Notes under the pieces: model-generated
What the model was told of the DNA's origin: nothing
The model's input: the letters and a program-made list of their open reading frames with translations, nothing else
The model's database searches: none
Assembly: GCA_016183565.1 (NCBI GenBank)
Contig: JACPEJ010000001.1
Coordinates: 614,479-678,478 of the forward strand
Direction of reading: 5' to 3'
Source: Candidatus Blackburnbacteria bacterium
Lineage (GTDB): Bacteria > Patescibacteriota > Microgenomatia > UBA8517 > UBA10165
Length of the DNA: 64,000 bases
Made by a program: the position numbers and the translations under genes
In this document: piece by piece, positions 1 through 64,000 of the stretch
How the letters are laid out: every line of letters begins with the position of its first letter
Numbering within the stretch: position 1 is the first letter of the stretch

Positions 1-292
1 AAACTTTAAGCAACAAAACGAAAACACCTTTGTGGTGTTATTTGTAGTACCTCAAAGTTTTATTAAAGGCTTTCTGGCCTATTCAGATAAAATATTTGCT
101 GAGGTTAAGTTGAATGATCTTACCGAATGATTCTTTTGGTGAAGGTATCCTTCGGCAAGCTCAGGACTATAGCCTTACGAGGGAGCGAATGTTGGCGGAA
201 GATTTTCTGATCCATCTTAGCCACAAGGATCGAAACTTTATCCTCTCCAATTCACCTCAATCAGAAGATTCTCTTTCTGCTATATTGAGCAT

Positions 293-622
293 ATGGCTTG
301 GAAAGTTTTCTTCTTTCATACACCCAGAGGCGAGTATCCTGTCAAGGAGTTTATTGAAAAGCAGGATAGAAACACGGTTGCAAAAATTAACCTTTCGATA
401 AGATTGTTAATAGATTATGGTCCATTTTTAAAACCACCAGACATTAAAAAGTTACAAAATAAATTATATGAACTTCGCATTCAGGGTAAATCGTCAATAA
501 GAATTTTCTATACAATAGTTGCAGGAGAATATTATTTGCTCCATGTTTTTATGAAGAAAAGTCAGAAAACACCCCCCAAAGAATTAAAAGTGGCACTTGA
601 CAGAATGAAGAAAGTAATATAG
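293..622 (+). CDS. Type II toxin, RelE/ParE superfamily (phage Gp49-like / HigB-like), 109 aa
   Basis: Translation MAWKVFFFHTPRGEYPVKEFIEKQ...LYELRIQGKSSIRIFYTIVAGEYYLLHVFMKKSQKTPPKEL matches the Gp49-like toxin pattern (LYELRI...RIFY...LLH.F.KK.QKTP). It lies immediately upstream of an XRE-HTH gene. The overlapping ORF 114..401 is probably spurious or a remnant. Confidence 0.7.
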   Translation: MAWKVFFFHTPRGEYPVKEFIEKQDRNTVAKINLSIRLLIDYGPFLKPPDIKKLQNKLYELRIQGKSSIRIFYTIVAGEYYLLHVFMKKSQKTPPKELKVALDRMKKVI

Positions 623-658
623 CATATGTGCTATAAATATAAAATATAGGAGGGGTAT

Positions 659-940
659 ATGAAAAGACAACATTTAGATTTTGAAGTATGGGAAAAGGAG
701 GCTTTAAAAGATCCTAAACTGAGGGCAGAATATGACAAACTACAGCCACAGTTTGCTATTCTAACAGCAAGGATTGAAAAAAGATTAACTCAAAAAGAGT
801 TAGCCCAAAAGATTGGCACTAAACAATCGGTTATCTCGAGACTTGAGTCTGGCAGAGCTAATCCATCAATTGCTTTCCTTAAAAGATTAGCCCAAGCTTT
901 AAGCTCTCATTTAGAAATTAGATTTACTAATTTTAAATAA
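659..940 (+). CDS. XRE-family helix-turn-helix antitoxin (HigA-like), 93 aa
   Basis: Contains the motif RLTQKELAQKIGTKQSVISRLESG, typical of an XRE/Cro HTH. A strong RBS (aggagg) sits 7 nt upstream of the ATG. The gene lies 36 nt downstream of the toxin gene. Confidence 0.7.
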   Translation: MKRQHLDFEVWEKEALKDPKLRAEYDKLQPQFAILTARIEKRLTQKELAQKIGTKQSVISRLESGRANPSIAFLKRLAQALSSHLEIRFTNFK

Positions 941-1100
941 TTCTATTGTACTTTGCTATGCATCTTTTAAGCCAAAAAGATTGTAAGATATCATCCTGCT
1001 CACACTTCGTAAGGCTTGGTGTAAACTAAACCTGACTTGACTTTAGATGCGAATATTGGCATGATGAAAGTGGCGCAACGTAATATTCTCGGCCTGCCTA

Positions 1101-1733
1101 ATGGAAACTTTTTCCACTAAGTATCATATTTTTGGCTTTGGTCACAGGTTGGTTTATTTAATAACCTTCTTTCTCATAACCCCTATAACTCTTGCAACAA
1201 GCTTGTTTGCATTGACAATTGTTTCGCCTAAACCCCAAAAGCCACAACTCACACTTGAAACAAGTTCCCTTCGTTCGCCTAAGTATGGGTCGCGAGTATA
1301 TGCTGCAATTCCCAACCCAATAGGAGAGGTAAGGGGAGCTTTTACAACTGCAGATGCGCGATCCGAAATAATAAAGCAATATTTAGAGAAATATAACTCT
1401 CCTTTGCTACCTTATGCCCAGAATTTAGTTGTTACAGCTGAAAAGTATGGTCTTGATTTTCGCCTTCTTGTTGCTATAGCTCAACAAGAATCAAATCTGT
1501 GTAAAAAAATACCTGAGGATTCTTATAATTGTTGGGGGTGGGGAATACACAGTAAGGGAACCTTGCGCTTCCAAAGCTATCCGGAGGCGATCGAGGAAGT
1601 TGCCCAGGGGCTCAAGGAAGATTATTTTGATAAAGGATATACAACCCCTGAGGATATAATGAAAAAGTACACCCCCTTTTCCCCAGGTACCTGGGCAGCA
1701 GGTATTCAACAGTTCCTAGGAGAGATGGAGTAG
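1101..1733 (+). CDS. Membrane-anchored lytic transglycosylase-like (SLT/lysozyme-like) protein
   Basis: An N-terminal TM helix is followed by LLVAIAQQESNL, an SLT-type catalytic ES motif. Confidence 0.5.
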   Translation: METFSTKYHIFGFGHRLVYLITFFLITPITLATSLFALTIVSPKPQKPQLTLETSSLRSPKYGSRVYAAIPNPIGEVRGAFTTADARSEIIKQYLEKYNSPLLPYAQNLVVTAEKYGLDFRLLVAIAQQESNLCKKIPEDSYNCWGWGIHSKGTLRFQSYPEAIEEVAQGLKEDYFDKGYTTPEDIMKKYTPFSPGTWAAGIQQFLGEME

Positions 1734-1851
1734 CGTCATAGCTCTATAGCTTAACTGCTTAATAGTCTTCTAATTTAATCCACCTTATAGTTTTAGCCTA
1801 CCATACAGCAAGTGAGCGATGAAGCTATAAGGCTATAAAGCCCATAATTAC

Positions 1852-1880
1852 TTGACATTTCGTATTTTATATGGTAGAGT
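1852..1880 (+). promoter_or_regulatory. Sigma70-like promoter (TTGACA-17-TAGAGT)
   Basis: TTGACA at 1852-1857, a 17-nt spacer, then TAGAGT at 1875-1880. Confidence 0.45.
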
Positions 1881-1887
1881 ATGTTCA

Positions 1888-2035
1888 GATCCTGAGGTTT
1901 GTAGCGTAAAAACCTACGGACTTCGGGGTTTGGTCTCGCCAGTTCTAAAGACTAGGCGGACCACGGAGGCTAAGACGTAACCCGTCTGAGCCTCCACCAA
2001 GAAGCGCTCCAACATCTTTCGGAGCGCTTTTTTTG
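1888..2035 (+). ncRNA. Candidate small non-coding RNA (~150 nt), unknown family
   Basis: A promoter lies upstream and there is no ORF. A strong internal hairpin is present (GGAGGCUAAGACG-UAACC-CGUCUGAGCCUCC). The element ends in an intrinsic terminator. Confidence 0.35.
2002..2035 (+). terminator. Rho-independent terminator
   Basis: Stem AAGCGCTCC/GGAGCGCTT with a 10-nt loop, followed by a T7 run. Confidence 0.65.
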
Positions 2036-2080
2036 CTTATTTCGTACCTAACCAATTTTTGCTTGTTGTCTAACTAAGAT

Positions 2081-2134
2081 CTCCCGAGGTGCCAAGCTAT
2101 TCCACCTCCCAGGTGGAATACCAGGTGGAATACC
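2081..2134 (+). repeat. REP-like palindromic element, copy a (tandem GGTGGAATACC duplication at the 3' end)
   Basis: Sequence: TCCCGAGGTGCCAAGCTATTCCACCTCCCAGGTGGAATACCAGGTGGAATACC. Confidence 0.8.
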
Positions 2135-2169
2135 AACACTACCTTCTATCTATCGACTTATAGTACTAA

Positions 2170-2181
2170 ATATGGTATAAT
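2170..2181 (+). promoter_or_regulatory. Extended -10 promoter (TGgTATAAT)
   Basis: TGGTATAAT lies ~45 nt upstream of the GTG start at 2227. A GAGGAGAG RBS sits 8 nt before that start. Confidence 0.45.
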
Positions 2182-2226
2182 ACCTCAGCCAAAAATTGGC
2201 TAGCACTTTGAGAGGAGAGCGTGTAA

Positions 2227-2607
2227 GTGAAGCTTACCTGGGACGATCTGTTCAGGAGCGTCAATCTGATTGGTTGCGACATCGAAACTAGGGAAGGTGG
2301 TAGGTTCTACCGCGGCCCGATCAGCACCGTCGTACACACGGGCGGGCACGTACAAATCCAGACAGCTTGGCTTGCGAGCAGGCCAGTAAGAGATGGCTGC
2401 TGGGTCGAAGATCGTTCGCAGGCCGATATATTGTGTGGAGGAGCAACTGACTTCATTCAGGGCCCATTTCTCCAAGAACAGGAGGGCTACATCGGGTTTT
2501 CCCTTCCATACATCGGCTCGGCTAAGATCTACCTGCGTGGACCCAGACTGATCCGGCGGATGGTGCCAGTCTTCGCGCTGGAAACCCGCACAGCAGCTGC
2601 GGCCTGA
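2227..2607 (+). CDS. Hypothetical protein (126 aa, GTG start) in a ~57% GC islet
   Basis: A strong RBS plus promoter upstream and a terminator downstream favour the + strand. The antisense frame is also open (2200..2616), as expected at high GC. No family was recognised. Confidence 0.35.
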   Translation: MKLTWDDLFRSVNLIGCDIETREGGRFYRGPISTVVHTGGHVQIQTAWLASRPVRDGCWVEDRSQADILCGGATDFIQGPFLQEQEGYIGFSLPYIGSAKIYLRGPRLIRRMVPVFALETRTAAAA

Positions 2608-2646
2608 CCCAATCACATCTGAACATCTCTCAAATCCCTGTCCCTG

Positions 2647-2695
2647 AGCCCCAACGGCAACAACAAACCCGTCTGGGGCTCTTTTCTTTTTTTGC
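2647..2695 (+). terminator. Rho-independent terminator
   Basis: Stem AGCCCCA/TGGGGCT with an inner ACGG/CCGT pairing, then CTTTTCTTTTTTT. Confidence 0.55.
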
Positions 2696-2730
2696 TTTGA
2701 AAAACTGGTTCGTGTACAATCTTCTTCTAA

Positions 2731-3435
2731 ATGACAATAGAAAGGCCAAAGTACAAAGAACAGAGAAGCACATTAAATTGGCAACAGGTAGCTCTAATAC
2801 ATGGCCAAGGAATTATGGGGGCTTGTTTGGCAAGAGAACTTACAACCCTGCCTGCCTTAAAAGAGGAACTGTCTTACCTAATCCACAAAACCCCTCTTTC
2901 ATATGAAGAGATAGTTACGTATTACCTCTTTGGCAAAGGTCTTGACTTGCCAACGGTATTAAATAGCCCCTTTGTTCGTTGCTTTGAAACGACTCCCCAA
3001 TGCAAAGAAGACGAACAGCAATTTTTATCAAACCTAAGACATTCTGCAAACAACACTGCTTTGTGGCCAGAACTTACTAAAACTTTTCAAGAATGGGCAG
3101 AAAGAAGGATACCCTACCTTGCCAGAGGACTTAAGCGAAGTATTCTTAGTCATAGGGTTATAGAACCATTGACAGAAGAGGAAGGAAGATGGAAAACAAA
3201 TGAGGGATATAGGTTATGGAGAAAAAATAACCCAGATCAAGTAAGCAAAATACAAAAAGCAGCTTCCCAAAAAGCCGCCGAAGTCGCAAGTGCGCGCGTC
3301 TTTACTCCCCAAGTACGAGATCAAATACAAAAGTGGTTTGATAGAGGGTTAGATTACCAAACAGTAGTAGAACTTTTGAAGGGAATAGGAGTTTATACAA
3401 CTTGCAAAAGCCTCACATACGCTGCGCGAGAGTAA
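2731..3435 (+). CDS. Hypothetical protein (234 aa)
   Basis: Long ORF in a co-directional block. No recognisable motif. Confidence 0.45.
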   Translation: MTIERPKYKEQRSTLNWQQVALIHGQGIMGACLARELTTLPALKEELSYLIHKTPLSYEEIVTYYLFGKGLDLPTVLNSPFVRCFETTPQCKEDEQQFLSNLRHSANNTALWPELTKTFQEWAERRIPYLARGLKRSILSHRVIEPLTEEEGRWKTNEGYRLWRKNNPDQVSKIQKAASQKAAEVASARVFTPQVRDQIQKWFDRGLDYQTVVELLKGIGVYTTCKSLTYAARE

Positions 3436-3441
3436 CACGAC

Positions 3442-3825
3442 TTGCACTACACTCTTGAAGAAATCAGAGAAAAACAAAGAAGATACCTCAAAGAAGCAGT
3501 AAAAGAGATTTTTCAAATAAGCAGGTCCCGAAAAAAGACCACAGAAATTCTCGAAAAGCTGGGGATAAGCCGAGGAAAAATTCACGATGTTTTAAACCAG
3601 TTGGGATTAAGAGAAAGCGTGGATTGGACAGAGGTTATCGAAGTTGGTGGTATAGCAATAAAACTTGAAGATTTGGCTATCTTATTTATGGCTAGAAAGT
3701 ATTTAACCATTAAAGAAAAATATTTAGCATTCACAACCTACCTTAAAGACGAAGGTATAGATAAAACTATATTTTTCGGATCTTACGAGGGGGTTCGAAA
3801 GAAAATCCTAAAGTCACGATCGTGA
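3442..3825 (+). CDS. Hypothetical protein (127 aa), possible HTH segment
   Basis: The ORF follows the previous gene after 6 nt. The segment TTEILEKLGISRGKIHDVLNQLGL looks HTH-like. Confidence 0.4.
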   Translation: MHYTLEEIREKQRRYLKEAVKEIFQISRSRKKTTEILEKLGISRGKIHDVLNQLGLRESVDWTEVIEVGGIAIKLEDLAILFMARKYLTIKEKYLAFTTYLKDEGIDKTIFFGSYEGVRKKILKSRS

Positions 3826-3923
3826 TAAAATGGTATAATTAACTGGCAAACCCTATACAAACCTTTCCGTTCGCGAGGTCTATGCGTCCTTGCCTCACGA
3901 TAGCGGTTGTACGGGGTAGGCAC

Positions 3924-4010
3924 GCCAGAGTGCTGAAATTGGCAGACAGGCACGGTTTAGGACCGTGTGCTTTTATAAGCGTGTGGGTTCAACTCCCACC
4001 TCTGGCACCA
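3924..4010 (+). tRNA. tRNA-Leu (anticodon TAG), 87 nt with CCA
   Basis: Acceptor GCCAGAG/CTCTGGC, anticodon arm CACGG-TTTAGGA-CCGTG, a long variable arm, T-arm TGGGTTCAACTCCCA, and a 3' ACCA. Confidence 0.8.
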
Positions 4011-4039
4011 ATATCAAACTTTCCGATGTTTACCTGCGC

Positions 4040-4640
4040 TTACCCGCGAGCGTTTTTTAGGGTGCGAGTCCACCACAACAGTTGGTTGATCATGGCTTCC
4101 GCCTGCTTAGTGAGCGAAGCGAAAAGCTCTTTGACATCCATTTTGCCGAATAACATTGAGAAATATTGCTCGCCAGGAATGTGCACGGCGTTTCTGATCG
4201 GCGCCATTTGAAGCTCGATGGCGTTTAGGCGCAATTGCTCCACCGCGCGCTCCGCCAACACTGCCGTAGCTCACAAAAGCAAGCGGCTTGTTATTCCATT
4301 CTGGATATACCCAATCAAGCGCGTTTTTAAGCACCCCGGATGTTCCATGATTGTATTCGGGCGTGACCATAACAAAAGCGTCACCTTCCTCTATTTTCTT
4401 TGTAAAACGCGCGACCGCTTCGTTTTTATAAGGTTCTTGCTTGAATGAAGGGCTTACGGCTTCATTAAAAAATGGCATATCATAGTCGCGCAAGTCAAGC
4501 ACTTCAACAATTACCCCTCCCTGTTTCTTGATTTCCTCTGCGATCCACAGAGCAGCCTTGTCGCTAAAGCGTCCCTCGCGAGTGCTGCCGGCAATTACTT
4601 TGATATGAAGCTGTGTGTTGTTTGTCATAAAATTTGTCAT
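4040..4640 (-). pseudogene. NADPH-dependent FMN reductase (FMN_red family), frameshifted
   Basis: The N-terminal part (MTNNTQLHIKVIAGSTREGRFS...TPEYNHGTSGVLKNALDWV...SYGSVGGAR) is in ORF 4107..4859. The C-terminal part (AVEQLRLNAIELQMAPI...) is in ORF 4040..4261. The two frames switch at about 4245-4250, inside a CGCGCGC run. Confidence 0.6.
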
Positions 4641-5009
4641 ATGCCTTTGCCGAACTTTTTCATCGCTTCGTATAAATCTGTCATATAGAGATATCAGCAT
4701 ATCCTTATCTAGTAATACAAGGCCTATAATACGGAGGCGTTCGTCCTTTTCAGAAATTCTTGCTAAAATAGGTTCAAGCGTGGTTATATAAATACACCAG
4801 CTTTGGCATTTGACACAGGGTAGTGCACATTCTAAACTCAAAGGGATGCCTGAACACATTCACAAAAGTCCTCACAAACAAAGAAAACATTTTACTGTAC
4901 TTTTTCTTCTTGCTCCTGCACTAATTTTCGCATTGGTATTGACCTTTTTGATATCTTTAAGTAGAGAAGAAAGCGCACAGGCTCAGGCAACCAGTGTGAG
5001 GTAAGAACA

Positions 5010-5510
5010 ATGAAACAGTTGATAATACTTTTTGCAATTTTAATAGGAATGATGCTTTTTGTTTATTGGTCATCAAAGCCTGGTAACTTGGAAAATCTGG
5101 TTAGTCGAACAACAACCAGTATTCAAACGACCCAGGGACAAGAGAAAACTGTTAAGATAGGTGATAATAAAATAGTAGTTTCCGTTGCTAAAACGGACGA
5201 GGAACGGCGTGTGGGGCTTTCTGGTCGTGACAGTTTGATAGAAGGCAGCGGAATGCTTTTTGTTTTAGAGCCCAACATTAAACCTTCCTTTTGGATGAAG
5301 GGCGTGAAGTTTCCATTAGATATAATTTGGATTGATGATGGAAAAGTTGTCGAGGTCACGCCGGACATTCAACCTGTTGATGCATCGACCATGGCGATAC
5401 CTACTTATGCACCTACGAAACCTGCTGACTATGCTCTTGAGATTCCGGCAGGGGAAGCAAAGGAAAAGAACATTAAGGCCGGAGACAAGGTAGAACTGCC
5501 CGCCCTCTAA
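5010..5510 (+). CDS. DUF192 domain protein (secreted or membrane-anchored)
   Basis: Signal/TM N-terminus, then GMLFVL...MKGVKFPLDIIWIDDGKVV, the DUF192 (COG1430) pattern. Confidence 0.55.
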   Translation: MKQLIILFAILIGMMLFVYWSSKPGNLENLVSRTTTSIQTTQGQEKTVKIGDNKIVVSVAKTDEERRVGLSGRDSLIEGSGMLFVLEPNIKPSFWMKGVKFPLDIIWIDDGKVVEVTPDIQPVDASTMAIPTYAPTKPADYALEIPAGEAKEKNIKAGDKVELPAL

Positions 5511-5683
5511 TCTCAATATGGCACGCCTCAGAGCCCATTTCAAAACCTGCATTCTACTGCAAGTCAGTGGGATTCGGCTGCAAACTGTTTATCGCTCCTT
5601 GAAGTATGCTCTGATGCTACTTCGTCGCGATGCACAGTTTTCGCTCGAACCCACTGCCTTTCGTGAAGAAAGGAGGCTTTGAA

Positions 5684-6301
5684 ATGCGCTCTACCGCTTT
5701 TATTGCACTAAGTATACCTCTTGAGACAAAAGAGAAGATTGCAACATTGATAGAGCAACTGAGAAGGAAAAACTATCCTTGTGTTTGGACTGATCCTCAA
5801 CAAACCCATATCACCCTAATGTTTTTGGGTAGAATCTCTCAGGAAAGAGTAAATGATGCTATAAAAGCCATTGCAAAAACGGCTGAAGGTTTTGTGCCTT
5901 TTGAGCTTAAAACAGATTCTATAAATTATTTTCAGAGAGAAAAGAGAACTGGGTACCAGACTTTATTTATTGACGTATTGGACCCTGAACGGAAATTACG
6001 CGAGCTTTACAAAAGCCTTTTTGAAAACATAGCAGATGAAGAGTTCTTTCCTCCTGAGAGATTACATCCGCATATTACAATTGGTAGATTAAAAAAGCTA
6101 AAAAGTAAGCAGGAAGCCCAAAGCACGTTTTCTAGGATTATAGCTGAAGATCAAGAGATTTATAGTTCTTTTGTAGTTGATTCGATCAATATATACGAAA
6201 GTATTTATCAGGAACCCTCAGGTGTGACGAATATAAATCAATCAAAAACCAGATATCGTTTAATCAGGAGTATTCCTTTGGGGAAAAACCGTGAAATTTA
6301 G
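5684..6301 (+). CDS. thpR: RNA 2',3'-cyclic phosphodiesterase / 2'-5' RNA ligase family (ThpR/LigT)
   Basis: Two H-x-T-x motifs (HITLMFLG and HITIGRL). An AAAGGAGG RBS precedes the ATG at 5684. The ORF is open from 5630. Confidence 0.65.
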   Translation: MRSTAFIALSIPLETKEKIATLIEQLRRKNYPCVWTDPQQTHITLMFLGRISQERVNDAIKAIAKTAEGFVPFELKTDSINYFQREKRTGYQTLFIDVLDPERKLRELYKSLFENIADEEFFPPERLHPHITIGRLKKLKSKQEAQSTFSRIIAEDQEIYSSFVVDSINIYESIYQEPSGVTNINQSKTRYRLIRSIPLGKNREI

Positions 6302-6878
6302 ACTGAACACTAAGTATTTATTTGGTCCTTTAGTTATGGCCGTGGTAGTTAGTACGACTTTTGTTGGAGGGTATGTATTGGGCGTATGGGACACATCGCA
6401 GATTATGGCAACCAAAGAAAGGAGATTTGTAGAAGATGCTGAGGCTAATCTCTCTCGAAGTCCTACTTCCATCCCTACGATAGGCCGACCAGTGCAAAAG
6501 ACCCCTCAAACTGTTGGTTATTCAGGCCCTGAGCTTTGGGAAGCTGTAAACAGTAGCCGCACTAAACATGGTGTTAATACTCTTTCACAACGAGATATTC
6601 TTTGTACGATAGCTGCAATTCGGCTTTCCGAGATACGACAACTTGGGAAGCTTGATGGACATGATGGTTTTCAGGGAGTTTTTGATAAGTATAAAGGAGA
6701 TCTGGAAATGCCAAGCAATGTTTCAGAATTTTTAATCTCAGGCTATCCCACGCCGGATCAAGCGGTTGATGCTTGGCTTAATACCCTTGGTCACAGAAAG
6801 TTGGTTGCAGGAGGGGAATATGTCTGGGGTTGTATCTATGCTGCTGAGGGTTTCGGAGTTGCTATAACAGGATTCTAA
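6291..6878 (+). CDS. CAP-domain (YkwD-like) secreted protein
   Basis: TM/signal N-terminus. The C-terminal segment AVDAWLNTLGHRKLVAGGEYVWGC resembles the CAP/YkwD motif (xxAWMNSxGHRxNIL). Confidence 0.5.
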   Translation: MKFRLNTKYLFGPLVMAVVVSTTFVGGYVLGVWDTSQIMATKERRFVEDAEANLSRSPTSIPTIGRPVQKTPQTVGYSGPELWEAVNSSRTKHGVNTLSQRDILCTIAAIRLSEIRQLGKLDGHDGFQGVFDKYKGDLEMPSNVSEFLISGYPTPDQAVDAWLNTLGHRKLVAGGEYVWGCIYAAEGFGVAITGF

Positions 6879-6901
6879 GGTGATACAATTGATATGTTGA
6901 T

Positions 6902-7126
6902 ATGCTTCAAGATGCTGGGCGGGTGATAATAGTCGTAGGAATAGTTCTTATAATACTTGGTAGTCTTTTGTGGTTTTTTGGCAAAATGCCTTTCTTGGGT
7001 AAATTACCCGGGGATATATTTATAAAAAGAGATGGATTTTCTTTTTACGCTCCAATAACTACGACTATTATTATAAGTATATTGTTTTCAATAGTTCTTA
7101 CGATAATCGCTAATCTAAGAAAGTGA
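6902..7126 (+). CDS. DUF2905 small membrane protein
   Basis: LPGDIFIKRDGFSFYAPITTTIIISILFSIVLTII matches the DUF2905 pattern. Confidence 0.55.
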   Translation: MLQDAGRVIIVVGIVLIILGSLLWFFGKMPFLGKLPGDIFIKRDGFSFYAPITTTIIISILFSIVLTIIANLRK

Positions 7127-7890
7127 CCCGCCGCATACTCATTGTATTGCCATGGCTTTTACTTATTATTCTTGGCATTGCTTTTTTAAGCACTCGGCCT
7201 TTTGTAATTCCTAAAGTTCCTCAAACTCCCAATCTACTGTCTTCTGTGTCACAGACACCAACACCAGGAGAAGAAGATCATTTAGTATCGGTAACGCGGG
7301 TGATTGATGGGGATACTGTGGAAATTCAAGGTGGGGAGAGGGTGCGATATATCGGTGTCGACACACCAGAAAGAGATGAGTGTTTTGGACCAGAGGCAAC
7401 GCAGGCGAACAAGGGTCTTGTGGAGGGGAAAAAAGTTCGGCTAGAAAAAGATGTCCAAGAAAAGGATAAGTACGGAAGAATGCTGACGTATGTTTGGATA
7501 GAAGATGTTATGGTGAACGAAAGGTTAGTCCAAGAAGGATATGCGCAAGTTGCCACTTATCCGCCAAATGTGCGTTATCAAGAAAGGTTTGTTAAGGCAC
7601 AGGAGGAGGCAAGAAAGGGAAATAGAGGGTTGTGGGCACCCAACACTTGTTCAGCATCTTCAACGCCTGGAGAAGTTCGAGCGGCCACTCCCGAGGTGGG
7701 TGTTCAAGTAGAAGGAGTCCGAACAGAATGCGAGATTAAGGGTAATATTAACTCAACGGGCGAAAAGATATACCATATGCCTGGGCAGAGGTATTATGAC
7801 AAAACTCAGATTGAGGAAACTCGTGGCGAGCGCTGGTTTTGTTCGGAGGAGGAAGCAGTCCAAGCAGGTTGGAGGAAATCTAAAGTATAG
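7123..7890 (+). CDS. Thermonuclease (SNase-like) family protein with N-terminal TM anchor
   Basis: VIDGDTVEIQGGERVRYIGVDTPE...YGRMLTYVW...LVQEGYA are micrococcal-nuclease catalytic motifs. A C-terminal KGNIN...YH.PG..YYDKT....RWFCSEEEA..AGWR domain follows. Confidence 0.7.
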   Translation: MTRRILIVLPWLLLIILGIAFLSTRPFVIPKVPQTPNLLSSVSQTPTPGEEDHLVSVTRVIDGDTVEIQGGERVRYIGVDTPERDECFGPEATQANKGLVEGKKVRLEKDVQEKDKYGRMLTYVWIEDVMVNERLVQEGYAQVATYPPNVRYQERFVKAQEEARKGNRGLWAPNTCSASSTPGEVRAATPEVGVQVEGVRTECEIKGNINSTGEKIYHMPGQRYYDKTQIEETRGERWFCSEEEAVQAGWRKSKV

Positions 7891-7911
7891 TGTGTTAAAA
7901 TATCGCACTAG

Positions 7912-8976
7912 ATGGACCACAAAGCTTATTTTGCTCCATATGCCTCGAGGGTAAATACATTTCTTCATCAACACCTTGAGAAGAAGATAAACTATGATAA
8001 AGAGATTTCATCCATTTCTTCTGGTGTATGGGAGAAGATTGAAAGCTTTATAATTGGCGGAAAGAGAATAAGAGCTGGGCTGGTTAAGTTGGGGTACGAG
8101 TCTTGCAACAAAAGGGCAACAAATTCACTTCTTCCTGTATCTGCTGCAATTGAGATACTTCATGGGTCAATCCTAATTCATGATGATATTGCTGACCAAG
8201 ATGAGATACGGCATGGTAATCCTACTGTGCACAAGGTTTATGAGGCACATCATAAGAAGAATTATAAAAAGGGTGATTCTGCCCATTATGGCGAGAGTAT
8301 GAGCATTATTGTTGGAGATACCGGGCTTTACGAAGCTCCGTTTTTGATAAGTACCAGCAAATTCCCAGAGGGGTTAAAAATCAAAGCTCTTAATCATTTG
8401 TTTAAATATTTTATTGACACAGCTTACGGTGAGCTTTTGGATATTGATCTTGGATATAGAGCAAAGATTACTGAAAAGGAAATTATGTCAATTTATACGC
8501 TTAAAACAGCTTGGTATACGATTTGTGGTCCTTTGCAGGTTGGTGCAATATTGGCGGGCGCAAATAGCGCACATGTTAAGCGTTTTGAAAATTATGCAAT
8601 TCCTTTGGGTATTGCTTTTCAAATACAGGATGATATTTTAGGAATCTTTGGTGATGAGGGAAAAACCGGAAAATCTGCAGCTTCAGATATAAAAGAAGGG
8701 AAAAACACCTTGCTTTATACCCAAGCTATCAAAAAAGGAGCCCCAAAACAGCAAAGGCGCCTTCAATCTTTATGGGGGGATAGAAACTTGACTGCTTCAG
8801 AAATTGAGGAAGCAAGACAGATAGTAGTTAATTCGGGTTCTCTGAAATATTGCCAAAAAATGGCTGCAAAACTTGCAAAGAGATCCCAGGAGGGGGTGTT
8901 ATCCATCACAAAGAACAAAGAGCTGCAGGAAGTTTATGTTACTCTTGCAGATTTTGTAGTCAACCGCAAACACTAA
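7912..8976 (+). CDS. trans-Isoprenyl (polyprenyl) diphosphate synthase
   Basis: Two aspartate-rich motifs (HDDIADQD and QIQDDILG). Confidence 0.75.
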   Translation: MDHKAYFAPYASRVNTFLHQHLEKKINYDKEISSISSGVWEKIESFIIGGKRIRAGLVKLGYESCNKRATNSLLPVSAAIEILHGSILIHDDIADQDEIRHGNPTVHKVYEAHHKKNYKKGDSAHYGESMSIIVGDTGLYEAPFLISTSKFPEGLKIKALNHLFKYFIDTAYGELLDIDLGYRAKITEKEIMSIYTLKTAWYTICGPLQVGAILAGANSAHVKRFENYAIPLGIAFQIQDDILGIFGDEGKTGKSAASDIKEGKNTLLYTQAIKKGAPKQQRRLQSLWGDRNLTASEIEEARQIVVNSGSLKYCQKMAAKLAKRSQEGVLSITKNKELQEVYVTLADFVVNRKH

Positions 8977-9255
8977 GTGGCAAGAGCAGAAAGAGCGCCA
9001 CAACTGGCGCCATGTGCTGGAACCGTAATGCCCACAACCCCGGAGACTCAGCTTTGGTCGGTTTTAGAACGAGCACAAGAGCTTTGTGGTTTTCCTCATC
9101 TAGTGCAGGTAAATCCTGTTGTGGACGAAAGTGATATAAATTTTAGATTGCCTGAGGAATTACGGGTTTTATATGACCATTATATGGAGGAGAGACCAAA
9201 CTGGGAAACCGAGCTTTACGAGAGTGCAAGAACCAACTACCTCTCAACAACTTAA
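8977..9255 (+). CDS. Hypothetical small protein (92 aa, GTG start)
   Basis: ORF only. It is GC-richer than the flanks. Confidence 0.25.
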   Translation: MARAERAPQLAPCAGTVMPTTPETQLWSVLERAQELCGFPHLVQVNPVVDESDINFRLPEELRVLYDHYMEERPNWETELYESARTNYLSTT

Positions 9256-9338
9256 GCTTGCACAACAAATCTTCTCGCACTTTCGGAAAAACCATTTCTT
9301 CTAAACCTACTTCAATGGTACAATTTAGAAGTGAGAAT

Positions 9339-10670
9339 ATGGAAAACATCACCACGAGTGTAATTGCTCGTTACAAAAATGCAAAGCATTTTTTGCGATC
9401 GTTTTGGGAGGTCTTGAAAAATGGGTATCCTGCAAGAAAATTAACTGTTATCGGTGTGACCGGTACCGATGGCAAGACTACAACTTCTCATTTAATTTAT
9501 GAAATTCTAAAAGAAGCAGGCTATAAGGCTGGACTCGTTTCAACAGTGGGAGCTTGGGTGGGGGAAGAATACAGAAATACGGGGTTTCACATAACTACGC
9601 CAAACGCTAAGATGCTGCAACCTTTCCTAAAAAGGTTAGTAGAGGATGGGGTAACTCACTTGGTTTTGGAGACTACATCACATGCACTAGATCAGCATAG
9701 GGTATTGGGCTGCAATTTTAAAATTGGAGTTTTGACAAATGTTACCCACGAGCATTTAGATTATCATAAAACAATTGAGAGATATCAAAAGGCAAAGGCA
9801 AAGCTTTTTAAGGGAGTTAAAGTTGCAGTTTTGAACAATGACGATGGTGCTTTTGATTATTTTAAAGGTGTTACAAATCCAAGGGCAAAAATTATGTCAT
9901 ACAGTCTCCAGGGGCAAGCGAGTTTGCGCGCTCGGAACGCCAAAGCAGAAGGGGGAATCACAAGGTTTAGTGTGTTAGAGAGAGACAAAACACACAGTCT
10001 AACTACAACACTTTCCGGAGAATACAATATCTCCAATATTTTAGGGGCGGTCGGTGTAGCTCGAGCCATGAAAGTACGTTGGGCGGAAATTAAGTTAGCA
10101 ATTTCGGGTTTTGAGGGAGTTAGCGGACGAATGGAGGTTATTGCAGACAAGCCTTTTAAGCTAATTGTGGATTTTGCACATACGCCAAATGCTCTTGAGA
10201 GTTTGCTTTCTAGCCTTGCAAGGCCAGGCCTTGTGAGCCTGGGTAGGTTAGGTCGGTTGATTGTGGTTTTTGGGTGCGCTGGGGAGAGGGATATTGCCAA
10301 ACGTCCAATGATGGGAGAGATTTCCACCCGTCTTGCTGATATTTCGATTTTTACGGCCGAAGATCCTCGTTCTGAGGATGTAAATACAATTATTGGACAA
10401 ATAGCGAAGGGTGCTAGAGCAGCAGGAGCTGTTGAGACAGAATCCCGACGTGCAAAGCTATTCCACCTCCCAGGTGGAATAAATAGGTTTATTCGTGAGC
10501 CAGACAGGAGGCAGGCGATAAGATTGGCAGTGAAACTTGCCAAACCGCATGATATTGTTGTTATTTGCGGAAAGGGCCACGAAAAAAGTATGGCGTATGG
10601 AAAAATCGAAAAGCCGTGGTCAGATCAAAAAGAAGCTCGAGAAGCTTTGAATGCAAGGAAACTTAACTAG
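9339..10670 (+). CDS. Mur ligase family protein (MurE-like UDP-MurNAc-tripeptide ligase); ORF open from 9258
   Basis: GVTGTDGKTTTSHL P-loop, a central Mur ligase domain, and a C-terminal GKGHE motif. An in-frame REP-like element lies at 10444-10478. Confidence 0.7.
   Translation: MENITTSVIARYKNAKHFLRSFWEVLKNGYPARKLTVIGVTGTDGKTTTSHLIYEILKEAGYKAGLVSTVGAWVGEEYRNTGFHITTPNAKMLQPFLKRLVEDGVTHLVLETTSHALDQHRVLGCNFKIGVLTNVTHEHLDYHKTIERYQKAKAKLFKGVKVAVLNNDDGAFDYFKGVTNPRAKIMSYSLQGQASLRARNAKAEGGITRFSVLERDKTHSLTTTLSGEYNISNILGAVGVARAMKVRWAEIKLAISGFEGVSGRMEVIADKPFKLIVDFAHTPNALESLLSSLARPGLVSLGRLGRLIVVFGCAGERDIAKRPMMGEISTRLADISIFTAEDPRSEDVNTIIGQIAKGARAAGAVETESRRAKLFHLPGGINRFIREPDRRQAIRLAVKLAKPHDIVVICGKGHEKSMAYGKIEKPWSDQKEAREALNARKLN
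10444..10478 (+). repeat. REP-like palindromic element, copy b (inside the murE-like CDS, in frame)
   Basis: CCCGACGTGCAAAGCTATTCCACCTCCCAGGTGGAAT, translated as SRRAKLFHLPGGI. Confidence 0.8.
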
Positions 10671-10703
10671 CACCTATCTTCGGAGTATGCTAAAATACCG
10701 CCT

Positions 10704-11594
10704 ATGGCAGTAAAAAAAGTAGTGGCTCACAAATCGGTCCTTGCACGAGAGTCGGATGGAACTCTCCAGCTTACCCTCACTATTCCACTAAATGACGTTG
10801 CAAAACAGAGAGAAGAGGCAGTTAAAACCCTTACAGCAAAGGTTGAAGTTCCTGGTTTTCGCAAGGGCAAGGTGCCGCGTGACGTAGCTTTAAAGCATAT
10901 TGAGAAGCAGGATCTTTACAACCAGCTTCTTGGGCGCTTGCTTCCAGAAGCTTATACAAAGGCTGTAGAGGAACATGGGTTAAAGCCAATTTTAGCCCCC
11001 CGCTTTGAGTTGGTTTCTTTAGATGATAGCAAAGATTGGGTGGTGCGTGCAGTAACTTGTGAGCTTCCAACTGTTGAAGTAGGGGATTACAAAAAAACAG
11101 TGAAAGGCAATGCTGCTTCTACAAAAATTTGGGTTCCGGGCAAGGATGGGGACAAAGACGATGAAAATAAAGAGGTTACACGAGAAGAGAAGGAGCAGCA
11201 AGCATTAAAGGCACTAATCGAGAGTGCCCAAGTTCAAATTCCTCGTCTGTTTATCGAGGAGGAAGTAAATCATAAGCTTTCAAGGCTTCTTGAGCAAACC
11301 CAACAGCTCGGTTTGACTATCGAGCAGTATCTTGCCTCAACAGGAAAGACAGTGCAAGATATAAAAGGGGAGTTTGCTCAAACCGCAGCTGAAGCTGTTA
11401 AATTAGAGTTAGTATTAAACAAGATTGCAGAGGAAGAAAAAATAACTGTCGAGGAAGCCGAGATTGATGCAATAATTGAAAGTACAGGCAACGAAGATAC
11501 GAAAAAGGCTCTTTCAACACCTCAACAAAGACAAATGATTAATTCGGTTCTTAGGCGTCGTAAGGCGCTTGATAGGTTAGTAAACCTAATCTAG
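10704..11594 (+). CDS. tig: Trigger factor (short form lacking the PPIase domain)
   Basis: N-terminal ribosome-binding signature PGFRKGKVPR. At 296 aa it is shorter than the canonical ~430 aa. Confidence 0.6.
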   Translation: MAVKKVVAHKSVLARESDGTLQLTLTIPLNDVAKQREEAVKTLTAKVEVPGFRKGKVPRDVALKHIEKQDLYNQLLGRLLPEAYTKAVEEHGLKPILAPRFELVSLDDSKDWVVRAVTCELPTVEVGDYKKTVKGNAASTKIWVPGKDGDKDDENKEVTREEKEQQALKALIESAQVQIPRLFIEEEVNHKLSRLLEQTQQLGLTIEQYLASTGKTVQDIKGEFAQTAAEAVKLELVLNKIAEEEKITVEEAEIDAIIESTGNEDTKKALSTPQQRQMINSVLRRRKALDRLVNLI

Positions 11595-11617
11595 AATTTC
11601 TCAAAACCTTAAAAGTT

Positions 11618-12295
11618 ATGTCTTTAAATCGGCAGTTTACCAAACCTGTAAGCAAAGTCCAGTCACGTAGAGGATTGAAAGGCAAATTTCCGCCGTCTTC
11701 AGATGGGCTTGTCGAATCCATCAGAGATATTGGGAAAGGGACATTTGATTCTTTTAAAAACGATCTGGTCAAAGAAACTTCTAAAGACTTCTTGAGGCAA
11801 ATGCTTGGATTTGAAAGACCGCGGGTTCAAGCATCAGGGGAACTTGTGATGGGGCAGACGATTGAGATTGACCAAATAATTGAGTCACAAAACGAAGAGA
11901 AACAGATACTCCAGGCTCGCTTGTTGCGGGAAAAACAACTTCGTGAGGAAGATCACGTAGTTTCAGAACAAAAAAACCAGGAGCTTAAGGTGCAATTACA
12001 TGCTGTGATTCAAGAAGTTTCGCAGCTTGCTACGGCAACGGTAAGTTTATCCGAAAAAGTTAAAATTGCTGCGGTTCAAGCACCGGCAAACCCTGGTGTT
12101 TACCATCTAGTGTTTTTTGAGAAGCTCTTAAGTTTTATGAGATCTTTTCGCAAGAAGATTCAAAATGCTTCAGTTTGGATTCACTCAAGCAATAAGCGTG
12201 CCAGAAGACAAAGAACTTTTTGGGGACAGGTTGGATCGTATGGTGCAAAAAGGCTTCTTTCTTCTGAAGACTCCATGACCAGATCGGCGGGATAG
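11618..12295 (+). CDS. Hypothetical coiled-coil protein
   Basis: ORF with a Q/E/K-rich helical region. No family was recognised. Confidence 0.35.
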   Translation: MSLNRQFTKPVSKVQSRRGLKGKFPPSSDGLVESIRDIGKGTFDSFKNDLVKETSKDFLRQMLGFERPRVQASGELVMGQTIEIDQIIESQNEEKQILQARLLREKQLREEDHVVSEQKNQELKVQLHAVIQEVSQLATATVSLSEKVKIAAVQAPANPGVYHLVFFEKLLSFMRSFRKKIQNASVWIHSSNKRARRQRTFWGQVGSYGAKRLLSSEDSMTRSAG

Positions 12296-12364
12296 TGTGG
12301 GTGGTGTTTGTTGGAAAAAGTCAGAACTCATTTTGAACAAAATCCCGATTGATTGCCGCACCGC

Positions 12365-13342
12365 TTATTTATCAAATTTCAGAAAATACTCTTTCGGTCT
12401 GGATTCTCGTTCTATTATACCATTCCAGCTTGACTCAACATACGAAACTCTTTTGACTTTTCCATTATGCCAGCAAAGAGGATTTACTATCCGCGATTTG
12501 CAAAAAACTTTTCTAGTATAATCATTTGGATTATTTCTGAAACCGATTTTATTGTTCATTCTATCAAACAGCAAACTCAATGTTGAATCAGTTTTGATAT
12601 GAGGTTCTATTTTTCCCAAAACGATTTTATCGGTAGTGTATAGATCAATTTCAGAAATATACTTTTTTGAAAGTGCATAACGGAGATAATCCCCGACTGT
12701 CCTAAACATAACTGCCGAGGGCAAACCGGCATAATAATCAGTATTTAGCTTTAAAAATAATTTTGCGTATTTTTCCGCACTTTCAAAATCTTTAAAAATC
12801 CATTGTCCATTTTCCGCCAAAAGATTATCAATAAAATATTTTCCGTTTTCAATTTCCTTAAAAACAATGGCAGTTCTTAACGAGTAATCAATTCTGTCCG
12901 TACATAAATCTGGTAAATCTTTTTCTTTTAGCGGAAAATTTTTGTCGTCTAAAATATACTCTATATTTAAACCGTATTTTCTCAATATTTCGGGAATTTC
13001 TGACTTCCTGACAAACTCATCGAAAACGTTATCTTGATAATTATGTTCTTTTTCCGAGCCAGCGTCTAAAACATAATCAATACAATGCGAAAAAGCGGAA
13101 TGGGAAACATCGTGTATAAGTCCGGCGATTTGTTCTTCAATCGACGCGCCATACATTTTTAAGAGCAAATAAACACCGACTGAATGTTCAAAGCGAGAGT
13201 GTGCTGTCTCTGAAAAATGAGGTTCAAAATATCCTGCTTGGTCTATATCTTTTAATCGTTGAATGGTTTTGGAATTTATCAATTCTAAAATAACCGGTTC
13301 ATCGATTTCAAAATTTCCATATACTCGGTCTATGTATTTCAT
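12365..13342 (-). CDS. HD-domain metal-dependent phosphohydrolase (dGTPase-like)
   Basis: RFEHSVGVY...LIHDVSHSAFSH...CTDRIDYSLRT gives the H...HD...D motifs. Confidence 0.6.
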   Translation of the reverse strand: MKYIDRVYGNFEIDEPVILELINSKTIQRLKDIDQAGYFEPHFSETAHSRFEHSVGVYLLLKMYGASIEEQIAGLIHDVSHSAFSHCIDYVLDAGSEKEHNYQDNVFDEFVRKSEIPEILRKYGLNIEYILDDKNFPLKEKDLPDLCTDRIDYSLRTAIVFKEIENGKYFIDNLLAENGQWIFKDFESAEKYAKLFLKLNTDYYAGLPSAVMFRTVGDYLRYALSKKYISEIDLYTTDKIVLGKIEPHIKTDSTLSLLFDRMNNKIGFRNNPNDYTRKVFCKSRIVNPLCWHNGKVKRVSYVESSWNGIIERESRPKEYFLKFDK

Positions 13343-13345
13343 AGT

Positions 13346-13513
13346 TTATTTTAACCCCTTAACAAGTTCCTCTGGCGAGGAAATTATTTCTCTAAATAAG
13401 ACGTGGCGACATAGTTCTTCGTCGCTTGTTAATGCATAAATTGAACCAATTTCCAAAGTTGTGCTATTTCTAACATAACCGTCTTTGTTAAAGACAAAAA
13501 CCACATCGGCCAT
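13346..13513 (-). CDS. Hypothetical small protein (start uncertain; ORF open to 13630)
   Basis: ORF between tRNA-Val and the HD gene. Confidence 0.2.
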   Translation of the reverse strand: MADVVFVFNKDGYVRNSTTLEIGSIYALTSDEELCRHVLFREIISSPEELVKGLK

Positions 13514-13638
13514 TTGTATTTTGTAAAAATGATCGTGGGTTAAACCAAACCAATTTCTTTTAGTTTTTTGCCAAATTCTCGCATTTCCGGGCTGTATGCG
13601 GGGTAAACTCCGCCCCGAGCGAGGCGACAAATCGTCTT

Positions 13639-13716
13639 TGGTGGACGGTAGAGGACTCGAACCTCTGAAACCTTCCGCACGTCAAGCGGACGCTCTACCA
13701 ACTGAGCTAACCGTCC
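13639..13716 (-). tRNA. tRNA-Val (anticodon GAC), 78 nt with CCA
   Basis: Reverse complement GGACGGT-TA-GCTCAGTTGGTAGAGC-G-TCCGC-TTGACGT-GCGGA-AGGTT-AGAGGTTCGAGTCCTCT-ACCGTCC-ACCA. Confidence 0.8.
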
Positions 13717-13806
13717 CAGTTATCCCATTATATCAAAAAAGGCCTCCACTAGAGAAACCCGCACAGAAACACGAGTTTCGCAGTTTTGATGAAATCACTT
13801 TCATGT

Positions 13807-13848
13807 CATTCCCGCGAAAGCCAAGTCTGACTTGGCGAAAGCGGGAAT
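13807..13848. repeat. Composite hairpin (outer TTCCCGC/GCGGGAA, GAAA internal loops, inner GCCAAGTC/GACTTGGC)
   Basis: Seen directly. The inner core CAAGTCTGACTTG recurs inside REP copy c at 15601-15617. Confidence 0.5.
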
Positions 13849-13995
13849 CTATATCAATAATTATTTGTATGGATTCCGTATCAAGTACGGAGTGACAAAG
13901 TGCGAAACTAGTAAGAAACTAATCTCTTTCGCTTTAATACTTTAAAGTGTAAAAGATTTTCTCCAAAACTCTCTTCAACTACGTATTTAAGGCTA

Positions 13996-14027
13996 ATACT
14001 ACACTCCTACGTAGGAGTGTAGTATTC
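13996..14027. repeat. Perfect 32-bp palindrome AATACTACACTCCTAC|GTAGGAGTGTAGTATT
   Basis: The two halves are exact reverse complements with no spacer. Confidence 0.7.
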
Positions 14028-14039
14028 TATCTCTGGGAA

Positions 14040-14445
14040 GTAAAATAGGTTTGCAATGAACGGTATACGGTGGCGAAAGAGTCCTCCTGTTTGTGCAGGG
14101 GTACGGATCCAAAGTGGGTACACTTGTCGCAGACGTCAGGGGCGTCTACTGGTGTAGGGATGGTTACCCTCGTGTTGACTTGATGGGGTTGTCGCAAGCT
14201 TCCTGAATCGCCTGCACTATATGCCATTCCCGAACCTCTGGGGAGGTTTCATTCTCGCAATAGCGCGGGTTCCGAGCGAGACTGATCTGGTTGCACATTT
14301 GGATGCAAACTCCCGCAGGTTCGCTCGAATGGTACGCACTCTCTGTGCTTCCCAATCGTGACCACTTCGATTCAGGTCTCGGGGCACTCTCTAACGCAGC
14401 GGCCCGGTGTTTGGGTTCACCCTGGCATCGGGCCTTTTCTTTTTG
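14040..14445 (+). ncRNA. Candidate large structured RNA (~400 nt, GC-rich island, no ORF), family unresolved
   Basis: GC is about 55% against a ~40% background. No ORF of 100 aa or more on either strand across 13720-14495. The region ends in a clear intrinsic terminator on the + strand. Confidence 0.35.
14401..14444 (+). terminator. Rho-independent terminator
   Basis: GGCCCG-N22-CGGGCC followed by TTTTCTTTTT. Confidence 0.6.
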
Positions 14446-14494
14446 AGACAAGCATTTGACAGGGGTGTAAAAATAGTGTTAACCTAAATATGGA

Positions 14495-15214
14495 ATGCCT
14501 GCTGTCCGTAAAAAAACCAGTGCAACAGTTAGTCCTCCGACAGAGACTACTGAACAAAATGTTGCAGTGAAAGAAATGTCCGCTGGTCAAGTAGCAACAG
14601 TGGCGGTGGATACTCAGGAGACGACCATGGTCAGCACTGCAACAGAAAACCAGAAGACGGAACCAACACAAAAAGAACCGGCAATATCTTTTCCAACAGC
14701 AGATTTTTCTGGATCCAAAAAATCCGGCAAGGGCAGGGTTGTAGCAACAATTGTAGTAATATTAATAGCTTTAGGAGCGATAGTTGGAGGAAGCTTTTTC
14801 TACTATACCCAAAAAACCCAGAATGCTAATGGAGGACCCACAGAGGAAGCGGGGAATACAACTCCTTCGCCAGTAGAAGCTACTCCAACTCCAGAGGAAA
14901 CGGGAAATATAGACTTTTCAGAGTACAGTGCTCAGGTCCTTAATGGCTCTGGAATAGGAGGAGAAGCCGGAAAGGTTGAAGCGCTTTTGGAAAAAGCTGG
15001 AATGGAAGATATAAAAACAGGGAATGCAAAGACTTATGATTTTACGGATACTGAGGTACAGGTTGCGGCAGATAGTCCTACAGGGCTTTATGAAGCAGTG
15101 CAAAAAGCATTAGTCGGATATTCAGTTAAAAAGGGTGTGGATCTTTCTGAGGATTCTGAGTTTGATATGATTATCACAGTTGGTTCCAAAAAATCTTCTA
15201 CAACTGAAGAATAA
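14495..15214 (+). CDS. LytR_C domain membrane protein
   Basis: Low-complexity N-terminus, a TM helix, then C-terminal VLNGSGIGGEAGKVEALLEKAG...ITVG, typical of the LytR C-terminal domain. Confidence 0.55.
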   Translation: MPAVRKKTSATVSPPTETTEQNVAVKEMSAGQVATVAVDTQETTMVSTATENQKTEPTQKEPAISFPTADFSGSKKSGKGRVVATIVVILIALGAIVGGSFFYYTQKTQNANGGPTEEAGNTTPSPVEATPTPEETGNIDFSEYSAQVLNGSGIGGEAGKVEALLEKAGMEDIKTGNAKTYDFTDTEVQVAADSPTGLYEAVQKALVGYSVKKGVDLSEDSEFDMIITVGSKKSSTTEE

Positions 15215-15250
15215 ATCCTGATCTACTTGTACTACCTGTACTACTTGTGC
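15215..15250 (+). repeat. 9-bp tandem repeat (CTACTTGTA-CTACCTGTA-CTACTTGTG-CTAC) directly after a stop codon
   Basis: The same repeat family, in the same orientation relative to the upstream gene, recurs at 63121-63165. Confidence 0.6.
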
Positions 15251-15263
15251 TACTTTAAAGTGT

Positions 15264-15542
15264 ATGGAGCCAGTAGATAGGGTGCATAGACCATTGGGAA
15301 AGATGCTTCTGCATAATTTCTTGGGGGGTATTGCTTGGGCTTTAGGAGTTACTGTTGGTTTGTCAATTGTTTTGGGAATTTTGGGATACTTGGTTTCTAA
15401 GGTAGATTTTGTTCCAGTAATTGGCGATTTTGTTAAGAAAATTACAGAATCTGTCATTGAGCAACCTAAGCCTGAGATCCGGATACCATCTAAAGCTGCC
15501 GCACCAACTCTAATCCCTACTCAACAAATTCCTGAAGAGTAG
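15264..15542 (+). CDS. Hypothetical small membrane protein
   Basis: ORF with one or two TM helices. Confidence 0.35.
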   Translation: MEPVDRVHRPLGKMLLHNFLGGIAWALGVTVGLSIVLGILGYLVSKVDFVPVIGDFVKKITESVIEQPKPEIRIPSKAAAPTLIPTQQIPEE

Positions 15543-15560
15543 CCAGCGCCAACACATTAA

Positions 15561-15633
15561 CCCCGACGTGCAAACGTGTTCCACCGAGTCAAACTCGGTA
15601 GGCAAGTCTGACTTGCCACTTCCCAGGTGGAAT
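15561..15633 (+). repeat. REP-like element, copy c, with a 33-nt insertion carrying two extra hairpins
   Basis: CCCCGACGTGCAAACGTGTTCCACC[GAGTCAAACTCGGTAGGCAAGTCTGACTTGCCA]CTTCCCAGGTGGAA. Confidence 0.7.
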
Positions 15634-15680
15634 TGACAGAATGTAGCCTGAAGTCTGGTATTTTTGTATAATGTACAAAG

Positions 15681-17444
15681 ATGAATAAACAGAACGATCA
15701 ATTAGAAGCCATGCGACACTCTTGTGAACACGTCTTAACTATGGCGATGATCAAACTTTATCCGGGTTTACTACCTGCAATGGGACCGGCAATTGAGGAT
15801 GGCTTTTATTTCGACTTTGATTACTCCGGAAAAATCTCGGAAGCGGATTTTATAAAGATCGAGGCGGAGATGAAGAGAATTATTAACCAGGACTTGGCAA
15901 TTGTCCACAGTGAACTGTCGGTCGAAGAAGCAAGAGAAGTCTTTGCCCACAATCCTTACAAGTTGGAATGGGCAGAAGAAGCGGACAAAAGAGGAGAGAG
16001 GGTAAGTATTTATACCATCCAGGAAGAGAGCCAAGCCGACTCTTTTGTCGACGTCTGTAAAGGTCCACACGTTGAGTCAACGGGAAAGATTGGACCGTTT
16101 AAATTATTGAGTATTGCAGGAGCCTATTGGCATGGGGACTCTAAGAATAAGATGCTTACCAGGATCTATGGAACCTGTTTCCCAACTAAAGAAGATCTAG
16201 ATCAATACTTATGGCGGCTTGAAGAAGCCGAAAAAAGAAACCACAGAAGGATCGGGCAAGAGATGGAGCTGTTTGCAATCTTTCCTGAGATTGGCCAAGG
16301 GTTGCCTGTTTGGCTGCCAAACGGTTTCACTATTAGAAGGGTTCTCGAGGATTATATGCTTGAAGCCGAAAGAAAACTCGGCTATGAGCACGTGATAACA
16401 CCAGTTATCTCAAGAGCTGAACTTTTTAAAACTTCCGGGCATTTAGGCTTCTATGACGAGTCCATGTATCCACCAATTGAGGTAGATAATGAAAAATTGT
16501 ATCTAAAACCAATGAGTTGTCCTGGAGCAATGTTTATATATAAATACAAGACCAGAAGTTACCGCGATTTACCTATAAAACTAGGTGAATTCGGACTCGT
16601 TTACAGATACGAAAAGTCTGGTGAGCTACACGGTTTGCAAAGAGTCCGCGGTTTTACTCAAAACGATGCGCACATCTTTTGCCGCGAAGACCAAATAGCA
16701 GCTGAGTTAACAGAGGTCATAAATCTCTTAAAGCAATTTTATAAAGATCTGGGTTTTGACAAGTATTGGATTAGGCTCTCTTTATCTGACCCAAAAGACA
16801 AGAAATACGCAATCGCCTCGCGGGAAGAATGGGAGAGAGCAGAAAAAGCACTTAAAAAAGTTCTTGATGATAATAAATTGGAATATGAAGAAGCACCAGG
16901 TGAAGCAGTTTTCTATGGCCCAAAAATTGACATCCAAGCCGTAAATGTTTTCGGCAAAGAAGACACAATCTCTACAATTCAGTTCGATTTTAACCTGCCA
17001 AGAAAATTCGACCTTTTCTATATCGATACATCAGGTGAAAAAGCTCGTCCGTACGTAATACACAGAGCACTCATTGGTTCATTTGAGCGTTTCTTAGCTT
17101 TCCTTATCGAATATTATGCCGGAGCTTTTCCTGTGTGGCTTTCTCCGGTGCAGGCATTGGTTGTGCCAATAACCGAGCGGAATATTGAGTATGCACGAAG
17201 AGTTGGGCGACAGCTTAGGGAGAATGGGGTTCGAGTTCAGGTTGATGACCGATCAGAGACTTTGCAGGCAAAGATAAGGGACGCACAAATCCAAAAAATT
17301 CCATATATGCTTGTGGTGGGGGATAAGGAGCAAGAGTCAGAGACTGTTTCAGTACGGCTTCGAAGTGGCGAAAATACGGGACAAGTTAGCATCAAGGAAT
17401 TTGTTGCCAGTATTAAAAAGGTCATTTCAGAGAAAGAGGCTTAA
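15681..17444 (+). CDS. thrS: Threonine--tRNA ligase (no N-terminal TGS domain)
   Basis: Class II aaRS motifs: YLKPMSCPGAMFIY, FGLVYRYEKSGELHGLQRVRGFTQNDAHIF. The protein begins at the editing/SAD domain (HSCEH). Confidence 0.9.
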   Translation: MNKQNDQLEAMRHSCEHVLTMAMIKLYPGLLPAMGPAIEDGFYFDFDYSGKISEADFIKIEAEMKRIINQDLAIVHSELSVEEAREVFAHNPYKLEWAEEADKRGERVSIYTIQEESQADSFVDVCKGPHVESTGKIGPFKLLSIAGAYWHGDSKNKMLTRIYGTCFPTKEDLDQYLWRLEEAEKRNHRRIGQEMELFAIFPEIGQGLPVWLPNGFTIRRVLEDYMLEAERKLGYEHVITPVISRAELFKTSGHLGFYDESMYPPIEVDNEKLYLKPMSCPGAMFIYKYKTRSYRDLPIKLGEFGLVYRYEKSGELHGLQRVRGFTQNDAHIFCREDQIAAELTEVINLLKQFYKDLGFDKYWIRLSLSDPKDKKYAIASREEWERAEKALKKVLDDNKLEYEEAPGEAVFYGPKIDIQAVNVFGKEDTISTIQFDFNLPRKFDLFYIDTSGEKARPYVIHRALIGSFERFLAFLIEYYAGAFPVWLSPVQALVVPITERNIEYARRVGRQLRENGVRVQVDDRSETLQAKIRDAQIQKIPYMLVVGDKEQESETVSVRLRSGENTGQVSIKEFVASIKKVISEKEA

Positions 17445-17493
17445 TTTGAACAAAATATCTTCTGTGTGGTAAAATACTTTTAAGACATTTGCT

Positions 17494-18057
17494 TTGGTAG
17501 GACAAAAATATACAAAACAAAGGAAGCCGTTCTGGAGAATTAACCAGGCTATTCATGCTCGGGAGTTGAGAGTGATTGGACCGGAGGGTAAACAGCTTGG
17601 TATTTTTACGAGCGAGGAGGCTTTGAGTAAAGCAGAAGAACTCGGATTGGATTTGGTGGAGATTGCCCCACAAGCTACACCTCCTGTTGTTAAGATTATA
17701 GATTTTGCAAAGTTCAGGTACCAAGAAGAAAAGAGGGAAAAAGAAGCACGTAAAAAAGAAAAGCGTGGATCAGAGCAAAAAGAAGTCTGGTTTACTCCTT
17801 TTATGGGAGAAAATGACTATGAAGTACGGCTTTTAAAGGTAAAAGATTTTCTGACAGAAGGACACAAAGTAAGAATTGTGGTTAAATTTACGGGTAGTCA
17901 AATGGCCCATCGGGAATTCGGGTATCAAATGACGACTAGGGTGACAAATGATACAAAAGAGATGGCTGGTATTGATCAGATACCAAAGTTTTTAGGGAAG
18001 CAACTTATTATGACGTTGACGCCAGTAAAGAAGAAGATTGTCAATGAAAAAAACTAA
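17494..18057 (+). CDS. infC: Translation initiation factor IF-3 (true start possibly a non-ATG codon)
   Basis: INQAIHARELRVIGPEGKQLGI...LDLVEIAPQATPPVVKIIDF...KVVKFTG. Confidence 0.85.
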   Translation: MVGQKYTKQRKPFWRINQAIHARELRVIGPEGKQLGIFTSEEALSKAEELGLDLVEIAPQATPPVVKIIDFAKFRYQEEKREKEARKKEKRGSEQKEVWFTPFMGENDYEVRLLKVKDFLTEGHKVRIVVKFTGSQMAHREFGYQMTTRVTNDTKEMAGIDQIPKFLGKQLIMTLTPVKKKIVNEKN

Positions 18058-18247
18058 ATTTAAGCCAAAGAAAGCACTAGTCCGAAGGTTTAAGGTGACA
18101 GGCCGAGGTAAGCTGGTGCGTGATAAAAGTTTTGGTAACCATCTTAGGGCTGGTAAAAGAAAGAGCAGGATCAGAAGATTAAATCAGTCAGCTACTGTAA
18201 CAGGTAAATTCGAGAGGAAGGTAAAACAGATTTTAGGAATAGCGTAA
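18044..18247 (+). CDS. rpmI: 50S ribosomal protein L35
   Basis: MKKTKFKPKKALVRRFKVTGRGKLVR....HLRAGK. Confidence 0.8.
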   Translation: MKKTKFKPKKALVRRFKVTGRGKLVRDKSFGNHLRAGKRKSRIRRLNQSATVTGKFERKVKQILGIA

Positions 18248-18275
18248 AGGGTAAAGCTCAAAGGGAAAAAGTAAT

Positions 18276-18626
18276 ATGGCACGGGCAAAAACTGGAACAA
18301 CTAGACACCAAAGACACAAAAAGATTTTAAAGGCTGCGAAAGGTTTTAGGCAGTCTAGACGAACGCATCACAAAGCTGCAAAGGAAGCGGTTCTTCATGC
18401 GGGTCAGTATGCTTATGCCGGGAGAAAACTTCGAAAAAGAGCGTTTCGTTCTCTCTGGATACAAAGATTAAATATTGCCGCGAGAGAGCATGACCTTTCA
18501 TATAGTAATTTCATTGCTGGTCTCAAGAAAGTTAATATTAGTCTGGACCGCAAAATTCTTGCCGACATTGCTGTCCGCGACCATCGGGTCTTTGAACAAA
18601 TCATAGAGAAAGTGAAGTCTACTTAG
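18276..18626 (+). CDS. rplT: 50S ribosomal protein L20
   Basis: [29 protein letters not shown]... Confidence 0.9.
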
Positions 18627-18722
18627 AGATTATCCTTCAATTGAAATCTTCGTTTATTGCGTCAATTCAAATTCATCATTAAAATAAGAAGGTAGATAAA
18701 AGTAGATGAAGGCGAACTGCAT

Positions 18723-19751
18723 ATGGAAGAGCAAATACAAAACCTAAAAAACCAGGCATTAGCACAGATAATATCATCCGAAACTCCGGAAGATTTGGAG
18801 AGTTTGCGTGTTACATATCTTGGGAGAAATGGACACATAAATAAAATTGTTGAAAAAATACCTACCTTAGAACTTCAACAGCGAGCTGCGATTGGGAGAA
18901 TGGTAAACGATGTAAGGGTTGCTGTAGAAGAGGCTTTGCGTTCGCAATACATTGATTTGACTACTCAGCAAAAAACAGAATGGTTTGATCCAACTGTTCC
19001 TGGTATTATCCCTAAGATAGGTCACTTACATCTTATTACACAGGCAATTGAGGAAATTTCAGAAATTTTTCAAAGAATAGGTTTTGTACGGGTTCGCTAT
19101 CCAGAGGTTGAGTGGGATTGGTTTGCGTTTGAAGCTTTAAATATGCCGAAAAATCATCCTGCTCGTGATGAATGGGAAACGTTTTTTGTTGATACTCCTT
19201 CTCACCTTAGGTATGGTCAAATGGTTTTAACCCCTCATACATCTTCAGGCCAACCACGAGAGATGCAAAGAGTTAAGGTGCCACCTATAAGGATGATAAA
19301 CATTGCGAAGACTTATAGACGACAGTTTGACCAAACACATGCACCGATGTTTCATCAGTTTGAAGGGCTAGTGATTGACAAAGGAATAAATATTACTCAC
19401 CTCAAAGGAACAATTGATCACTTTGCTCGTCAGTTTTATGGTCCGGGTGCAGTATCAAGAATTCGTCCGTTTCATTTTCGCTTCACTGAACCATCTTTTG
19501 AAGTTGATTTTAGTTGTGTACATTGTATGGGTAAAGGGTGTAAGTTTTGCAAAAGTGGTTGGCACGAGGTAGGAGGCGCCGGAATGGTTCATCCTAATGT
19601 ACTTAGAGCAGGAGGAATAGATCCTAAAAAATATACTGGTTTTGCATTTGGGTGGGGAGTGGAAAGAACCCTGCTGTTGAAACCTGGGGTAAATATCAAT
19701 GACATCAGAACGTTATATGGTACTGATTTGAGATATTTGAAACAGTTTTAA
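18723..19751 (+). CDS. pheS: Phenylalanine--tRNA ligase alpha subunit
   Basis: FEALNMPKNHPARDEWETFF ... FGWGVERT. Confidence 0.9.
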   Translation: MEEQIQNLKNQALAQIISSETPEDLESLRVTYLGRNGHINKIVEKIPTLELQQRAAIGRMVNDVRVAVEEALRSQYIDLTTQQKTEWFDPTVPGIIPKIGHLHLITQAIEEISEIFQRIGFVRVRYPEVEWDWFAFEALNMPKNHPARDEWETFFVDTPSHLRYGQMVLTPHTSSGQPREMQRVKVPPIRMINIAKTYRRQFDQTHAPMFHQFEGLVIDKGINITHLKGTIDHFARQFYGPGAVSRIRPFHFRFTEPSFEVDFSCVHCMGKGCKFCKSGWHEVGGAGMVHPNVLRAGGIDPKKYTGFAFGWGVERTLLLKPGVNINDIRTLYGTDLRYLKQF

Positions 19752-21719
19752 ATGGATATTTTAATTCCTGACAATTGGTTGAGAGATTTCTTAAAGACTA
19801 AGGCAACACCTGAGAAGATTGCCAAGTGCCTCTCGTTGGCCGGACCTTCTGTGGAGAAAATTGAAAAATCCGAAAGCATCCTAGTTTATTTGATTGAAGT
19901 GACTACAAATCGCATTGATAGTGCTAGTGTCTATGGCATTGCTCGGGAAGCAGCAGCAATACTTCCTCGTTTTAAGATTCCGGCAGCTCTTCAACCAGTT
20001 AAAGTCGCTAGTAGTCAAAAGTTGGCAGGAACCGTCGATTATTTGAGCGTTAAGGTGGACCCTGTTCTTTGTAAAAGATTTACTGCGATTTTAATACATG
20101 ACGTTAAAGTTGGTCCTTCTCCGAAACATATCCAAGAAAGATTAAGTGCTGTTGGTATAAGACCGATTAATAATATTGTTGATATTTCCAATTATCTTAT
20201 GCAGGAACTTGGGCAACCAACTCACACTTTTGATTATGACAAGATCAAAGGAGCAAGGATGGTGCTTCGAGCCTCTAAACCTGGAGAAAAAATAACAACT
20301 TTGGACGGGAAAACTCATGAGTTATCTGGGGATGATATTGTAATAGAAGATGGCGGAGGAAGACTGGTTGATCTTGCTGGGATAATGGGCGGGGGGAATT
20401 CAGCTATCGATCCTCACACTCGCAATGTTCTTTTGTTTGTACAGCATTATAACCCTATTAATATAAGACGAACTTCGATGCGTCTTTCTCACAGAACACA
20501 AGCTGCGGCGCTTTTTGAAAAGGGACTTGATCCAGAAAACATTGAGCTAACTGTCCGCCGAGGCATTGACCTTTTTGTGGAGTTAGCCGGAGGCAAACCT
20601 GCAAAGACGATTTTTGATATTTATCCGAAGGCGTACAAACCAAAAGTCATTTCAACAAGGGTTGGTTTTATTGAAGAGAGATTGGGTACCAAAATTCTTA
20701 AAAAAGATATAACAAGGTATCTTCTTGCCTTAGGGTTTGGTGTTCGTACAATGGGCAACGCTATTACGGTTTCAGTGCCATCGTTTCGAGCCGAGGATAT
20801 AAATTTACCCGAAGACATAGTTGAAGAAGTTGCTAGAATTTATGGTTATCATAATTTACCGAGTGCACTTATGATGGGTGCGTTGCCTGAGAAATTGCAT
20901 AATTCTCCTTTTGATTTTGAAAAAAGAATAAAAGATCTAGAGAAGACACTGGGGGCAATAGAAGTTTACACTTCATCTTTGGTTTCCAAAGAACTTGTGA
21001 GCCTGCAAGACGTTTCACCGCGTGCATTAAAGCTTAAAAATCCACTTGGTAAAGAGTCCGAATATTTAAGATCGTCTCTTGCTCCTTCTTTAGTTCAAGT
21101 TGCAAAGAGGGTTGGTGAAAAAGAACCATTCCATATTTTTGAAATTGCTAATGTTTACCTTTCACCAGGAAAACAGAGTTTGCCAGATGAGAAGATGACT
21201 TTGGGAGGAGTTTTTTTCAATTACAGTTGGCGGGAAGCTCGTGGAATCGTAGAAACAATTTTGCGAAATTTTTCTATACAGGCAGAATTTGAACCTGAGA
21301 ATTCAATGGGGTTTTTACTGAATCATAGGCTTACTATAAATGTAGGCAAAGATAATATCGGCGAGTTTGGGACTCTTGAAGGCAGGGGCTTGGTTTACTA
21401 TGAATTTGATGTTGAATCTTTGAGAACTTTTGCTAAGTTAATCCCCGGTTATCAACCGGAACCAAAATATCCGCCACAAATTGAGGACATAACTTTGTTG
21501 CTGCCATCAAAAATCTATATCGGGCCTGTGATAGAAAATATCAGGAAAACAAACAATATTGCATCGGTTGAATTAGTTGATAATTATCAAAATACCGTAA
21601 CTTTAAGGGTTACTTACCAAGACTCTAATAAGACAATGACTGATAAGGAAGTACAAACTATACGAGAAAAAATACTTCAAGTTTTAGATAAAAAGTTTGG
21701 AATTAATATAAAGGATTAA
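19752..21719 (+). CDS. pheT: Phenylalanine--tRNA ligase beta subunit (short form)
   Basis: The gene immediately follows pheS. It has B3/4 and B5 domain patterns. At 655 aa it is shorter than the canonical ~800 aa. Confidence 0.85.
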   Translation: MDILIPDNWLRDFLKTKATPEKIAKCLSLAGPSVEKIEKSESILVYLIEVTTNRIDSASVYGIAREAAAILPRFKIPAALQPVKVASSQKLAGTVDYLSVKVDPVLCKRFTAILIHDVKVGPSPKHIQERLSAVGIRPINNIVDISNYLMQELGQPTHTFDYDKIKGARMVLRASKPGEKITTLDGKTHELSGDDIVIEDGGGRLVDLAGIMGGGNSAIDPHTRNVLLFVQHYNPINIRRTSMRLSHRTQAAALFEKGLDPENIELTVRRGIDLFVELAGGKPAKTIFDIYPKAYKPKVISTRVGFIEERLGTKILKKDITRYLLALGFGVRTMGNAITVSVPSFRAEDINLPEDIVEEVARIYGYHNLPSALMMGALPEKLHNSPFDFEKRIKDLEKTLGAIEVYTSSLVSKELVSLQDVSPRALKLKNPLGKESEYLRSSLAPSLVQVAKRVGEKEPFHIFEIANVYLSPGKQSLPDEKMTLGGVFFNYSWREARGIVETILRNFSIQAEFEPENSMGFLLNHRLTINVGKDNIGEFGTLEGRGLVYYEFDVESLRTFAKLIPGYQPEPKYPPQIEDITLLLPSKIYIGPVIENIRKTNNIASVELVDNYQNTVTLRVTYQDSNKTMTDKEVQTIREKILQVLDKKFGINIKD

Positions 21720-24296
21720 TCAGGGTGTAGGAGTAGGGGTGGGGGTAGTTGAATAGTTCCAGGGCACACTTACTCCGATTGTAATTTTTCGATCAGATTG
21801 ATTTCCTTTCTCGTCTCTTGCTCGCGCTACTAAATTGTAGACTCCAGTTTTAACATTCCTAAATTCCTGTTTCCAGGGTTTCGAGGTTAACAAATATCTT
21901 TGTCCGTCAAATTCTAATTCTACTTGAGTTACGTTAGATGTGGACTTTGCGTCAACCCGTACTTCAAAGTTATTTGAATTTACTTGCTCATGATCTTTTG
22001 GTGTAACAAATTCTACATTAACCGGATTGGCAGAACCACAGTATTCGCTTGGTGATCTGTATAGCTCATCGGTTTGTGTATTCATCCAATCCAAAATTCC
22101 CTTTTGCCAACGGTTTTCCTCGCTAGACTTTGCAAAGGGATCTTCTTCTTTGAAAACGAAGTATTCTTTTTCTTCGTAGTCTCCTGCTGCGACTTGAGAA
22201 GGAGTTGCTAATTTTCCTTCGCCTTTGCATAATTTTAATCTTGTATGCACAGGGTCTTCGCCGGTTGGTTCTGTTCCTTTTATAAAGTACTCCATACGAG
22301 AAGGATATCCATCATGTGATTTATATCCTGAAATTTTGTCTACCTCTCCTGTAATAACGTTTTCCGGCATTGTAAAGTTTGTATTTGGCTTACCAGAAAG
22401 TGCTTCAGTTGTAATTCTTCGCCAAATAGGGGAAGCTCCTGTAATACCTGATGCAACTTTTTTCATTTGGCTGTTGTCGTTATTACCAACCCAAACACCA
22501 ACAACAACTTGCGGTGTCCATCCCATTGTCCAGTTATCCCGCTGGTCATTTGTAGTTCCAGTTTTTACAGCAACAGTATGTCCAGGAATAACCAGGGCAG
22601 ATCGGGTTCCAAATACGTCTGCACGGGCTTCGTTGTCTGACAAAATATTAGATATAATAAAAGCTTCTCCTTCCCCAAGAACTCTTCGTCCCTTTTCTTC
22701 TTTGTACTCTTCAAGTACCTTTCCTTTTTGATCCTCTACCTTAAGAATCGAAACAGGTTCAAATCTTAAACCCCCGTTTGCGAACGCTCCGTAAGCAGAA
22801 GTCATGTCAAGTAAACGAATTTCTCCACCTCCTAGGGTTACTGACAATCCAAAACGATTCATGTTCTCTTTTGTTGGCTCCAGAGTTTTAAATCCTAGAT
22901 CATAGGCAGTTGATAACATATCTTTGACTCCCACTAGAGCTAACATTTTAACAGCAGGAATATTTAGAGAATTCCCCAATGCGAAACGCACTTGAACTGG
23001 GCCTCTGTGTTTGTCGTCGTAGTTGACCGGCTCATAATCTGGTTGGCCTTCGCCCCCAGGAAATGTTGTGGGAGCATCCATAAGGAGTGTTGCGGCGGTA
23101 TATCCCTTTTTTAGGGCAGTAGCATACGTAACAGGTTTAATGGCGGAACCAGGTTGACGCAGAGAAAGTGTGACATTTACCTGTCCGTCGTAATCTTCTG
23201 CTGTAAAATCCTTGGAGCCAACCATTGCTAGTATTTCACCTGTTTGAGGATTAACTACAACAGAGGCGCCGTTTGTGATGTGGAGTGATTCAACTTTGGC
23301 TATCTCCTCAGCTATAATTTGTTGTGCTTTTTCTTGGAGTGTCCAGTCTAAAGTTGTGATTATTTTTAACCCTCCTTGTTCAACAGTTGCTTGGCCATAT
23401 CTCTCCTCAAGAAGGCCTTGTACATAGGTAACAAAATGTGGGGCTTTTAGGGAGGCTCCTCGCCCAACAAATTTAACATTATTGAGTTCTCTTTTGGCTT
23501 CCTCTTCTTGTTCTTTGGTTATATATCCATCCTCTCTCATTCGGCGCAAAACATGTTCCGATCTGCCCACGTAGGCTTGTTGATCTGTACCGTAGGGAGA
23601 ATATTTACTAGGCCTTTGTGGCAAACCTGCAAGGATTGCAGCTTCTACAAGAGTTAAATCTTTAACGTTTTTCCCAAAATAAACTTCGGAGGCTGCTTGA
23701 ACACCCCAAGCTGTACCTCCATAGGGCGCTTCGTTCAAATACATATTCAAAATCTCATCTTTTTTGTATTTGCGCTCTATTTGAATAGATAGAATAAATT
23801 CTTTGATTTTCCGAGGTAGTGTGCGTTCTGAGGTAAGAAGTACATTTTTGACTAGTTGTTGTGTTAGAGTTGATCCTCCTTGAAGTTTTCTGTAGATAAT
23901 GATATTCCAGATAGCACGAACCATTCCCGTGGGGTCGAATCCTCCATGCTTGTAGAAATTTTTGTCTTCAACTGCAATTGTTGCTTGTTTTAGATACTGC
24001 GGTACGTCTTCAAGTTTTACAGGTGTCCTACGCTGAGTTAAGTAAAGATCATAAAGCAGGACTTCGTTTCGGTCATATATTTTTGTTGAGAAACCTTCCC
24101 GTCGAACAACTTTGTCGGGTGAGGGGAGACCGAAAGCAAAAAGGGGGAAGATTATAAGTGAAAATACAAAAAGGCCAATTACGCCTACAAAAAAGAGAAC
24201 GGCGATTCTATGTAGAAGATGAGCTCTTCCGCGTACTGGTCGTCTACTGTGAGCGAAATCGTGTCTTCTGTGTTTGAGGGAAGATCTCCAGGCCAT
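21720..24296 (-). CDS. Class A penicillin-binding protein (bifunctional glycosyltransferase/transpeptidase, PBP1A)
   Basis: GT51 motifs (EDKNFYKHGGFD, QGGSTLTQQLVKN), transpeptidase SxxK (GSAIKP), and a C-terminal extension ending in PTPTPTP. Confidence 0.85.
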   Translation of the reverse strand: MAWRSSLKHRRHDFAHSRRPVRGRAHLLHRIAVLFFVGVIGLFVFSLIIFPLFAFGLPSPDKVVRREGFSTKIYDRNEVLLYDLYLTQRRTPVKLEDVPQYLKQATIAVEDKNFYKHGGFDPTGMVRAIWNIIIYRKLQGGSTLTQQLVKNVLLTSERTLPRKIKEFILSIQIERKYKKDEILNMYLNEAPYGGTAWGVQAASEVYFGKNVKDLTLVEAAILAGLPQRPSKYSPYGTDQQAYVGRSEHVLRRMREDGYITKEQEEEAKRELNNVKFVGRGASLKAPHFVTYVQGLLEERYGQATVEQGGLKIITTLDWTLQEKAQQIIAEEIAKVESLHITNGASVVVNPQTGEILAMVGSKDFTAEDYDGQVNVTLSLRQPGSAIKPVTYATALKKGYTAATLLMDAPTTFPGGEGQPDYEPVNYDDKHRGPVQVRFALGNSLNIPAVKMLALVGVKDMLSTAYDLGFKTLEPTKENMNRFGLSVTLGGGEIRLLDMTSAYGAFANGGLRFEPVSILKVEDQKGKVLEEYKEEKGRRVLGEGEAFIISNILSDNEARADVFGTRSALVIPGHTVAVKTGTTNDQRDNWTMGWTPQVVVGVWVGNNDNSQMKKVASGITGASPIWRRITTEALSGKPNTNFTMPENVITGEVDKISGYKSHDGYPSRMEYFIKGTEPTGEDPVHTRLKLCKGEGKLATPSQVAAGDYEEKEYFVFKEEDPFAKSSEENRWQKGILDWMNTQTDELYRSPSEYCGSANPVNVEFVTPKDHEQVNSNNFEVRVDAKSTSNVTQVELEFDGQRYLLTSKPWKQEFRNVKTGVYNLVARARDEKGNQSDRKITIGVSVPWNYSTTPTPTPTP

Positions 24297-24405
24297 CTAA
24301 GGAAAAAGTATATCAAAGATACAGATAAAGATATAGAGTAGGAAGTATGAAGAAGATATGGGTGCAAACCGGAGTCAAATAGTTATATAATTAGATCAAC
24401 AGACT

Positions 24406-25590
24406 ATGGATATCAACAACTTGCTTTCTCGAAACATAGCAGAAATTCTACCAACTAAGGAAGAGTTTCGAAAAAGACTTGATGCTGGCCCCATCAAAAT
24501 TTATTTAGGGATTGATCCTTCGGCAAATCAAATACACATTGGCAATGCAGTTGTTTTGTGGAAACTACGAGATTTTCAAGATGCGGGCCACAAGGTAATT
24601 CTTTTGATCGGAGACTTCACTGGAATGATTGGAGACCCTACGGACAAATCTGCTACTCGAAAAAAGTTAACCCGAGAAGATGTATTGGAAAATGCAAAAA
24701 CATACAAGGAGCAGGTTTCAAAAATTTTAAGTTTTGAGGGAGAAAATCCAGCAGAGTTTACTTTTAACAGTGAATGGTTGGCGAAGTTAAGTTTTTCAGA
24801 TGTTGTTGAGTTGGCTTCATTTGTTACAGTTCAACAGATGTTGGAACGGGACTTTTTCCAGGTGAGAATTAAAGAAAATAAACCGATTCATTTGCATGAA
24901 TTTTTATATCCATTGATGCAAGGTTATGATTCAGTCGCAATGGGTGTTGATGCAGAAATCGGTGGTACTGACCAGACATTTAATATGTTGGTTGGAAGGA
25001 CTTTAATTAAAGCGATTAAGAACAAAGATAAGTTTGTGGTTACAGTTCCACTTCTTGAGGGGTTGGATGGAAGAAAAATGAGTAAGTCTTTTGGGAACTA
25101 CATTGGTCTAACAGATACACCTGAAGATATGTTTGGTAAAGTAATGAGTCTGTGTGATGATCTTCTTTCTAAATATTTTGAGTTGGCAACAAGATTGACT
25201 GACGAGGAAGTACAGAAGACAAAGGACGCGCTTCAATCAAATGAATTGCATCCAATGGAGGCTAAGAAGCGATTGGCTTGGGAGATTGTTGCTCTTTATC
25301 ATAGTAAAGAAGAAGCAGATGGGGCACAAAAGGAATTTGAGGAAGTTTTCCAAAAAGGTGGGGTTCCGGAAGATGTAAGAGCATACAATGCAAAGGATAA
25401 AATGATTGATCTTGTAGAAGTTCTTGTCGAGACACAACTGGTAACCAGCAAATCTGAGGCACGTCGACTTGTTGAACAAGGTGGTCTGGAGTGGAATGGA
25501 GAAAAAGTAACCAGTCCTCAGATTGCAGTAGAAACAGACGGAATGCTCAGAGTAGGCAAACACCGTTTTCTTAAAATTGAAGCAACATAG
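24406..25590 (+). CDS. tyrS: Tyrosine--tRNA ligase
   Basis: HIGN (HIGH) motif, KMSKS motif, and a C-terminal S4 domain. Confidence 0.9.
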   Translation: MDINNLLSRNIAEILPTKEEFRKRLDAGPIKIYLGIDPSANQIHIGNAVVLWKLRDFQDAGHKVILLIGDFTGMIGDPTDKSATRKKLTREDVLENAKTYKEQVSKILSFEGENPAEFTFNSEWLAKLSFSDVVELASFVTVQQMLERDFFQVRIKENKPIHLHEFLYPLMQGYDSVAMGVDAEIGGTDQTFNMLVGRTLIKAIKNKDKFVVTVPLLEGLDGRKMSKSFGNYIGLTDTPEDMFGKVMSLCDDLLSKYFELATRLTDEEVQKTKDALQSNELHPMEAKKRLAWEIVALYHSKEEADGAQKEFEEVFQKGGVPEDVRAYNAKDKMIDLVEVLVETQLVTSKSEARRLVEQGGLEWNGEKVTSPQIAVETDGMLRVGKHRFLKIEAT

Positions 25591-25600
25591 TAACCTTAGA

Positions 25601-25638
25601 CCCGATGTGCAAAGCTATTCCACTCCCGATGTGGAATG
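25601..25638 (+). repeat. REP-like element, copy d
   Basis: CCCGATGTGCAAAGCTATTCCACTCCCGATGTGGAATGG. Confidence 0.8.
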
Positions 25639-25798
25639 GAAAGTAACTGATGAATTTGACACGAAAGCAAAAATTAATTCTTAAGATTCTTGCCCTTATT
25701 GCAGGGCTGGCATTGGTTCTCAGCTCTCTTCTTTATCCTCTTTTGTATATTCGTTAATTATACCTTGGATCACACCTAGATGTTATACTTTCCTTGCC

Positions 25799-27865
25799 AT
25801 GAAGCTTGCTGATCCGGTGGATACTATCCCTTTTGTTGGGCCAGGTTATGCATGGAGATTGAAAAAGCTTGGTGTAAATACTGTTAAGGATCTTTTGTAT
25901 CATATTCCAAATCGCTATCAAGATTTCTCTTTGCTTTCAAATATAAGTACGCTTCAGCCCGGAGAGGAAGTTACAATCCAGGGACAAATACTTTCAATTG
26001 AGAACATTTATACAAGGAAAAGAATAGTTATACAGCGGGCGCAAGTTTCGGATGGAGAAGGAGTTATTGAAGCAACATGGTTTAACCAACCTTTTTTGGT
26101 TAAAAATTTACCTCCTGGGACAATGGTTTCTTTGTCGGGGAAGGTTAAGGCTTCTGGTTCTCGTAGATCTCTTGTTTCGCCGGAGTATGAGAAACTACGA
26201 ACTACTAACTACGCCTTTCCGAAGGAAACATCTTTACTACGAACTGGTGACACTGTTCATACGGGTCGTTTGGTACCTATCTATCCTGAGACTGAGGGTC
26301 TTTCATCAAAGTGGTTGCGCTCAAAAATATCACATACTCTGCCTAGGGTCATTGAGGAAATATCTGAATATCTTCCGGAGGAACTTTTGGCAAGGTTTAA
26401 ACTAATTAGTCTTCAGGATGCTATTAAGAAAGTCCATTACCCAAAGAGTTTAGAAGAAGCTTTGGAGGGAAGGAGAAGATTGGCATTTGACGAGCTTTTG
26501 GAATACCAGTTAAAAAGTTTGATTCGTAAAAACGAATGGAAAGAAAAAAAGCTTTCGCATAAACTTTTGGTAAATCAAGAAAAAATGCTCCAGTTTATAA
26601 ACAGTTTGCCTTTTAATTTAACAGATTCACAGAGAAGATCTGGCCGAGAAATTTTAAGGGATTTAAAAAAGAGCCAACCTATGAACAGGTTATTGGAAGG
26701 AGATGTGGGTTCTGGAAAAACTGTTGTTGCAGCACTTGCTTGTTACATGGCGGTTCAAAACGGATTTCAGGCAACGTTTATGGCTCCAACACAGATTCTT
26801 GCTTCGCAGCATTACGTCACGTTGAATAGTATACTTGGACCTCTTGGTGTGAGTGTAGGGTTGGTTACTGGAGGGAGGCGAAAAGCGAAAAGCGAAAAGC
26901 GAAAAAAAATTGACGTGTTAGTCGGAACTCATGCTCTCGTCCAGAAAAGTGTCACGTTTGAAAACCTCGGATTAGTCGTAATTGACGAGCAACACAGATT
27001 TGGGGTAGCCCAACGAGCCATCCTCACACAAAAGGGCAGTGGTGGATTTTCTCCTCATGTTCTTACAATGACCGCAACCCCAATTCCCAGAACTGTTGCT
27101 TTAACTATTTATGGCGACCTTGATCTTTCAACTCTTGATGAGCTGCCAAAAGGCAGATTAAACATAAAAACGTGGGTTGTTCCACCTCAAAAAAGAGAAG
27201 GTGCTTACGATTGGATCAGAAAGCACGTTAAAGACACTGATGAACAGGCTTTTATAGTTTGTCCACTTATTGAAGAGTCAGAAAAGGAAACCATGAAGGC
27301 AGTTAGGGCAGCAACTGCTGAGTTTGAAATGTTATCTAGGAAAGTTTTTCCGGACCTGCGTTTGGGTCTCCTTCACGGCAAGGTGGGACTTTCGGAAAAG
27401 GATGAGATTATGAGAAAGATGCAAGGGGGAGAGATAGATATTCTTGTTGCAACACCGGTTGTGGAGGTTGGAATTGATATTTCAAATGCGACTATTATGA
27501 TGATTGAGGCAGCAGAAAGGTTTGGTCTTGCACAACTTCATCAATTGCGAGGGAGGGTGGGTCGTGGTGCAAAACAATCTTATTGCCTTCTTTTTTCCGG
27601 ATCATCTTCACCTCAAGTTGTGATGCGTCTTAAGTCACTTGAAAAAACTATGTCAGGACGAGAACTGGCGGAGATTGACTTGAAGATGCGGGGGATGGGG
27701 GAACTTTATGGGACTTTACAGCATGGTTTTCCGGAGTTGAAAATTGCATCTTTTATGGATACTGAACTTATAAAGGCTACTCGTTTCGCTGCCGAGTGGC
27801 TCGTTGAACAGAAGGCAGACCTTTCAAGATTCCTTTCAGGCTCTGAGATCGTGGTGCCCAATTAG
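25799..27865 (+). CDS. recG: ATP-dependent DNA helicase RecG
   Basis: Wedge domain; helicase motifs GDVGSGKT and DEQHRFGV; C-terminal QLRGRVGRG. Contains a (GCGAAAA)4 repeat at 26881-26908. Confidence 0.9.
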   Translation: MKLADPVDTIPFVGPGYAWRLKKLGVNTVKDLLYHIPNRYQDFSLLSNISTLQPGEEVTIQGQILSIENIYTRKRIVIQRAQVSDGEGVIEATWFNQPFLVKNLPPGTMVSLSGKVKASGSRRSLVSPEYEKLRTTNYAFPKETSLLRTGDTVHTGRLVPIYPETEGLSSKWLRSKISHTLPRVIEEISEYLPEELLARFKLISLQDAIKKVHYPKSLEEALEGRRRLAFDELLEYQLKSLIRKNEWKEKKLSHKLLVNQEKMLQFINSLPFNLTDSQRRSGREILRDLKKSQPMNRLLEGDVGSGKTVVAALACYMAVQNGFQATFMAPTQILASQHYVTLNSILGPLGVSVGLVTGGRRKAKSEKRKKIDVLVGTHALVQKSVTFENLGLVVIDEQHRFGVAQRAILTQKGSGGFSPHVLTMTATPIPRTVALTIYGDLDLSTLDELPKGRLNIKTWVVPPQKREGAYDWIRKHVKDTDEQAFIVCPLIEESEKETMKAVRAATAEFEMLSRKVFPDLRLGLLHGKVGLSEKDEIMRKMQGGEIDILVATPVVEVGIDISNATIMMIEAAERFGLAQLHQLRGRVGRGAKQSYCLLFSGSSSPQVVMRLKSLEKTMSGRELAEIDLKMRGMGELYGTLQHGFPELKIASFMDTELIKATRFAAEWLVEQKADLSRFLSGSEIVVPN
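26881..26908. repeat. Heptanucleotide tandem repeat (GCGAAAA) x4 inside the recG CDS
   Basis: gcgaaaagcgaaaagcgaaaagcgaaaa encodes RKAKSEKRK. Confidence 0.85.
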
Positions 27866-27915
27866 TGGAATTACTGAGGTACAAACCTAACTTCGCAGAA
27901 GTCAATGTTCTGGCG

Positions 27916-27948
27916 AAGCCAGGTTCTTATTCCACCTCCCGAGTGGAA
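27916..27948 (+). repeat. REP-like element, copy e (divergent 5' half)
   Basis: GAAGCCAGGTTCTTATTCCACCTCCCGAGTGGAA. Confidence 0.65.
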
Positions 27949-28002
27949 ACATATATCTTCTCAAATTTGACTTCTGTGTTTTTACTATATAGAATACTGC
28001 AA

Positions 28003-28803
28003 ATGGCTGGTCTACAAGAAAGACTACGCCGATGTTTTCTCGGTGAACCACAGCAGCCGCCCATAAAAAGACTTCGCCCTCCGTCTGGCCTTCCCGGCGG
28101 ATCTTCTCTAGCTGATCAAGTACGACTTGCAGTTGAAGCGGCTCTAGCCCAACAAGAAGAATCGCGTAGACAAACAATCGCCGAACAGCAAAGAGTTGTT
28201 GCAGAACAAGAAAGAATCGAGAGAGAAAAAAAAGAGCAAATACATCGTCACGAAGAGGAAATAAAAATTGCCTTGCAAAATGGATTCTGTACTCTGGGTG
28301 TATCAGAAACACTCCGAGATGTACAACAAAATATCTGGAAAGCCGGAGAAGTGACTAGCCAACAACTTTGTCGGATTTCTGTTGATTCGGGAGATATTTG
28401 GGTAGATCTAGTCTTTGAATATCCTACTGCTACAACAGGTGCGTATACAGTACATACCGGTCTTTATTCTAGTGATACTAGATATAGTCCCTCTATTTAC
28501 ATGATGTCGACATTCTTTAGAATTGCACTTAACGCAAAGAGAGAAGATGACCAAATTATCTTAAGATATGGTGAAACAATAGTTACTCCAGACGAAGATG
28601 GGAAAACATTGTTCCAACAGCTGTTACAACAAGATATAGTAGAGGACACTAGGCAGAGATTCCTCAACGGAGAACTACCTTTGTCCAAATTGGTAGCAAA
28701 AGGTCAAATGCAAATATCTGAAGCGGTGTACATTGCAAGAAAGCATCACGAACCGATAGAAGATAAGACTAACACAGGAAATATAGTAAAAAAGTGGGGT
28801 TAA
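28003..28803 (+). CDS. Hypothetical protein (266 aa; ORF open from 27865), coiled-coil N-terminus
   Basis: ORF at about 46% GC. Contains AEQQRVVAEQERIEREKKEQI. No family was recognised. Confidence 0.4.
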   Translation: MAGLQERLRRCFLGEPQQPPIKRLRPPSGLPGGSSLADQVRLAVEAALAQQEESRRQTIAEQQRVVAEQERIEREKKEQIHRHEEEIKIALQNGFCTLGVSETLRDVQQNIWKAGEVTSQQLCRISVDSGDIWVDLVFEYPTATTGAYTVHTGLYSSDTRYSPSIYMMSTFFRIALNAKREDDQIILRYGETIVTPDEDGKTLFQQLLQQDIVEDTRQRFLNGELPLSKLVAKGQMQISEAVYIARKHHEPIEDKTNTGNIVKKWG

Positions 28804-28823
28804 ATTGATTAAATCCTATACGT

Positions 28824-29441
28824 ATGGTCTCATGGGTTGAAGCAGCCAGAAGTGTAATTCGAAGAAGGCGAAAGGAAATACTGCTCTTCCATAACACTCG
28901 TTTTAATAGAAAAGAAAGACACTTTTTGATAACACTTCTTAGACGTGTCGATGATACCAAAAATAACACATTCCCCCACATAGAGTTTTTGGCTCTTCTT
29001 GTTGGTGGCACTGTCACAGGCATTCACAAGAAACCTCCAGAAGAAAGAGATTTAGATATTGTTATTAATTTTTCTGCTGAAACAGGGAGTAGAGAAAGGC
29101 TTTCTTTGATTTGCGAAATAGAACAATGCATCACTCAAGTGCTTTGCGCAGCAGGTTTAGCTTATGTTCAACACTCAGGTACCTTAGGACCAGTATCAAA
29201 CGGATTTGAGAATTATAAAGGATGGGCTTTGATCGAATTGGAGTTCGAAGGTAAAAAACACCCTGTCATGTCATTACTGGACGGCGTGCCAGAACTAAGG
29301 TTTGTTACAACCAAACCCCGGGGGGCAAGACCATTTGACATTATTATCCCAGGTCTCGATTACCTTGATATGGATACTCAATTAGAATTACTTGTCAACG
29401 AAGGCAAAGCCTTTGAAATCCTTTACGACTCCAGAAAGTAA
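28824..29441 (+). CDS. Putative nucleotidyltransferase-fold protein (Pol-beta superfamily signature)
   Basis: LVGG-x13-DLDIVI fits the hG[GS]-x9-13-Dh[DE]h NTase motif. Acidic residues lie downstream. Otherwise unrecognised. Confidence 0.4.
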   Translation: MVSWVEAARSVIRRRRKEILLFHNTRFNRKERHFLITLLRRVDDTKNNTFPHIEFLALLVGGTVTGIHKKPPEERDLDIVINFSAETGSRERLSLICEIEQCITQVLCAAGLAYVQHSGTLGPVSNGFENYKGWALIELEFEGKKHPVMSLLDGVPELRFVTTKPRGARPFDIIIPGLDYLDMDTQLELLVNEGKAFEILYDSRK

Positions 29442-29509
29442 AGGTGAAGCCTTCAACTGCCCTCTCTACTTGTCCCATATACCTTATTTATGCTAAACTT
29501 CAATTTGCA

Positions 29510-29680
29510 ATGGCACCATTACCGAAGAGAAGACATACTAAATCAAGAACGGGCAAAAGACGAGCAAATAAGAAGCTCTTGTTGCCTAATTTATCCGCTT
29601 GTCCTTCATGTAAGAAGCTAAAAAGGCCGCATATGATTTGCCCACATTGTGGTTATTATGGTAAAGGCAATAGGCAATAG
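29510..29680 (+). CDS. rpmF: 50S ribosomal protein L32
   Basis: MAPLPKRRHTKSRTGKRRANKKL...CPSC...CPHCGYYG. Confidence 0.8.
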   Translation: MAPLPKRRHTKSRTGKRRANKKLLLPNLSACPSCKKLKRPHMICPHCGYYGKGNRQ

Positions 29681-29695
29681 GAGCCTATTATTTCC

Positions 29696-30079
29696 ATGAA
29701 GGCAGCTAATGATCCCCGACACCAAAGACGCAGAAATGCTGTACGAGAACTCTTTGCAGTTTCCTTCAATAAAAACCAGACAGTAAGTGATTTGGCTCGG
29801 GAAATTACCAGACAAGAAGATCAACTTGATGGATTGATCTCAATAAATGCTCCAGAATGGCCTCTTGATAAATTGAACAGGGTGGACTTGGCAATTTTAC
29901 AGTTAGCGGTTTACGAGTTGACTATTGAGAAGAAAGAGCCGGTGAAGGTGGTTATTGATGAAGCGGTTGAATTGGCAAAAGAAATGGGTAGTGAGAATTC
30001 TCCTGGTTTTGTAAACGGAGTATTGGGTAGTATTGTTAAGGGGCAGTCTAGTGAGGGGAGTGAGAAACAAAATGGATAG
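29696..30079 (+). CDS. nusB: Transcription antitermination factor NusB
   Basis: RRRNAVRELFAV...LDKLNRVDLAILQLAVYEL...VIDEAVELAKE. Confidence 0.8.
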   Translation: MKAANDPRHQRRRNAVRELFAVSFNKNQTVSDLAREITRQEDQLDGLISINAPEWPLDKLNRVDLAILQLAVYELTIEKKEPVKVVIDEAVELAKEMGSENSPGFVNGVLGSIVKGQSSEGSEKQNG

Positions 30080-30770
30080 CCCAAATGAACAACCATCAGT
30101 TGAACAAAGACTAGGTATTACCTTTAAGGACAAAGGTCTTCTTCATCGTGCTTTTGTGCATCGCTCGTACCTTAACGAAAATAAAAATGAAACAGAATCA
30201 AACGAGAGGTTGGAATTTTTAGGGGATGCTGTTTTAGAGTTTGTTGTGTCCGAGCATCTTTTTGTGAAATTCCCGAATCAAGATGAGGGGCATTTGACAG
30301 CTTTGAGATCAAGATTGGTGAACACAACTTCTCTTGCTGAAACTGCAAGGGAACTGGGCGCAGGGGAGGCTCTTTTCCTTTCGCGCGGTGAGGAACAAAG
30401 CGGAGGTCGTACAAATCGAACGCTTCTTGCAAACACATTAGAGGCAATCATTGGGGCCATTTTTATAGACCAGGGTGTAGGGAGTGCTCGTGATTTTATA
30501 GATCGGTTTATAATCAAAAAGATTCCTGAGACGATGAAGACTTCTCTTAAGGATCCAAAGAGTTTGTTACAAGAGTTTGTACAAGCAAATAGTTATCCGG
30601 CTCCAATTTACAGGGTTCTTTCGGAAGAAGGTCCAGATCATGCTAAAGAATTCACCGTTGAGGTTTGGATTGACAAGAAACCCTATGCTATTGGACGCGG
30701 ATCGAGTAAAAAAACAGCAACACAGAGCGCTGCCGAGGAAGCTTTGAAGATTTGGAACCACGGGAAGTAA
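30072..30770 (+). CDS. rnc: Ribonuclease III
   Basis: ERLEFLGDAVLEFVVSEHLF signature plus a C-terminal dsRBD. The ORF is open from 30033. Confidence 0.9.
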   Translation: MDSPNEQPSVEQRLGITFKDKGLLHRAFVHRSYLNENKNETESNERLEFLGDAVLEFVVSEHLFVKFPNQDEGHLTALRSRLVNTTSLAETARELGAGEALFLSRGEEQSGGRTNRTLLANTLEAIIGAIFIDQGVGSARDFIDRFIIKKIPETMKTSLKDPKSLLQEFVQANSYPAPIYRVLSEEGPDHAKEFTVEVWIDKKPYAIGRGSSKKTATQSAAEEALKIWNHGK

Positions 30771-30811
30771 ACTTTTGCCTCCTGTAATTACTTTGTGGTA
30801 AAATACTTACC

Positions 30812-31036
30812 ATGTTAGCTATACGACTAATGCAGACGGGGAAAAAGCACGATCGACACTACAGAATTGTAGTTGCTGAGAAGCGTTCAAAGCGCGATGG
30901 TAAGATGGTTGCACAGGTTGGTTATTGGAGTCCGCGTGAGAAAAAATTATCTGTAGATCAAAAGAAGTATCAACTTTGGATAACTAAAGGAGCTCAGCCA
31001 ACTCAGACTGTGAGAAAACTCATCAGGTTAATTTGA
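30812..31036 (+). CDS. rpsP: 30S ribosomal protein S16
   Basis: MLAIRLMQTGKKHDRHYRIVVAEKRSKRDGK. Confidence 0.85.
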   Translation: MLAIRLMQTGKKHDRHYRIVVAEKRSKRDGKMVAQVGYWSPREKKLSVDQKKYQLWITKGAQPTQTVRKLIRLI

Positions 31037-31272
31037 CCATGGAAGAACTTCTAAAATATATAACAACTCAGATAACTGGAAATGAGGACATTGCCATTGA
31101 TGAGTCGGAGTCAGATGGAATTAGAATTTATACGATTAAAGCTCCTAAAGAGGTGATGGGTTTATTGATAGGCAAAGAAGGTCGTACTATCCGCGCCATA
31201 CGGCTTCTTGCCCGGGCACGTGCTATTAAAGAAAAAACAAATATTCGGGTTGAACTTCAAGAGCGAGACTAA
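31033..31272 (+). CDS. KH-domain RNA-binding protein (YlqC-like)
   Basis: LLIGKEGRTIRAIRLLARA. The gene follows rpsP, as is typical. Confidence 0.75.
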   Translation: MTMEELLKYITTQITGNEDIAIDESESDGIRIYTIKAPKEVMGLLIGKEGRTIRAIRLLARARAIKEKTNIRVELQERD

Positions 31273-31316
31273 GAGATACAGACACAGATATAGATACAGA
31301 AAGCACAGATTGGGAT

Positions 31317-32003
31317 CTACTGTGTGAAGGGGTTTTCCCTACCTTCTGGACTGAGAGGAGTAAGAGCTTCGGAGGACTTTTTCTCAAGCTGGCTTAGTTG
31401 TTTTAATACCTCTTTTTCAGCGTTGGTTATATTTTCAAAAGACTGGTCCGCGGGGGGGAGTTTATCTGGCAATTTGCTCCAAAAAGCCGAGAGGCCAAGT
31501 TTTAGACTGACATTGTCGTTTGAGCCATCCATTCTGATATCTGAAATTTGGATTAGCGGTGCAGATTTTTGAAGACGTCTTAAAAACGACAAAATATTAG
31601 GTAATGGTCCTTGTAGATCAAAAGTTAGACTAACTGTTTTTAGTTTAGATTGATTTGTATTGCCACTTGCGGATTCCAGTTCTTTGACTTGAATATTTTC
31701 TTTTAATGCAAGATCGCGGATGCTGGAACTTCCGAAAAGTGTAGGATCTTCGTCGGGAATCGCAAGGACTGAGGCATTAACATTTGAGACGAGTTCGTTT
31801 TGTTTTAGAGAAGAAAGCACTTCTTTTTTATTTTTAAGCATAATGTTTTTTTCGTTGGCTTCGTTAATAGCAGTCCTTGCGTCAAGAAGTTTGGTAACCA
31901 TACTACGCGTGAGAGTTGTGGACAAAATTACTACAACCAGAAGAACTATGAGAGGCAGCACAAGAGGTTTATGTTCAGCTGGAATCGAAAAATCAAGTTT
32001 CAT
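31317..32003 (-). CDS. Type IV pilus assembly protein, PilO-like
   Basis: TM helix plus a coiled coil, downstream of pilN in the same operon. Confidence 0.45.
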   Translation of the reverse strand: MKLDFSIPAEHKPLVLPLIVLLVVVILSTTLTRSMVTKLLDARTAINEANEKNIMLKNKKEVLSSLKQNELVSNVNASVLAIPDEDPTLFGSSSIRDLALKENIQVKELESASGNTNQSKLKTVSLTFDLQGPLPNILSFLRRLQKSAPLIQISDIRMDGSNDNVSLKLGLSAFWSKLPDKLPPADQSFENITNAEKEVLKQLSQLEKKSSEALTPLSPEGRENPFTQ

Positions 32004-32005
32004 GT

Positions 32006-32545
32006 TTATTTAATTCTTAATGAAATGTTGTAGTTTCCACTAGTTCCCAAAGATATGCTTTCTAAATCAACTGTCGCAAATTGTTTGCTCTTTAAGACTT
32101 CAATAAGTTTGGTTACTGCCTCGGAATCTTGTGCTTTTAAGCTTAGCTTAATTCCTCCACCTTCTGTGTCAGCGCTTGTTGCTGAGACTGAGGATGGTAG
32201 GGAAGTAACAACATCGTCCAATAGTTTTCCCGGGGAGGAGGGTGAATCAGAAATAATTGTTTTTGCCAACCCTGCCCGGTTTTTTGCAGCTTGAACTAAA
32301 CCTTCGATTTTTCCTAACTTACTAATATCTTGCACCAGGGCTTGTTGAGTGGAGTCAACTTCGGCTTTTTTTCTACCAACAAAAATTTGCAGACCTGCGA
32401 GAACTAGTATAAGAAAAACATACACAAATAAAACTGCCAAGCTTGTACGAGTTACTTTGTTTATAATCTTCTTTTGCTTTGACTCACCTTGGTTTGTAAG
32501 AAGATTAATTTTGTCGGTAGCAGTTTTAGTTGTTCCTGGTGCCAT
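32006..32545 (-). CDS. pilN: Type IV pilus assembly protein PilN
   Basis: INLL motif near the N-terminus and a single TM helix. Positioned between pilM and pilO. Confidence 0.6.
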   Translation of the reverse strand: MAPGTTKTATDKINLLTNQGESKQKKIINKVTRTSLAVLFVYVFLILVLAGLQIFVGRKKAEVDSTQQALVQDISKLGKIEGLVQAAKNRAGLAKTIISDSPSSPGKLLDDVVTSLPSSVSATSADTEGGGIKLSLKAQDSEAVTKLIEVLKSKQFATVDLESISLGTSGNYNISLRIK

Positions 32546-32552
32546 GGCAGCT

Positions 32553-33572
32553 TTATTCTTGCGCTAATCCTATCGCTACGCCATAAAGTGGCGCAAAGGC
32601 AGCAAAGGTTTTCTCTATTCTCCCATCTTTTGCTATTTTGGAGAAAGGATCTCCGATTACAACTTCCATACCTAGGATATTAGCCAAAAATGGTACTACT
32701 TCCGGCATTCCAGCTGTACCGCCAGTTAATATTAGGGAGCTTATTGAATTGTTATCGCCGGCTTCGGTTTTGTAATACTGAATTGCTTTTTTAACCTCGT
32801 CTGCTATAACCCGTAAGACTGGGCTAAGTGCTTCGGCAACTTTGCCTTCTGCGGTACCAGTGTTTAGACCATAGGCTTTTTTATATTCTTCAGCTTGCTG
32901 TATGTTCATGCCAAGGGAAGATGCAACAGCTCTTGTTAAAGCTTCGCCTCCAGTTGGAACGGAATGACTTATTACAAGTTGACCATCTCTGACAATTGCA
33001 ACAGAGCTTGAAGTTGCGCCAAAATCCGCAACTACGACTGTTTGGCCTTTTGGAGCAATAGCGCGTACAAGTGCCAGGAGTTCTGTCTCAACCATGGTAA
33101 CTGTTAGACCAGCAAGAGTTGCAACTTTGGCATATTTTTGAACTAGAGTTTTAGGGGCAGCTACCAAAAGTACTTCCACACCGCCAGGTTTGTTACCTTG
33201 GGGTTCTGTTCTGCCTATGACTTGGTAGTCAATACTGGCTTCAGCAACAGGAATTGGGATATAAGGTTCAGCTTGCCAAGAAATTGCTGAATCAATTTCT
33301 TTATCGGTAAGATAGGGGAGTTTGATAAATGGAGTAAATACCTTGTTTTCCGGTAATGCTACGTTAACGTTTCGTACGGTGGCTTTAATTTCTGTAAAAA
33401 GTTTTTTGACAGCTTCAGCTACTAGCCCCAGGTCTTGTTCGGTAGCTGATGGCACATCGGCAACGGGGGAAGATGTAATACCTGCTGCCAGAAGAGAATA
33501 TTTGTCACCAGCTTTTTCAAGCTGGACTAGTTTGATTGATTTGGAACCTATATCAAGTCCTAGGATGGGCAT
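32553..33572 (-). CDS. pilM: Type IV pilus assembly protein PilM (actin-like ATPase fold)
   Basis: MPILGLDIGSKSIKLV... and conserved PilM/FtsA-like blocks. Confidence 0.8.
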   Translation of the reverse strand: MPILGLDIGSKSIKLVQLEKAGDKYSLLAAGITSSPVADVPSATEQDLGLVAEAVKKLFTEIKATVRNVNVALPENKVFTPFIKLPYLTDKEIDSAISWQAEPYIPIPVAEASIDYQVIGRTEPQGNKPGGVEVLLVAAPKTLVQKYAKVATLAGLTVTMVETELLALVRAIAPKGQTVVVADFGATSSSVAIVRDGQLVISHSVPTGGEALTRAVASSLGMNIQQAEEYKKAYGLNTGTAEGKVAEALSPVLRVIADEVKKAIQYYKTEAGDNNSISSLILTGGTAGMPEVVPFLANILGMEVVIGDPFSKIAKDGRIEKTFAAFAPLYGVAIGLAQE

Positions 33573-33582
33573 GGCAGGGAAC

Positions 33583-34491
33583 TTACTTTGTTATTGATCC
33601 TGAGCCGGAAAAGATACTAAAGTCAAAAACTGGTGGGAGATCGGCATATAATCTGTTAACAATTATTTTTCTATTAGCATCTCCGGCAGTACCAACTGAC
33701 TCTATTTTAGTACCTTGTTGGGGTAAAACGCTACCATTGTTTTGGGAGAAGTTGACTGAAACTCCGAAGGGGTGATCCCCACCAATGTTATAGAGCATGC
33801 GCAAGCGTATTTGATATGGACCTGTTGTGGAATTTGCACTTGGCCTTGCAGTAACACCCAGGGAACTTAGATCAATTTCTTTGCTAAAGGCAAATTGTTT
33901 TCCGTCGAGCGAGCAGGCTCCATCAGCAGCAGTAAATCTGTTGTCGTTAGTGCGAGAACTGTTTGGGTCAAAGGCAAGACGCGCAATTTTTGCCGTTGCA
34001 AAATTTCCTCCGGAGCTGAGATAGAACACGCTTGTTTCCAAGGCTGGGGTTGTAGGGTCTGAGGCAGAAGTATTAGGATCGCCCCAACAAACTTTTATGC
34101 GGGTACCTGTAAAACAATGATTTGAGCCATCACAAATAATGTTGTTACTTGAGTCGTGGGCTACTAACCACACTGCTCCGGATTCGCCAGAATCTAAGCG
34201 AAGTGGGACTGCAAAGTCTAACGCCCCTTGCGCAAGGCCTGTTGGTTGAGCTTGGTACGTAGCTCCGGTTGACGCAAGTGACCCGGATATAATTCCACCA
34301 GTCCCAGAAATTAATGCTTTTTCAATGCCGGCCTCTGCTGCTGAGAAGGCCCTTAATGCCTCTTCTTCTTTTCTTGAGACTGTGATGTCAGTTATGGAGC
34401 GAGAAACAACTGACAAGGCAATTGTCAGAACAACCGACATTATGAGAAGGACTACAATTAAAGCTTGGCCAGATTCTTTTCTTTTGTGCAC
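33583..34491 (-). CDS. PilX N-terminal domain-containing minor pilin/assembly protein
   Basis: SGQALIVVLLIMSVVLTIALSVVSRS...ALRAFSAAEAGIEKA matches the PilX_N pattern. Confidence 0.5.
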   Translation of the reverse strand: MHKRKESGQALIVVLLIMSVVLTIALSVVSRSITDITVSRKEEEALRAFSAAEAGIEKALISGTGGIISGSLASTGATYQAQPTGLAQGALDFAVPLRLDSGESGAVWLVAHDSSNNIICDGSNHCFTGTRIKVCWGDPNTSASDPTTPALETSVFYLSSGGNFATAKIARLAFDPNSSRTNDNRFTAADGACSLDGKQFAFSKEIDLSSLGVTARPSANSTTGPYQIRLRMLYNIGGDHPFGVSVNFSQNNGSVLPQQGTKIESVGTAGDANRKIIVNRLYADLPPVFDFSIFSGSGSITK

Positions 34492-34626
34492 TGCACTTCA
34501 AATGTAACAGCAAGACTCGAGTAATGTCAATGCAATTGAAAATTTTGTTAGAAAACTTCGTTAGCGATTGACTTTTTTGCGGCAAATTATTAATATCTTA
34601 AACAAACAATTTTAAATTCCAAAACT

Positions 34627-35280
34627 ATGGGGAGTCGCTTTGAGATCGAACAAAAATTAGGTACTCCATTAGGAGAAAGAGGTAGTGACCGGAAAAGTGT
34701 AGCTCAAGCATTTCGGAAAAAAGGCTTGGCAGGTTTAAATCCTACTTCAATATCAAGATTGAAAGCAGGTATGATATCAGGAGAGAGAACTAATTGGAGA
34801 TTAGATGCTTCAAGAGTTCTAGAAGAAGATAATGCTGGCTTAAAAAATCTATTTTATGAGCAGATTGCTCAGGTAGGAGTTTCTGAAAGAAGATTTAATA
34901 CATCTCCCCAAAGAGCCCATATGTTAAAATCGGATCATTTCGTAGAAGATGTAGCAAGGGCTCTTGAACAAGATCCACAAGTTGTCAGGCGCTCTATTAG
35001 AGGTATGAGAGTGGACATGGTATTGGCTCAAGCTAGTTCTCCAAATACTACCCTACTCAGACAGTTTTTCGAGATAGCAGAGCGCCTTATTGACCATAAT
35101 TATAGACTCCCACCGAGTATGCGTTCACCAAGCGTGAATATATTAGATCAAGTTTGGGATCATGCAACGAGTGAGATAGTTGGATCAACAGGCATCGAGA
35201 TAGATGAAGGAGTTATAGAACAACACCGAAATATTCTTGTATATGGTCGTCCAGCCTATCACTCAAGCAGTAGGCAATGA
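34627..35280 (+). CDS. Hypothetical protein (217 aa), opposite strand inside the pilus cluster
   Basis: ORF with its own promoter-like TTGACT-17-TAATAT at 34579-34607. No family was recognised. Confidence 0.35.
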   Translation: MGSRFEIEQKLGTPLGERGSDRKSVAQAFRKKGLAGLNPTSISRLKAGMISGERTNWRLDASRVLEEDNAGLKNLFYEQIAQVGVSERRFNTSPQRAHMLKSDHFVEDVARALEQDPQVVRRSIRGMRVDMVLAQASSPNTTLLRQFFEIAERLIDHNYRLPPSMRSPSVNILDQVWDHATSEIVGSTGIEIDEGVIEQHRNILVYGRPAYHSSSRQ

Positions 35281-35492
35281 TTATTAAACAGGGGTGTCCA
35301 GCTACTCACGCAACGCAACACTTGATACTATGATTCGAATCATGGAAAAGGAGGAAAGAGGAAATCTTTTCTCAACTGATTTGTCTACTTCTACAACGCA
35401 CCAGATTATCTGAAACACTGATATACCGATACACCGATTTGCCGATCCACTAACACTCCGGCACACCGAGTTCTCTGACCCCCTAAGTAACT

Positions 35493-35984
35493 TCAATTCC
35501 TCAACAACACCCTCGTCCTTAAATTTAAGGACGATCGTTCCTCGACCCGGAGAGAAGAACCGGTTTTTTCTGAGAGTGTCATATTTATAAGAACTGCCTT
35601 GGGGTCATTTGAGGGATCACATGTTATGGAGCAGGAGGAAACCAAAACATCACTTGATGTTAACGTATCGCTTCCTGAAGTCACCCGACCATTATTGGTT
35701 CCAATGTCTATACAAGAGAAGGTGGTTGTGGTACCGAGAGGGTTTTTGTAGGTAACAATCTTTTCTGTAGCTTCACAGGAAATAGAGCGAGCATTGTGTA
35801 GTTGTCTCTCCATTGTTGAGATAACGTTTTCTCCATCTCTTTTTACTTTTGCAGTAACTTCACTTTTAGAGGCGCCCTTAAGAGCCGAGAACAGCATTTG
35901 GTTTGCAACCACTAGCACAATACCAAAGATTGTGATTACGACAAGGATTTCTATGAGGGTGAAGCCGTACTTTTTCGTTATCAT
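35493..35984 (-). CDS. Type IV pilin / pseudopilin (prepilin-type N-terminal cleavage/methylation domain)
   Basis: KKYGFTLIEILVVITIFGIV. Confidence 0.7.
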   Translation of the reverse strand: MITKKYGFTLIEILVVITIFGIVLVVANQMLFSALKGASKSEVTAKVKRDGENVISTMERQLHNARSISCEATEKIVTYKNPLGTTTTFSCIDIGTNNGRVTSGSDTLTSSDVLVSSCSITCDPSNDPKAVLINMTLSEKTGSSLRVEERSSLNLRTRVLLRN

Positions 35985-36409
35985 TTTTTCCAGTTAGTTA
36001 AGATCGTAGAAGTTCTTGATTCGTGTGTTCCGCGGCTGTCAGTCCACCCTACTTTTACATCAATCTGCACAGTATCATTGTCAATCCTGGTAAGGGTTGC
36101 TTCGCGTATAAAGGTATCTGCAATTTTGGAGGATTGGGGACAGTTGCCGCTAATGTTTAGAGTTAGAGTTTGCATGCATCGTACCGAACCATCTGCTTTT
36201 GAATAAATATTGTCCCAACCGCCATCTCTTTGCTGCCTGATCCATTCAACTGCTTCTTGACTGTACTTGTTTGCTTGGGCTTCACTTTGCGAAAAGCTAC
36301 TATTGCGGACAGAGAACGTTACGATGCTTACAATTCCTGTTATCAAAAGAGCAAGAACTCCTATGACAACTACCATTTCAATCAAAGTTTGACCGTGCTC
36401 TTTCTTCAT
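35981..36409 (-). CDS. Type IV pilin-like protein
   Basis: HGQTLIEMVVVIGVLALL prepilin N-terminus. Confidence 0.65.
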   Translation of the reverse strand: MKKEHGQTLIEMVVVIGVLALLITGIVSIVTFSVRNSSFSQSEAQANKYSQEAVEWIRQQRDGGWDNIYSKADGSVRCMQTLTLNISGNCPQSSKIADTFIREATLTRIDNDTVQIDVKVGWTDSRGTHESRTSTILTNWKK

Positions 36410-36879
36410 TGTCTTTCTAAAACTCCTTCCTTGCTTAAGGTAGCACTTATGGATCGACCAGAAGATGGCTGGTTAAGTTGAATAGTTAGGTTGCCGGAGA
36501 GATCAGTCCCTTGGGCTAAAACTTTAAAGAGAACCGTGGTTGGAGATGCAGAAAGAGTAATTCCTCCCGGTAAGGTAAATGTTCTGTTTGCAGACTGGAC
36601 AGTTCCCTGACAAACTGCGGCAACTGATAAATTGCCTGAATTCAGAGTAACCCTGTACCCATCAAGTGTATTTGTTCCACAACTTGTTGGCTTTTCGCCA
36701 GAAAGTGCAAATTGGCGGGCAAGGTTTAAATTTGAACGGAGTTCTTTGTATGAATTTTCCAAGGTTTGTCGTCTTGAAAACTCACGATAGCTTGCATAGC
36801 CACCAAAAAATAGAATGGTGGCGATCATAATGGCGATGAGGACCTCGATTAGGGTAAACCCCCTGTGTTTCCATTTCAT
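36406..36879 (-). CDS. Type IV pilin-like protein (ORF open to 36918)
   Basis: HRGFTLIEVLIAIMIA. Confidence 0.7.
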   Translation of the reverse strand: MKWKHRGFTLIEVLIAIMIATILFFGGYASYREFSRRQTLENSYKELRSNLNLARQFALSGEKPTSCGTNTLDGYRVTLNSGNLSVAAVCQGTVQSANRTFTLPGGITLSASPTTVLFKVLAQGTDLSGNLTIQLNQPSSGRSISATLSKEGVLERQ

Positions 36880-37334
36880 GGATTCGTTACTTTGTAGTTG
36901 CAGGTGGAAGTACCGCAATTTTCATTACTCCCATTGCAGTTAACAGTGCCAGATCCTTTTTCCAAATAAGCACAAAGATTGTAGGTTTTTTGGTCACCTG
37001 AGGCGTAGTATTGATATTGATACGAACCACCAGTTAATGGGTCAGCAGGAATAGATGAGAGATAGGTATTTGAGCTTGAACATGTAGATGGTGAACCATC
37101 CCCTACCAGTGGTTGCCCTGCTACAACGGCGCTTCTTGCTGGATAATCTCCGCAGTCGGTTCTGTAGATTTCTAACGCCGAGCGAATTTGTTCTAGGTCT
37201 CCTCTTCTTCTTGCATCTCGCCCCGATTTCCTAACAGAGCTATAAGCAACAGCAGAAAGCCCTATCAAGATACCTATAATAGTGATAACTACAAGAATTT
37301 CGATGAAGGTGAAACCACTTTTTTTCTTTATCAT
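36876..37334 (-). CDS. Type IV pilin (GspG/PilE-like)
   Basis: KKSGFTFIEILVVITIIGIL, then RDARRRGDLEQIRSALEIYRTDCGDYP. Confidence 0.75.
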   Translation of the reverse strand: MIKKKSGFTFIEILVVITIIGILIGLSAVAYSSVRKSGRDARRRGDLEQIRSALEIYRTDCGDYPARSAVVAGQPLVGDGSPSTCSSSNTYLSSIPADPLTGGSYQYQYYASGDQKTYNLCAYLEKGSGTVNCNGSNENCGTSTCNYKVTNP

Positions 37335-37795
37335 ATTGGGCAGCTCCCTCCTGAGACCGAAAAGCCTGTTTGCGATTTTTCACCAGATTTGCCATTAGAA
37401 CACATGACCCAGTAATTAGTCTTTGACTGGAGTTTTGCCCACAGAACCCAGCTTAAACCATTAGCATCCGATTGGTAGCTGTATTGATATGTATTGTCCT
37501 CAGTATATTTTTTATCCTCTAAGCACCCTGACATGTAAGACTCGAGTGGCCCACTGCCACTACACAGAGTATATGCTTTCACTGTTGTCGCTCTGACAGG
37601 GTAGAGTGAGCTGTTCTCTGCTGAATAATTCTCAAGTGCTACTTGATATTGCTTGATATCATTTTTGCGATTTGTGTCATTGCCTTTTTTAATTTGGGCA
37701 ACCGGATCAAATACAGAAATAAGCGTTGCTACTAGAATGCCAATAATTGTTATAACGATTAGGATTTCTACTAGGGTAAAGCCACGTTTATTCAT
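37331..37795 (-). CDS. Type IV pilin-like protein
   Basis: NKRGFTLVEILIVITIIGIL. Confidence 0.7.
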   Translation of the reverse strand: MNKRGFTLVEILIVITIIGILVATLISVFDPVAQIKKGNDTNRKNDIKQYQVALENYSAENSSLYPVRATTVKAYTLCSGSGPLESYMSGCLEDKKYTEDNTYQYSYQSDANGLSWVLWAKLQSKTNYWVMCSNGKSGEKSQTGFSVSGGSCPI

Positions 37796-38198
37796 CCAGC
37801 TTTCCTCCTACTTCCAGATTAGCACTTGTTAAGCCGTAATTACAAGCTACGCCACAATCGCTATCTAGGCCTAAAACAACTTCGGGGTCTTTCTTGTTCT
37901 CAAGTTTTGCGAAAAGTTGATATTTTGAACCATCTTTTGAAGAGCGGTAAGAATACTTGAGTTGGTGGACGGGGTCACTGGGCATTTTTTCTATCACCCC
38001 GGGATATTTGCCATGGGTAGAATGATAGATTTCAAGTTCTTTTTGAATTTGCGAGAGGTCACTCTTGCGTTTTTCGTCTCGGGTTTTGGCTTGGAGCTCT
38101 CGAATATAACTGAGAGCAAAAAAACTAACAATTCCCATCACAAGAAGTACGAGAAGTATTGGTGGATTTGAGTTTGCACCCTGGGATACCTTTTTCAT
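37788..38198 (-). CDS. Pilin-like protein (atypical N-terminus)
   Basis: A hydrophobic N-terminus followed by a GspG-like K/R...DL..I...LE.Y segment. Confidence 0.45.
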   Translation of the reverse strand: MKKVSQGANSNPPILLVLLVMGIVSFFALSYIRELQAKTRDEKRKSDLSQIQKELEIYHSTHGKYPGVIEKMPSDPVHQLKYSYRSSKDGSKYQLFAKLENKKDPEVVLGLDSDCGVACNYGLTSANLEVGGKLDE

Positions 38199-38785
38199 TT
38201 TGCACTATTTGCACTATCGGTGGATTCAGACGCTTGGGTTTTGCGCATAAGGACGACATCTTTTTCGATTGCCTCAAGTTCTTTCTCGACAGGAGTGTCG
38301 CCACTAGCCACACCAAAGTTGCATATTTGAGAACCGCAAGCAAGTTTTCGGCGTGCTACTCCTTCTTTATACTCATCGTCTTTTGAATTTTCCAGATGAG
38401 CAAAAAGTTGAAAGTTTTTCCCATCAGTAACATATAGATAGGAATACTTCTTTCCAGGTGCCAACGGGTCCTCGGGTATTCTATCTATATAAGGAGGATA
38501 GCTTGAATCAGTAATATCTCTTATTCCATCCTTTCCCCACTCGCACGGGCTTGGTTTTTCTATCTCCCCGCAAGCAAAAATTTTTCCATCGCGTGCTGGA
38601 GGATATGAGGCAAAATCATTTAAATACATATTTAAGGCAGTGGCTATATGTTTAAGGTCGTTTTTGCGTTGTACGTCCCGCGCTCGGACTAACGAGGTGC
38701 GGAAATTAAAAAGTGCCAAGCCCCAGATTATTGTGAGGATTAGACCAACCATGAGGATTTCGTTTTTGGTAAAACCCTGTTGCAT
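38195..38785 (-). CDS. Type IV pilin-like protein
   Basis: QQGFTKNEILMVGLILTII, then RARDVQRKNDLKHIATALNMY. Confidence 0.6.
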   Translation of the reverse strand: MQQGFTKNEILMVGLILTIIWGLALFNFRTSLVRARDVQRKNDLKHIATALNMYLNDFASYPPARDGKIFACGEIEKPSPCEWGKDGIRDITDSSYPPYIDRIPEDPLAPGKKYSYLYVTDGKNFQLFAHLENSKDDEYKEGVARRKLACGSQICNFGVASGDTPVEKELEAIEKDVVLMRKTQASESTDSANSAK

Positions 38786-38941
38786 GAGTTTAAAAAATTT
38801 TCAATTTTCAATTCTTAATTTTTATTCAATTTTTAATGACTAAATGTTTACTAATTAGGTTTTAATCTAATTGAGTATGTTAAATTTAAAATTAGATTAT
38901 TTGGATTTGATTAAAAATTTAAAATTTAAAATTCATTTCCT

Positions 38942-39733
38942 TCAGAGGAAATGGTTATACCACCCTACTATCCTATCACTAAAAAATAAACTAATCCAAG
39001 CGCCAAGCAGTAGGAATGGGCCAAAGGCGATGTGTTTTTTCCAAGAGGCTTTGTTTGCTGCTATTAAAAAAAGTCCAACAACTGCTCCTATGGAAAAAGA
39101 AAGCAGAAACCAAATCAGGACTCTCGGGTATCCTAGGAGAGAACCTAAAACGAATGAAAGTTTGACATCACCAAATCCCATCCCACGACCTCTTGTTAAT
39201 ACAAAAATACCCAGGAAGAAACTAAAAGAAATAAGACCCCAAGATATGTGATTGATAAGAGTGGGGGGGGGAGCAAGAAATAAAAACAAAAGTACTGTAA
39301 GACCTAATACTAGAACTAAAATATCAGGCAAAATTTCAAATTCAAAGTCTATTACTATTAGACTTATAAAGATTGCAATAATCATTAGTAAGGCAGGGAG
39401 TGCCGCAAAACCAAGTGTGGTTTTAAAAAGGCTTAAGGATGAATTATTCGTTGAGAAGAATAGGAAGGTTGAGATAACAAATGCTATGCTTGTCAAAGTT
39501 TCGATTACAGGATAACGCAAGCCAATTTTTTTTCCACAGGAAGCGCATTTCCCTCGGAGCAAGATAAAAGAAACAACCGGTATGTTATTAAACCAGCGGA
39601 TTTTTTTGTGACAGTGGTCGCAGACTGACCTTCCGAATATGGAGATTCCACGAGGGATACGGTGGGTGAGCATCCCGATGAAGGAGCCGAGGGCTAGTCC
39701 AAGAAGAGCGAGAATGAGATAGAAAAATGGCAT
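38942..39733 (-). CDS. pilD: Prepilin peptidase (A24 family)
   Basis: An N-terminal Cys-rich zinc-binding segment (CDHC...CASCGKKI), then polytopic TM helices with a GFGDVKL catalytic region. Confidence 0.85.
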   Translation of the reverse strand: MPFFYLILALLGLALGSFIGMLTHRIPRGISIFGRSVCDHCHKKIRWFNNIPVVSFILLRGKCASCGKKIGLRYPVIETLTSIAFVISTFLFFSTNNSSLSLFKTTLGFAALPALLMIIAIFISLIVIDFEFEILPDILVLVLGLTVLLFLFLAPPPTLINHISWGLISFSFFLGIFVLTRGRGMGFGDVKLSFVLGSLLGYPRVLIWFLLSFSIGAVVGLFLIAANKASWKKHIAFGPFLLLGAWISLFFSDRIVGWYNHFL

Positions 39734-39758
39734 GTTGAGAGTAATTTCAAATTAAAAA

Positions 39759-40355
39759 TTACTTTGCTACACAAACATAGCATACATCTTCATCTTCCCA
39801 GGTAACAGTTGATGGACAGCTCTCGAGGGCTCCGGTTAATGGAAAGTTTGTATTTATGTTAATTTTGTAAAGTTCTCCTGTTTTTTTCCTTTCTGTTTCA
39901 GAAGTTGGCACAAAGCAAGCGTAGACAGGCGACTGGCTACCTTGTCCTTTTCCTAGGTATATTGCATCGCTTTTGTCAGCACTGATGTGTTGAGAGGGTA
40001 GTCCAGACGGAATGAGCCCCTCAGTAACCAAAATTCCGGGTTTCGAGCAATCTTCGTTTTCACAAATACCAACCTCAACGTTTGTTGTTTTATGCCAAGA
40101 AAAAGGATTGGCATTGTCTCTGCTGTTGAGATTAGACGACCAGGGAAGTTTACCGCGAGCTATATAGAAATTATTAATCCCCTCGACAATTGTTTCGGCA
40201 TCTTTGGAAAGATTACTATCCCGCTTGAGGCGAACTCCCTCGAAGGGGTCGGTAACGAAAAGTGCCATGGAAACAAGAATAGCAAGAAAGCCAATTGCAA
40301 TAACAAGTTCGATAATAGTAAAACCGTTTCTCAAAAAAGTTGTGAGGCGAAGCAT
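39759..40355 (-). CDS. Type IV pilin-like protein
   Basis: RNGFTIIELVIAIGFLAIL. Confidence 0.7.
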   Translation of the reverse strand: MLRLTTFLRNGFTIIELVIAIGFLAILVSMALFVTDPFEGVRLKRDSNLSKDAETIVEGINNFYIARGKLPWSSNLNSRDNANPFSWHKTTNVEVGICENEDCSKPGILVTEGLIPSGLPSQHISADKSDAIYLGKGQGSQSPVYACFVPTSETERKKTGELYKININTNFPLTGALESCPSTVTWEDEDVCYVCVAK

Positions 40356-40409
40356 ACTCTTAAATAGCTTAAAGAAGAAACCTTATAAAAAGCAAGTAGG
40401 AGAATGTTG

Positions 40410-40901
40410 TTATTCAGGAAGGCAAATAAAACATCCCGCGGAGAGATCTGCCTTTGGGCAACCAGCAGTAGAGCTACCTGTGTTATTCGCATATTTTGCA
40501 TTAGCCCTAAAGGTTTTGGAGATTGGTGCAAAACAAACTGTGGTCAGACCGGAAGTACTATTCTCCGTTACAATAAGACTTGTTAGATTGGTCCTGCTCT
40601 GAAATTGAGTTTTAAGTTCATTTTTGCTTACCAGTTCGGTAATGCCAGCATCAGAGCTTGACATGGCTGTGCCATTAGGCAGAGTCGCCCACGGGCCTTT
40701 TTGAAACGTTGTATAATACCTCTCTACTGCATTCAAAAGTTCGGCAGCATCAGATTTGAGGCCTGTATCCGTACCCTTCCTGATCTGTTCAATTGGGTTA
40801 ATAGCGGAAAGAACGGCAGTTGCCAAAATTCCAATAACTGCAATAACGATAAGAAGCTCAATAAGGGTAAAACCACGAAGTTTTGCGGCAGGTTTATTCA
40901 T
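40410..40901 (-). CDS. Type IV pilin (candidate major pilin)
   Basis: LRGFTLIELLIVIAVIGILA and a C-terminal Cys pair. It is the first pilin gene downstream of pilC. Confidence 0.7.
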   Translation of the reverse strand: MNKPAAKLRGFTLIELLIVIAVIGILATAVLSAINPIEQIRKGTDTGLKSDAAELLNAVERYYTTFQKGPWATLPNGTAMSSSDAGITELVSKNELKTQFQSRTNLTSLIVTENSTSGLTTVCFAPISKTFRANAKYANNTGSSTAGCPKADLSAGCFICLPE

Positions 40902-40948
40902 TACTGTTATTAGTTAGACATAACAAAAAGAGCTTGTCAAGGGACAAA

Positions 40949-42154
40949 TCAAAACTGTCCTGTGAGATTGTAGATTGGCAGGATTACTGCGATAACCAGA
41001 AAACCAACACCAATTCCTAAAATTATCATTACCAAAGGCTCGACTGCTGCTGTTAAACCTTTTACTAAATGCTCAGATTCCTGCTCGAATACATGGGAGA
41101 CTTTTATTAAGGACTCGTCTAGTTTCCCTGTTTCTTCGCCTACTGCTAGCATTTGGTAAAGCATTGGCGGGAAAACCTCTGCTTCTTGAGAAAAGGCATA
41201 GGCAAGAGAGAATCCTTGTTCAACCTGCGTTGAGGAACGAGTAATTGCAGCGTTGACAACAGTATTTCCAACAACTCCTGAAACTATCCGTAACCCCTCA
41301 AGAAGAGAGACACCCGCGCCAACTAAAAGTCCTAGAGTTCGGGTTAGTTCAGTTAAAATAACTTGTCTTTGCAAGGGGCCAAGAATAGGTAGTTTTAATT
41401 TTAATTCGTCAACTTTTTGTCGGCCTTTGGGTGTCTTTGCAAGAAGCATTAATACCCACACTATTCCTCCTATTACTCCTCCCACAATCCACCAGTATTT
41501 TTCCGAGAATGACGAGATAGCCATTAGAGCTTTGGTTGGCATTGGCAATTCGGCGTTAAAATCAGCAAACAAAGAAAGCATTTTGGGTATAACAAAGACC
41601 ATCATTACTACTGCAACGGCTATCATGCCAACAACAACAATTACAGGATAAATAAGAGCTCCTTTTACTTTTGATTGAAACTCGCGCTGGGCTTCAAGGT
41701 TATCCGCAAGTCTTGCTAGAATGTTGTCCAGAACACCTCCGCCTTCGCCAGCTTTAACAAGTGCGATATAAACAGGGGAAAAAATTTTAGGGTGTTTTTC
41801 TAAGGCAGCCGAGAGAGAGGAACCTCCTTCGATATCTGAGAGTAGACTATCTACTATCGGACGCAGAGCTGGACGAGATTGTGTCTTTATGATAAGAAGT
41901 GCGTCGGTAATTGGCAAACCTGCTGTAATCATTATGGAGAACTGTCTTGTAAAAAGTGCGATGTCGTAAAGAGTTACTCTTTGACCAACGCGGCGCCACA
42001 AATCCAGAAGAGAGGCATGTTTGGGAGAGAGTGAGATAACTACGTACCCTTGCTCTCGCAATAATTTTGCTGCTTCGCGGATATCTTGGGCTTCAACTTG
42101 ACCTTTAACAAGTTTTCCACTTTTGTCTCGGGCCTTGTAGACAAAACGGTTCAT
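40949..42154 (-). CDS. pilC: Type IV pilus platform protein PilC (GspF family)
   Basis: Two GspF-type repeats and 3 TM helices. Confidence 0.85.
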   Translation of the reverse strand: MNRFVYKARDKSGKLVKGQVEAQDIREAAKLLREQGYVVISLSPKHASLLDLWRRVGQRVTLYDIALFTRQFSIMITAGLPITDALLIIKTQSRPALRPIVDSLLSDIEGGSSLSAALEKHPKIFSPVYIALVKAGEGGGVLDNILARLADNLEAQREFQSKVKGALIYPVIVVVGMIAVAVVMMVFVIPKMLSLFADFNAELPMPTKALMAISSFSEKYWWIVGGVIGGIVWVLMLLAKTPKGRQKVDELKLKLPILGPLQRQVILTELTRTLGLLVGAGVSLLEGLRIVSGVVGNTVVNAAITRSSTQVEQGFSLAYAFSQEAEVFPPMLYQMLAVGEETGKLDESLIKVSHVFEQESEHLVKGLTAAVEPLVMIILGIGVGFLVIAVILPIYNLTGQF

Positions 42155-43212
42155 ATGCTTCCTTGTACAAGCCTTGTTAACTCCTCAGGTCGCATAGCGA
42201 AGCTTTTGGCAGTTTCCAAGGTAATTAGGCCTTGTTTAACATAGGAGGCTAAAATCTTTTCGATATTATTCATACCAAACTCGGCGGAAGTTTGAATGAT
42301 GTTATCAATTTGATGGGTTTTGCCCTCGCGGATAGCTGTGCGGACTGCCGAAGTACCAGTTAAGATTTCGTACGCTGCGGTTCTGCCCCCACCTATTAAC
42401 GGGACAAGGCGCTGTGAAAAGACAGCTTCTAGAACATTAGAGAGCTGCAGGCGTACTTGGCCTTGTTGTTCCTCAGGAAAAACGTCCACAATTCTGTCGA
42501 TTGTTTGGGCGGCAGAATTTGTATGTAATGTAGCAAAGACTAAATGCCCGGTTTCTGCAACAGTTAGGGCAGCAGCAATTGTTTCGTGGTCACGCATTTC
42601 TCCGACGAGCACCACATCAGGATCTTCACGAAGGGCGGATCTTAGTGCAATTTCCCAAGAATGTGTGTCTTCTCGCATCTCTCTTTGAGATACCAAGGCC
42701 ATCTGCGACTGGAATACAAACTCAATAGGATCTTCTATGGTTAATATGTGGACAGGTCGAGTTTGGTTGATTTCATTAAGAATGGCAGCCAAAGTTGTGG
42801 ATTTACCATGTCCAGTTGGACCAGTAACTAAGATAAATCCTTGACGCAGTTTGGTAAAGTTGTGGCAAATTGGGGGTAGTTTCAGTTCGTCGATTGTTGG
42901 AATTTTTAGGGGAACTCTTCGGAATGTTGCTGCAATTGTTCCTTTTTGGTAATAAACATTCGCTCTGAAACGTGCGTTTTGGGAAAAAGCAATTGAAAAA
43001 TCAATTTCTTTATTAACAGTAACCCTTTCCAATTGCTCAGCGCTTAAGGAGGGGTTAATAAGCCTTTGAGTGCTTTCCGGGGCTAAAACACTTTCGTTGG
43101 GGACTTTCAAAAGTTCGCCGTCAACCCGAATAGTCGGTGGAGCACCAACAACAAGATGAAGATCTGATGCTTTTTTGTCTATGGATAGTTGTAGTAGTTG
43201 TTGTAGTTCCAT
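42151..43212 (-). CDS. pilT: Twitching motility ATPase PilT
   Basis: 353 aa. Walker A GPTGHGKSTT, plus Asp box and His box. Confidence 0.85.
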   Translation of the reverse strand: MELQQLLQLSIDKKASDLHLVVGAPPTIRVDGELLKVPNESVLAPESTQRLINPSLSAEQLERVTVNKEIDFSIAFSQNARFRANVYYQKGTIAATFRRVPLKIPTIDELKLPPICHNFTKLRQGFILVTGPTGHGKSTTLAAILNEINQTRPVHILTIEDPIEFVFQSQMALVSQREMREDTHSWEIALRSALREDPDVVLVGEMRDHETIAAALTVAETGHLVFATLHTNSAAQTIDRIVDVFPEEQQGQVRLQLSNVLEAVFSQRLVPLIGGGRTAAYEILTGTSAVRTAIREGKTHQIDNIIQTSAEFGMNNIEKILASYVKQGLITLETAKSFAMRPEELTRLVQGSI

Positions 43213-43213
43213 A

Positions 43214-45013
43214 TTATTCCTGTGCTACTCTTAACACCTCTTCTATGGTAGTAATTCCTTCCAAGGCTTTCAAGTATCCATCTTGTTTCATCGTAATCAT
43301 TCCTTCTTCTTTTGCTTGTTTTTCTATGTCGCCAGATGAAGCATGCTCAAGAACAAGTCTTCCTATCTTTTCTGTGATAGGCATTACCTCGTAAATTCCA
43401 ACTCTTCCCATGTATCCAGTATTACCACACTCTGTGTCTCCTTTGCCATGGTAAAGTTTTGTCCCACCTTGTGGATTGTTGGGCCAAAGACTTCCCAGGT
43501 TGCTTTTCATATCTTCTAAGATTTTAGGATCTGGTTCATAGGCCTCTTTGCAGTCTTCGTGGATTTTTCTAACGATTCTTTGGGCAACAATGCATGTAAT
43601 TGTCGACCCAAGGAGAAATGGTTCGGCACCCATATCTAAAAGGCGTGGGAGAACACCCGAGGCGTTTGTTGTATGTAATGTCGAGAAAACTAAATGGCCT
43701 GTTAGCGCAGCTTGGATTGCAAGTCCAGCGGTTTCAGCGTCACGAATTTCACCAACCATGATGATGTTTGGGTCTTGCCTGAGGAATGCGCGCAGCCCCG
43801 TTGCAAAAGTTAGACCCGCTTGTGGGTTAACTTGAACTTGGTTGACTCCGGCTATTTGGTACTCAACGGGATCTTCAAGGGTTACTACGTTTACCCTGGG
43901 TGTGCTAACTTTTGATAAGACGGAGTAGAGGGTTGTGGTTTTACCAGATCCGGTCGGACCACAGACGATGATAATTCCATGTGGTCTTAAAATTGCGTCT
44001 TCTAGATTTTTCAAGGCTCGGCCTCTGAGTCCTAATTCCGGAAGTTTTGGTACTCCGCCTGTTTTTTTAAGAAGACGCATAACGATTTTTTCTCCATGTG
44101 CTGTAGGCAGAGAGGATACGCGCAAGTCCACCTCTTCGCCGCCGGATTTAAAATTAAACCTCCCGTCTTGGGGTACTCTTTTTTCGTCAATTTTCATACC
44201 AGATAGAATTTTTATTCTTGAGATTAGGGAATCATGAAGTTGTTTGGTCATAATAAACTTCTCTTGTAAAATCCCGTCAATGCGGTATCTAACGCGAGTT
44301 GATTTTTCTTCAGGTTCTACATGAATATCTGAAGCGCGCGATTTAACGGCAAAGGTTAAAAGTTCTTTTACAATTTTGGCGATTGGTGCTTCTCTTATGA
44401 CTTGATCTAAGCGAGATAAATCAACAGTGTTGACCCCGCCTTCTGTGGGTTCTGCTTCTTTAATTGCTTCTGTTACACCTCGGCTTAAACCAACTGAATA
44501 TTGTTCTCCGATGACTCTTTCAATCTTTGAAGGAACAGCGGAAACAGGGCGAACGCGCATACCTGTTTTTTGTCTTACAAACTCGACAGCGGTGATATCC
44601 AGAGGATCAGCCATTGCCAGAGTAATTTGTTGAGCGTCTTTGTCAATTGAAATGGGGATAACGTTAAACCTTGAGGCAACTGATTGGGTGAGAGCAGAAA
44701 GTGCTTCGGGAGAAATAGGAGTTTGGTCTAAGTCTATAAAGGGAACGTTGTAAAAAACAGCGCGCGCTTTTGCCATTTGCTCTTCTTTAACCATCCCTAG
44801 CTCTTTTAGTATTTCTTCTTGAGTGCGTCCTGTTTGGAGTTCTTCTAACTTGATCTTTTCTGCGCCTTCTGGCCCTAAGACTCCTTGGGAAACAAGTATA
44901 TCTACAACAGAGGAGGCATCATTGTTGTGGGGAACATCAGGGGTTAAAGTAGCACTGGTTGCAGTTTCGGTCTTACTACTCTTATTTTTACTCGCGGGGG
45001 CAGGCTGGGGCAT
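43214..45013 (-). CDS. pilB: Type IV pilus assembly ATPase PilB (GspE family)
   Basis: 599 aa. An N-terminal GSPII-like domain and Walker A GPTGSGKTTT. Confidence 0.9.
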   Translation of the reverse strand: MPQPAPASKNKSSKTETATSATLTPDVPHNNDASSVVDILVSQGVLGPEGAEKIKLEELQTGRTQEEILKELGMVKEEQMAKARAVFYNVPFIDLDQTPISPEALSALTQSVASRFNVIPISIDKDAQQITLAMADPLDITAVEFVRQKTGMRVRPVSAVPSKIERVIGEQYSVGLSRGVTEAIKEAEPTEGGVNTVDLSRLDQVIREAPIAKIVKELLTFAVKSRASDIHVEPEEKSTRVRYRIDGILQEKFIMTKQLHDSLISRIKILSGMKIDEKRVPQDGRFNFKSGGEEVDLRVSSLPTAHGEKIVMRLLKKTGGVPKLPELGLRGRALKNLEDAILRPHGIIIVCGPTGSGKTTTLYSVLSKVSTPRVNVVTLEDPVEYQIAGVNQVQVNPQAGLTFATGLRAFLRQDPNIIMVGEIRDAETAGLAIQAALTGHLVFSTLHTTNASGVLPRLLDMGAEPFLLGSTITCIVAQRIVRKIHEDCKEAYEPDPKILEDMKSNLGSLWPNNPQGGTKLYHGKGDTECGNTGYMGRVGIYEVMPITEKIGRLVLEHASSGDIEKQAKEEGMITMKQDGYLKALEGITTIEEVLRVAQE

Positions 45014-45118
45014 ACATCCATATTGATATAATTTTTGGTAAAATGCAAGGAAAGCAAGTAACGTCAGACTTTGTTGCTGATGTCACTCTGGGTTACTGGT
45101 GTTACTGATATTACTCCT

Positions 45119-45796
45119 ATGCATGCTTTTTTGATTGTTGGCAAAACAGAAAAAGAACGACAGGGTGCGGTTGTGGAAATTCTTAAACAGAATAAGGTGG
45201 GGGAGACTTTGAGTCTAACTTCTGACAAAGAGGTATATTCTATCTCGAGTGTTCGTAATTTAAATAAAACCCTGCGGCTAAAGACTTTGGACGAAACCAC
45301 AAGAGCGGTTGTTGTGAAAAATGCTCATAGATTGACAACTGAGGCAGCTAATGCTTTTCTTAAAACTTTAGAAGAGCCTACAGCTCATACAATTCTTATT
45401 TTAACCGCACCTAATCAAGATTCTCTACTTCCTACAATAGTCTCACGTTGTCAGGTGGAAAATTTAGGCAATAGTGCTCCCACTTCGGGCAAGAAGGAGG
45501 AGTTGGAAAAACTTGTGAATTCTTCTATCGGAGAAAGACTTATTGTGGCTGAAAAATTTGATGATCGGGAGATGGCTTTAGAGTTTGTAGTAGAACAAAC
45601 GTTTGCTGCACGAGATGTGATGATAAGTTCGGTAAAAACAGATGGGGCTTCAGCTAACACGGCTTCCTGTCTAAAACTACTTAAAGATCTAAAACAGGCT
45701 AAGGATGATTTAGAATCCAATGTTAATGTAAAGTTGGTTCTTGTGAATCTGCTTCTCCAATATCCTATATTCCATTCCACTCCCGATGTGGAATAG
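45119..45796 (+). CDS. holB: DNA polymerase III delta' subunit (short)
   Basis: NAHRLTTEAANAFLKTLEEPTAHTILILTAPNQDSLLPTIVSRCQ. The C-terminal 8 codons are encoded by REP copy f. Confidence 0.65.
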   Translation: MHAFLIVGKTEKERQGAVVEILKQNKVGETLSLTSDKEVYSISSVRNLNKTLRLKTLDETTRAVVVKNAHRLTTEAANAFLKTLEEPTAHTILILTAPNQDSLLPTIVSRCQVENLGNSAPTSGKKEELEKLVNSSIGERLIVAEKFDDREMALEFVVEQTFAARDVMISSVKTDGASANTASCLKLLKDLKQAKDDLESNVNVKLVLVNLLLQYPIFHSTPDVE

Positions 45797-45810
45797 GTTG
45801 ACACGTCGGG
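45768..45810 (-). repeat. REP-like element, copy f (inverted orientation), 5' of the RAYT gene
   Basis: The reverse complement reads CCCGACGTGTCAACCTATTCCACATCGGGAGTGGAATGG. Confidence 0.75.
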
Positions 45811-45837
45811 AGGATTGTTGTAGTGTAATGTTAGTAC

Positions 45838-46512
45838 ATGCCTACTCGGATAATACCTCTCGTAAACGGTGAGTTTTACCATCTTTTTAATCGAGGTGTG
45901 GCGCATCAACCAATTTTTTCTACTAACAGGGATTACCAAAAGTTTTTACTCCCTCTACAATACTATCAGTTACAAACACCACCTGTTAAGCTGTCTCGAT
46001 TTATGCAATTACAAAAGGATGAAAAGGAATACTTACTCAAAGAACTCGAGACGAAGGGAAAGAAATTAGTAAATCTTATCTGCTTTGTTCTAATGCCAAA
46101 TCACTTCCATGCTCTTGCACAACAATCAGTTAACAATGGTATTTCTACTTTTATAAAGAGAGCTACTGATAGCTATGCCCGTTATTTCAACACCAAACAT
46201 GAACGTGTTGGTCCTTTGTTTCAGGGAGCATTTAAGGCGGTAAGAATTACAACGGTTGAGCAATTACTTCATGTGTCAAGATATATACACCTGAATCCAC
46301 TGGTTTCTTTTGTTGTGCGTCAAGAAAACTTCATCCAATATCAGTGGTCATCGCTCCAATACTTCTTACAAGAAAACATTTCTCAGAATATAGTTGACCC
46401 TACTCCTATACTCCAAAATTTCAGTTCTAAGGAAGAATATAAGAAGTTTATATTAGACCACGCTGAATACGCAAAGGAGTTGGAGAAAATTAAGCACATG
46501 GTGATTGATTAA
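45838..46512 (+). mobile_element. REP-associated tyrosine transposase (RAYT; IS200/IS605-like Y1 HUH transposase)
   Basis: YHLFNRGV ... LMPNHFHAL (HUH motif) ... SRYIHLNPL (catalytic Tyr). The gene is flanked on both sides by REP-like elements in opposite orientation. Confidence 0.75.
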
Positions 46513-46513
46513 T

Positions 46514-46549
46514 ACCGATGTGCAAAGCTATTCCACTCCCGATGTGGAA
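46514..46549 (+). repeat. REP-like element, copy g, immediately 3' of the RAYT stop
   Basis: ACCGATGTGCAAAGCTATTCCACTCCCGATGTGGAA. Confidence 0.8.
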
Positions 46550-46676
46550 AGTTTGTGGAAAGTTGCTTTGGGGGCCAGGTTTTTAACCTTCGCTAAGTTT
46601 GCAAAGACTCGCATATCAAGCTATAATTATAGTTAGGAAATGGGGTTTTAAAAGCCCTATTTTTCGTGTTTAGACA

Positions 46677-48581
46677 ATGGCTTCACTTTCCGCAAAAACT
46701 ACCAGTTACACTGCAAAAGACATACAAGTTCTTGAGGGTTTAGAGCCAGTTCGCAAACGTCCTGGAATGTTTATCGGCTCAACTGATTCCCGAGGACTTC
46801 ATCACCTCATCACAGAAATAATTGACAACTCAGTCGATGAAGCTCTAGCAGACCACGCAACTGAAATTTGGGTAAGTCTTAACCCCGATGGGTCAGCAAC
46901 TGTTGAAGACAATGGGCGTGGTATACCTGTTGATAAACACAAGTCAGGAGTTTCAGCTTTAGAGCTTACTATGACAAAGCTCCACGCCGGGGGTAAGTTT
47001 GGAGACTCGGCTTACAAAGTCTCAGGAGGCTTACATGGAGTTGGAGCATCTGTCGTTAATGCACTTTCAGAGTGGCTTGAGGTAGAGGTGCATAGAGATG
47101 GATTCGCCTGGGTACAACGATACAAAAAGGGCGTTCCAGAAAGTGCACCGAAAAAAGGAGAGGCATTAAAGGACACGGGCACTAAGACAACCTTCTTGCC
47201 TGATAAGGCAGTTTTTACTACGACAGATTGGAACAAAAAGATAATCGAGGATTCTATTCGGAATCGTGCTTATCTTATTGCTGGGCTGAAGTTTCATCTT
47301 ACAGATAAGGAGGGTCCTAAAACATTTTACTTTGAAGGAGGTATAAAAAGCCTTGTTGCACACCTGAATAGTGATAGAACCACTCTTTCAAATATAGTTT
47401 ACGTTTCCCGTGAGGGGAATGATATTTCGGCTGAGGTTGCTATTCAATACAACGATGGGATGGGGGAGATGGTTGATTCTTTTGTAAATGTTATAAAGAC
47501 TCCCGATGGTGGGACTCATTTAACTGGTTTCAGGATCGGACTTACGCGCGCAGTTAATGATTATGCGAAAAAGATTGGTGTTACGAAGGAAATAATTGAG
47601 TCAATAAGCGGAGAGGATACACGCGAGGGTTTGACTGCAGTATTATTTGTCAAGATTCCAACCAATAGTATTCAATTTGAATCGCAAACAAAAACAAAAC
47701 TTAATAATCCCGAGGCTCAAGGTTTTGTTGCTCAACTTGTCAAAGAGGGTTTGGACACTTATTTTGAGGAGAACCCAAGCGAGGCGAGACGAATTCTTGA
47801 GAAAATTACATTGGCCACTAAGGCCCGGCTTGCTGCGCGAGCTGCTAAAGATGCGGTTTTGCGCAAAGGCGCGCTCGAGGGGTCAGGTCTTCCTGGGAAA
47901 CTTGCTGATTGTCAAGAGAAAAATCCGGTTTTTAGTGAGTTATTTATCATAGAAGGGGATTCTGCTGCTGGTACGGCAAAAGGCGGAAGGGACCGAAAGT
48001 TTCAGGCAATATTGCCAATTGGGGGGAAAATTCTTAACACGGAACGTGCGCATCTTGACAAAATTGTCAAATTCGAAGAGCTTAAAGATCTTATTATTGC
48101 GTTGGGAGCGGGGATAGGGGACATGGTTAACCTTGATAAACTGCGCTACCACCGAATCATTATTATGACTGATGCGGATGTGGACGGGTCTCACATCGCA
48201 ACTCTTTTGATGACATTTTTTTATCGACATTTCCCCGAAATAGTTCAAAAAGGGTACCTCTATCTTGCTCTTCCGCCACTTTATAAGGTTCAGCTTGGAA
48301 AAGAGATCTTTTATGCCTACAATGAAGAGGAAAAGCAAGAAATACTTACAAGCCATGGCAACGGCAAAGCCACAATCCAGCGCTATAAAGGACTTGGGGA
48401 AATGAACGCAGATCAGCTTAGGGATACGACTATGGATCCTGAGAAGAGGACACTTAAGCAAATTACCATAGAGGATGTTGAACAGACAGATAGAATATTT
48501 AGCACTCTTATGGGAGAGGATGTGCCACAGAGGAAAAAGTTTATACAGACATATGCGAAATTTGCGCAGTTGGATATATAA
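46677..48581 (+). CDS. gyrB: DNA gyrase subunit B
   Basis: GHKL ATPase motifs ([22 protein letters not shown]), Toprim domain (EGDSAGG), and a GyrB tail. Confidence 0.95.
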
Positions 48582-48583
48582 AT

Positions 48584-50590
48584 ATGGATCCGATATTACT
48601 AATATCAATAGCTGCATCTTTGGTTACACTTATCTATAGTGCTTTCCTGGTAGTGCGCATCTTAAGACTTCCTGCGGGAGATGAGAAAGTACAAGAGATC
48701 GCAAAAGCAATAGCAGAGGGTGCGGCGGCATACCTGGCTCGTCAAAATAAGACCGTTGCAGTTGTTGCCATAGTTCTTACTGCTGTGCTTTGGGCAACAT
48801 TGGGAGTTTATGCGGCAGGTGGATTTTTAATCGGGGCTCTTGCTAGTGTTCTGGCTGGATACAGCGGGATGATGGTGGCTGTAAGAAGCAATTCTCGTAC
48901 AACCGAGGCTGCAAAAAAGGGACTTCCTGAAGCTTTATATGTTGCTTTTCAAGGAGGATCTGTAACCGGACTTATTGTAGGCGGACTTGCACTTTTGTCG
49001 ATTTCGATCGTTATTTTTTTATCTACAGTATTAGGCTTTGAACCAAATATGGCTCTGGTTGCCCTTGGGTTTGGGGGTTCTTTAATTTCAGTATTTGCAA
49101 GATTGGGCGGGGGAATTTACACCAAAGGCGCTGATGTAGGAACAGATATTGTAGGAAAAATCGAGAAGGGAATACCTGAGGATGATCCAAGAAATCCCGG
49201 CGTTGTAGCCGATCTTGTGGGAGACAATGTTGGAGATGATGCGGGAATGGCTGCCGATCTTTTTGAGACTTATGTTGTGACCGCAGTTTCGGCAATTCTT
49301 TTGGGTTCGCTTCTTTTTGGGGGTGGGGCAAATGTCTTGTTTCCACTTTTGGTTTCGGCAATTTCTTTGATCGCTTGCTTAGTTGGTACTTTCTTTGTTC
49401 GTTTATCCAACAGCAAAAGAATTATGCCTGCGCTTTATAAAGGGGTTGGAGCAACGGCTATTTTTGCAACTATTGGAGTAGTGCTGGCACTGAGAATATT
49501 GCCTCCGAACATACCGCAACTTAGTGATTCAAGTATTCTTGGAATTTTTCTAGTTGGGGTAGCCATAACGACTGGAATGATAGTAACTACTGAGTTTTTC
49601 ACTGGTAAAAATTCGGGTCCGGTTCGCAAGGTTGCAGAGGCGGGTGCTTCTGGACATGCGACTAATATAATCGCCGGGCTTGCGCTTTCTATGAAAGCAA
49701 CTCTTTTCCCAATACTGCTTATTGCCGTGGGAATTTTGGCATCATACATACTTGGTGGTCTTTTTGGTATAGCACTGGGAGCGGTAAGTATGCTTTCTCT
49801 AACCGCTATAGTTGTTGCAATTGATGCTTTCGGTCCTATAACGGACAATGCAGGTGGAATAGCTGAAATGTCAGGGCAGAGTGAGTCGGTAAGAAAAGTT
49901 ACGGACTCACTAGATGCTGTGGGTAATACTACTAAGGCAGTTACTAAAGCATACGCTATCGCTTCGGCTGGCCTTGCAAGTCTAGTGCTTTTTGCTGCCT
50001 ACACGGAGGAGTTGGCTAGGCGAGGAATGACAGAATCTTTCTCGCTTTCTGACCCTTATGTTCTTGTTGGTCTTTTCCTTGGCGCTTCTCTGCCATATCT
50101 CTTTGCAGGATTTGCAATGGAAGCTGTGGGGCGGGCAAGCCAAGCTATTGTTGCTGAAATTAGGCGCCAGTTTAAAGAAATAAAGGGAATACTTGCAGGT
50201 ACGGCTCGACCGGAATATGCAAAGTGTGTGGATATTGTTACAAAAGCGGCTTTAAGAGAGATGATAATTCCTGCACTTATTCCAGTTATTACGCCGATTG
50301 CGGTCGGGTTGTTGTTAGGAAGCCGAGCACTTGGTGGACTTTTGATGGGCATTATTATAACCGGTTTGTTTGTTGCAATTTCTATGACAACTGGTGGGGC
50401 TGCGTGGGATAATGCCAAAAAGTATATAGAGGATGGAAATTTGGGAGGTAAAGGTAGTGTTGCCCACCAGTCTGCTGTTACGGGAGATACTGTAGGAGAT
50501 CCTTACAAAGACACGGCAGGGCCCGCGATTAATCCAATGATAAAAGTGGCTAATGTAGTGGCATTATTGCTAGCGCCATTCTTGGTGTAA
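48584..50590 (+). CDS. hppA: Membrane-bound H+/Na+-translocating pyrophosphatase
   Basis: [28 protein letters not shown], and about 15 TM helices. Confidence 0.9.
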
Positions 50591-50673
50591 AACGAAAAAC
50601 GGGAAACGTTATACGAAGAACGAAGAAGTATTTAACGTCTGCCGTTTTACGTTTAACATATTACCTTCTACTC

Positions 50674-53600
50674 ATGAAAATCGGCAAAGTAATACCAGCT
50701 GAGATAACTCAAGAAATGCATAGAAGCTATCTTGATTATGCGATGTCTGTTATTGTCGCGCGTGCTCTTCCTGATGTTCGGGATGGTTTAAAACCTGTAC
50801 ACCGAAGAATTCTTTTTGCAATGAATGATCTGGGTTTAGCTCCTAGCTCAGCTTACACAAAGTCAGCAAAGGTTGTTGGAGAAACGATGGGTAAATACCA
50901 TCCTCATGGTGATGGACCAATCTATGATGCTCTTGTCCGCATGGCCCAAGACTTCTCGTTGCGCTACCCGCTGGTTGATGGCCAGGGAAACTTCGGCTGT
51001 TTTACTAAAGATACAAAAATTAAACTAACAGATGGTCGCGATATAACCTTCCAGGATCTCATAGTAGAGTACAAGAAAGGTAAAAAGAATTATACCTATA
51101 CCATAAACTCCCAGGGACTGATTAACATTGCAGAAATAAAGCATCCCAGGCTGACAATTAAAAAAACTCAGATCGTAAAAATTACTTTAGACAACGGCAA
51201 GAAAATAAAATGTACACCGAACCACTTATTTATGTTGAAAGACAGAAGCTATAAGGAGGCAGCCAATCTAACGAAAAAAGACTCTCTCATGCCTTTTTAC
51301 CAAAGGCTATCTCAAAACACGGATCGCCTCAATAGGGAAGGCTATGTTCTAATCTTCCAAAATTCAACTGACACGTGGGTGCCCACACATCATCTAGCCG
51401 ACAACTACAACTTAACTCACGGCACATACACAAAAAGCGCAGGAAGAGTGCGACATCACCAAGATTTTAACAAGCTTAATAACAATCCAGACAATGTAAT
51501 CAGAATGGCATGGGAAAACCACTGGAAGATCCATTATGAAAATGCAAAATTGAAACACAAAGACCCTGAATACCGCGAGAAGATAGCAAAAGGCCGGACA
51601 GAATACTGGTCAAATCCTGCCGCACGCGAGAAGCAAGCACTTCGTACGTCAACCATGAACTTCAAGAACTGGCAAAATCCCAAGTATAGGGAAAAAATGA
51701 AAAAATTGTTAAGTGAAGTTAATATTCAATACATTGCTGCACACCCTGAAAAAAGGAAAGAGTTCAGCGAAAGAGCGCACAGAACGCTCAAGAGACTATG
51801 GCAAGATCCAAACTACCGTGCCGCAATGCATGAAAAGATTATTAAAGGCAACAAAAACCACACAATCAACAAGACTGATAGGGTCAAGTTTATAAATATT
51901 TGCAAGGAGGTAACTAAACAGTTTCAATCTCTAGATGAACATAATTACAATCAAGCACGAAGTACCGTTTACCCTTACGGTTCATCTCCCTTTTGGCGAA
52001 CGGGATTGAAAAACTACTTTAATAATGACCCAGATCTCGTAAGACTTGAGATAAACAAGAATCACAAAATCGTGAGTGTAGAAACTCTTGTTAAAAGAGA
52101 GGATGTCTATGATTTAACAATTGACTCAACACATAACTTTGCACTAGCAGCAGGAGTTTTTGTCCACAACTCAGTAGATGGCGACCCCCCGGCAGCTATG
52201 AGATATAGTGAGGTGCGTCCCTCGAAAATTTCTCAGGAATTATTAAAAGATATTGATAAAGGCACCGTAGAATTTGATGATAACTTTGACGGATCTTTGA
52301 AAGAACCAAGATATTTGCCTGCACTCTTGCCTAATCTTCTTTTAATGGGCGCAGAGGGCATTGCTGTGGGTATGGCGACAAAGATTCCGCCTCATAATTT
52401 AACAGAAGTTACAGATGCAATTATTGAAACTATTAAAAAAGGAAAGGTTGTAAGAGAGGGGAATGGAGGAACCCCTAGACCCCCCTTCGACTACGCTCAG
52501 GGTCGCTCAGGACAAGTCCATTCGGCTAGCTCAGGACAAGCGGATGATTTCTTTATAAAAAGGATTGACCTTGCGGTTTCTCAAAATAAGACCAAGGTTA
52601 CAGATACAATAAAAGAGCAAAGCTCTCTTCAACTGCGTATAGAAGCACCAAAAGTCGATTTTGCCTCTGATATAACAATTGAAGAAATAATGGGCTATAT
52701 CAAAGGCCCTGATTTCCCAACCGGAGCTGTAATTTATGGCGGGAAATTGCTTCCGGAGGTTTATAGTTCGGGGCGAGGCAGAATTGTTATCAGAGGTGTT
52801 GCAAAGATTGAAGAAACTGTCCGCGGCAAGACTCGCATTGTTATAACAGAACTGCCATACCAGGTAAACAAGGCGGTACTTGTTGCAAAGGTCGCAGAAC
52901 TTGTTCGCGATAAAAGGATTGTTGGAATCTCGGATCTTCGGGATGAGTCTGACCGACGCGGAATGTCGGTTGTTATAGAGCTTAAAAAAGATGCCCGCCC
53001 CAAATCGGTTCTAAATAACCTCTACAAACACACAGATTTACAAACAACATTCCCAGCAAACTTTGTTGCTCTTGTTGATGGAGTGCCTAGAACTCTAAAT
53101 ATTAAGCAGATTTTGGTCGAATACATAAGACACAGGCAACAAGTAGTAACCAGACGATCGATATTTGAGCTTACAGAAGCAAAGCGACGGGCTCATATCC
53201 TTGAGGGATTGAAGATTGCCCTTGACAATCTGGATGCAGTTATAAAAACAATTCGCGAGAGCAGGGATGGGGAAACTGCGAAAAACAACTTGATAAAGAG
53301 GTTTGGCTTAACCCAAGTTCAGGCAGTTGCCATTCTTGATATGCAACTCAGGCGTCTTTCAGCTTTGGAGCGGGAAAAGATTGAAGAAGAATATAAGAAA
53401 GTTCAAGAGATCATAGATTATTTGACAGATCTCCTACTTCACCCCGAGAAAATTTTGAAAGTCATAGAGGATGAGCTTGGTGCTCTTAAGGAAAAATACG
53501 GAGATGTAAGACAGACCCGAGTTGTGGCGTCTCCAATAGGGGAGATGTCGGAAGAAGATTTGGTTGCAAAAGAAGATGTTGTAATTACTATTACCAAGAC

Positions 53601-54591
53601 AGGATATATAAAACGGGTTCCACCAAACACATATCGGCAACAGAGGCGAGGAGGGAAGGGAGTAGTGGGTATGACAACAAAAGAGGAAGATGAGATAGCT
53701 TCTCTTCTTTCCGCTTCTACGCATGATAGTCTTATGTTTTTTACTAACAAAGGTCGTGTCTTTGGTTTGCGGGTTTGGGAAATTCCTGAAAGCTCCCGAC
53801 AGTCCAAGGGACAAGCAGTTGTTAACCTTATTAACATCGATCAGGGGGAAAGGGTAGAATCGGTTTTATCTTTGGAGAAAGAGAGTGGTGTTAAGTATTT
53901 AATTCTTGCAACCCGAGACGGTGTAATTAAAAGAACATCTATTGAGCAGTTCAAGAACTTGCGTTCCGGAGGCTTAATTGCGATTAGACTTGACAAGAAT
54001 GACTCTTTGGCTTGGGTAAGACCAACGGATGGCAAGAGTCATGCGATTCTTGTAACTAAGAAGGGTAAGTGCATTCGTTTTGCGGAAAGTGATGTTCGGC
54101 CAATGGGAAGACCAACGCGGGGAGTGCGAGGGATTCAGCTACATGACGGAGATCAGGTTGTTGGCATGGAAGTTGTTCCGGAAAAACCAGAGACAACAAC
54201 AGACAAGAGACGGAAATTGTTTAGGAATATACTTGTTGTTATGGAAAAGGGTCTCGGGAAAAGAACTCCGATCCAATATTTCCCCTTGCAGAAACGAAGC
54301 GGGATGGGGGTTAAAGTTGCTGAGTTGACGGACAAAACAGGAGATGTGGCAGCAGCGCTTTTGGTAACACAGGAGATTCCTGAGGTTTTGATTACGAGTA
54401 AAACCGGGCAGGTGATTAAACTTCCTTTGAAGAATATTCCGCAATTGGGCAGAGCTACTCAGGGGGTAATTCTAATGCGCTTTAGTGATAAGGCCGATCA
54501 GGTTGCGGCAGTTGCGACACTTGAGAAAGACGGGGGAGAGGAAGAAACACCTGTGACAGAGACTTCAGAAGAAGCTCCTGAGGTAAACTAG
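50674..54591 (+). CDS. gyrA: DNA gyrase subunit A, interrupted by an in-frame intein
   Basis: The extein reads ...[12 protein letters not shown]|[16 protein letters not shown]... An intein lies between the two halves. GyrA beta-pinwheel repeats follow. Confidence 0.9.
50998..52170 (+). mobile_element. GyrA intein (391 aa) with a putative HNH-type homing endonuclease domain
   Basis: Starts at Cys ([13 protein letters not shown], block A). Block B is CTPNHLFML. Ends ...[12 protein letters not shown], followed by a Ser +1 nucleophile. The middle part carries THH...N...NHWKIH and no LAGLIDADG motif. Confidence 0.8.
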
Positions 54592-54600
54592 TGCCACATA

Positions 54601-54671
54601 TCCCGAGGTGCCAACCCCAGTAGTACAACATTGTTGACTACGGGGCAGGCGTATTCCACCTCCCAGGTGGA
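54601..54671 (+). repeat. REP-like element, copy h, with a 35-nt inserted hairpin
   Basis: TCCCGAGGTGCCAA[CCCCAGTAGTACAACATTGTTGACTACGGGGCAGGC]GTATTCCACCTCCCAGGTGGAAT. Confidence 0.7.
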
Positions 54672-54758
54672 ATTTAGTGCATCTTACTATTCGGAGTAGT
54701 TTGATTAGAATGAGTGCCTTGGGTTAGCGTTCGCTCAACCATATACGCAGCAGGAGTA

Positions 54759-55460
54759 TTAGAAAGTCTGGACTTTGGTGTTTTGTTTTAATTCCTGGAA
54801 TTTTTGGTAGAAGATTTGTGAGAGCTTCTGTTGTTTGAGAAGTTTTTCTGCTTCTTCTCGTTGAGCAGTAGGATCTGTTGCTTGAAGTTGAGATTTATTT
54901 TCCTTAACAAACTTATCGATTTCTTCCGCTGATACTGTTGCTTCTTCTGAATAAAGTTTTTCCATAGCAAGTTGCAGTTTAATTTGGTCTCTGACACCAT
55001 CTTTTGATTGACCTTGTTCCTTAAGAAGTTTTGCAAAAGAATCTCCGCCACCGAATTTCCCTTCAAGCTCTGCTACTTTTGCGTCAATCTCTTGAGAAGT
55101 TGGGAGAGCGTTTTTCTTTTTGGCTTCATCAAGGACAATCTTTTCGTTGATTATTTGCTCTAATGTTTGTTGCCTGTAGTCCTTGTTCATTCTTTCTAAT
55201 AGCTCAATTCCTGTAACAGGGGAGCCGTTAACTATTGCGGGAACAAACCAGCCCTTTTTGTAATATGCTAGGCCAAAAATTGCTAGGGCTATTAAAGATA
55301 TAGCAAGAATTTTTCTAGTAGATAGTTTTCGGTTGGTTAGGGAGAAAGAAGACTCAAAGCTCTCAACTTCAGGAGAAACAATGGTTCTTTTGGAAGTCTT
55401 TCGGTTACTAGCAGGCTTATTTGTTTTTGTTGTCTTTGCTGTCAATTTCTTTGCTGGCAT
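54759..55460 (-). CDS. SurA N-terminal-like chaperone domain protein (no PPIase domain)
   Basis: TM anchor followed by a SurA_N-like helical domain. Confidence 0.45.
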   Translation of the reverse strand: MPAKKLTAKTTKTNKPASNRKTSKRTIVSPEVESFESSFSLTNRKLSTRKILAISLIALAIFGLAYYKKGWFVPAIVNGSPVTGIELLERMNKDYRQQTLEQIINEKIVLDEAKKKNALPTSQEIDAKVAELEGKFGGGDSFAKLLKEQGQSKDGVRDQIKLQLAMEKLYSEEATVSAEEIDKFVKENKSQLQATDPTAQREEAEKLLKQQKLSQIFYQKFQELKQNTKVQTF

Positions 55461-55668
55461 GTGCTGATGGTATCAGAATATATAAGATTTGGCAATTATC
55501 CCTTGACAACAAGGCTGGAAGCTATTAAGAGATTAAGATTTCTTGATCTATGGGAGTCACATACAAAACAGCTTGGAGGATATTTAAGCAAATCAGAATG
55601 CTTATGACCCAAACTCCATCCTTTTTGGATGGAATTTAGGATTTAATTCTCCTTATAGATTATGCCCA

Positions 55669-56628
55669 TTAACCTCGGCCGCCCTTGCCATGAAATGCGT
55701 CGTGGACTTCTTTTAGTTGTTTATTGGTTATGTGAGTGTAGATCTGGGTAGTTGAGACATTCTTGTGCCCAAGCATCTCCTGCACACTTCTTAAATCTGC
55801 TCCGGCCATTAATAAATCTGTGGCAAACGAATGGCGAATTGAATGGACAGTAGCATCAACAGGAAGTTTTATTTTCCTAACGTATTTTTTTACCATCCGT
55901 TGTATAGATCGGGGAGTAAGCCTCATTTCTTCATTAGATACTTGAGGATCAATTTTTCCTTTGTGGCGAATAAAAAGTGGTTTATAATTATCGTTCCGTG
56001 CAGTCAAATACGTCCTAATCATATCTCCGGCACGAGACGAAAGGAAAACAACCCGTGGCCTTCTACCCTTCCCCACAATCCCAAATTCCCTTCTGTCTAA
56101 ATCTACCGTGTCTCTATCCAAACTAACAAGCTCGGATACTCGAAGACCAGTAGAGAATAAAGTCTCAAGGATTGCCTTATCTCTCTTGTCAATTACAGAA
56201 GATAAAGAAGGAGCATTAAGAAGTCTATCCATCTGCTCTCCGTTTAAAAACTTTAAAGAGTGACTTTCTCCTTTAGGTAGGTCAATTTTATCGGGAGCTA
56301 AGACTTGTCGGTCGGTTTTAACAAGATAGCGCAAAAAAGACCGAAGGGCAATTGCATGATAGCCTTGGGTTTTTCTTGAGAGCGAAGAGCCTTTTCTGTT
56401 AGTTAATCGAGATAGATACAAGCGGTAGTTCTGCACAATATCCTGATTGATATCAGCAAGCCTGTCTTTATTTTGGGATTTCAAAAAAGTAGAAAGCCTA
56501 TGAAGATAATGCGAGTAGTTGCGGACTGTAAGAGGGGAGACCGAGCGTTCAACTTCAAGATATTCAAGAAATTCTTGGATTGCCTTCTCGAGTTCTGTTT
56601 TTGTTTTTTGCGGTTCGGCAGGATCCAT
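55669..56628 (-). CDS. Tyrosine site-specific recombinase (XerC/XerD family)
   Basis: HSIRHSFATDLLMAGADLRSVQEMLGHKNVSTTQIYTH gives the R-H-R-Y catalytic pattern. Confidence 0.8.
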   Translation of the reverse strand: MDPAEPQKTKTELEKAIQEFLEYLEVERSVSPLTVRNYSHYLHRLSTFLKSQNKDRLADINQDIVQNYRLYLSRLTNRKGSSLSRKTQGYHAIALRSFLRYLVKTDRQVLAPDKIDLPKGESHSLKFLNGEQMDRLLNAPSLSSVIDKRDKAILETLFSTGLRVSELVSLDRDTVDLDRREFGIVGKGRRPRVVFLSSRAGDMIRTYLTARNDNYKPLFIRHKGKIDPQVSNEEMRLTPRSIQRMVKKYVRKIKLPVDATVHSIRHSFATDLLMAGADLRSVQEMLGHKNVSTTQIYTHITNKQLKEVHDAFHGKGGRG

Positions 56629-57037
56629 AAATAAATTTTTAATTTGAAATTTTTAATTTTTAAAATGAATTGTGTTAATACACTTTACATCAAGAAGAGC
56701 GGAGAGTCAATATTGTGCGACTGTGGAGAGCTGGCATCTCGTGATATAATGATGAATTTTTTCGGTTGTTTAAGTAGTCAACAATCGTCACTTCACCAAA
56801 TGCCCTAGGACGCGTTTTTTTAGGAAAGCTGACTAGATACCCGTCTTATACCCAAAATACTTTTAATAGGGGATAGTGTTTGGGTATTGTTTGGAGAGGC
56901 AAAAAGTTGGACATTCGGGCTAGTCGGAATAACATAAAAGAATACAAGGCTTTGCAAAAAATAAATCAATACATTAAGAATCAAAACTGTGGTGGTTTGT
57001 CGCCTCTTCTCTAGGGAAATTCAGAAGCGTCGCAAAA

Positions 57038-57066
57038 GGTATATTGTACGACACTGTACAATCTGC
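57038..57066. promoter_or_regulatory. Candidate dif-like Xer recombination site
   Basis: GGTATATTGTAC-GACACT-GTACAATCTGC has an 11-6-11 architecture with inner palindromic arms (TTGTAC / GTACAA). It lies about 410 bp upstream of the Xer-family recombinase gene. Confidence 0.3.
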
Positions 57067-57419
57067 TTCTCCCTGCGGGAGTATATTACTCATCAAACAT
57101 CAGGGCCTGTCCAGTATATAAACCTAAGATCATTATATACAGAAGCGAGTACCCACACAACCTCCTTTGTTATCTATCTGCTGAACTTATCCACAAACCC
57201 CTTCTCCCAGAGCAGAAACTTACTATCAAACTATATCATTTAAGGCTACTTTCGGGTTTTCTTTTCTATGCTCATTAGCAGTCTACGTCGCTTTTTGCGT
57301 GAAAATTATGGGCTAATGTTGTGAAAACCTGCCTTTAAATTATAGGTTATTATGGACTATAGGTCTCCCTCTCCCCTGCTCCGAACGCTGTGGGTAAAAA
57401 AATATACACCAAGGCAATT

Positions 57420-57725
57420 TTAGATTGTTTCTTTAAACATCTGGCGCAGTATTCCTTCAGTCATTAATGATTTCTTTATTCTGGTCCGATGTGCAAAACT
57501 CAAAATCTGTATCTTCTTATAATTTAGTGGAACACGTATTTCTTTGAAGTTCGCTTTCATCCAAGCGTCACATAATCGAATTCCTTCCGCTAGTGCTCTT
57601 GCAACATCCGCTTCTGAAAGTCTTGGGAGGTTGTCTATTGGGTGGAAAGCACCGTTTAACCTGCCATTTTGAGGTATAGTTTGGGCATCTTGGATAACTC
57701 TTGTCTCAATTTCTACTGTCATCAC
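57420..57725 (-). CDS. Hypothetical protein (101 aa)
   Basis: ORF only. Confidence 0.3.
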   Translation of the reverse strand: MMTVEIETRVIQDAQTIPQNGRLNGAFHPIDNLPRLSEADVARALAEGIRLCDAWMKANFKEIRVPLNYKKIQILSFAHRTRIKKSLMTEGILRQMFKETI

Positions 57726-57726
57726 A

Positions 57727-58497
57727 CTACCCTCCCCACCTTGCTGTTAAGAACATTGTTACAAAAACAATTGCTCCAACAAGAAAATATTCTTTGATTG
57801 TTTTTGGAAAAAGCCTTTGCTGAAGTTTAGCTTGGCCTAATCCAAGTCCCATATACATTACCGTTGTTAGCGCGAGTGATCCCACTGCAACTGTCACAGG
57901 CCAGAATGAAAGCACGGTTGCGATCTCACCGGTAACTAGAGCAAAAACAGCACCTAATAATAAAACCTCGCGCCCAAGCTTTCGTTCAAGGTCGATTGAC
58001 CAAAAGCCTTGCAGTAAAAGCGGGAAAGAAACTAGAGATGCTGCTACTCCATTAGCCCAAAAATAGGATCTTAAGGAAAAGAGTGTGTCAAACAAAAGAA
58101 AGCTTGTTAAAAGAGTGAGCAGGAATCCTACTGCATGAGCAGCGCGCAAAAGAGCAATTGTACGAGCTGCAGCAACTGTATAAATATTCGATGTTAGAAG
58201 AAGTGCATAGATTCCCAAAGAGTAAAGCATTAAAACCGGGATAGCTATAAACAAGGTGGGAGGTAATAAGAAATAGAAAAAGCCAACTCCGGCTGTGAAA
58301 AGGGTGGGGAGAATAAGGACTAAGAGTGTTGAATTTCGTCCCAAACCTTCTTTTAGGGACCAAAGAGTAAGGAGAGTAGATAGCAGTGTTAAACCTCCTA
58401 TTGCCTGGTATCTAAAGCTTGTATCAAGAAACTGAAGTGATATAAATCCTGAGGTAAGGATAAGAGAACTTATTACGAATTTTTGTCGTTTGGTCAT
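57727..58497 (-). CDS. Hypothetical polytopic membrane protein
   Basis: About 8 predicted TM helices. No motif recognised. Confidence 0.4.
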   Translation of the reverse strand: MTKRQKFVISSLILTSGFISLQFLDTSFRYQAIGGLTLLSTLLTLWSLKEGLGRNSTLLVLILPTLFTAGVGFFYFLLPPTLFIAIPVLMLYSLGIYALLLTSNIYTVAAARTIALLRAAHAVGFLLTLLTSFLLFDTLFSLRSYFWANGVAASLVSFPLLLQGFWSIDLERKLGREVLLLGAVFALVTGEIATVLSFWPVTVAVGSLALTTVMYMGLGLGQAKLQQRLFPKTIKEYFLVGAIVFVTMFLTARWGG

Positions 58498-58503
58498 TTC
58501 CTA

Positions 58504-59214
58504 TTAGCCCATATTCGCGTATACCCGCTGTACATCGTCGTGTTCGTCTAGGTTTTCGAGAAGTCGAAGAGCTTGTTGGCCGCTTGTGGAATCAGAAGTT
58601 GGGACAAGAATTTTTGGTTTAAAAACTAGCTCTGCGCTTTTTATTGCCATGCCGGCTTGTTCTATTTTTTCTTTTGTTTTGAAAAGATCATCAGGTTTGG
58701 TGTGTACCTCAATCCCGTCTTCAACAATTTCTACATCTTCTACTCCAAGGTCAATGATTTCCAGGGCTTGTTCTTCGGGGTTTTTTTTCTTTTCGACGAA
58801 AATTTGGCCAGCGTGCTGGAATTGAAAACTAACAGAGCCGGGGGTACCCAAGGACCCCCCTCCCCTTTCGAAAATATTTTTAACTTCCTGAGCAGTTCTG
58901 TTTTTGTTGTCAGTTACAGCTTCAACTATAATTGCTACTCCGCCAGGGCCATATCCTTCGTAGACAACGTTTTCTATTGTTTTTCCACCTGCCCCATCAG
59001 CTCGACTTATCGCGCGCCCTATATTGTCTTTAGGCATGTTGTATTGCCTAGCTTTTTCGACAAGAGCACGGAGTTGGAGGTTGGTATCGGGATTGGGGCC
59101 AGTTCGTGCAGCCAATGTTATTGCGCGGGCAATTTTAGAAAACATTTGTCCTCTTTTGGAGTCATTAGCTTCTTTTTGTCTTTTAATGGTTGACCATTTG
59201 GAATGTCCGGACAT
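58504..59214 (-). CDS. YebC/PmpR family DNA-binding transcriptional regulator
   Basis: MSGHSKWSTIKRQKEANDSKRGQMFSKIARAI. Confidence 0.85.
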   Translation of the reverse strand: MSGHSKWSTIKRQKEANDSKRGQMFSKIARAITLAARTGPNPDTNLQLRALVEKARQYNMPKDNIGRAISRADGAGGKTIENVVYEGYGPGGVAIIVEAVTDNKNRTAQEVKNIFERGGGSLGTPGSVSFQFQHAGQIFVEKKKNPEEQALEIIDLGVEDVEIVEDGIEVHTKPDDLFKTKEKIEQAGMAIKSAELVFKPKILVPTSDSTSGQQALRLLENLDEHDDVQRVYANMG

Positions 59215-59618
59215 GGTAGGAAGGTAGTACGGGTATTATACCACCCTTGAGGCTCAAGGCGCTGAGGTGAATGGATAGTCACTCTTGACCCTGTTTGAGC
59301 TTAGCATTCGCCTTTACAGTATTATCCATACACGACTCATGCTGCGCTCTTAACGGGGTCTGCGCCCCGCTGGTGCAAGCACCATAGCGGGGCTTGACAA
59401 AATTTATTACAGACATATACTCAACTTACCCGAATTTGCAATTTTCTGAAGTTGAGTAGAACCCAATATAGCTATTTGTAGCATGTAAATTAATGTATGT
59501 TAGGTATAATACTCAATTGAACAACCACGTAAAATGAGAAACGTTTAACGGCAAACGGGAAATGGCAAACCCTTAATGCTTTACGTATCACGTTTTGCGT
59601 TTTCCGTATCACGAGTTT

Positions 59619-60344
59619 ATGAATCAACTTGCCCAAAGAGCTGTCCAGGCTGCAATACGAGGCAACTGGCAAGAAGCAGCACAAATAAACGAGGATGTTT
59701 TAAGAGAATCACCAAATGATAAGGATGCTCTTAATCGGCTTGCCCACGCGTACGTTGAGCTTGGTAAACGCCAGCAGGCACTTCTAACTTACAAAAAAGT
59801 AATTAAACTCGATCCTTATAATACAATTGCTAAAAAGGCTGTTGATAGATTGCAAAAACTAAAGGGTAGCGCTTCGCGTGGCCGACCAAGACTTCGACCT
59901 TTACCCAATGGTCAGTCGGCCGTAAAATCAGCGACAGTATTTCTTGAAGAACCCGGTAAGACAAGGACTGTTTCTTTAATCCATCTTGGAAGTAGCACTG
60001 CTCTTTCCAGTTTGGATATTGCGTATGAAGTTAAACTTGTCCCTCATGCTCATCGTGTGTCTGTTGAAATAGGAAGTGGACAGTATATAGGAAGATTGCC
60101 GGACGATATCTCCCGAAGAATAATCAAGTTTTCAAGAGAAGGTAATGAGTATGAGGCCTTTGTCCGTTCTGTTAACCAAGATAGTGTGCGTATATTTATT
60201 AGGGAGACTAAGCGAGGTGTGAGTATAGCGGATATTCCCTCTTTTCCTTTGACTGAAAAACCAAATTACGTTGCTTTTACACCACCTGATCTTATTCACG
60301 ACGAACGACCTGAAGTAGAGAGCCTGGAAGAGGAATCTGAGTGA
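59619..60344 (+). CDS. TPR-repeat protein (ORF open from 59595)
   Basis: TPR-like helical repeats (ALNRLAHAYVELGKRQQALLTYKKVIKLDPYN). Confidence 0.5.
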   Translation: MNQLAQRAVQAAIRGNWQEAAQINEDVLRESPNDKDALNRLAHAYVELGKRQQALLTYKKVIKLDPYNTIAKKAVDRLQKLKGSASRGRPRLRPLPNGQSAVKSATVFLEEPGKTRTVSLIHLGSSTALSSLDIAYEVKLVPHAHRVSVEIGSGQYIGRLPDDISRRIIKFSREGNEYEAFVRSVNQDSVRIFIRETKRGVSIADIPSFPLTEKPNYVAFTPPDLIHDERPEVESLEEESE

Positions 60345-60346
60345 GT

Positions 60347-61345
60347 TTAGAAGTATTTCACAAAATCTTCACCTAATATAATTTCTAAGCTCGCGGGGCC
60401 GGCAGGATCCTTTGAATCAGAGGTGCATCCAAAAAGGCCGATGATCTGTTTGGCTGCCCGAGATTTGAGTGTTTTTCCCCTTTCTCGGACTACGCAAACT
60501 TCTTTAAGATTTTCTTGGCCTGTATCAATAGCGACAACTCTAATTCCTAGGATTGAAACCGTGCGGGAGACCTCTGCCCCTACTCCGCTTTTGCCTGTGG
60601 CGTTGGTAATTTTTATTGTTTTTGCTTCTTCGAAAACTTTATCATCGCGCAGGGCGTCTAGAACCAGAACGGTCTTTTCTGGAATGACCAGAAAACCCTT
60701 CTCGCCGTCTGCGAGAAATGACTCTTTAATCGCGCCAGAGGACACAAGATTTATCTCGCGACGATTTAGAGTGCTTACCCGACCAACGGCGACTGCCAGG
60801 TTGAGCCGATCAAAAAAAGTAAGATTTGTTCCGAGTTTGGCGTTAGGTAGTGCCTTAATCATCGAAGGTAAAAACGAGAAACTGCTGTTTTGGAAAAATC
60901 CTTTGCCTTGCCTATTCATCCAACCGTCAATTGGCATTCCTAGGGATTTTTGCACGGAAGATGCAAAAAGTCTTCCTCCTTTTTTCTCTTGGTCGTCAAG
61001 GGCCCAAAGGCTACCTGCCATCCATTCTCCATATCCCATCGCAGAGGTAAGCTGTGTTTCTTTGGGGATTGGGAATGTGATTAGGGTTTGGCTTCGCGGG
61101 TTGTAAGAATAAACAGTTGGGTCAGGGGTTGCTACAACAACAGTTATGCGGCTATTGCCATCCCAAAGTCTGTTTTGCCATGCTAAATATACTTTAAATA
61201 CTACAAATACTAGAACCAAGCTTAGGACAGCTAGAATGAAACGAATTACATAAACTTTGTAAATATCAGTCTTTTTGCGACTTGATGATTTACGACGCGA
61301 TATAGTTTTTCGGGCGCGGGATTGACTTTTGGGTTTTCCGGGCAC
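60347..61345 (-). CDS. LCP (LytR-CpsA-Psr) family protein with C-terminal LytR_C domain
   Basis: TM anchor, an LCP core, and a C-terminal IKITNATGKSGVGAEVSRTVSILGIRVV. Confidence 0.55.
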   Translation of the reverse strand: MPGKPKSQSRARKTISRRKSSSRKKTDIYKVYVIRFILAVLSLVLVFVVFKVYLAWQNRLWDGNSRITVVVATPDPTVYSYNPRSQTLITFPIPKETQLTSAMGYGEWMAGSLWALDDQEKKGGRLFASSVQKSLGMPIDGWMNRQGKGFFQNSSFSFLPSMIKALPNAKLGTNLTFFDRLNLAVAVGRVSTLNRREINLVSSGAIKESFLADGEKGFLVIPEKTVLVLDALRDDKVFEEAKTIKITNATGKSGVGAEVSRTVSILGIRVVAIDTGQENLKEVCVVRERGKTLKSRAAKQIIGLFGCTSDSKDPAGPASLEIILGEDFVKYF

Positions 61346-61401
61346 TGTATTAAAAGTAACACAGAGAGAACAAGGAAAACAAATTTGTCTTCAACTGATG
61401 A

Positions 61402-63117
61402 TCATTCAATGGCGAAGCGGTTGCGGAAGAGCTTGTTGAGTTCGAGTTGGCTTCGGCCTCTGAAGAAGCCTAGATCGGTCCAGTGATTTCTTAAAGCTTC
61501 CATTACAAATTCTCCTGAGACGACTTCGGGCACAATAACATAGTCAGATCCTGCCTCGTACAAAGTTTTTGCGTCTGAAACAGACGAAGCACGGGTTAAT
61601 ATTGGTGCACGGGCTTTCCTTCTTTTGGCTTCATTAAGAAGAATTAAATTATCGTCTAGGGAAGGAGCTGTTGAGATAATAATCCTTGCTTTTTCAAGGT
61701 TCAAAAATTCTAATGTTTCAGGGTCTCCCAAGTCTCCATACATTGCGGTTATGTGTTCGTTAGTTAAGTTTTGTATTACTCGTGGATTAAAGTCCAAAAC
61801 AACCAATGCTACTCGTTCTCGCCTAAGAAACCTTATAATTTCCCCACCCATGCGGTGCGCTCCTATTAAGACAACATGATCCTTCGATAAAGCTCCGTCT
61901 TTTTTCATCTCAATTTGGTGAATAAATTTGCCTCGCTCAAAAATACTTATAAAAGAAGCGAACTTTTTGTAGAGATTGCGGGATGAGGTAATCATCACAG
62001 AAGAAACCATTATTGAAATGACTGCTGCAAGTGCAATTGCGGTAACCGCTTCTTGCGAGACAACTCCGAGCTTAAGACCAATAACCATGATGATAAGAGA
62101 AAATTCTGAGATTTGTGAGAGATTGAGAGATGTTTGGAAAATAGTGTGCTTGCGGAAACCGAAGGCGCCTAGAATAAACGAGAATATTAACGGCTTAATA
62201 AGAATAGCGTAGAGCGTAAAAATTATAATAAGTGGCAAGGCCAACGCAATATCTTGGAATACTACCTGGGAACCGAGGTAAACAAAGAACAACATAACAA
62301 AAAAGTCGCGCAGGGGTTTAACTTTGCCCTGGATTTCCCAATAGAATGGAGAGTTTGCAAGGGCAAGACCAGCGAGGAATGCGCCGATAACGACAGAAAA
62401 ACCTAACAATACTGAGATTGATACGAATATAAAACACCAAGCCAGGGAGACTAAGAACAGAAGCTCGGGTGAATCCGCAACTACTTTAAATATACGCTTT
62501 AATACATATTTGGATAAGAAAAGAGCAGTTGCTAAAAGTCCTGTGCTCTTAAGAAAGATAGCTAAGACGGGAAACGCTTGAGTTAGCCCGCTATTCAAAA
62601 CAGAATTACCAACAGTCAAAACCATTAAGATTATTATTGCTGCTAAATCCTCAAGAAGAAGGATGCCTATAGAAAGTTTGCCATAAAGCGAGCTTAGGTC
62701 TTTTTTCTCTAATAAAAGTTTTACAACAACGATTGTTGAAGAAAATGCTAAGCCAAATCCCAAAAACAAACTCTCAGCTTGGGTAAATCCAAGTAATGAT
62801 GCTACTCCAAAACCAGTTATACTGGAAAGCAAAATTTGCACAAGGGCACTGACAATTATGGGTTTCCCTAGGTTTTTTATCTCTTTCCAGTCCATCTCCA
62901 TTCCAATCAAAAACAAGACAAAAGCAATCCCGATTTCCGGGAAAACCATGAGGGAGGAGCTAGAAAGATCAAAGACTCGCCAAACGGAGAATAGAACACC
63001 AGTAAGAAGATAGGCTACTATAAGAGGCAGTCTAAGAGTTTTAACTGCGTATCCAATAACTGCAGCTACTCCTAAGACTGCAGCAAGTTCTAAAAACAAT
63101 GAACTGGCATCACCCAC
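61402..63117 (-). CDS. Cation:proton antiporter (CPA2/Kef-type) with C-terminal RCK/TrkA-N domain
   Basis: About 12 TM helices, then VVLIGAHRMGGEIIRFL...VVLDFNP (Rossmann RCK). Confidence 0.75.
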   Translation of the reverse strand: MGDASSLFLELAAVLGVAAVIGYAVKTLRLPLIVAYLLTGVLFSVWRVFDLSSSSLMVFPEIGIAFVLFLIGMEMDWKEIKNLGKPIIVSALVQILLSSITGFGVASLLGFTQAESLFLGFGLAFSSTIVVVKLLLEKKDLSSLYGKLSIGILLLEDLAAIIILMVLTVGNSVLNSGLTQAFPVLAIFLKSTGLLATALFLSKYVLKRIFKVVADSPELLFLVSLAWCFIFVSISVLLGFSVVIGAFLAGLALANSPFYWEIQGKVKPLRDFFVMLFFVYLGSQVVFQDIALALPLIIIFTLYAILIKPLIFSFILGAFGFRKHTIFQTSLNLSQISEFSLIIMVIGLKLGVVSQEAVTAIALAAVISIMVSSVMITSSRNLYKKFASFISIFERGKFIHQIEMKKDGALSKDHVVLIGAHRMGGEIIRFLRRERVALVVLDFNPRVIQNLTNEHITAMYGDLGDPETLEFLNLEKARIIISTAPSLDDNLILLNEAKRRKARAPILTRASSVSDAKTLYEAGSDYVIVPEVVSGEFVMEALRNHWTDLGFFRGRSQLELNKLFRNRFAIE

Positions 63118-63120
63118 AGT

Positions 63121-63165
63121 TCAAAGGTAGCACAGGTAGTACAGGTAGTACAAGTAGTATAGGGG
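63121..63165 (-). repeat. 9-bp tandem repeat (GGTAGCACA-GGTAGTACA-GGTAGTACA-AGTAGTATA), second copy of the family seen at 15215-15250
   Basis: On the minus strand it reads CTACTTGTACTACCTGTACTACCTGTGCTAC, directly downstream of the rluA stop. Confidence 0.6.
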
Positions 63166-63220
63166 AGGCGTGAGAGGCGTTTAGCCTTGCAAGGAAGACC
63201 TTGCGAGGTTACCTTAACTG

Positions 63221-63973
63221 CTAGAGCAGTAAGACATCCTCTAGTTCTTTGGGTAATGGTGCTTCTATGGTTATGTGTTTTTCAGTTACCGGGTGGGTGA
63301 ACGTAAGGCTTTTGGCGTGCAGGAAGAGCCTTGGGCACCATTCTCTGTCTCGTCTTGCGGTTTTTCTCCCTGCATAAAGTATATCTCCTACCACAGGATG
63401 ACCAATGTGTTTTAGGTGAACTCTGATCTGGTGAGTTCGGCCGGTTTTTGGATAGAGCTCAAGCAGGGAAAGCGAGGTTGTAGGTTGTAGGTTGTAGGTT
63501 GTAGGTTGTAGGTTGTAGGTTGTAGAAATTTGGCTTGCCAGTTGATTGATCAACGACTTGACTATGTACAGTGTTTTTGCCTCTCGCCCGTCTTTCAATA
63601 CACCAAATCTTGTTCTTTTCCAAGGAAGCCGACCGACAGGCGCGTTGATTGTCCCTTCAGTTGGTTCTACTCTGCCATGAACTAACGCTACATAGCCCTT
63701 CTCTACTCCCCGTTCTTTAAACTGCTTTTGCAAATTTTCAAAAACCTCCGGAGTTTTAGCAATAAGCAATACGCCGCTTGTTTCTTTGTCTAATCTGTGG
63801 ACTAGCCCGTTTCGCATTTCAAAGTCATGTGCTAGTGGAAAATTGAAATTCGTATCAATCCAATCCTGAAGGGTTTCATCCTCTGTCGCAAAACCTCGGT
63901 TTACAACCATTCCGGAGGGCTTGTTAATAGCAAGTAGATAGTCGTCTTCAAACAATATATGTGGTTGAATCAT
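63221..63973 (-). CDS. RluA-family pseudouridine synthase carrying an in-frame heptanucleotide-repeat insertion
   Basis: ETSGVLLIAKT, HQIRVHLKHIGHPVVGD. The inserted peptide TTYNLQPTTYNLQPTT is encoded by (GGTTGTA)8 at 63475-63530. Confidence 0.75.
   Translation of the reverse strand: MIQPHILFEDDYLLAINKPSGMVVNRGFATEDETLQDWIDTNFNFPLAHDFEMRNGLVHRLDKETSGVLLIAKTPEVFENLQKQFKERGVEKGYVALVHGRVEPTEGTINAPVGRLPWKRTRFGVLKDGREAKTLYIVKSLINQLASQISTTYNLQPTTYNLQPTTSLSLLELYPKTGRTHQIRVHLKHIGHPVVGDILYAGRKTARRDREWCPRLFLHAKSLTFTHPVTEKHITIEAPLPKELEDVLLL
63475..63530. repeat. Heptanucleotide tandem repeat (GGTTGTA) x8 inside the rluA CDS
   Basis: Seen directly: ggttgtaggttgtaggttgtagg... Confidence 0.9.
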
Positions 63974-64000
63974 AAACGGAATCTGAAGAATGTGTGGAAA

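Follow-up and report, generated by a model that had tools for sequence, protein, structure and literature searches.

A REP-like hairpin element family, probably moved by a flanking RAYT, in a Candidatus Blackburnbacteria genome

The closest described counterparts of the repeats presented here are the REP/BIME-REPIN elements and their RAYT proteins, as in the E. coli REP/YafM pair (structure 4ER8) and the Pseudomonas REPINs. Canonical REPs are defined by a 5′ GT[AG]G tag, and the class 2 or RAYT enzymes by a Y---NP signature, whereas the IS200 transposases carry Y----Q (PMC6006769). REP copies placed in frame within genes have occasionally been reported (PMC3733652, PMC6006769), which is a likeness to the murE copy described below. 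The subclass 2.1 TnpA_Y1 proteins (Bertels group 1 RAYTs) are long proteins with a WSS-containing C-terminal extension, for which REP-like flanking structures were not found in a 2018 survey (PMC6006769). No published description of a REP/RAYT system in CPR hosts was found in the literature.

The sequence analyzed is a stretch of 64 kb, hereafter the window, from a MAG of Candidatus Blackburnbacteria (CPR). The eight copies of a hairpin repeat in it are most likely REP-like non-autonomous elements cognate to the RAYT encoded at 45838-46512, with which they would make up a REPtron of the type characteristic for a large RAYT family of CPR/Patescibacteria. As read from the sequence, the hairpin elements are probably moved by this flanking, single-stranded DNA transposase-like RAYT, a gene common among ultra-small CPR bacteria.

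The repeat family in the window

All eight copies of the original prediction were recovered, at or a few bases from the starts it gave. They are listed below by position, strand, composition, and setting.

Copy a: 2082..2132, plus strand, subtype 1; box TCCCGAGGTG (2082-2091), linker (2092-2099), hairpin (2100-2118), with the 12-nt unit CCAGGTGGAATA in tandem duplicate (2109-2120 and 2121-2132); intergenic, between a small terminator-ended transcript and an ORF at 2227-2607.
Copy b: 10443..10481, plus strand, subtype 1; box TCCCGACGTG, linker CAAAGCTA, hairpin (10461-10479); in frame within murE (9339-10670), where it encodes SRRAKLFHLPGGI, located in a loop of the C-terminal domain that is variable.
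Copy c: 15561..15632, plus strand, subtype 1, degenerate; box CCCCGACGTG (15561-15570), 11-nt linker, 5′ arm TTCCACC (15579-15585), a unique insert of ~35 nt with two small hairpins of its own, then TTCCCAGGTGGAA as loop and 3′ arm, up to 15632; 18 nt past the stop codon of an ORF at 15264-15542 and 48 nt ahead of thrS.
Copy d: 25600..25641, plus strand, subtype 2; box ACCCGATGTG, linker CAAAGCTA, hairpin (25618-25636), then a TGGAA duplication; 9 nt past the tyrS stop codon.
Copy e: 27930..27948, plus strand; hairpin alone (TTCCACCTCCCGAGTGGAA), without box; 64 nt past the stop codon of recG, ahead of what is likely the true start of the following gene.
Copy f: 45770..45811, minus strand, subtype 2, upstream of the RAYT gene; in plus-strand order a TTCCA duplication (45770-45774), hairpin (45775-45793), linker TAGGTTGA, and 3′ box CACGTCGGGA (45802-45811); holB ends within the hairpin, which contributes its final 8 codons (FHSTPDVE) and its stop codon.
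Copy g: 46513..46564, plus strand, subtype 2, downstream of the RAYT gene; box TACCGATGTG (46513-46522), linker, hairpin (46531-46549), and after it GTGGAAAGTT duplicated in tandem; 0 nt past the RAYT stop codon.
Copy h: 54601..54672, plus strand, subtype 1; box TCCCGAGGTG (54601-54610), first linker bases CCAA, a unique insert of ~37 nt forming a 14-bp bulged hairpin, then GCGTA and the hairpin (54654-54672); 9 nt past the gyrA stop codon, between convergent genes.

A scan of the window for TTCCAC-N4-12-GTGGAA gave seven matches (starting at 2100, 10461, 25618, 27930, 45775, 46531, and 54654) against 0.02 expected and none in 100 shuffles. The form with N7 accounts for seven occurrences, again with 0.02 expected by chance, while the eighth copy is degenerate and located at 15613 (TTGCCAC..GGTGGAA). 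Further copies were not found in the window by nhmmer with its filters off.

The element had been described as a 38-bp palindrome, but palindromy is limited to a 19-nt hairpin and the remainder is a 5′ box with a linker. In detail, the repeat unit consists of the box (tCCCGAnGTG), an 11-nt linker (cAAAGCTATTc), and the hairpin, and in seven of the eight copies the direction from box to hairpin follows the G-rich plus strand. Unique inserts of 35-41 nt are carried by copies c and h, in the loop and the linker, respectively. None of the copies in the window is a full-length box-hairpin-box′ form; left halves are represented by copies a, b, d, and g, and a right half by copy f.

The loop sequences bear out the two proposed subtypes. 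The loop CTCCCAG is found in copies a, b, and h (degenerate in c) and TCCCGAT in copies d, f, and g, whereas the loop of copy e, CTCCCGA, is intermediate between the two. The internal direct duplication is also genuine, with CCCGATGTG present four times against 0.14 expected. Subtype 1 carries it as well, shortened by a 1-nt deletion. However, the likeness of the box to the loop and 3′ arm extends to the whole family, and a one-off origin by partial duplication, as first suggested for subtype 2, is therefore too narrow. It is plausible that the duplicated parts are two putative recognition sites for the RAYT, an idea of the original prediction.

The RAYT gene, its flanks, and related loci

The enzyme gene and the putative promoter in front of it are placed as follows.

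RAYT-like Y1 HUH gene: 45838..46512, plus strand; 224 aa, with HUH as H89-F-H91, Y149 in Y---NP, and a C-terminal WSS motif.
Putative RAYT promoter within copy f: 45799..45827, plus strand; -35 TTGACA (45799-45804), 17-nt spacer, -10-like TAGTGT (45822-45827), ahead of the ATG at 45838.

The ORF encodes a class-2-type Y1 HUH protein, by the criterion of an HUH and a catalytic Tyr in Y---NP about 58-67 residues apart. Pfam Y1_Tnp is matched above its cut-off (32.6 bits against 23); the best NCBIfam family is the equivalog REP_Tyr_transpos (NF047646), the cut-off of which is missed (46.8 bits against 80). H89-F-H91 and Y149-IHL-N153-P154 are invariant among 22 homologues, as is Q129, which in the sequence alignment of the homologues is preceded by F and not by W (LFQGxFK). 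A phmmer search of the PDB gave no relative of the protein. Its AF2 model (pLDDT 86.8, pTM 0.84) has as top PDB match 4ER8_A, the E. coli RAYT bound to REP (E 4.9e-5, TM-target 0.69), followed by the TnpA proteins of IS608, ISDra2, and IS200.

This is the only RAYT gene of the 64-kb window. It lies between holB and gyrB, flanked by the subtype 2 copies f and g, and no RAYT partner for subtype 1 was seen in the window. Since copy f reads hairpin, linker, and box on the plus strand, its box faces the gene; the two copies bracket it in inverted orientation with both boxes turned inward. The weak -10 of the putative promoter has 3/6 matches and was not called by a consensus scan. In the loci of the RAYT family, TTGACA is present in 24 of 50 upstream modules and in none of 52 downstream ones, at a fixed distance from the ATG, and TAnnnT follows at 15-19 nt in 20 of the 24.

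The flanking arrangement recurs at RAYT homologues in dozens of other genomes, which upholds the core of the original prediction, namely that the dispersed repeats are REP-like and associated with the RAYT of the window. In loci picked by the element pattern alone, six RAYT homologues adjoin elements. In the converse selection, 88 RAYT loci picked by protein alone, a CAC-N7-GTG hairpin is found in 115 of 171 flanks (67%), with ~2% expected by chance. The family module comprises a 5′ box with GTG at its end, a linker of 11-12 nt (yrAAGCTAnTn), and the CAC-N7-GTG hairpin; in 50 of 99 elements the box precedes CAC by 11-12 nt. Stem covariation over 113 distinct hairpins was 0.338 against 0.179 in shuffles (0/500), which ignore relatedness among loci, and at most 0.147 with partners slid. 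Agreement of the box with the loop and 3′ arm amounts to 3.76 of 5 positions (null 2.79; 0/2000 shuffles, again ignoring relatedness among loci).

Full-length box-hairpin-box′ forms of ~60 nt exist in L001, L010, L023, L031, L038, L049, L072, and L134, and are composed of two inverted modules with one common hairpin and a complementary 3′ box. The copies of the window are pieces of something longer, as termini of the RAYT unit and halves of the ~60-nt element, in part the outcome that the original prediction had set against itself. Yet each dispersed copy stands alone, without a RAYT remnant nearby, as REPs do.

The RAYT gene differs in location among related Blackburnbacteria, between holB and gyrB in the window and next to DUF5660 in L042, while L130, L131, and L134 lack it in their syntenic murE-thrS region. 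Almost no extra dispersed copies were seen within ±10 kb of the RAYT homologues at most RAYT-selected loci, so the proliferation found in the window may be the exception, and RAYT with its ends could behave as an IS in other lineages. Such differences in location, and loci with just two flanking hairpins, would also be expected if the RAYT and its two flanking modules formed an autonomous IS200/IS605-like IS, the dispersed copies being solo ends or miniature derivatives (PATE/MITE-like) and not domesticated REPs. The direct orientation of the flanks in L012 and L003, similar to IS608 ends, the upstream-end location of the promoter, which many IS elements share, and the very many metagenome homologues (6332 at E<1e-5) fit this reading as well. 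It is nevertheless unlikely, as the protein has Y---NP and not the Y----Q of IS200 (PMC6006769), is 224 aa long with a WSS-containing C-terminal extension, and has a RAYT as its closest structure. Moreover, the flanks are inverted in the window, in L037, L024, and L005, and in most of the 88 RAYT loci, the two RAYTs on the L003 contig are divergent with an element type each, and the 64 kb hold a single RAYT and no remnants beside the dispersed copies, against six solo copies.

Less probable still is that the elements are primarily RNA-level cis-acting hairpins (3′-end, stability, or attenuation) with an incidental link to the RAYT. Four copies do lie 0-18 nt past stop codons, seven of eight are co-oriented with the surrounding plus-strand genes, and the middle arm is able to pair with either the box or the 3′ arm in a switch-like fold. 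The initially predicted extragenic placement after stop codons, as in REPs, holds for copies c, d, e, g, and h (0-64 nt past the stop), but not for b, within murE, or f, which overlaps the end of holB. An RNA role is at odds with the copies located inside coding sequence, with the two orientations found beside the RAYT, with the boxless copy e, and with the inserts of c and h, which break any common RNA fold. The suggested role as terminators found no backing, as no T/U run follows any hairpin (the tails are TACCAGG, TAAATAG, TGGAAAG, AGTTTGT, and TTTAGTG) and no terminator-like site was called in 45000-47000, around f and g. Rfam 15 at the gathering threshold returned only a tRNA from the whole window, and no match at E<=1 in 1700-2780, around copy a. 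Finally, the hairpins at 67% of RAYT flanks across genomes would not be predicted by a gene-regulatory motif. Chance, low complexity, or assembly artefact, to which only the short length of the motif lends itself, has a negligible probability and is refuted by the hairpin excess, by the 36 other copies that independent MAGs of many studies contain, and by the covariation.

With the elements taken as cognate to the RAYT, the enzyme would bind the hairpin in single-stranded DNA, for which the lagging-strand template (here with the plus-strand sequence) is the most likely candidate, and recognize it through the conserved CAC/GTG foot and the linker. Cleavage and rejoining may take place at the element borders, that is, the 5′ edge of the box and a point just 3′ of the distal arm, the latter being proposed where short tandem duplications pile up. 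Modules would in this way be copied or replaced elsewhere in the genome, and the upstream one may also have been co-opted as the RAYT promoter. The survivors would be copies that landed in tolerant protein loops (murE) or gene ends (holB), and the murE copy would since have been maintained as DNA through continued RAYT-dependent homogenization or through selection on its hairpin.

The copy within murE

Copy b lies in frame in an essential cell-wall gene and, judging from sequence comparison, has been preserved there as a DNA sequence in species that diverged deeply. Orthologous copies occupy the same site in L130, L131, L132, L133, L134, and L135. Between the window and L134, 12 of 14 third codon positions are identical within the element, against 37.5% across the rest of murE (P = 3e-4), and in L133 the box is read in another frame. 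In other genomes, three of 34 copies are in frame in long ORFs.

In a tentative wider reading, the murE copy would be an ancient, vertically inherited REPIN that gave rise to the clade-specific MurE loop and is still held at the nucleotide level, with its hairpin preserved, its synonymous sites conserved, and its box readable in different frames. The synonymous-site conservation fits RNA structure too, as in the RNA-level alternative. Under the wider reading, the copy could be held because the CPR RAYT goes on refreshing resident copies by cleave-and-rejoin gene conversion, or because the hairpin has a host function there. If true, and taken together with the duplication of box and arm, which would serve as a two-ended cleavage guide, this would set up a RAYT subclass of its own, new in that its recognition element is tripartite, GTAG-less, and persistent across candidate phyla.

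Comparison with known systems

The REP/RAYT system of the window is set apart by the lack of a GT[AG]G tag, by its three parts, and by the long-lived intragenic copy. It shares with REP/RAYT systems the short hairpin repeats dispersed mostly between genes (here six solo and two flanking copies), the single Y1 HUH gene between inverted repeats of one kind (REPtron), the class-2 Y---NP signature with a RAYT-like fold, the coexistence of subtypes in one genome, and the occurrence of doublet forms (full-length, here in other genomes) and singlet forms. On the contrary, the tag is missing from the hairpin foot, where a linker (..GCTA/ATTC) stands 5′ of the stem, and the invariant bases are CAC/GTG within the stem, 7 nt apart. 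A separate 5′ box at a fixed 11-12 nt copies the loop and 3′ arm, and the two REP units of a doublet share one central hairpin instead of being spacer-separated. The protein falls under the NCBIfam RAYT cut-off and, by sequence, apparently has FQ in place of the WQ with which the E. coli RAYT contacts GTAG (contacts W94, Q95, and R104). Classical REPs are largely species-specific, whereas the same 22-nt sequence is common here to several candidate phyla.

From its motifs, the protein would fall within subclass 2.1, a widely distributed, IS-like borderline group. Its core and C-terminal region, including WSS, recur in "transposase" genes on plasmids of Legionella, Pseudomonas, and Collinsella, at 27-36% identity in alignments that reach residue ~222. 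CAC-N7-GTG hairpins are absent at these three plasmid examples, whereas flanking hairpins are evident in the CPR family, joined in this genome by dispersed copies.

The IS200/IS605 elements (IS608, ISDra2) and PATEs similarly have a Y1 HUH enzyme, subterminal hairpins (recognized on single-stranded DNA there, binding being proposed here), and, at a constant spacing from the hairpin, a short sequence read jointly with bases next to it (the box at 11-12 nt here, the left cleavage site 19 nt 5′ in IS608). An orientation bias to the lagging-strand template and a promoter in the left end are further likenesses. Membership was rejected, since IS200 enzymes have ~130-150 aa with Y----Q against 224 aa with Y---NP, IS ends are not inverted repeats whereas the flanks here are inverted, and whole IS copies are multi-copy whereas the gene is single in 64 kb and outnumbered by solo modules.

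Rickettsia palindromic elements are likewise inserted in frame in essential protein genes of a small, host-dependent genome, but exceed the present elements in length and have no sequence relation to them. The CGTC-tagged REPs (Di Nocera 2013) resemble subtype 1 in their first two A-T stem pairs and 5-nt loops, and CGTC occurs in the box of copies b, c, and f. In those REPs, CGTC abuts stems of 8-9 bp and no transposase is known, whereas the present box varies freely at its central base (CCGAnGTG) and is separated from the stem by 11 nt, and the elements have a cognate RAYT.

Anatomy and location of the repeats

The pattern TTCCAC-N4-12-GTGGAA has seven exact matches in the window, against 0.02 expected by shuffling and a number never attained in the shuffles. 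Together with a degenerate eighth copy (c) they are distributed as follows:

Copy a, 2100 (+): between a small terminator-ended transcript and a GC-rich small ORF
Copy b, 10461 (+): in frame within murE, encoding SRRAKLFHLPGGI
Copy c, 15613 (+): 18 nt 3′ of the stop codon of a small ORF
Copy d, 25618 (+): 9 nt 3′ of the tyrS stop codon
Copy e, 27930 (+): 64 nt 3′ of recG
Copy f, 45775 (−): forms the 3′ end of holB, its final eight codons plus stop
Copy g, 46531 (+): 0 nt 3′ of the stop codon of the RAYT gene
Copy h, 54654 (+): 9 nt 3′ of the gyrA stop codon

These are the eight copies of the original prediction, and nhmmer, run unfiltered with a profile built from them, found no further ones in the 64 kb. 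Both predicted loop subtypes were also recovered, that is, CTCCCAG in copies a, b, h and the degenerate c, and TCCCGAT in copies d, f and g, with the loop of copy e (CTCCCGA) intermediate between them. The predicted palindrome of ~38 bp, on the other hand, contracts to a 19-nt hairpin with a 7-nt loop, which is the sole palindromic part when the copies are read with their flanks; the rest is box and linker. The placement predicted after stop codons or between genes applies to copies d, h, g, c and e, located 0–64 nt past stops, but not to the copies inside murE (b) and at the end of holB (f), both of which had been missed.

In detail, the hairpin is preceded by an 8-nt linker stretch CAAAGCTA and, further upstream, by a 10-nt box tCCCGAnGTG, with a spacing of 11 nt from the GTG of the box to the CAC of the hairpin. 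The box, which is absent from copy e, duplicates the loop and 3′ arm of the hairpin. The 9-mer CCCGATGTG occurs four times in the window against 0.14 expected, so the internal duplication that had been proposed is real; however, it is no peculiarity of subtype 2, as subtype 1 carries it too, with a 1-nt deletion. The window copies are half elements (left halves a, b, d and g; right half f), whereas many copies in other genomes also carry a complementary 3′ box and form an imperfect palindrome of ~60 nt. The distal arm is shortly duplicated in tandem in copies a, d, f and g.

Hairpin-forming inserts are found in the loop of copy c (~35 nt) and in the linker of copy h (~37 nt); both sequences are unique, which rules out another repeat family. 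A second small hairpin formed by GTG-linker-CAC would have only 3–5 pairs around an 11-nt loop, and a stable fold is not supported. The linker is therefore treated as a sequence-specific site, which in upstream copies is partly a −35 hexamer.

The box-to-hairpin reading is on the + strand in seven of the eight copies. GC skew is positive across the entire window, and therefore the + strand has leading-strand composition. No T-run follows the hairpin at any copy, no terminator-like site was called around copies f and g, and no Rfam family matched the window at gathering threshold or the surroundings of copy a at E ≤ 1.

Upstream of copy a, the region 1850–2040 contains a promoter-like TTGACA..TAGAGT and then a transcript-like stretch of ~150 nt, closing with a clear intrinsic terminator (agcgctcc..ggagcgcttttttt, ~2003–2035). 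With no Rfam match at E ≤ 1, the stretch may represent a small RNA not yet described from this CPR lineage. Downstream of the same copy, a GC-rich island (2200–2620; 56% vs. 41.5% window-wide) holds overlapping ORFs on both strands, at 2227–2607 (+) and 2200–2616 (−), and has promoter-like and terminator-like sequences of its own on its flanks; foreign DNA and a small protein gene are both possible explanations.

Several other features of the window were recorded. The gyrA gene (50674–54591, 1305 aa) contains an intein, with NCBIfam intein N- and C-terminal splicing regions at residues ~107–500. A second, unrelated 34-nt repeat, CTACTTGTACTACCTGTACTACTTGTGCTACTTT (94% match), is located at 15223–15256 (+) and 63124–63157 (−), just 5′ of gene starts (ATG 15264, + strand; GTG 63117, − strand), and resembles a 5′ leader or operator motif common to both genes. 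Near the window end, an intergenic region (63475–63525) consists of ~7 perfect tandem AGGTTGT heptamers. On the − strand, at least four clustered small genes (35900–40900) have a common 55-nt 5′ segment encoding a type IV pilin-like N-terminus (GFTLIEILVV...) and adjoin the − strand genes of the same cluster at 40949–45013. A tRNA-Leu called at 3924–4010 by ARAGORN, though not by the Rfam tRNA model, overlaps ORF 3882–4211 and is probably a false positive.

The RAYT and its association with the elements

The ORF at 45838–46512 (+) is flanked by copies f and g, with their boxes towards the gene. Its 224-aa product matches Pfam Y1_Tnp (32.6 bits, cut-off 23), and its top NCBIfam family is REP_Tyr_transpos, below cut-off (46.8 vs. 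80). The HUH motif (H89-F-H91), Tyr149 in Y---NP and the C-terminal WSS are invariant in 22 homologues, Y---NP being the class-2 signature (PMC6006769). An exact-sequence look-up gave no record, because the deposited gene call (P0001) is a 169-aa version. A protein matching at 100% identity is annotated on a 686,250-nt contig of a Candidatus Blackburnbacteria MAG, and the MurE of the window likewise has a 100% match there, which places the window in a CPR (Microgenomates) genome. As phmmer against PDB sequences gave no match, a fold search was required. The AlphaFold model built on the 22-homologue alignment (pLDDT 86.8) had as its top PDB match 4ER8, the Escherichia coli RAYT bound to a REP hairpin (E 4.9e-5, TM 0.69), followed by the IS608, ISDra2 and IS200 transposases. 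A phage origin was rejected: searching a phage collection gave no match, and viral contigs contained no element.

A scan for the box-linker pattern, with one genome per species, gave 41 loci. True elements were found in 34 of them, in many CPR MAGs and in a few labelled “uncultured Gammaproteobacteria”, Elusimicrobia or Omnitrophota (labels as given, unconfirmed); the other seven (L002, L007, L011, L021, L025, L029 and L041) have no hairpin and are chance pattern matches. Six RAYT homologues adjoin the pattern-found elements. In the reverse test, 88 distinct RAYT loci were gathered by protein similarity alone (33–56% identity), and 115 of their 171 flanks contain the CAC-N7-GTG hairpin, against ~2% by chance. 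The association thus holds both from element to protein and from protein to element. The median distance is 43.5 nt from the end of the upstream hairpin to the ATG and 22 nt from the stop codon to the start of the downstream hairpin. Such hairpins are absent at the three distant proteobacterial and actinobacterial plasmid homologues inspected.

The stems differ between genomes by compensatory changes, with a covariation score of 0.338 for 113 distinct hairpins, against 0.179 when shuffled (0/500) and ≤0.147 with partners slid. In half of the elements, a GTG-terminated box lies 11–12 nt 5′ of the CAC. Compared with the loop and 3′ arm of its own hairpin (direct or flipped), the box agrees at 3.76 of five variable positions, against a null of 2.79 (0/2000 shuffles). 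The box–arm duplication thus belongs to the conserved design of the family and did not arise as a recent accident in subtype 2.

The upstream and downstream modules are asymmetric. Of 50 upstream modules, 24 have an exact TTGACA that overlaps the box, 7–8 nt past the hairpin; the 52 downstream modules, read in the corresponding orientation, have none. TAnnnT follows after 15–19 nt in 20 of these 24 upstream modules, and the distance from TTGACA to the ATG is 27–34 nt. These motifs suggest that the upstream module also serves as the RAYT promoter, which hints at possible autoregulation. The putative promoter in the window has hexamers at 45799–45804 and 45822–45827, the −10 being weak and not picked up by a consensus scan.

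In one genome (L003), a canonical RAYT shares its contig with a second, divergent one (3474–4136; 38% identity). The element flanking the divergent RAYT has the same architecture with different sequence (box AAGGGTG, linker CGAAGCTAGTC, hairpin CACCCTAAGGGTG); box and hairpin are altered together and the linker is retained. At RAYT flanks, the distal hairpin arm, extended by a few bases, is often present in two to six tandem copies (L045, L047, L051, L055, L057 and L108). For instance, L045 has GATTGTCACCTG three times, a duplication of the same kind as in window copies a, d, f and g. Repeated cleavage and rejoining may have left these duplications as footprints, or they may stem from slippage.

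The copy within murE

MurE of this clade has a loop of 15–25 residues, absent from more distant Microgenomates, with H-x-x-G-G peptides in homologues. The DNA encoding these peptides holds hairpin variants of the window element, located at the identical site, as seen in loci from other genomes:

L134: full-length element, frame as in the window
L133: full-length element whose linker has 1 nt more, which shifts the reading frame of the box
L131: full-length element
L130: hairpin and 3′ box
L135 and L132: hairpin
L042: no recognisable element

Because the nearest relatives carry the element too, their loops are of similar length, and the murE copy is not a simple net insertion relative to them.

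The MurE proteins of the window and L134 are 63% identical, and outside the element their genes share 62% of nucleotides and 37.5% of third positions. Within the element, identity rises to 35 of 42 nucleotides and 12 of 14 third positions (P = 3e-4). It follows that the murE copy is old and that constraint or homogenisation acts on the nucleic acid, not on the protein. Copy b also matches copies a and h exactly along 21 nt, which would fit homogenisation within the genome.

Elsewhere, in-frame copies within long ORFs account for three of the 34 elements. More intragenic copies were seen in L131 (246–300) and L134 (3778–3790), one full-length in a GTPase (MMR_HSR1) gene and the other in an SNase-domain gene. 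In-frame insertions are also known from the RPEs of Rickettsia. For REPs they have been described already (PMC3733652, PMC6006769), and no account was found, within the searchable literature, of synonymous-site conservation in an orthologous intragenic REP copy. The murE copy is orthologous, sits in an essential gene and has conserved synonymous sites across lineages otherwise synonymously saturated. It is a natural marker for whether REP-type elements are vertically inherited over deep time and whether the RAYT homogenises them. The elements also account for odd peptide inserts (H-x-x-G-G, PDVRSYSTPDVE) and changed C-termini in annotated CPR proteins.

Interpretation and comparison with known systems

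The best-supported reading of the window repeats and their RAYT is a REP/RAYT system. The class-2 Y1 HUH protein, encoded once in the window, would bind the hairpin modules as single-stranded DNA and cleave them, on a presumptive strand and at presumptive positions. Through cleavage and rejoining at their borders the modules would be copied or replaced elsewhere, with possible gene conversion between copies, and copies would persist at tolerated sites.

The main rival is an autonomous IS-like unit with solo ends. The RAYT position does vary among related genomes and most RAYT loci have no solo copies nearby, as expected of such a unit, but the class-2 signature, the inverted flanks, the ratio of one RAYT gene to six solo copies and the pairing of divergent RAYTs each with its own element type argue against it. 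An RNA-level role may exist as a secondary effect, yet it leaves the linkage to the RAYT unexplained.

RAYTs and REPs, which persist over long times in bacterial genomes, could be selfish replicators, domesticated tools or both. The REP/RAYT system proposed here is compact and widely sampled, with a single RAYT in the window, a simple recognisable module and genomes of ~0.7 Mb. No description of REP/RAYT systems in CPR was found within the searchable literature. The present case extends REP/RAYT biology to CPR/Patescibacteria.

Membership of the CGTC-tagged REPs (PMC3733652) was ruled out, as the box has a free central base and does not adjoin the stem. The window system works like REP/REPIN-RAYT systems, yet it departs from them in two formal features: its elements are without the 5′ GT[AG]G tag that canonical REPs carry (PMC6006769), and its protein falls short of the NCBIfam RAYT cut-off. 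Both its core and its C-terminal WSS region recur in “transposase” genes from the long RAYT group (subclass 2.1), to which the protein appears to belong; a 2018 survey found no REP-like sequences in that group (PMC6006769). REP/RAYT biology is in this way also extended to a RAYT branch near a group in which no REPs had been found.

Follow-up and report, generated by a model that had tools for sequence, protein, structure and literature searches.

A REP element of a RAYT-linked family lies in frame within a variable loop of murE in a Candidatus Blackburnbacteria genome

REP/REPIN-RAYT systems (REPtrons) have been described in Proteobacteria as short, multicopy palindromes together with a RAYT gene that is itself flanked by repeats (PMC3116915, PMC5581495). 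Intragenic REPs are already known as a kind. GTAG/CGTC REPs have been found wholly inside ORFs of known proteins, including the DNA-repair genes uvrA and uvrB, where the extra residues were read as neutral linker or loop inserts (Di Nocera et al. 2013, PMC3733652). The reduced Rickettsia genome harbours RPEs, palindromic selfish repeats that lie in frame in many unrelated housekeeping genes, as summarised in the accounts of these elements (Ogata et al. 2000; PMC10969869, PMC3733652). According to the same accounts, RPEs measure about 100-150 bp and code for a conserved 30-50-aa peptide, their host proteins presumably stay functional, and most of them have no established RAYT of their own (PMC10969869, PMC3733652). 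ERIC, Correia/NEMIS and Anabaena MITEs are small non-autonomous repeats which are occasionally translated within host proteins (PMC10969869).

The window analysed here, a stretch of 64 kb, contains at least eight copies of a REP family (Table 1). Six of the eight are extragenic, the exceptions being the copy in murE and the one at the 3' end of holB (45071-45796), whose last codons and TAG stop lie within the element. Four of the six extragenic copies begin 1-17 nt past a stop codon in sense orientation, and the copy that follows ORF 50674-54591 by 10 nt sits between convergent genes. Most window copies are halves consisting of an arm plus a hairpin; full arm-hairpin-arm elements were observed in three relatives (L060, L073 and L095), with folding energies of -13.5 to -15.5 kcal/mol. 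The conserved 5' flank reads (A/G)GC-TA-TTCCAC, the GTAG tag is absent from the foot of the stem, and CGTC is found only in copies with C as the variable arm base. The 5' arm on one side and the loop with the 3' half-stem on the other are direct repeats that co-vary. No target-site duplication was seen where the murE copy or the other copies join the flanking DNA, and no conserved target motif was visible 5' of the copies in the window.

Table 1. Positions of the REP copies, murE and the RAYT gene in the window
Feature	Position	Strand	Remarks
REP	2082..2132	+	extragenic; 37/39 to murE copy, then extra tandem unit CCAGGTGGAATA
murE (UDP-MurNAc-tripeptide synthetase)	9339..10670	+	intact; start as in MBI2268439.1; open frame from 9258
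REP inside murE	10443..10481	+	39 nt; residues 369-381 of 443-aa protein; encodes SRRAKLFHLPGGI
REP, composite	15559..15633	+	extragenic; 5' arm and hairpin split by extra small palindromes; 17 nt past stop of ORF 15264-15542
REP	25600..25638	+	extragenic; 10 nt past stop of ORF 24406-25590
REP, hairpin only	27928..27949	+	downstream of ORF 25799-27865
REP upstream of RAYT gene	45774..45811	+	hairpin and inverted (3') arm GGTTGACACGTCGGGA
RAYT gene (REP-associated Y1/HUH tyrosine transposase)	45838..46512	+	224 aa; motifs MPNHFH (HUH), RYIHLNP (catalytic Tyr)
REP downstream of RAYT gene	46513..46551	+	begins at first base past RAYT stop codon
REP, composite	54601..54673	+	extragenic; 5' arm, G+C-rich extra hairpin, REP hairpin

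Several other identities were tried for the repeats and rejected. A structured RNA or riboswitch, with variable hairpins between conserved halves, was dropped on account of the RAYT linkage and because the co-varying parts are direct repeats and not complementary; scanning the entire window with Rfam at the gathering cut-offs gave one tRNA and nothing else. A promoter or operator (TTCCAC-N7-GTGGAA upstream of -10-like boxes) does not agree with copies that follow stops, one of them between convergent genes, nor with a conserved loop. There was no T-run and the terminator scan was negative, which disposes of an intrinsic terminator. Irregular spacing of the copies speaks against a CRISPR or tandem array, and the lack of target-site duplication against a MITE.

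The gene between the two REPs at 45774-46551 codes for a predicted RAYT. Its product matched Pfam Y1_Tnp (PF01797) at 32.6 bits (cut-off 23), while its best NCBIfam match, NF047646 REP_Tyr_transpos, scored 46.8 bits, below the cut-off of 80. The HUH residues H89/H91 and Y149 are invariant among 12 homologues. A profile of the family found 4er8 (TnpArep) as its best PDB match (E=2.9e-5), with the TnpA structures of IS200/IS605 ranking lower; phmmer with the single RAYT sequence gave no match in the PDB. Judged from these matches, the enzyme appears to belong to a divergent subfamily. REPs also flank the gene in two other genomes (L029, L057), and in a third (L072) it adjoins a pair of REPs. The same hairpin together with a RAYT was found again in many Patescibacteria (CPR) genomes, and >6000 RAYT clusters were found in a metagenome protein collection at E<=1e-10, many homologues being on very short contigs. 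The NCBI annotation of such genes does not go beyond 'transposase' or 'hypothetical protein'. In a GTDB pattern scan with 88 loci, the window's genome was absent among the 80 listed. The initial annotation had called the element in murE REP-like, and a RAYT gene in the same window with REPs on both sides bears this out. The family is probably mobilised or maintained by this predicted RAYT.

The copy in murE has the sequence TCCCGACGTGCAAAGCTATTCCACCTCCCAGGTGGAATA, and comprises a 5' arm, TCCCGACGTGCAAAGC (10443-10458), and a hairpin, TATTCCACCT-CCC-AGGTGGAATA (10459-10481). It begins one base to the left of the 10444-10478 given initially and ends three bases beyond it. It is identical at 37 of 39 positions (two mismatches) to the copy at 2082-2120, and the identity extends to synonymous positions. 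A chance test of 100 shuffles of the window yielded 0 matches at <=3 mismatches, and a REP profile made from 46 elements, taken from other genomes and the window, scored the murE copy at E=1.1e-13. Folded as single-stranded DNA, it closes a 3-nt loop with a perfect 10-bp stem (energy -8.4 kcal/mol, z=-3.9). Like the 2082 copy, it has the genome-specific arm-plus-hairpin form that ends exactly at GGAATA; the 3' arm, which is present in the murE copies of two relatives (L089 and L095), is absent from it. The first base of the element is a first codon position of ORF 9258-10670 and its length makes exactly 13 codons, after which ICGKGHEKS continues in frame. The reading frame is open throughout, as are all three forward frames of the element. 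The murE gene almost certainly contains a true REP in frame, and the initial description of an insert that is an exact multiple of 3 nt, with the frame open through it and the GKGHE motif in frame downstream, was confirmed in each respect.

In MurE domain 3, the inserted residues occupy a loop bounded by the helix after the EDPR motif and by the strand leading toward the PDR motif. In the AF2 model of the protein (mean pLDDT 90.6, pTM 0.90) this loop is the block of lowest confidence, with a pLDDT of 63, and the solved structures 2wtz and 8f5d are gapped opposite the REP peptide. The length of the loop at this site is highly variable among orthologues: it is short or absent in seven of them (L096, L097, L100, L102, P0032, P0060 and P0095), and is occupied by microsatellite-like repeats in L098 and L099. 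Of the two possibilities raised from the sequence at the outset, the one that the REP sits in a surface loop and is tolerated there is consistent with the model, the gaps and the variable length. A net insertion of 12-13 aa relative to orthologues was not visible in the alignment of 35 sequences, because close relatives carry inserts of similar length. At the distance available (nearest relative 61% identical), the window protein is no longer at the REP site than most orthologues.

REP-like DNA was found, in the same frame, in the corresponding loop of seven related Blackburnbacteria-like murE genes. The three closest lineages share the left junction, where GAA is followed by TCCC or ACCC: after this GAA, L089 continues with TCCCAAGGTGCAAACCTATCCCACCTCTCAGGTGAAAT and L095 with ACCCTAGGTGCCAACCTAGTCCACTCCCGAAGTGGAT, both then with the 3' arm. 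REP-like DNA was also present in the murE loops of L090, L092, L094 and L178, and in all six of these relatives the His codon CAC lies on the 5' half-stem. In nhmmer searches, their elements gave E-values of 5e-8, 4.5e-5, 0.006, 0.015 and 0.018, with only 0.21 for L092. In the MurE tree, the REP-bearing genes fall into two monophyletic groups. The orientation of the REP in the loop is flipped in L092 and L178, and no REP-like DNA was found in the loop of four members of the clade (P0008, P0009, P0007 and P0032). The hairpin is intact in the window and in L095 and decayed in L089, and the loop peptide differs between relatives (SRRAKLFHLPGGI, SQGANLSHLSGEI and TLGANLVHSRSGS). Among 80 more distant metagenome murE loci (710 kb), none had a REP in the loop, and two weak REP matches were seen overall. 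Orthologues with the same peptide segment had initially been named as a sign of coincidental similarity, and this check had an outcome that was not foreseen: the similarity is not coincidental, yet the insertion is either ancient or recurrent and not a private, recent one. Since relatives have a REP at the same spot of murE, its presence there is probably old and tolerated and no one-off accident.

Intragenic copies resemble the REPs of their own genome. Identity at third codon positions between the window murE and those of its relatives is 0.32-0.40, so that synonymous sites are saturated; the REP segment is 32/39 identical to that of L089, against 37/39 for the own-genome copy. Similarly, the REP in the L092 murE is 48/51 identical to a REP within a GTPase gene on the same contig. 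The comparisons reach down to relatives of 61% amino-acid identity, the closest in the databases searched, and so bear on the age of the window murE copy only indirectly. Genes other than murE are also affected. Of 99 hairpin matches in the genomes that were retrieved, some 10 were in frame inside real genes, including those for LepA, UvrB, AsnB, a DRG-like GTPase, an epimerase and Cu-oxidase_4. Intragenic in-frame REPs had been regarded as rare in the initial annotation; with this proportion, and with the copy at the 3' end of holB in the window, they are not so in this family.

The explanation that accounts best for these observations, and which we consider reasonably probable, is that a RAYT-linked REP entered the murE loop long ago and has been kept similar to the other copies by conversion or replacement. 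An element with a 5' arm, a hairpin and probably a 3' arm originally would have inserted into the hypervariable domain 3 loop in the ancestor of a Blackburnbacteria-like subclade. Bringing no stop codon and keeping the frame, it would have persisted in the form of additional residues in the loop of an enzyme that still worked, and its 13 residues may be neutral. The copy inside murE would still belong to the REP population of the genome and would be kept like the others through gene conversion or through replacement by the RAYT. We infer such homogenisation from a murE copy that is pristine and yet belongs to a gene whose synonymous sites are saturated against relatives with the same junction. 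Many Patescibacteria share a strongly conserved REP hairpin, and constraint on REPs in general, as opposed to conversion, could account for part of what the lineages have in common. The absence from the window copy of the 3' arm seen in L089 and L095 also speaks against this explanation.

The alternative closest to this is a recent, independent insertion, the murE loop being a hot spot hit repeatedly by different lineages and the window copy being young. The loop would then be permissive as far as the protein is concerned, perhaps with a preferred target in addition. The 37/39 match to an extragenic copy and the genome-specific form ending at GGAATA are what one would expect of a young element; microsatellite expansions show that other junk is also accepted in the loop, and the same REP family is in frame in many other genes. 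The orientation is not the same in all relatives, and the site is without a REP in part of the clade; for these two observations independent insertions fit about as well as decay and in-place inversion. However, the three closest lineages share one left junction, all seven REP-bearing orthologues use one reading frame although three forward frames are open, the window copies have no conserved target motif on their 5' side, and no older remnant was seen beside the intact copy. We therefore regard a young window copy as rather unlikely, and lean slightly towards an ancient insertion with homogenisation over recent re-insertion. Extending the ancient-insertion reading further, we tentatively propose that intragenic REPs in essential genes of CPR bacteria are inherited vertically at a fixed site and continually overwritten, with the loop peptide tracking the REP variant of the genome. 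If true, this would be an undescribed way for a domesticated transposase-repeat system to rewrite surface loops of housekeeping proteins, for example MurE, the DRG-like GTPase, LepA and UvrB.

It could also be argued that the embedded REP has been co-opted, its peptide or its mRNA/DNA hairpin serving MurE or its expression (for example in mRNA processing, translational pausing or a protein contact) and being kept by selection. A hairpin that has stayed intact in a coding region over long times, at least in the window and L095, would agree with this, and extragenic REPs in sense orientation 1-17 nt past stop codons are compatible with a role at the RNA level. The peptide is, however, not conserved between relatives, the L089 hairpin has decayed, the loop is missing in P0032 and L096 and filled by unrelated repeats elsewhere, and the same element occurs in unrelated proteins, all of which make co-option improbable.

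DNPR is the canonical motif of meso-DAP-adding MurE enzymes; its equivalent is EDPR in the window protein and in all 35 aligned CPR orthologues. The REP insertion lies about 25 residues past this substrate-binding motif, a position that might suggest subtle inactivation, the gene being a pseudogene or a dispensable copy backed by another ligase; the search for a second murE covered the 64-kb window. The ORF nevertheless scored 396 bits against TIGR01085 (cut-off 257) and 386 bits against NF001126 (cut-off 373), above the curated equivalog and subfamily cut-offs, and the Mur ligase middle and C-terminal domains (PF08245 and PF02875) were both found in its product. The frame is open, and all 68 columns that are invariant across the 35 orthologues are retained (68/68). 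The confident model is MurE-like, with a three-domain fold and TM-scores of 0.81-0.84 against the solved MurE structures 8g6p, 2wtz, 4c13 and 1e8c, and relatives with REPs at the same site retain an intact murE too. The window MurE is thus very probably functional, and inactivation is highly improbable.

An assembly artefact, such as a repeat-induced chimera or a collapsed repeat in the MAG, has even less to recommend it. Metagenome assemblies do suffer breaks and false joins at short repeats, and very short contigs carry many of the RAYT homologues, but the element is flanked on both sides by collinear murE in a single frame, with conserved motifs before and after it, an identical protein (MBI2268439.1) is on record in NCBI and Logan from 3 contigs, and independent genomes have the same arrangement. 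Coincidental resemblance of the loop peptide's DNA to a REP is practically nil, having already been refuted by the 37/39 identity with its synonymous positions, the 0/100 shuffles and the profile match of E=1.1e-13.

Very small bacterial genomes are usually thought to be streamlined. At the present locus, selfish DNA is translated within an essential enzyme encoded by such a genome, and the case is well documented. It also provides a handle on REP/RAYT biology beyond Proteobacteria, the system being abundant in Patescibacteria; a literature search on REP/RAYT in CPR found no paper. If the similarity of intragenic copies to those of their own genome is genuine, orthologous intragenic REPs would be natural markers for rates of REP conversion or replacement, and repeat dynamics could drive the turnover of protein loops. 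In practical terms, intragenic REP inserts can mislead gene callers, alignment trimming and CPR marker-gene phylogenetics, and REP copies probably add to assembly fragmentation.

Compared with known REPtrons, namely E. coli TnpA-REP (4er8) and the Pseudomonas REPINs, the repeats of the window are likewise short, multicopy and mostly extragenic near the 3' ends of genes, and a Y1/HUH transposase gene is flanked by them. In some relatives, full elements would form a long hairpin of two inverted arms, as REPINs do, and the persistence of the family appears to be long and vertical. Unlike the Proteobacterial systems, the host is a CPR/Patescibacteria bacterium with a genome of roughly 0.7 Mb, the conserved flank is ..AAGC-TA with no GTAG 5' of the stem, and the window copies are mostly halves in which the 5' arm co-varies with the loop and 3' half-stem as direct repeats. 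The RAYT, at about 222-224 aa, falls under the REP_Tyr_transpos cut-off, and a sizeable share of copies is intragenic. MITEs have terminal inverted repeats and target-site duplications, and depend on DDE transposases, whereas the murE junctions show no duplication and the linked enzyme is of the Y1/HUH type. The intragenic GTAG/CGTC REPs come from another REP family and another group of hosts. In the case of murE, orthologues that have diverged deeply are occupied at one and the same site, and the copy within the gene follows the REP variant of its own genome; no description of these last two features was found for intragenic REPs in the literature examined. The family is in frame in housekeeping genes and in this sense works like an RPE, which does not imply membership. 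At 39-60 nt and with an associated RAYT, it is set apart from RPEs by description, and a sequence relationship is not to be expected.

At window positions 10443-10481 lies the sequence TCCCGACGTGCAAAGCTATTCCACCTCCCAGGTGGAATA, which fills exactly 13 codons, SRRAKLFHLPGGI, from codon position 1 of ORF 9258-10670. This ORF was identified as MurE by curated thresholds, and the identical protein is deposited at NCBI as MBI2268439.1, its source being a MAG of Candidatus Blackburnbacteria with a 686-kb contig, and is also recorded from Logan. The frame continues uninterrupted past the repeat, with ICGKGHEKS in frame downstream. A mismatch search of the window returned a single other near-identical copy (2082-2116/2120, 2 mismatches), while 0/100 dinucleotide-preserving shuffles of the window contained a match to the murE copy. 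A repeat finder clustered it with copies at 2082, 25600, 46513 and 54636, with looser members at 15559/15612, 27928 and 45773. The shuffles, the repeat family and the open frame confirm the in-frame REP copy proposed in the initial annotation, with slightly wider limits.

In a full REP copy the 5' arm TCCCGAxGTGyMAAGC is joined to a hairpin made up of TATTCCAC, a C-rich loop of 7 nt and GTGGAATA; as single-stranded DNA this hairpin folds with a 10-bp stem (-8.4 kcal/mol, z -3.9). Rfam holds no family for it. The other window copies are extragenic: most of them begin 1-17 nt past the stop of a gene on the + strand, and one sits between two genes that converge. At 2003-2035, ~45 nt ahead of the 2082 copy on its upstream side, a hairpin with a T-run resembles an intrinsic terminator. 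In a scan of one genome per GTDB species, 88 loci matched a degenerate hairpin pattern, about a dozen of them expected by chance on our own estimate from the pattern's information content rather than from tool output. The matches come mostly from Microgenomates and other Patescibacteria; they share the 5' arm and in many cases also have its reverse complement as a 3' arm. The 5' arm (CCCGAx/GTG) recurs as a direct repeat in the loop plus 3' half-stem (CCCGAx/GTGGAA), and the two co-vary from one genome to another, being identical in 20/44 cases against 7.4 expected (window and pattern-scan loci). In several genomes the element also occurs in split form, an additional G+C-rich hairpin separating the arm from the REP hairpin.

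In two of the scanned loci (L029 and L057) a pair of REP copies brackets a 219-223-aa ORF with HUH and Tyr motifs, and in L072 a homologous 215-aa ORF lies directly beside such a pair. Using tblastn, RAYT homologues were found adjoining the repeat in 16 of the fetched loci, and also in the window at 45838-46512. This ORF passes Pfam Y1_Tnp (32.6 bits, cut-off 23) and has REP_Tyr_transpos as its best NCBIfam match, though below cut-off. H89, H91 and Y149 are invariant across 12 homologues, and the family profile matches PDB 4er8 (E. coli RAYT bound to REP) ahead of IS200/IS605 TnpA structures. The window repeat and RAYT are a REP/RAYT system in the strict sense; since a gene with the Y1_Tnp and 4er8 matches is flanked by REPs, the earlier label "REP-like" was strictly correct. 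The upstream REP shares sequence with holB (DNA polymerase III delta', PF13177; region 45071-45811) at the gene's 3' end: the last ~7 codons (..STPDVE) and the TAG stop at 45794-45796 are REP sequence. Metagenomes contain this subfamily of RAYTs in abundance, with 6315 clusters at E<=1e-10, and its members are annotated only as "transposase" or "hypothetical". The NCBI entry (P0121) has 169 aa, 75% of the 224-aa window ORF; because the window ORF encodes the conserved N-terminus (MPxRxxPLVNGExYHxFNRG), the start codon of the deposited entry was probably placed too far downstream.

Modelling of MurE with AlphaFold using 35 orthologues gave a confident structure (pLDDT 90.6, pTM 0.90), and the model superposes on solved MurE structures with TM 0.81-0.84. 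The REP-encoded residues 369-381 lie in its least confident block (mean 63) and are modelled as a short helix and coil between helix 348-361 and strand 383-386, and they stand opposite gaps in the solved bacterial MurE 2wtz and 8f5d in sequence alignments. Loop length among orthologues ranges from absent to ~27 residues, and in more distant orthologues the loop is short or filled by microsatellite-like expansions. Examples are L098, where TCTAATTGG x3 encodes SNWSNWSN, and L099, where CATATCA x4 encodes HITYHISHITYH. The site is generally permissive, and we infer that the loop is surface-exposed and distant from the active site. The diamino-acid-binding motif (window ~10350-10365) reads EDPR, in contrast to DNPR of meso-DAP-adding MurE enzymes, and is invariant in 35/35 aligned CPR orthologues. 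In the MurE of Thermotoga, which adds lysine, the motif is DDPR; the substrate specificity of EDPR enzymes may accordingly differ from that of meso-DAP-adding ones.

An extra insert of ~12 aa relative to MurE orthologues had been suggested. The in-frame REP stands, but in the orthologue alignment the window MurE is not longer at this site than its nearest relatives, because their DNA there is REP-derived too. In P0002, which at 61% identity is the closest relative (syntenic locus L089), gaa is followed by TCCCAAGGTGCAAACCTATCCCACCTCTCAGGTGAAATCCTACCTACACCTCGGGAA, a decayed REP with a 3' arm; in P0005 (L095) the same GAA precedes a full, nearly intact element (nhmmer E=5e-8). Recognisable hairpins, partly with arms, occur in the murE genes of L090, L092, L094 and L178 in the same reading frame, with the His codon CAC on the 5' half-stem and the loop flipped in some. 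In a neighbour-joining MurE tree with loop columns left out, the genes with a REP fall into two monophyletic groups, {window, P0002, P0005} and {P0004, P0006, P0012, P0015}. The loops of P0008, P0009 and P0007 are about as long and show no REP signal, P0032 and the L096 MurE have no insert, and 0 of 80 more distant murE loci carry a REP at the site. Third-codon-position identity between the window murE and its REP-bearing relatives is 0.32-0.40, taken as essentially saturated; neutral shared ancestry therefore cannot explain why the REP segment is 32/39 identical to L089 and 37/39 to the window's own extragenic copy.

The murE REP of L092 is 48/51 identical to one that lies, on the same contig, in the gene for a DRG-like GTPase, and these two unrelated proteins consequently have the peptide KQV(A/S)YLDHLEGGTDSPP in common. 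This GTPase (MMR_HSR1 + MMR_HSR1_Xtn; L092 1-1086, - strand; L060 2109-3149, + strand) carries the REP in frame just after the NKVD (G4) motif in both genomes. In L060, the genome of the REP-free murE P0032, the GTPase has a full element at this site, and the element is of the variant proper to L060. In the L092 GTPase HLEGG occurs a second time, in the segment GCCACCTTGAAGGTGGAAGC, and 15 additional residues are inserted behind the G2 region.

Intragenic in-frame REPs had been called rare; in this family, intragenic copies are a regular minority. Among the fetched loci and window, 26/99 hairpin matches lie inside open frames of at least 150 codons, at least 8 of them in bona fide genes placed by Pfam, mostly read in the frame F-H-x-x-G-G. 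In L012, L059, L038, L025, L064 and L008, all Patescibacteria-like MAGs, the REPs lie mostly between Pfam domains. A REP-hairpin-like 15-mer, CCACTCCCGAGGTGG, was also noticed at window 7685-7699 in the SNase-like ORF 7123-7890 (nhmmer E=0.25), whose protein has ~7 more residues (RAATPEV) in a variable linker than four orthologues; it may be a decayed intragenic REP.

REP copies in genes and beside the RAYT gene, and a tRNA gene of the window
Feature	Gene or protein	Locus	Position	Strand
In-frame REP	AsnB (asparagine synthase) linker	L012		
In-frame REP	LepA, after G domain	L059		
In-frame REP	UvrB	L038		
In-frame REP	Cu-oxidase_4 protein	L025		
In-frame REP	NAD-epimerase	L064		
In-frame REP	PMT-family glycosyltransferase	L008		
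In-frame REP	DRG-like GTPase	L060		
In-frame REP	murE	window		
REP upstream of RAYT gene		window	45774-45811	
REP downstream of RAYT gene		window	46513-46551	
tRNA gene		window	13642-13716	-

Elsewhere in the window, a cluster of small genes at 35493-40901 (- strand) has a common 55-nt repeat at 35912, 37262, 37729 and 40820, which encodes a prepilin-type N-terminus (..GFTLIEILVVITI..). The cluster adjoins larger genes at 40949-45013 and probably represents a locus for type IV pili / pseudopilins. At 63475-63525 the 7-nt unit AGGTTGT is repeated perfectly in tandem (x7.3), and a 9-nt repeat (CTACTTGTA / AGGTAGTAC) occurs in inverted orientation at the distant positions 15223-15255 and 63125-63163.

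We consider an old REP insertion in a permissive MurE loop, with later homogenisation, to be the best explanation. The element would have been homogenised against each genome's REP population, by gene conversion or RAYT-mediated replacement, and would have decayed in some lineages and been lost in others. The main rival, repeated independent insertions into a murE hot spot, accords with the differing REP orientation among relatives and with the REP-free members within the clade. Against it stand the junction and the reading frame that the relatives share: since the element can be read without a stop in each of its three forward frames, a stop-codon filter does not force one frame. In-place inversion of the hairpin loop is a plausible alternative source of the flips; the window copy at 45774 has its loop flipped relative to its own arm. 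Given the open frame, the recorded protein and the blank shuffles, it is unlikely that murE is a pseudogene, that the copy is an assembly artefact, or that the REP likeness is coincidental. The initial interpretation was largely right in seeing an in-frame REP tolerated in a loop, and incomplete in that relatives carry REPs at the same site. A more novel reading, in which the repeat system keeps intragenic REPs current, is a tentative proposal that we hold to be somewhat doubtful.

Intragenic in-frame palindromic repeats are established for Rickettsia RPEs, as are GTAG/CGTC REPs within genes that include uvrA and uvrB (PMC3733652; review PMC10969869), and so are RAYT-REP/REPIN systems and their long vertical persistence (PMC3116915, PMC5581495). 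No publication on REP/RAYT systems of Patescibacteria or CPR turned up in the one paper library searched. The window REP differs from these known repeats and RAYT systems in its CPR host group, and from known REPs in having no GTAG tag and in a modular architecture in which the 5' arm and the loop, as direct repeats, co-vary. Unlike the cases cited, the murE site is occupied across deep divergence by copies similar to the REPs of their own genomes.

Follow-up and report, generated by a model that had tools for sequence, protein, structure and literature searches.

A two-gene insertion between recG and rpmF

The window analysed here is a 64,000-nucleotide stretch of a Candidatus Blackburnbacteria (Microgenomates/CPR) genome, and it carries two genes, gene A and gene B, between recG and the rpmF-nusB-rnc genes. 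The housekeeping flank on the 5' side, outside the cassette, is the recG ORF (25799..27865, + strand); RecG Pfam domains were found on the identical recG gene of contig L084. Directly after recG, a consensus scan placed a terminator-like hairpin with a T-rich tail on its 3' side (27909..27923, +), which as a pattern match only is the sole such site in the region 27500-29900, and this is followed by a REP-like hairpin, TATTCCACCTCCCGAGTGGAA (27928..27948, +). A promoter-like sequence, TTGACT-17-TAGAAT (27967..27995, +), has 10 of 12 consensus matches and lies 7 nt 5' of the gene A ATG, a gap that suggests a leaderless or near-leaderless transcript. The number of promoter-like sites in the region was not above the shuffled expectation, so this candidate is only suggestive.

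Gene A (28003..28803, +) encodes 266 aa and gene B (28824..29441, +), a candidate gene for a divergent Pol-beta-type nucleotidyltransferase (NTase), encodes 205 aa; the two are separated by 20 nt. The housekeeping flank on the 3' side begins 68 nt past gene B with rpmF (L32; 29510..29680, +), followed by nusB and rnc, and the consensus scan found no terminator-like site between gene B and rpmF. The ORF coordinates, the spacer and both flanks agree with the preliminary description of this locus.

Both A and B are real coding genes. Their in-frame codon log-likelihoods (-3.959 for A and -3.952 for B) fall at the mean of the 50 window genes (-3.955, sd 0.055), whereas off-frame values are about -4.3 to -4.6, and intact homologues of both are present in other contigs at 25-45% identity. 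A GC content of 46% had been attributed to gene A, which is true only of its first ~400 nt (45-47%); over its whole length the gene has 41.7%, against 41.5% for the window.

In five related Microgenomates-like genomes (L001-L004 and L060) rpmF lies directly 3' of recG, so the two genes interrupt a recG-rpmF-nusB-rnc block that is otherwise conserved, as an insertion of about 1.6 kb. The distance from recG to nusB is 218-687 nt in these relatives compared to 1831 nt here, and none of 76 recG loci had a tblastn match to A or B. The proposal that the cassette was inserted into a housekeeping region is therefore borne out, A and B being absent at recG-rpmF in the five closest genomes found. No target-site duplications or inverted repeats of at least 8 nt were found around the insertion, and a REP-bounded or transposon-like insertion is thus unsupported. 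Likewise, recent horizontal transfer was rejected by composition, the codon usage and GC content of the cassette resembling those of the host; with this host-like composition and no flanking repeats, the cassette bears no direct mark of having moved recently. The cassette had also been characterised as REP-adjacent. A REP copy does precede it, one of eight in the window, but the adjacency appears incidental, as REPs occupy many intergenic gaps and none lies downstream of the cassette. Elsewhere in the window, two copies of the same REP family surround a Y1 transposase gene (RAYT) at 45838-46512.

An extremely rare but obligatory gene pair

An exhaustive HMMER scan of 1.84 billion cluster representatives returned six true relatives of B, to which a seventh was added later, while a word-indexed single-sequence search of 5.8 billion clusters found only the self match for A and for B. 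The B family considered here thus has eight members, of which seven are full-length and one is truncated. The family is extremely rare, amounting to about 8 clusters in a total of about 15 billion proteins, and the A-B pair is known so far only from a handful of ultra-small (CPR) bacteria. Given this rarity and the absence of the pair from the recG-rpmF position in the five closest genomes found, it does not represent a housekeeping operon of the whole lineage. No relatives were recovered with a degenerate pattern from the B alignment in JGI metagenome contigs and IMG/VR, with the A alignment in IMG/VR, or by tblastn of B against plasmids and phages.

B is immediately preceded, on its own strand, by an A homologue in every contig that was recovered (L077, L078, L079, L080, L081/L082 and L083), and these homologues have BLASTP E-values of 4e-32 to 6e-8 against the A protein of the window. 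The order, partner before NTase-like gene, is the same at all seven loci, and the spacing is +20 (window), +11, -8, +10, -14, +6 and +11 nt. Pairing is therefore obligatory and the spacing tight. The neighbours, by contrast, vary: in L078 the pair is flanked by rplS and dnaE, in L080 glycosyltransferases and a Y1 transposase are close by, and in L077 and L081 the pair adjoins PrgI/VirB4 type IV secretion system (T4SS) genes. No recognisable defence island was seen among these contexts. A tightly linked two-gene operon with a patchy distribution and variable genomic contexts is what is generally expected of toxin-antitoxin (TA) loci.

The recurrence beside secretion genes raises the possibility that A-B is an accessory of a Gram-positive-type T4SS/conjugation locus of CPR bacteria, be it a cargo, maintenance or processing factor, of which the window copy has been relocated, and that its role lies in DNA transfer or at the episymbiotic interface and not in a TA circuit. 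In L077 and L081/L082 the pair is found at the same place, close to dnaN/dnaA and with a large hypothetical gene on one side and PrgI-VirB4 on the other, even though DnaN is very divergent between the two genomes (34.5% identity) and the pair has the opposite orientation; VirB4 is 65% identical, far above DnaN, as would fit a transferable element. By analogy, vapD and its small upstream partner adjoin the T4SS pilin genes TrbC/VirB2 on conjugative plasmids of Campylobacter. However, there is no T4SS gene nearby in the four other contexts (the window, L078, L080 and L079), the whole window is devoid of a T4SS homologue, and the flanking genes and orientation differ between L077 and L081. Moreover, addiction modules are typical conjugative cargo, so the proposal overlaps with the TA-type reading that we favour below. 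As a separate explanation we regard it as unlikely.

Gene A encodes a soluble protein with a novel core

The A protein is soluble, with a Pro-rich N-terminus, a long helix at residues 36-92 and a conserved novel core marked by the motifs LQxxFxRLGVxxxLxDVQxNIWxGG, FxYPxAT.G, PxIY and IVEDxxQRxLxGxLPxSKLVAxGQ. Its start codon is backed by an N-terminal alignment with the L077 homologue. The single-sequence AlphaFold model has a pLDDT of 48 overall and of 83-94 at residues 41-80; as a whole it is too poor to judge the fold, and a fold search with it gave noise. A coiled-coil N-terminus had been proposed for A; the long helix is indeed present here, but it does not define the family since it is missing in two of the six aligned members (L079 and L080).

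Both A and B had been described as proteins without a nameable family, and this still holds, as no match in Pfam, NCBIfam, PADLOC or PHROGs reached threshold. For A, a search of the PDB was likewise without a family match, and Pfam and NCBIfam searches over six A-family members revealed no wHTH (COG5340/COG4861), HEPN or effector domain. A weak ArsR-like match to the C-terminus (E=0.45) was gone with a larger alignment; DisA, MerR and ArsR were all dropped as relatives of A when their weak matches were not reproduced with the larger A alignment. No HTH or other antitoxin domain was detectable, the pI of 4.9-7.8 is unlike that of a typical DNA-binding repressor, and none of the five loci examined had a conserved operator palindrome upstream of A.

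Gene B carries an invariant nucleotidyltransferase-like motif

The Pol-beta NTase-like motif previously noticed in B was located at residues 59-80, LVGG-TVTGIHKKPPEER-DLDIVI, where it fits hG[GS]-x13-DhDh; this pattern occurs in B alone among the 50 window proteins (16.8 k residues). Column by column, the B-family alignment has G61, G62, H68, K70, D76 and D78 invariant in all seven full-length members (GG-x5-H-x-K-x5-DxD), and GG...DxD is the most conserved block of the family. The codons of this putative nucleotide/metal-binding site span 29004..29057 (+). Both expected features are present: the two glycines end a hydrophobic strand (hhhhhGG, e.g. FLALLVGG), and the second strand, D76-L-D78-IVI, follows after a 13-residue spacer. 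Further acidic positions are found at E138 (Glu in six members, Asp in one) and D172 (Asp in five, Glu in two), while R75, adjacent to DxD, is Arg in three members and Gln in four. The proteins are small throughout the family, at 182-209 aa.

The only profile matches of B that recurred, all of them weak, were to Pol-beta NTase families. In four of the eight B members the best Pfam match belonged to the NTase clan (Polbeta at E=0.023, NTP_transf_2 at 0.035 and 0.11, and an MTPAP-like palm at 0.076). The three matches that start before GG span the whole GG...DxD region, and the Polbeta match, which starts at residue 70, covers DxD and the part downstream only. With 13-15 bits these matches fall short of the gathering scores, which are 21-27 (14.9 versus 21 for NTP_transf_2 and 15.3 versus 26.9 for Polbeta), and a true MNT-HEPN protein in L012 scored 3e-11 with the same tool. 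When the B profile was run against 3854 ORFs, the top match outside the family was a bona fide DUF6036 NTase, which also took rank 1 of 1001 in hhalign with an identical GG-x5-H-x7-DxD spacing in register. With a 78-sequence DUF6036 profile the hhalign comparison remained below significance (P=0.0035, Prob 9%, 37 columns), and the NTase score of 22.9 heads a continuous tail of random ORFs (22.5, 22.2, 22.1) and is no outlier. Profile searches of the PDB with B returned no NTase up to E=10, and the single-sequence AlphaFold model of B (pLDDT 38) is too poor to judge the fold, a fold search with it giving noise. The assignment of B as an NTase is thus upheld in part: the invariant GG...DxD block and the recurrent weak Pol-beta matches speak for it, but no match is significant. 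On this sequence evidence, gene B probably encodes a very divergent nucleotide-transferring enzyme.

It might be argued that the conserved block is something other than an NTase active site, that A and B are lineage-specific proteins of a different function, be it structural, regulatory or of another kind, and that the NTase matches arise by chance on a short and common GG...DxD pattern with hydrophobic strands on its flanks. Such an explanation would account for every similarity of A and B to known families being sub-threshold, for an NTase score barely above those of random ORFs, and for NTase alignments that do not extend beyond ~35-80 residues around the motif. Yet the weak matches converge on a single Pfam clan through three NTase families and on an independent DUF6036 protein; most of them cross GG...DxD, the DUF6036 protein having GG, H and DxD in register; and the motif residues, which form the invariant core of the family, make up a pattern found in just one of 50 window proteins. 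On balance we consider this explanation rather unlikely.

The top PDB match of the B-family profile lay outside the NTases and was Campylobacter jejuni VapD (9kan_A, E=0.12-0.25), a match about as weak as the NTase ones and in competition with them for part of the region. Accordingly, B could be a VapD/Cas2-like protein of ferredoxin fold with an extended N-terminus, and A-B a VapXD-like TA pair and not an NTase module. VapD, a Cas2-like endoribonuclease toxin, is likewise encoded downstream of a small partner gene, the antitoxin VapX, so the partner-first order is shared. Residues 79-128 of B align with residues 7-55 of VapD, including the 'AINF' and 'Q-x-[ST]-G' strands, and hhalign gave P=1.1e-4 (Prob 56%) against the single VapD sequence, a score exceeding all 1001 random ORFs. 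Against a four-sequence profile, however, P was 5.4e-4 (Prob 30%; 46-48 columns in the two comparisons), so that the probability dropped when a real VapD profile took the place of the single sequence. The match is also the best of 177,635 sequences, for which the extrapolated null tail gives a non-significant E of about 0.3, and it is limited to the first beta-alpha-beta unit. In Cas2 and VapD proteins, strand beta1 ends with the catalytic Asp. In VapD this residue (FDL) aligns with Ser84 of B, which is invariant, and the extra and more conserved GG...H.K...DxD block of B (residues 61-78) would go unexplained. No Cas2/VapD Pfam match was found in any B member, and A has no similarity to the upstream partner of the Campylobacter VapD. 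We therefore hold a VapD-like identity of B to be quite improbable.

A different question is which substrate an NTase of this size might serve. B resembles the DUF6036/DUF2204/ANT(2'')-like NTases (PF19502, PF09970 and PF10706) in its small size and in having the motif elements on hydrophobic strands, and it could be a small-molecule NTase of the ANT(2'')/Lnu/DUF6036 type that modifies an antibiotic or a metabolite and is assisted or regulated by A. Both the length of B and its GG-x5-H-x7-DxD spacing match the small DUF6036/ANT(2'')-like enzymes, and the DUF6036 protein that is its best local match also scores against Pfam Aminoglyc_resit and DUF2204. On the other hand, resistance NTases are normally stand-alone genes whereas the partner of B is obligatory, and no B member matches Aminoglyc_resit, DUF6036 or DUF2204 in Pfam. 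B and the DUF6036-type proteins are alike over ~30-37 residues only, not significantly (P=0.0035-0.007), and the other ~120 residues of B are unaligned. In the DUF6036 example, too, a small ORF lies upstream and overlaps the NTase gene, and by eye the surrounding region resembles a TA island; A bears no similarity to this upstream partner. A role of B in small-molecule modification thus seems decidedly improbable.

Comparison with known two-gene NTase systems

The preliminary description had named SMODS, CD-NTase, MNT, AbiEii and HEPN folds as those to look for in the cassette. Membership in the SMODS/CD-NTase, AbiEii or MNT-HEPN groups is not supported: PADLOC and Pfam give no match to them, A lacks a HEPN motif, B lacks motifs III and IV of DUF1814, and B is too short for a CD-NTase.

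AbiE (PMC3985639) and MenT (PMC7450476, PMC11375011) provide the precedent for an NTase toxin paired with an upstream antitoxin. Like AbiE and MenAT, the A-B pair is bicistronic, with the partner first, the NTase-like gene second and stop and start codons often overlapping or nearly touching; its hG[GS]...DhD signature is present, in the 'GG' and not the 'GS' form; its distribution is patchy; and it can sit on or near conjugative elements, as does AbiE on an ICE (PMC3985639). Unlike in these systems, the spacer in B is x13 instead of x15 and there is no conserved Arg four residues before DxD, B is about 80-100 residues shorter, and A has no detectable N-terminal wHTH/COG5340 domain. The DUF1814 toxins carry a motif III, KLxAaxxR, and a motif IV, +DxxD (PMC3985639), neither of which was found in a regex scan of seven B members. 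Membership in AbiE/MenAT was rejected, no B member having a PF08843 match at E<=10 and a PADLOC match being absent as well.

In HepT/MntA, the NTase modifies its partner (PMC7641770), which is the source of the partner-modification idea considered below. A-B is similar in being a two-gene module with a possible minimal NTase, and weak matches to the MNT families were seen, to NTP_transf_2 in two B members and to Polbeta in one. The HEPN motif Rx4-6H is not conserved in the A family, and membership was dismissed, since A has neither this motif nor a HEPN Pfam match and the MNT matches of B are below threshold.

A CBASS-like arrangement, in which A would be an effector activated by a nucleotide second messenger made by B, was a possibility raised in the preliminary description and draws on nothing more specific than the generic logic of an NTase with an adjacent partner. 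Known CD-NTases are much longer than the B proteins. PADLOC has no match for A or B, and in A neither a transmembrane segment nor a nuclease, phospholipase, TIR or SAVED/effector domain could be recognised; the NTase-second order and the frequent start/stop overlap are, instead, typical of TA pairs. CBASS membership was accordingly rejected, with no CD-NTase/SMODS match in PADLOC or Pfam and no recognisable effector partner, and we consider a CBASS-like function extremely unlikely.

A possible toxin-antitoxin or abortive-infection module

From the gene organisation and patchy distribution, a defence or TA role may be proposed for the pair. Our favoured, though still tentative, reading is that A-B is a new and very rare NTase-plus-partner module with TA or abortive-infection logic, to which we would give somewhat less than an even chance. 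On this reading A and B would form a small autonomous two-gene accessory operon placed between recG and rpmF, and two pattern matches, the promoter-like site 5' of A and the terminator-like hairpin 3' of recG, may serve as its own transcription signals. B would be a highly divergent member of the Pol-beta NTase superfamily, in which two hydrophobic strands carry GG and DxD, the loop that joins these strands holds His68 and Lys70, and a conserved later acidic residue, E138 or D172, may supply the third metal ligand. Such an enzyme would move a nucleotide from an NTP to a macromolecular target. A, encoded first and presumably coupled tightly or translationally to B, could be the cognate partner that restrains B, senses for it or is modified by it, following the logic of AbiE/MenAT or, with the roles swapped, that of HepT/MntA. 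The module might then stabilise the DNA that carries it or abort phage infection.

A bolder version of this reading, which we think doubtful, is that A-B represents an undescribed system restricted to CPR/Patescibacteria: a new branch of Pol-beta-like NTases whose active site is GG-x5-H-x-K-x5-DxD, always accompanied by a novel-fold partner, nucleotidylylating that partner or RNA and ancestrally linked to T4SS loci. If true, this would be a new class of addiction or abortive-infection system or a nucleotide-transfer function coupled to type IV secretion.

These observations have a modest immediate impact, since the family is extremely rare, its hosts have not been cultured and all functional claims depend on similarity below threshold. 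CPR/Patescibacteria have tiny genomes with many genes that have no recognisable function, and few accessory systems have been recognised in them. A mobile-looking, strictly paired NTase-like system would extend the repertoire of NTase-based TA and abortive-infection systems represented by AbiE/MenT and HepT/MntA, and A-B could inform on how episymbionts stabilise their DNA or resist phages. Its recurrence near a PrgI/VirB4 secretion locus offers a concrete functional lead.

The cassette and its insertion between recG and rpmF

In the Candidatus Blackburnbacteria MAG (Patescibacteria, Microgenomates group), gene A (28003-28803, + strand, 266 aa) and gene B (28824-29441, + strand, 205 aa) are separated by 20 nt, as the preliminary description had them. 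Their in-frame codon log-likelihoods (-3.959 and -3.952) are those of ordinary genes of this window (mean of 50 genes -3.955, sd 0.055), the remaining frames score about -4.3 to -4.6, and intact homologues of both exist at 25-45% identity; A and B are therefore both real genes. Their GC contents, 41.7% and 40.5%, resemble that of the window (41.5%), and the 46% previously given for A holds only for its first ~400 nt. Ahead of the cassette are a PBP1-like gene, a tRNA-synthetase-like gene and recG (25799-27865); after it, starting 68 nt past B, come rpmF (29510-29680), nusB, rnc, rpsP, a KH-domain gene and, on the opposite strand, a pilM/N/O-like set assigned by synteny. For the identical locus L084, the recorded Pfam domains cover only recG, NusB, RNase III, S16 and KH. 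The 137-nt recG-A spacer carries a terminator-like hairpin (27909-27923), a REP hairpin (27928-27948; the window has eight copies) and a promoter-like TTGACT-17-TAGAAT (27967-27995) ending 7 nt ahead of the ATG of A, and no terminator-like site was found in the 68-nt B-rpmF gap. No Shine-Dalgarno sequence is visible ahead of A or B (27967-28005), and the -10-like TAGAAT lies 7 nt before the start of A; this pattern matching suggests leaderless or SD-independent initiation. The Logan gene call for L084 makes A 312 aa long, from a GTG overlapping the recG stop and through the terminator-like hairpin and REP; the 266-aa version is backed by the NCBI call and by N-terminal alignment with the homologue in contig L077.

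A RecG probe yielded 76 loci from species-representative genomes, including five Microgenomates-like relatives (L001-L004 and L060; RecG 46-57% identical). In all five, rpmF directly follows recG and the nusB-rnc(-rpsP) order downstream is the same, and recG and nusB lie 218-687 nt apart versus 1831 nt in the window. Relative to them, this genome thus carries ~1.6 kb more, made up of the REP, the promoter-like site and both genes, in agreement with the proposed insertion into a housekeeping region. Neither A nor B had a tblastn match in the 76 loci, and the pair is not a lineage-wide housekeeping operon. Since the borders show no direct or inverted repeats of at least 8 nt and the composition of the cassette is host-like, the insertion is not recent. 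The REP does stand just ahead of the cassette, as described, but this adjacency appears incidental because REP copies fill several intergenic gaps, one of them ahead of recG.

A very rare, strictly paired family

A word-indexed search of 5.8 billion clusters returned only the self hit for A and for B. Scanning 1.84 billion representatives exhaustively with HMMER recovered, for B, six true relatives (P0003-P0008, 33-44% identity) and a spurious repeat protein, and profile searching added P0010; plasmid, phage, viral-contig and JGI-metagenome collections held no relatives. In every contig recovered, the B homologue is directly preceded, on the same strand, by an A homologue, with spacings of +11, -8, +10, -14, +6 and +11 nt and BLASTP E-values against the window's A of 4e-32, 5e-9, 6e-8, 2e-25 (L081) and 1e-9 (L080).

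The pair lies between rplS and dnaE in L078, adjoins glycosyltransferases in L080 (with a Y1 transposase 3.4 kb off), and in L077 and L081/L082 falls within a Gram-positive-type type IV secretion (T4SS) locus near dnaN/dnaA that encodes T4SS pilins, PrgI, VirB4/TraG-like proteins, SLT and an M23 peptidase. L077 (6915-8389) and L081 (9140-10549) hold it in the same slot beside PrgI-VirB4 in opposite orientation; as VirB4 is 65% identical between them whereas DnaN is only 34.5% identical, this may point to either a transferable element or a hot spot for insertion. In L081 (3544-7191), the gene for the VirB4/TraG-like ATPase contains an intein that has a LAGLIDADG domain (Pfam Intein_splicing, LAGLIDADG_3). 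Two pTet-like Campylobacter plasmids offer a parallel to A-B beside PrgI/VirB4, in that vapD and an overlapping upstream 107-aa gene sit directly beside TrbC/VirB2 (L166:369-1060; L167:287-987); MOB-suite types L166 as conjugative and L167 as only mobilizable.

The putative nucleotidyltransferase and its partner

Among seven full-length B proteins, 22 alignment columns are invariant and cluster in GG-x3-[GC]-[IV]-H-x-K-[PS]-x3-[RQ]-D-[IL]-D-[IV]-x-I-[ND]-[FL]-S, which includes G61, G62, H68, K70, D76, D78, I81 and S84. The GG...DxD residues noted earlier as a nucleotidyltransferase (NTase) signature are thus invariant in 7/7. With the run of 6-7 hydrophobic residues just before it, the block reads as the hhhhG[GS]-x13-DhDhhh arrangement of Pol-beta NTases, and either of two further conserved acidic residues, E138 and D172, could supply the third metal ligand. 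The profile matches agree with this but are weak. Of eight B members, four have NTase-clan Pfam matches, all sub-threshold (Polbeta 0.023; NTP_transf_2 0.035 and 0.11; MTPAP-like palm 0.076); the Polbeta match covers the DxD half of the motif region, the other three span that region, and the remaining Pfam matches are unrelated one-offs.

When the B profile was run against the 3854 ORFs of every locus fetched, its top non-family match was a bona fide DUF6036 NTase (L072:12730-13170; Pfam 3.3e-9), aligned in register with identical GG-x5-H-x7-DxD spacing. By hhalign, P was 0.007 for this sequence alone and 0.0035 when a 78-sequence profile built from its relatives was used. Because it led a null of 1001 ORFs only narrowly (22.9 versus 22.5, 22.2 and 22.1), we take this match as supportive by its identity, not by its score. 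The L072 locus itself (11796-13170, an Anaerolineales contig) lies between recG and nusB and looks like a small toxin-antitoxin island, with paired short ORFs of 97 and 95 aa (RelE/ParE-like by eye) and then an 80-aa ORF overlapping the NTase.

Searched against the PDB, the B profile instead best matched C. jejuni VapD (E=0.12-0.25, residues 79-128), with an hhalign Prob of 56% for a single VapD sequence and 30% for a four-sequence profile. This match covers one beta-alpha-beta unit only, sets the catalytic Asp of VapD opposite the invariant Ser84 of B and leaves the GG...DxD block unexplained, and extrapolation of the null tail to a PDB-size database gives E of about 0.3; a VapD-like fold is accordingly very unlikely. 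Single-sequence modelling with AlphaFold gave nothing usable (pLDDT 38 for B, 48 for A), and fold searches on these models returned noise. Overall, B probably adopts an NTase fold, and a fold of neither kind is a possibility that we hold doubtful.

Gene A had no match in Pfam, NCBIfam, PADLOC, PHROGs or the PDB, using single sequences and profiles, so that, with B, the pair indeed falls into no nameable family. The coiled-coil N-terminus ascribed to A corresponds here to a long helix (residues 36-92, confident in the model), which, like the Pro-rich N-terminus, is absent from the L079 and L080 homologues. What is conserved is a core of about 170-190 residues, with a helix in which Trp-x-x-Gly is invariant (LGVxxxLxDVQxNIWxGG), a central beta-rich part (FxYPxAT.G, PxIY) and, at the C-terminus, the segment IxEDxxQRxxxGxLPxSKLVxxGQ. 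The protein is soluble, without a transmembrane segment (pI 4.9-7.8); no conserved HEPN Rx4-6H motif was found in the A family and no conserved palindrome upstream of A.

Relation to known systems

The anatomy of A-B is that of NTase-containing toxin-antitoxin and abortive-infection modules: a strictly paired two-gene operon with the partner first and the NTase-like gene second, stops and starts that touch or overlap, and a patchy distribution over varied contexts, a conjugation-type locus among them. The toxin of AbiE/MenAT is the DUF1814 NTase encoded downstream, which the upstream protein neutralises; MenT toxins act on tRNA, modifying its acceptor end (PMC3985639; PMC7450476; PMC10435456; PMC11375011). 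In HepT/MntA, the NTase instead serves as antitoxin, polyadenylylating the HEPN toxin (PMC7641770). Gene order would favour B in the role of toxic NTase, with A antagonising it or serving as its sensor.

The family memberships raised in the preliminary description did not hold: there was no DUF1814 model match and DUF1814 motifs III/IV are absent from B (AbiE/MenAT), no HEPN model match and no conserved Rx4-6H in A (MNT-HEPN), and no CD-NTase model match (SMODS/CBASS). Since each of these tests failed, A-B may be said to work like these systems, not to be a member of them. What stands of the earlier interpretation is that the cassette is real, was inserted here, is not housekeeping and carries a conserved NTase-like signature. 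It is best classed among NTase-plus-partner modules, as a new variant that is very rare and occurs in CPR bacteria, its fold and function being putative.

Other features of the loci

A 224-aa Y1/IS200-like transposase (45838-46512, + strand; PF01797, E=9.5e-8) has REP copies on both sides (45774-45794 and 46530-46550), and others occur at 2098, 10459, 15612, 25616, 27928 and 54652; these hairpins belong to a genuine REP/RAYT system. The transposase near the L080 cassette is homologous to it (35% identity). Near its end (63475-63525), the window repeats the heptamer AGGTTGT perfectly in tandem. An inverted pair of 34 nt, 94% complementary and 48 kb apart (15223-15256 and 63124-63157; CTACTTGTACTACCTGTACTACTTGTGCTACTTT), is probably repetitive coding sequence. 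Finally, L001 (CAYXSR010000011.1), labelled 'uncultured Pseudomonadales', yet has the closest RecG (57%), the recG-rpmF-nusB-rnc-rpsP synteny of the window and similar opposite-strand genes beyond, and the taxonomic label of this bin or contig looks wrong.
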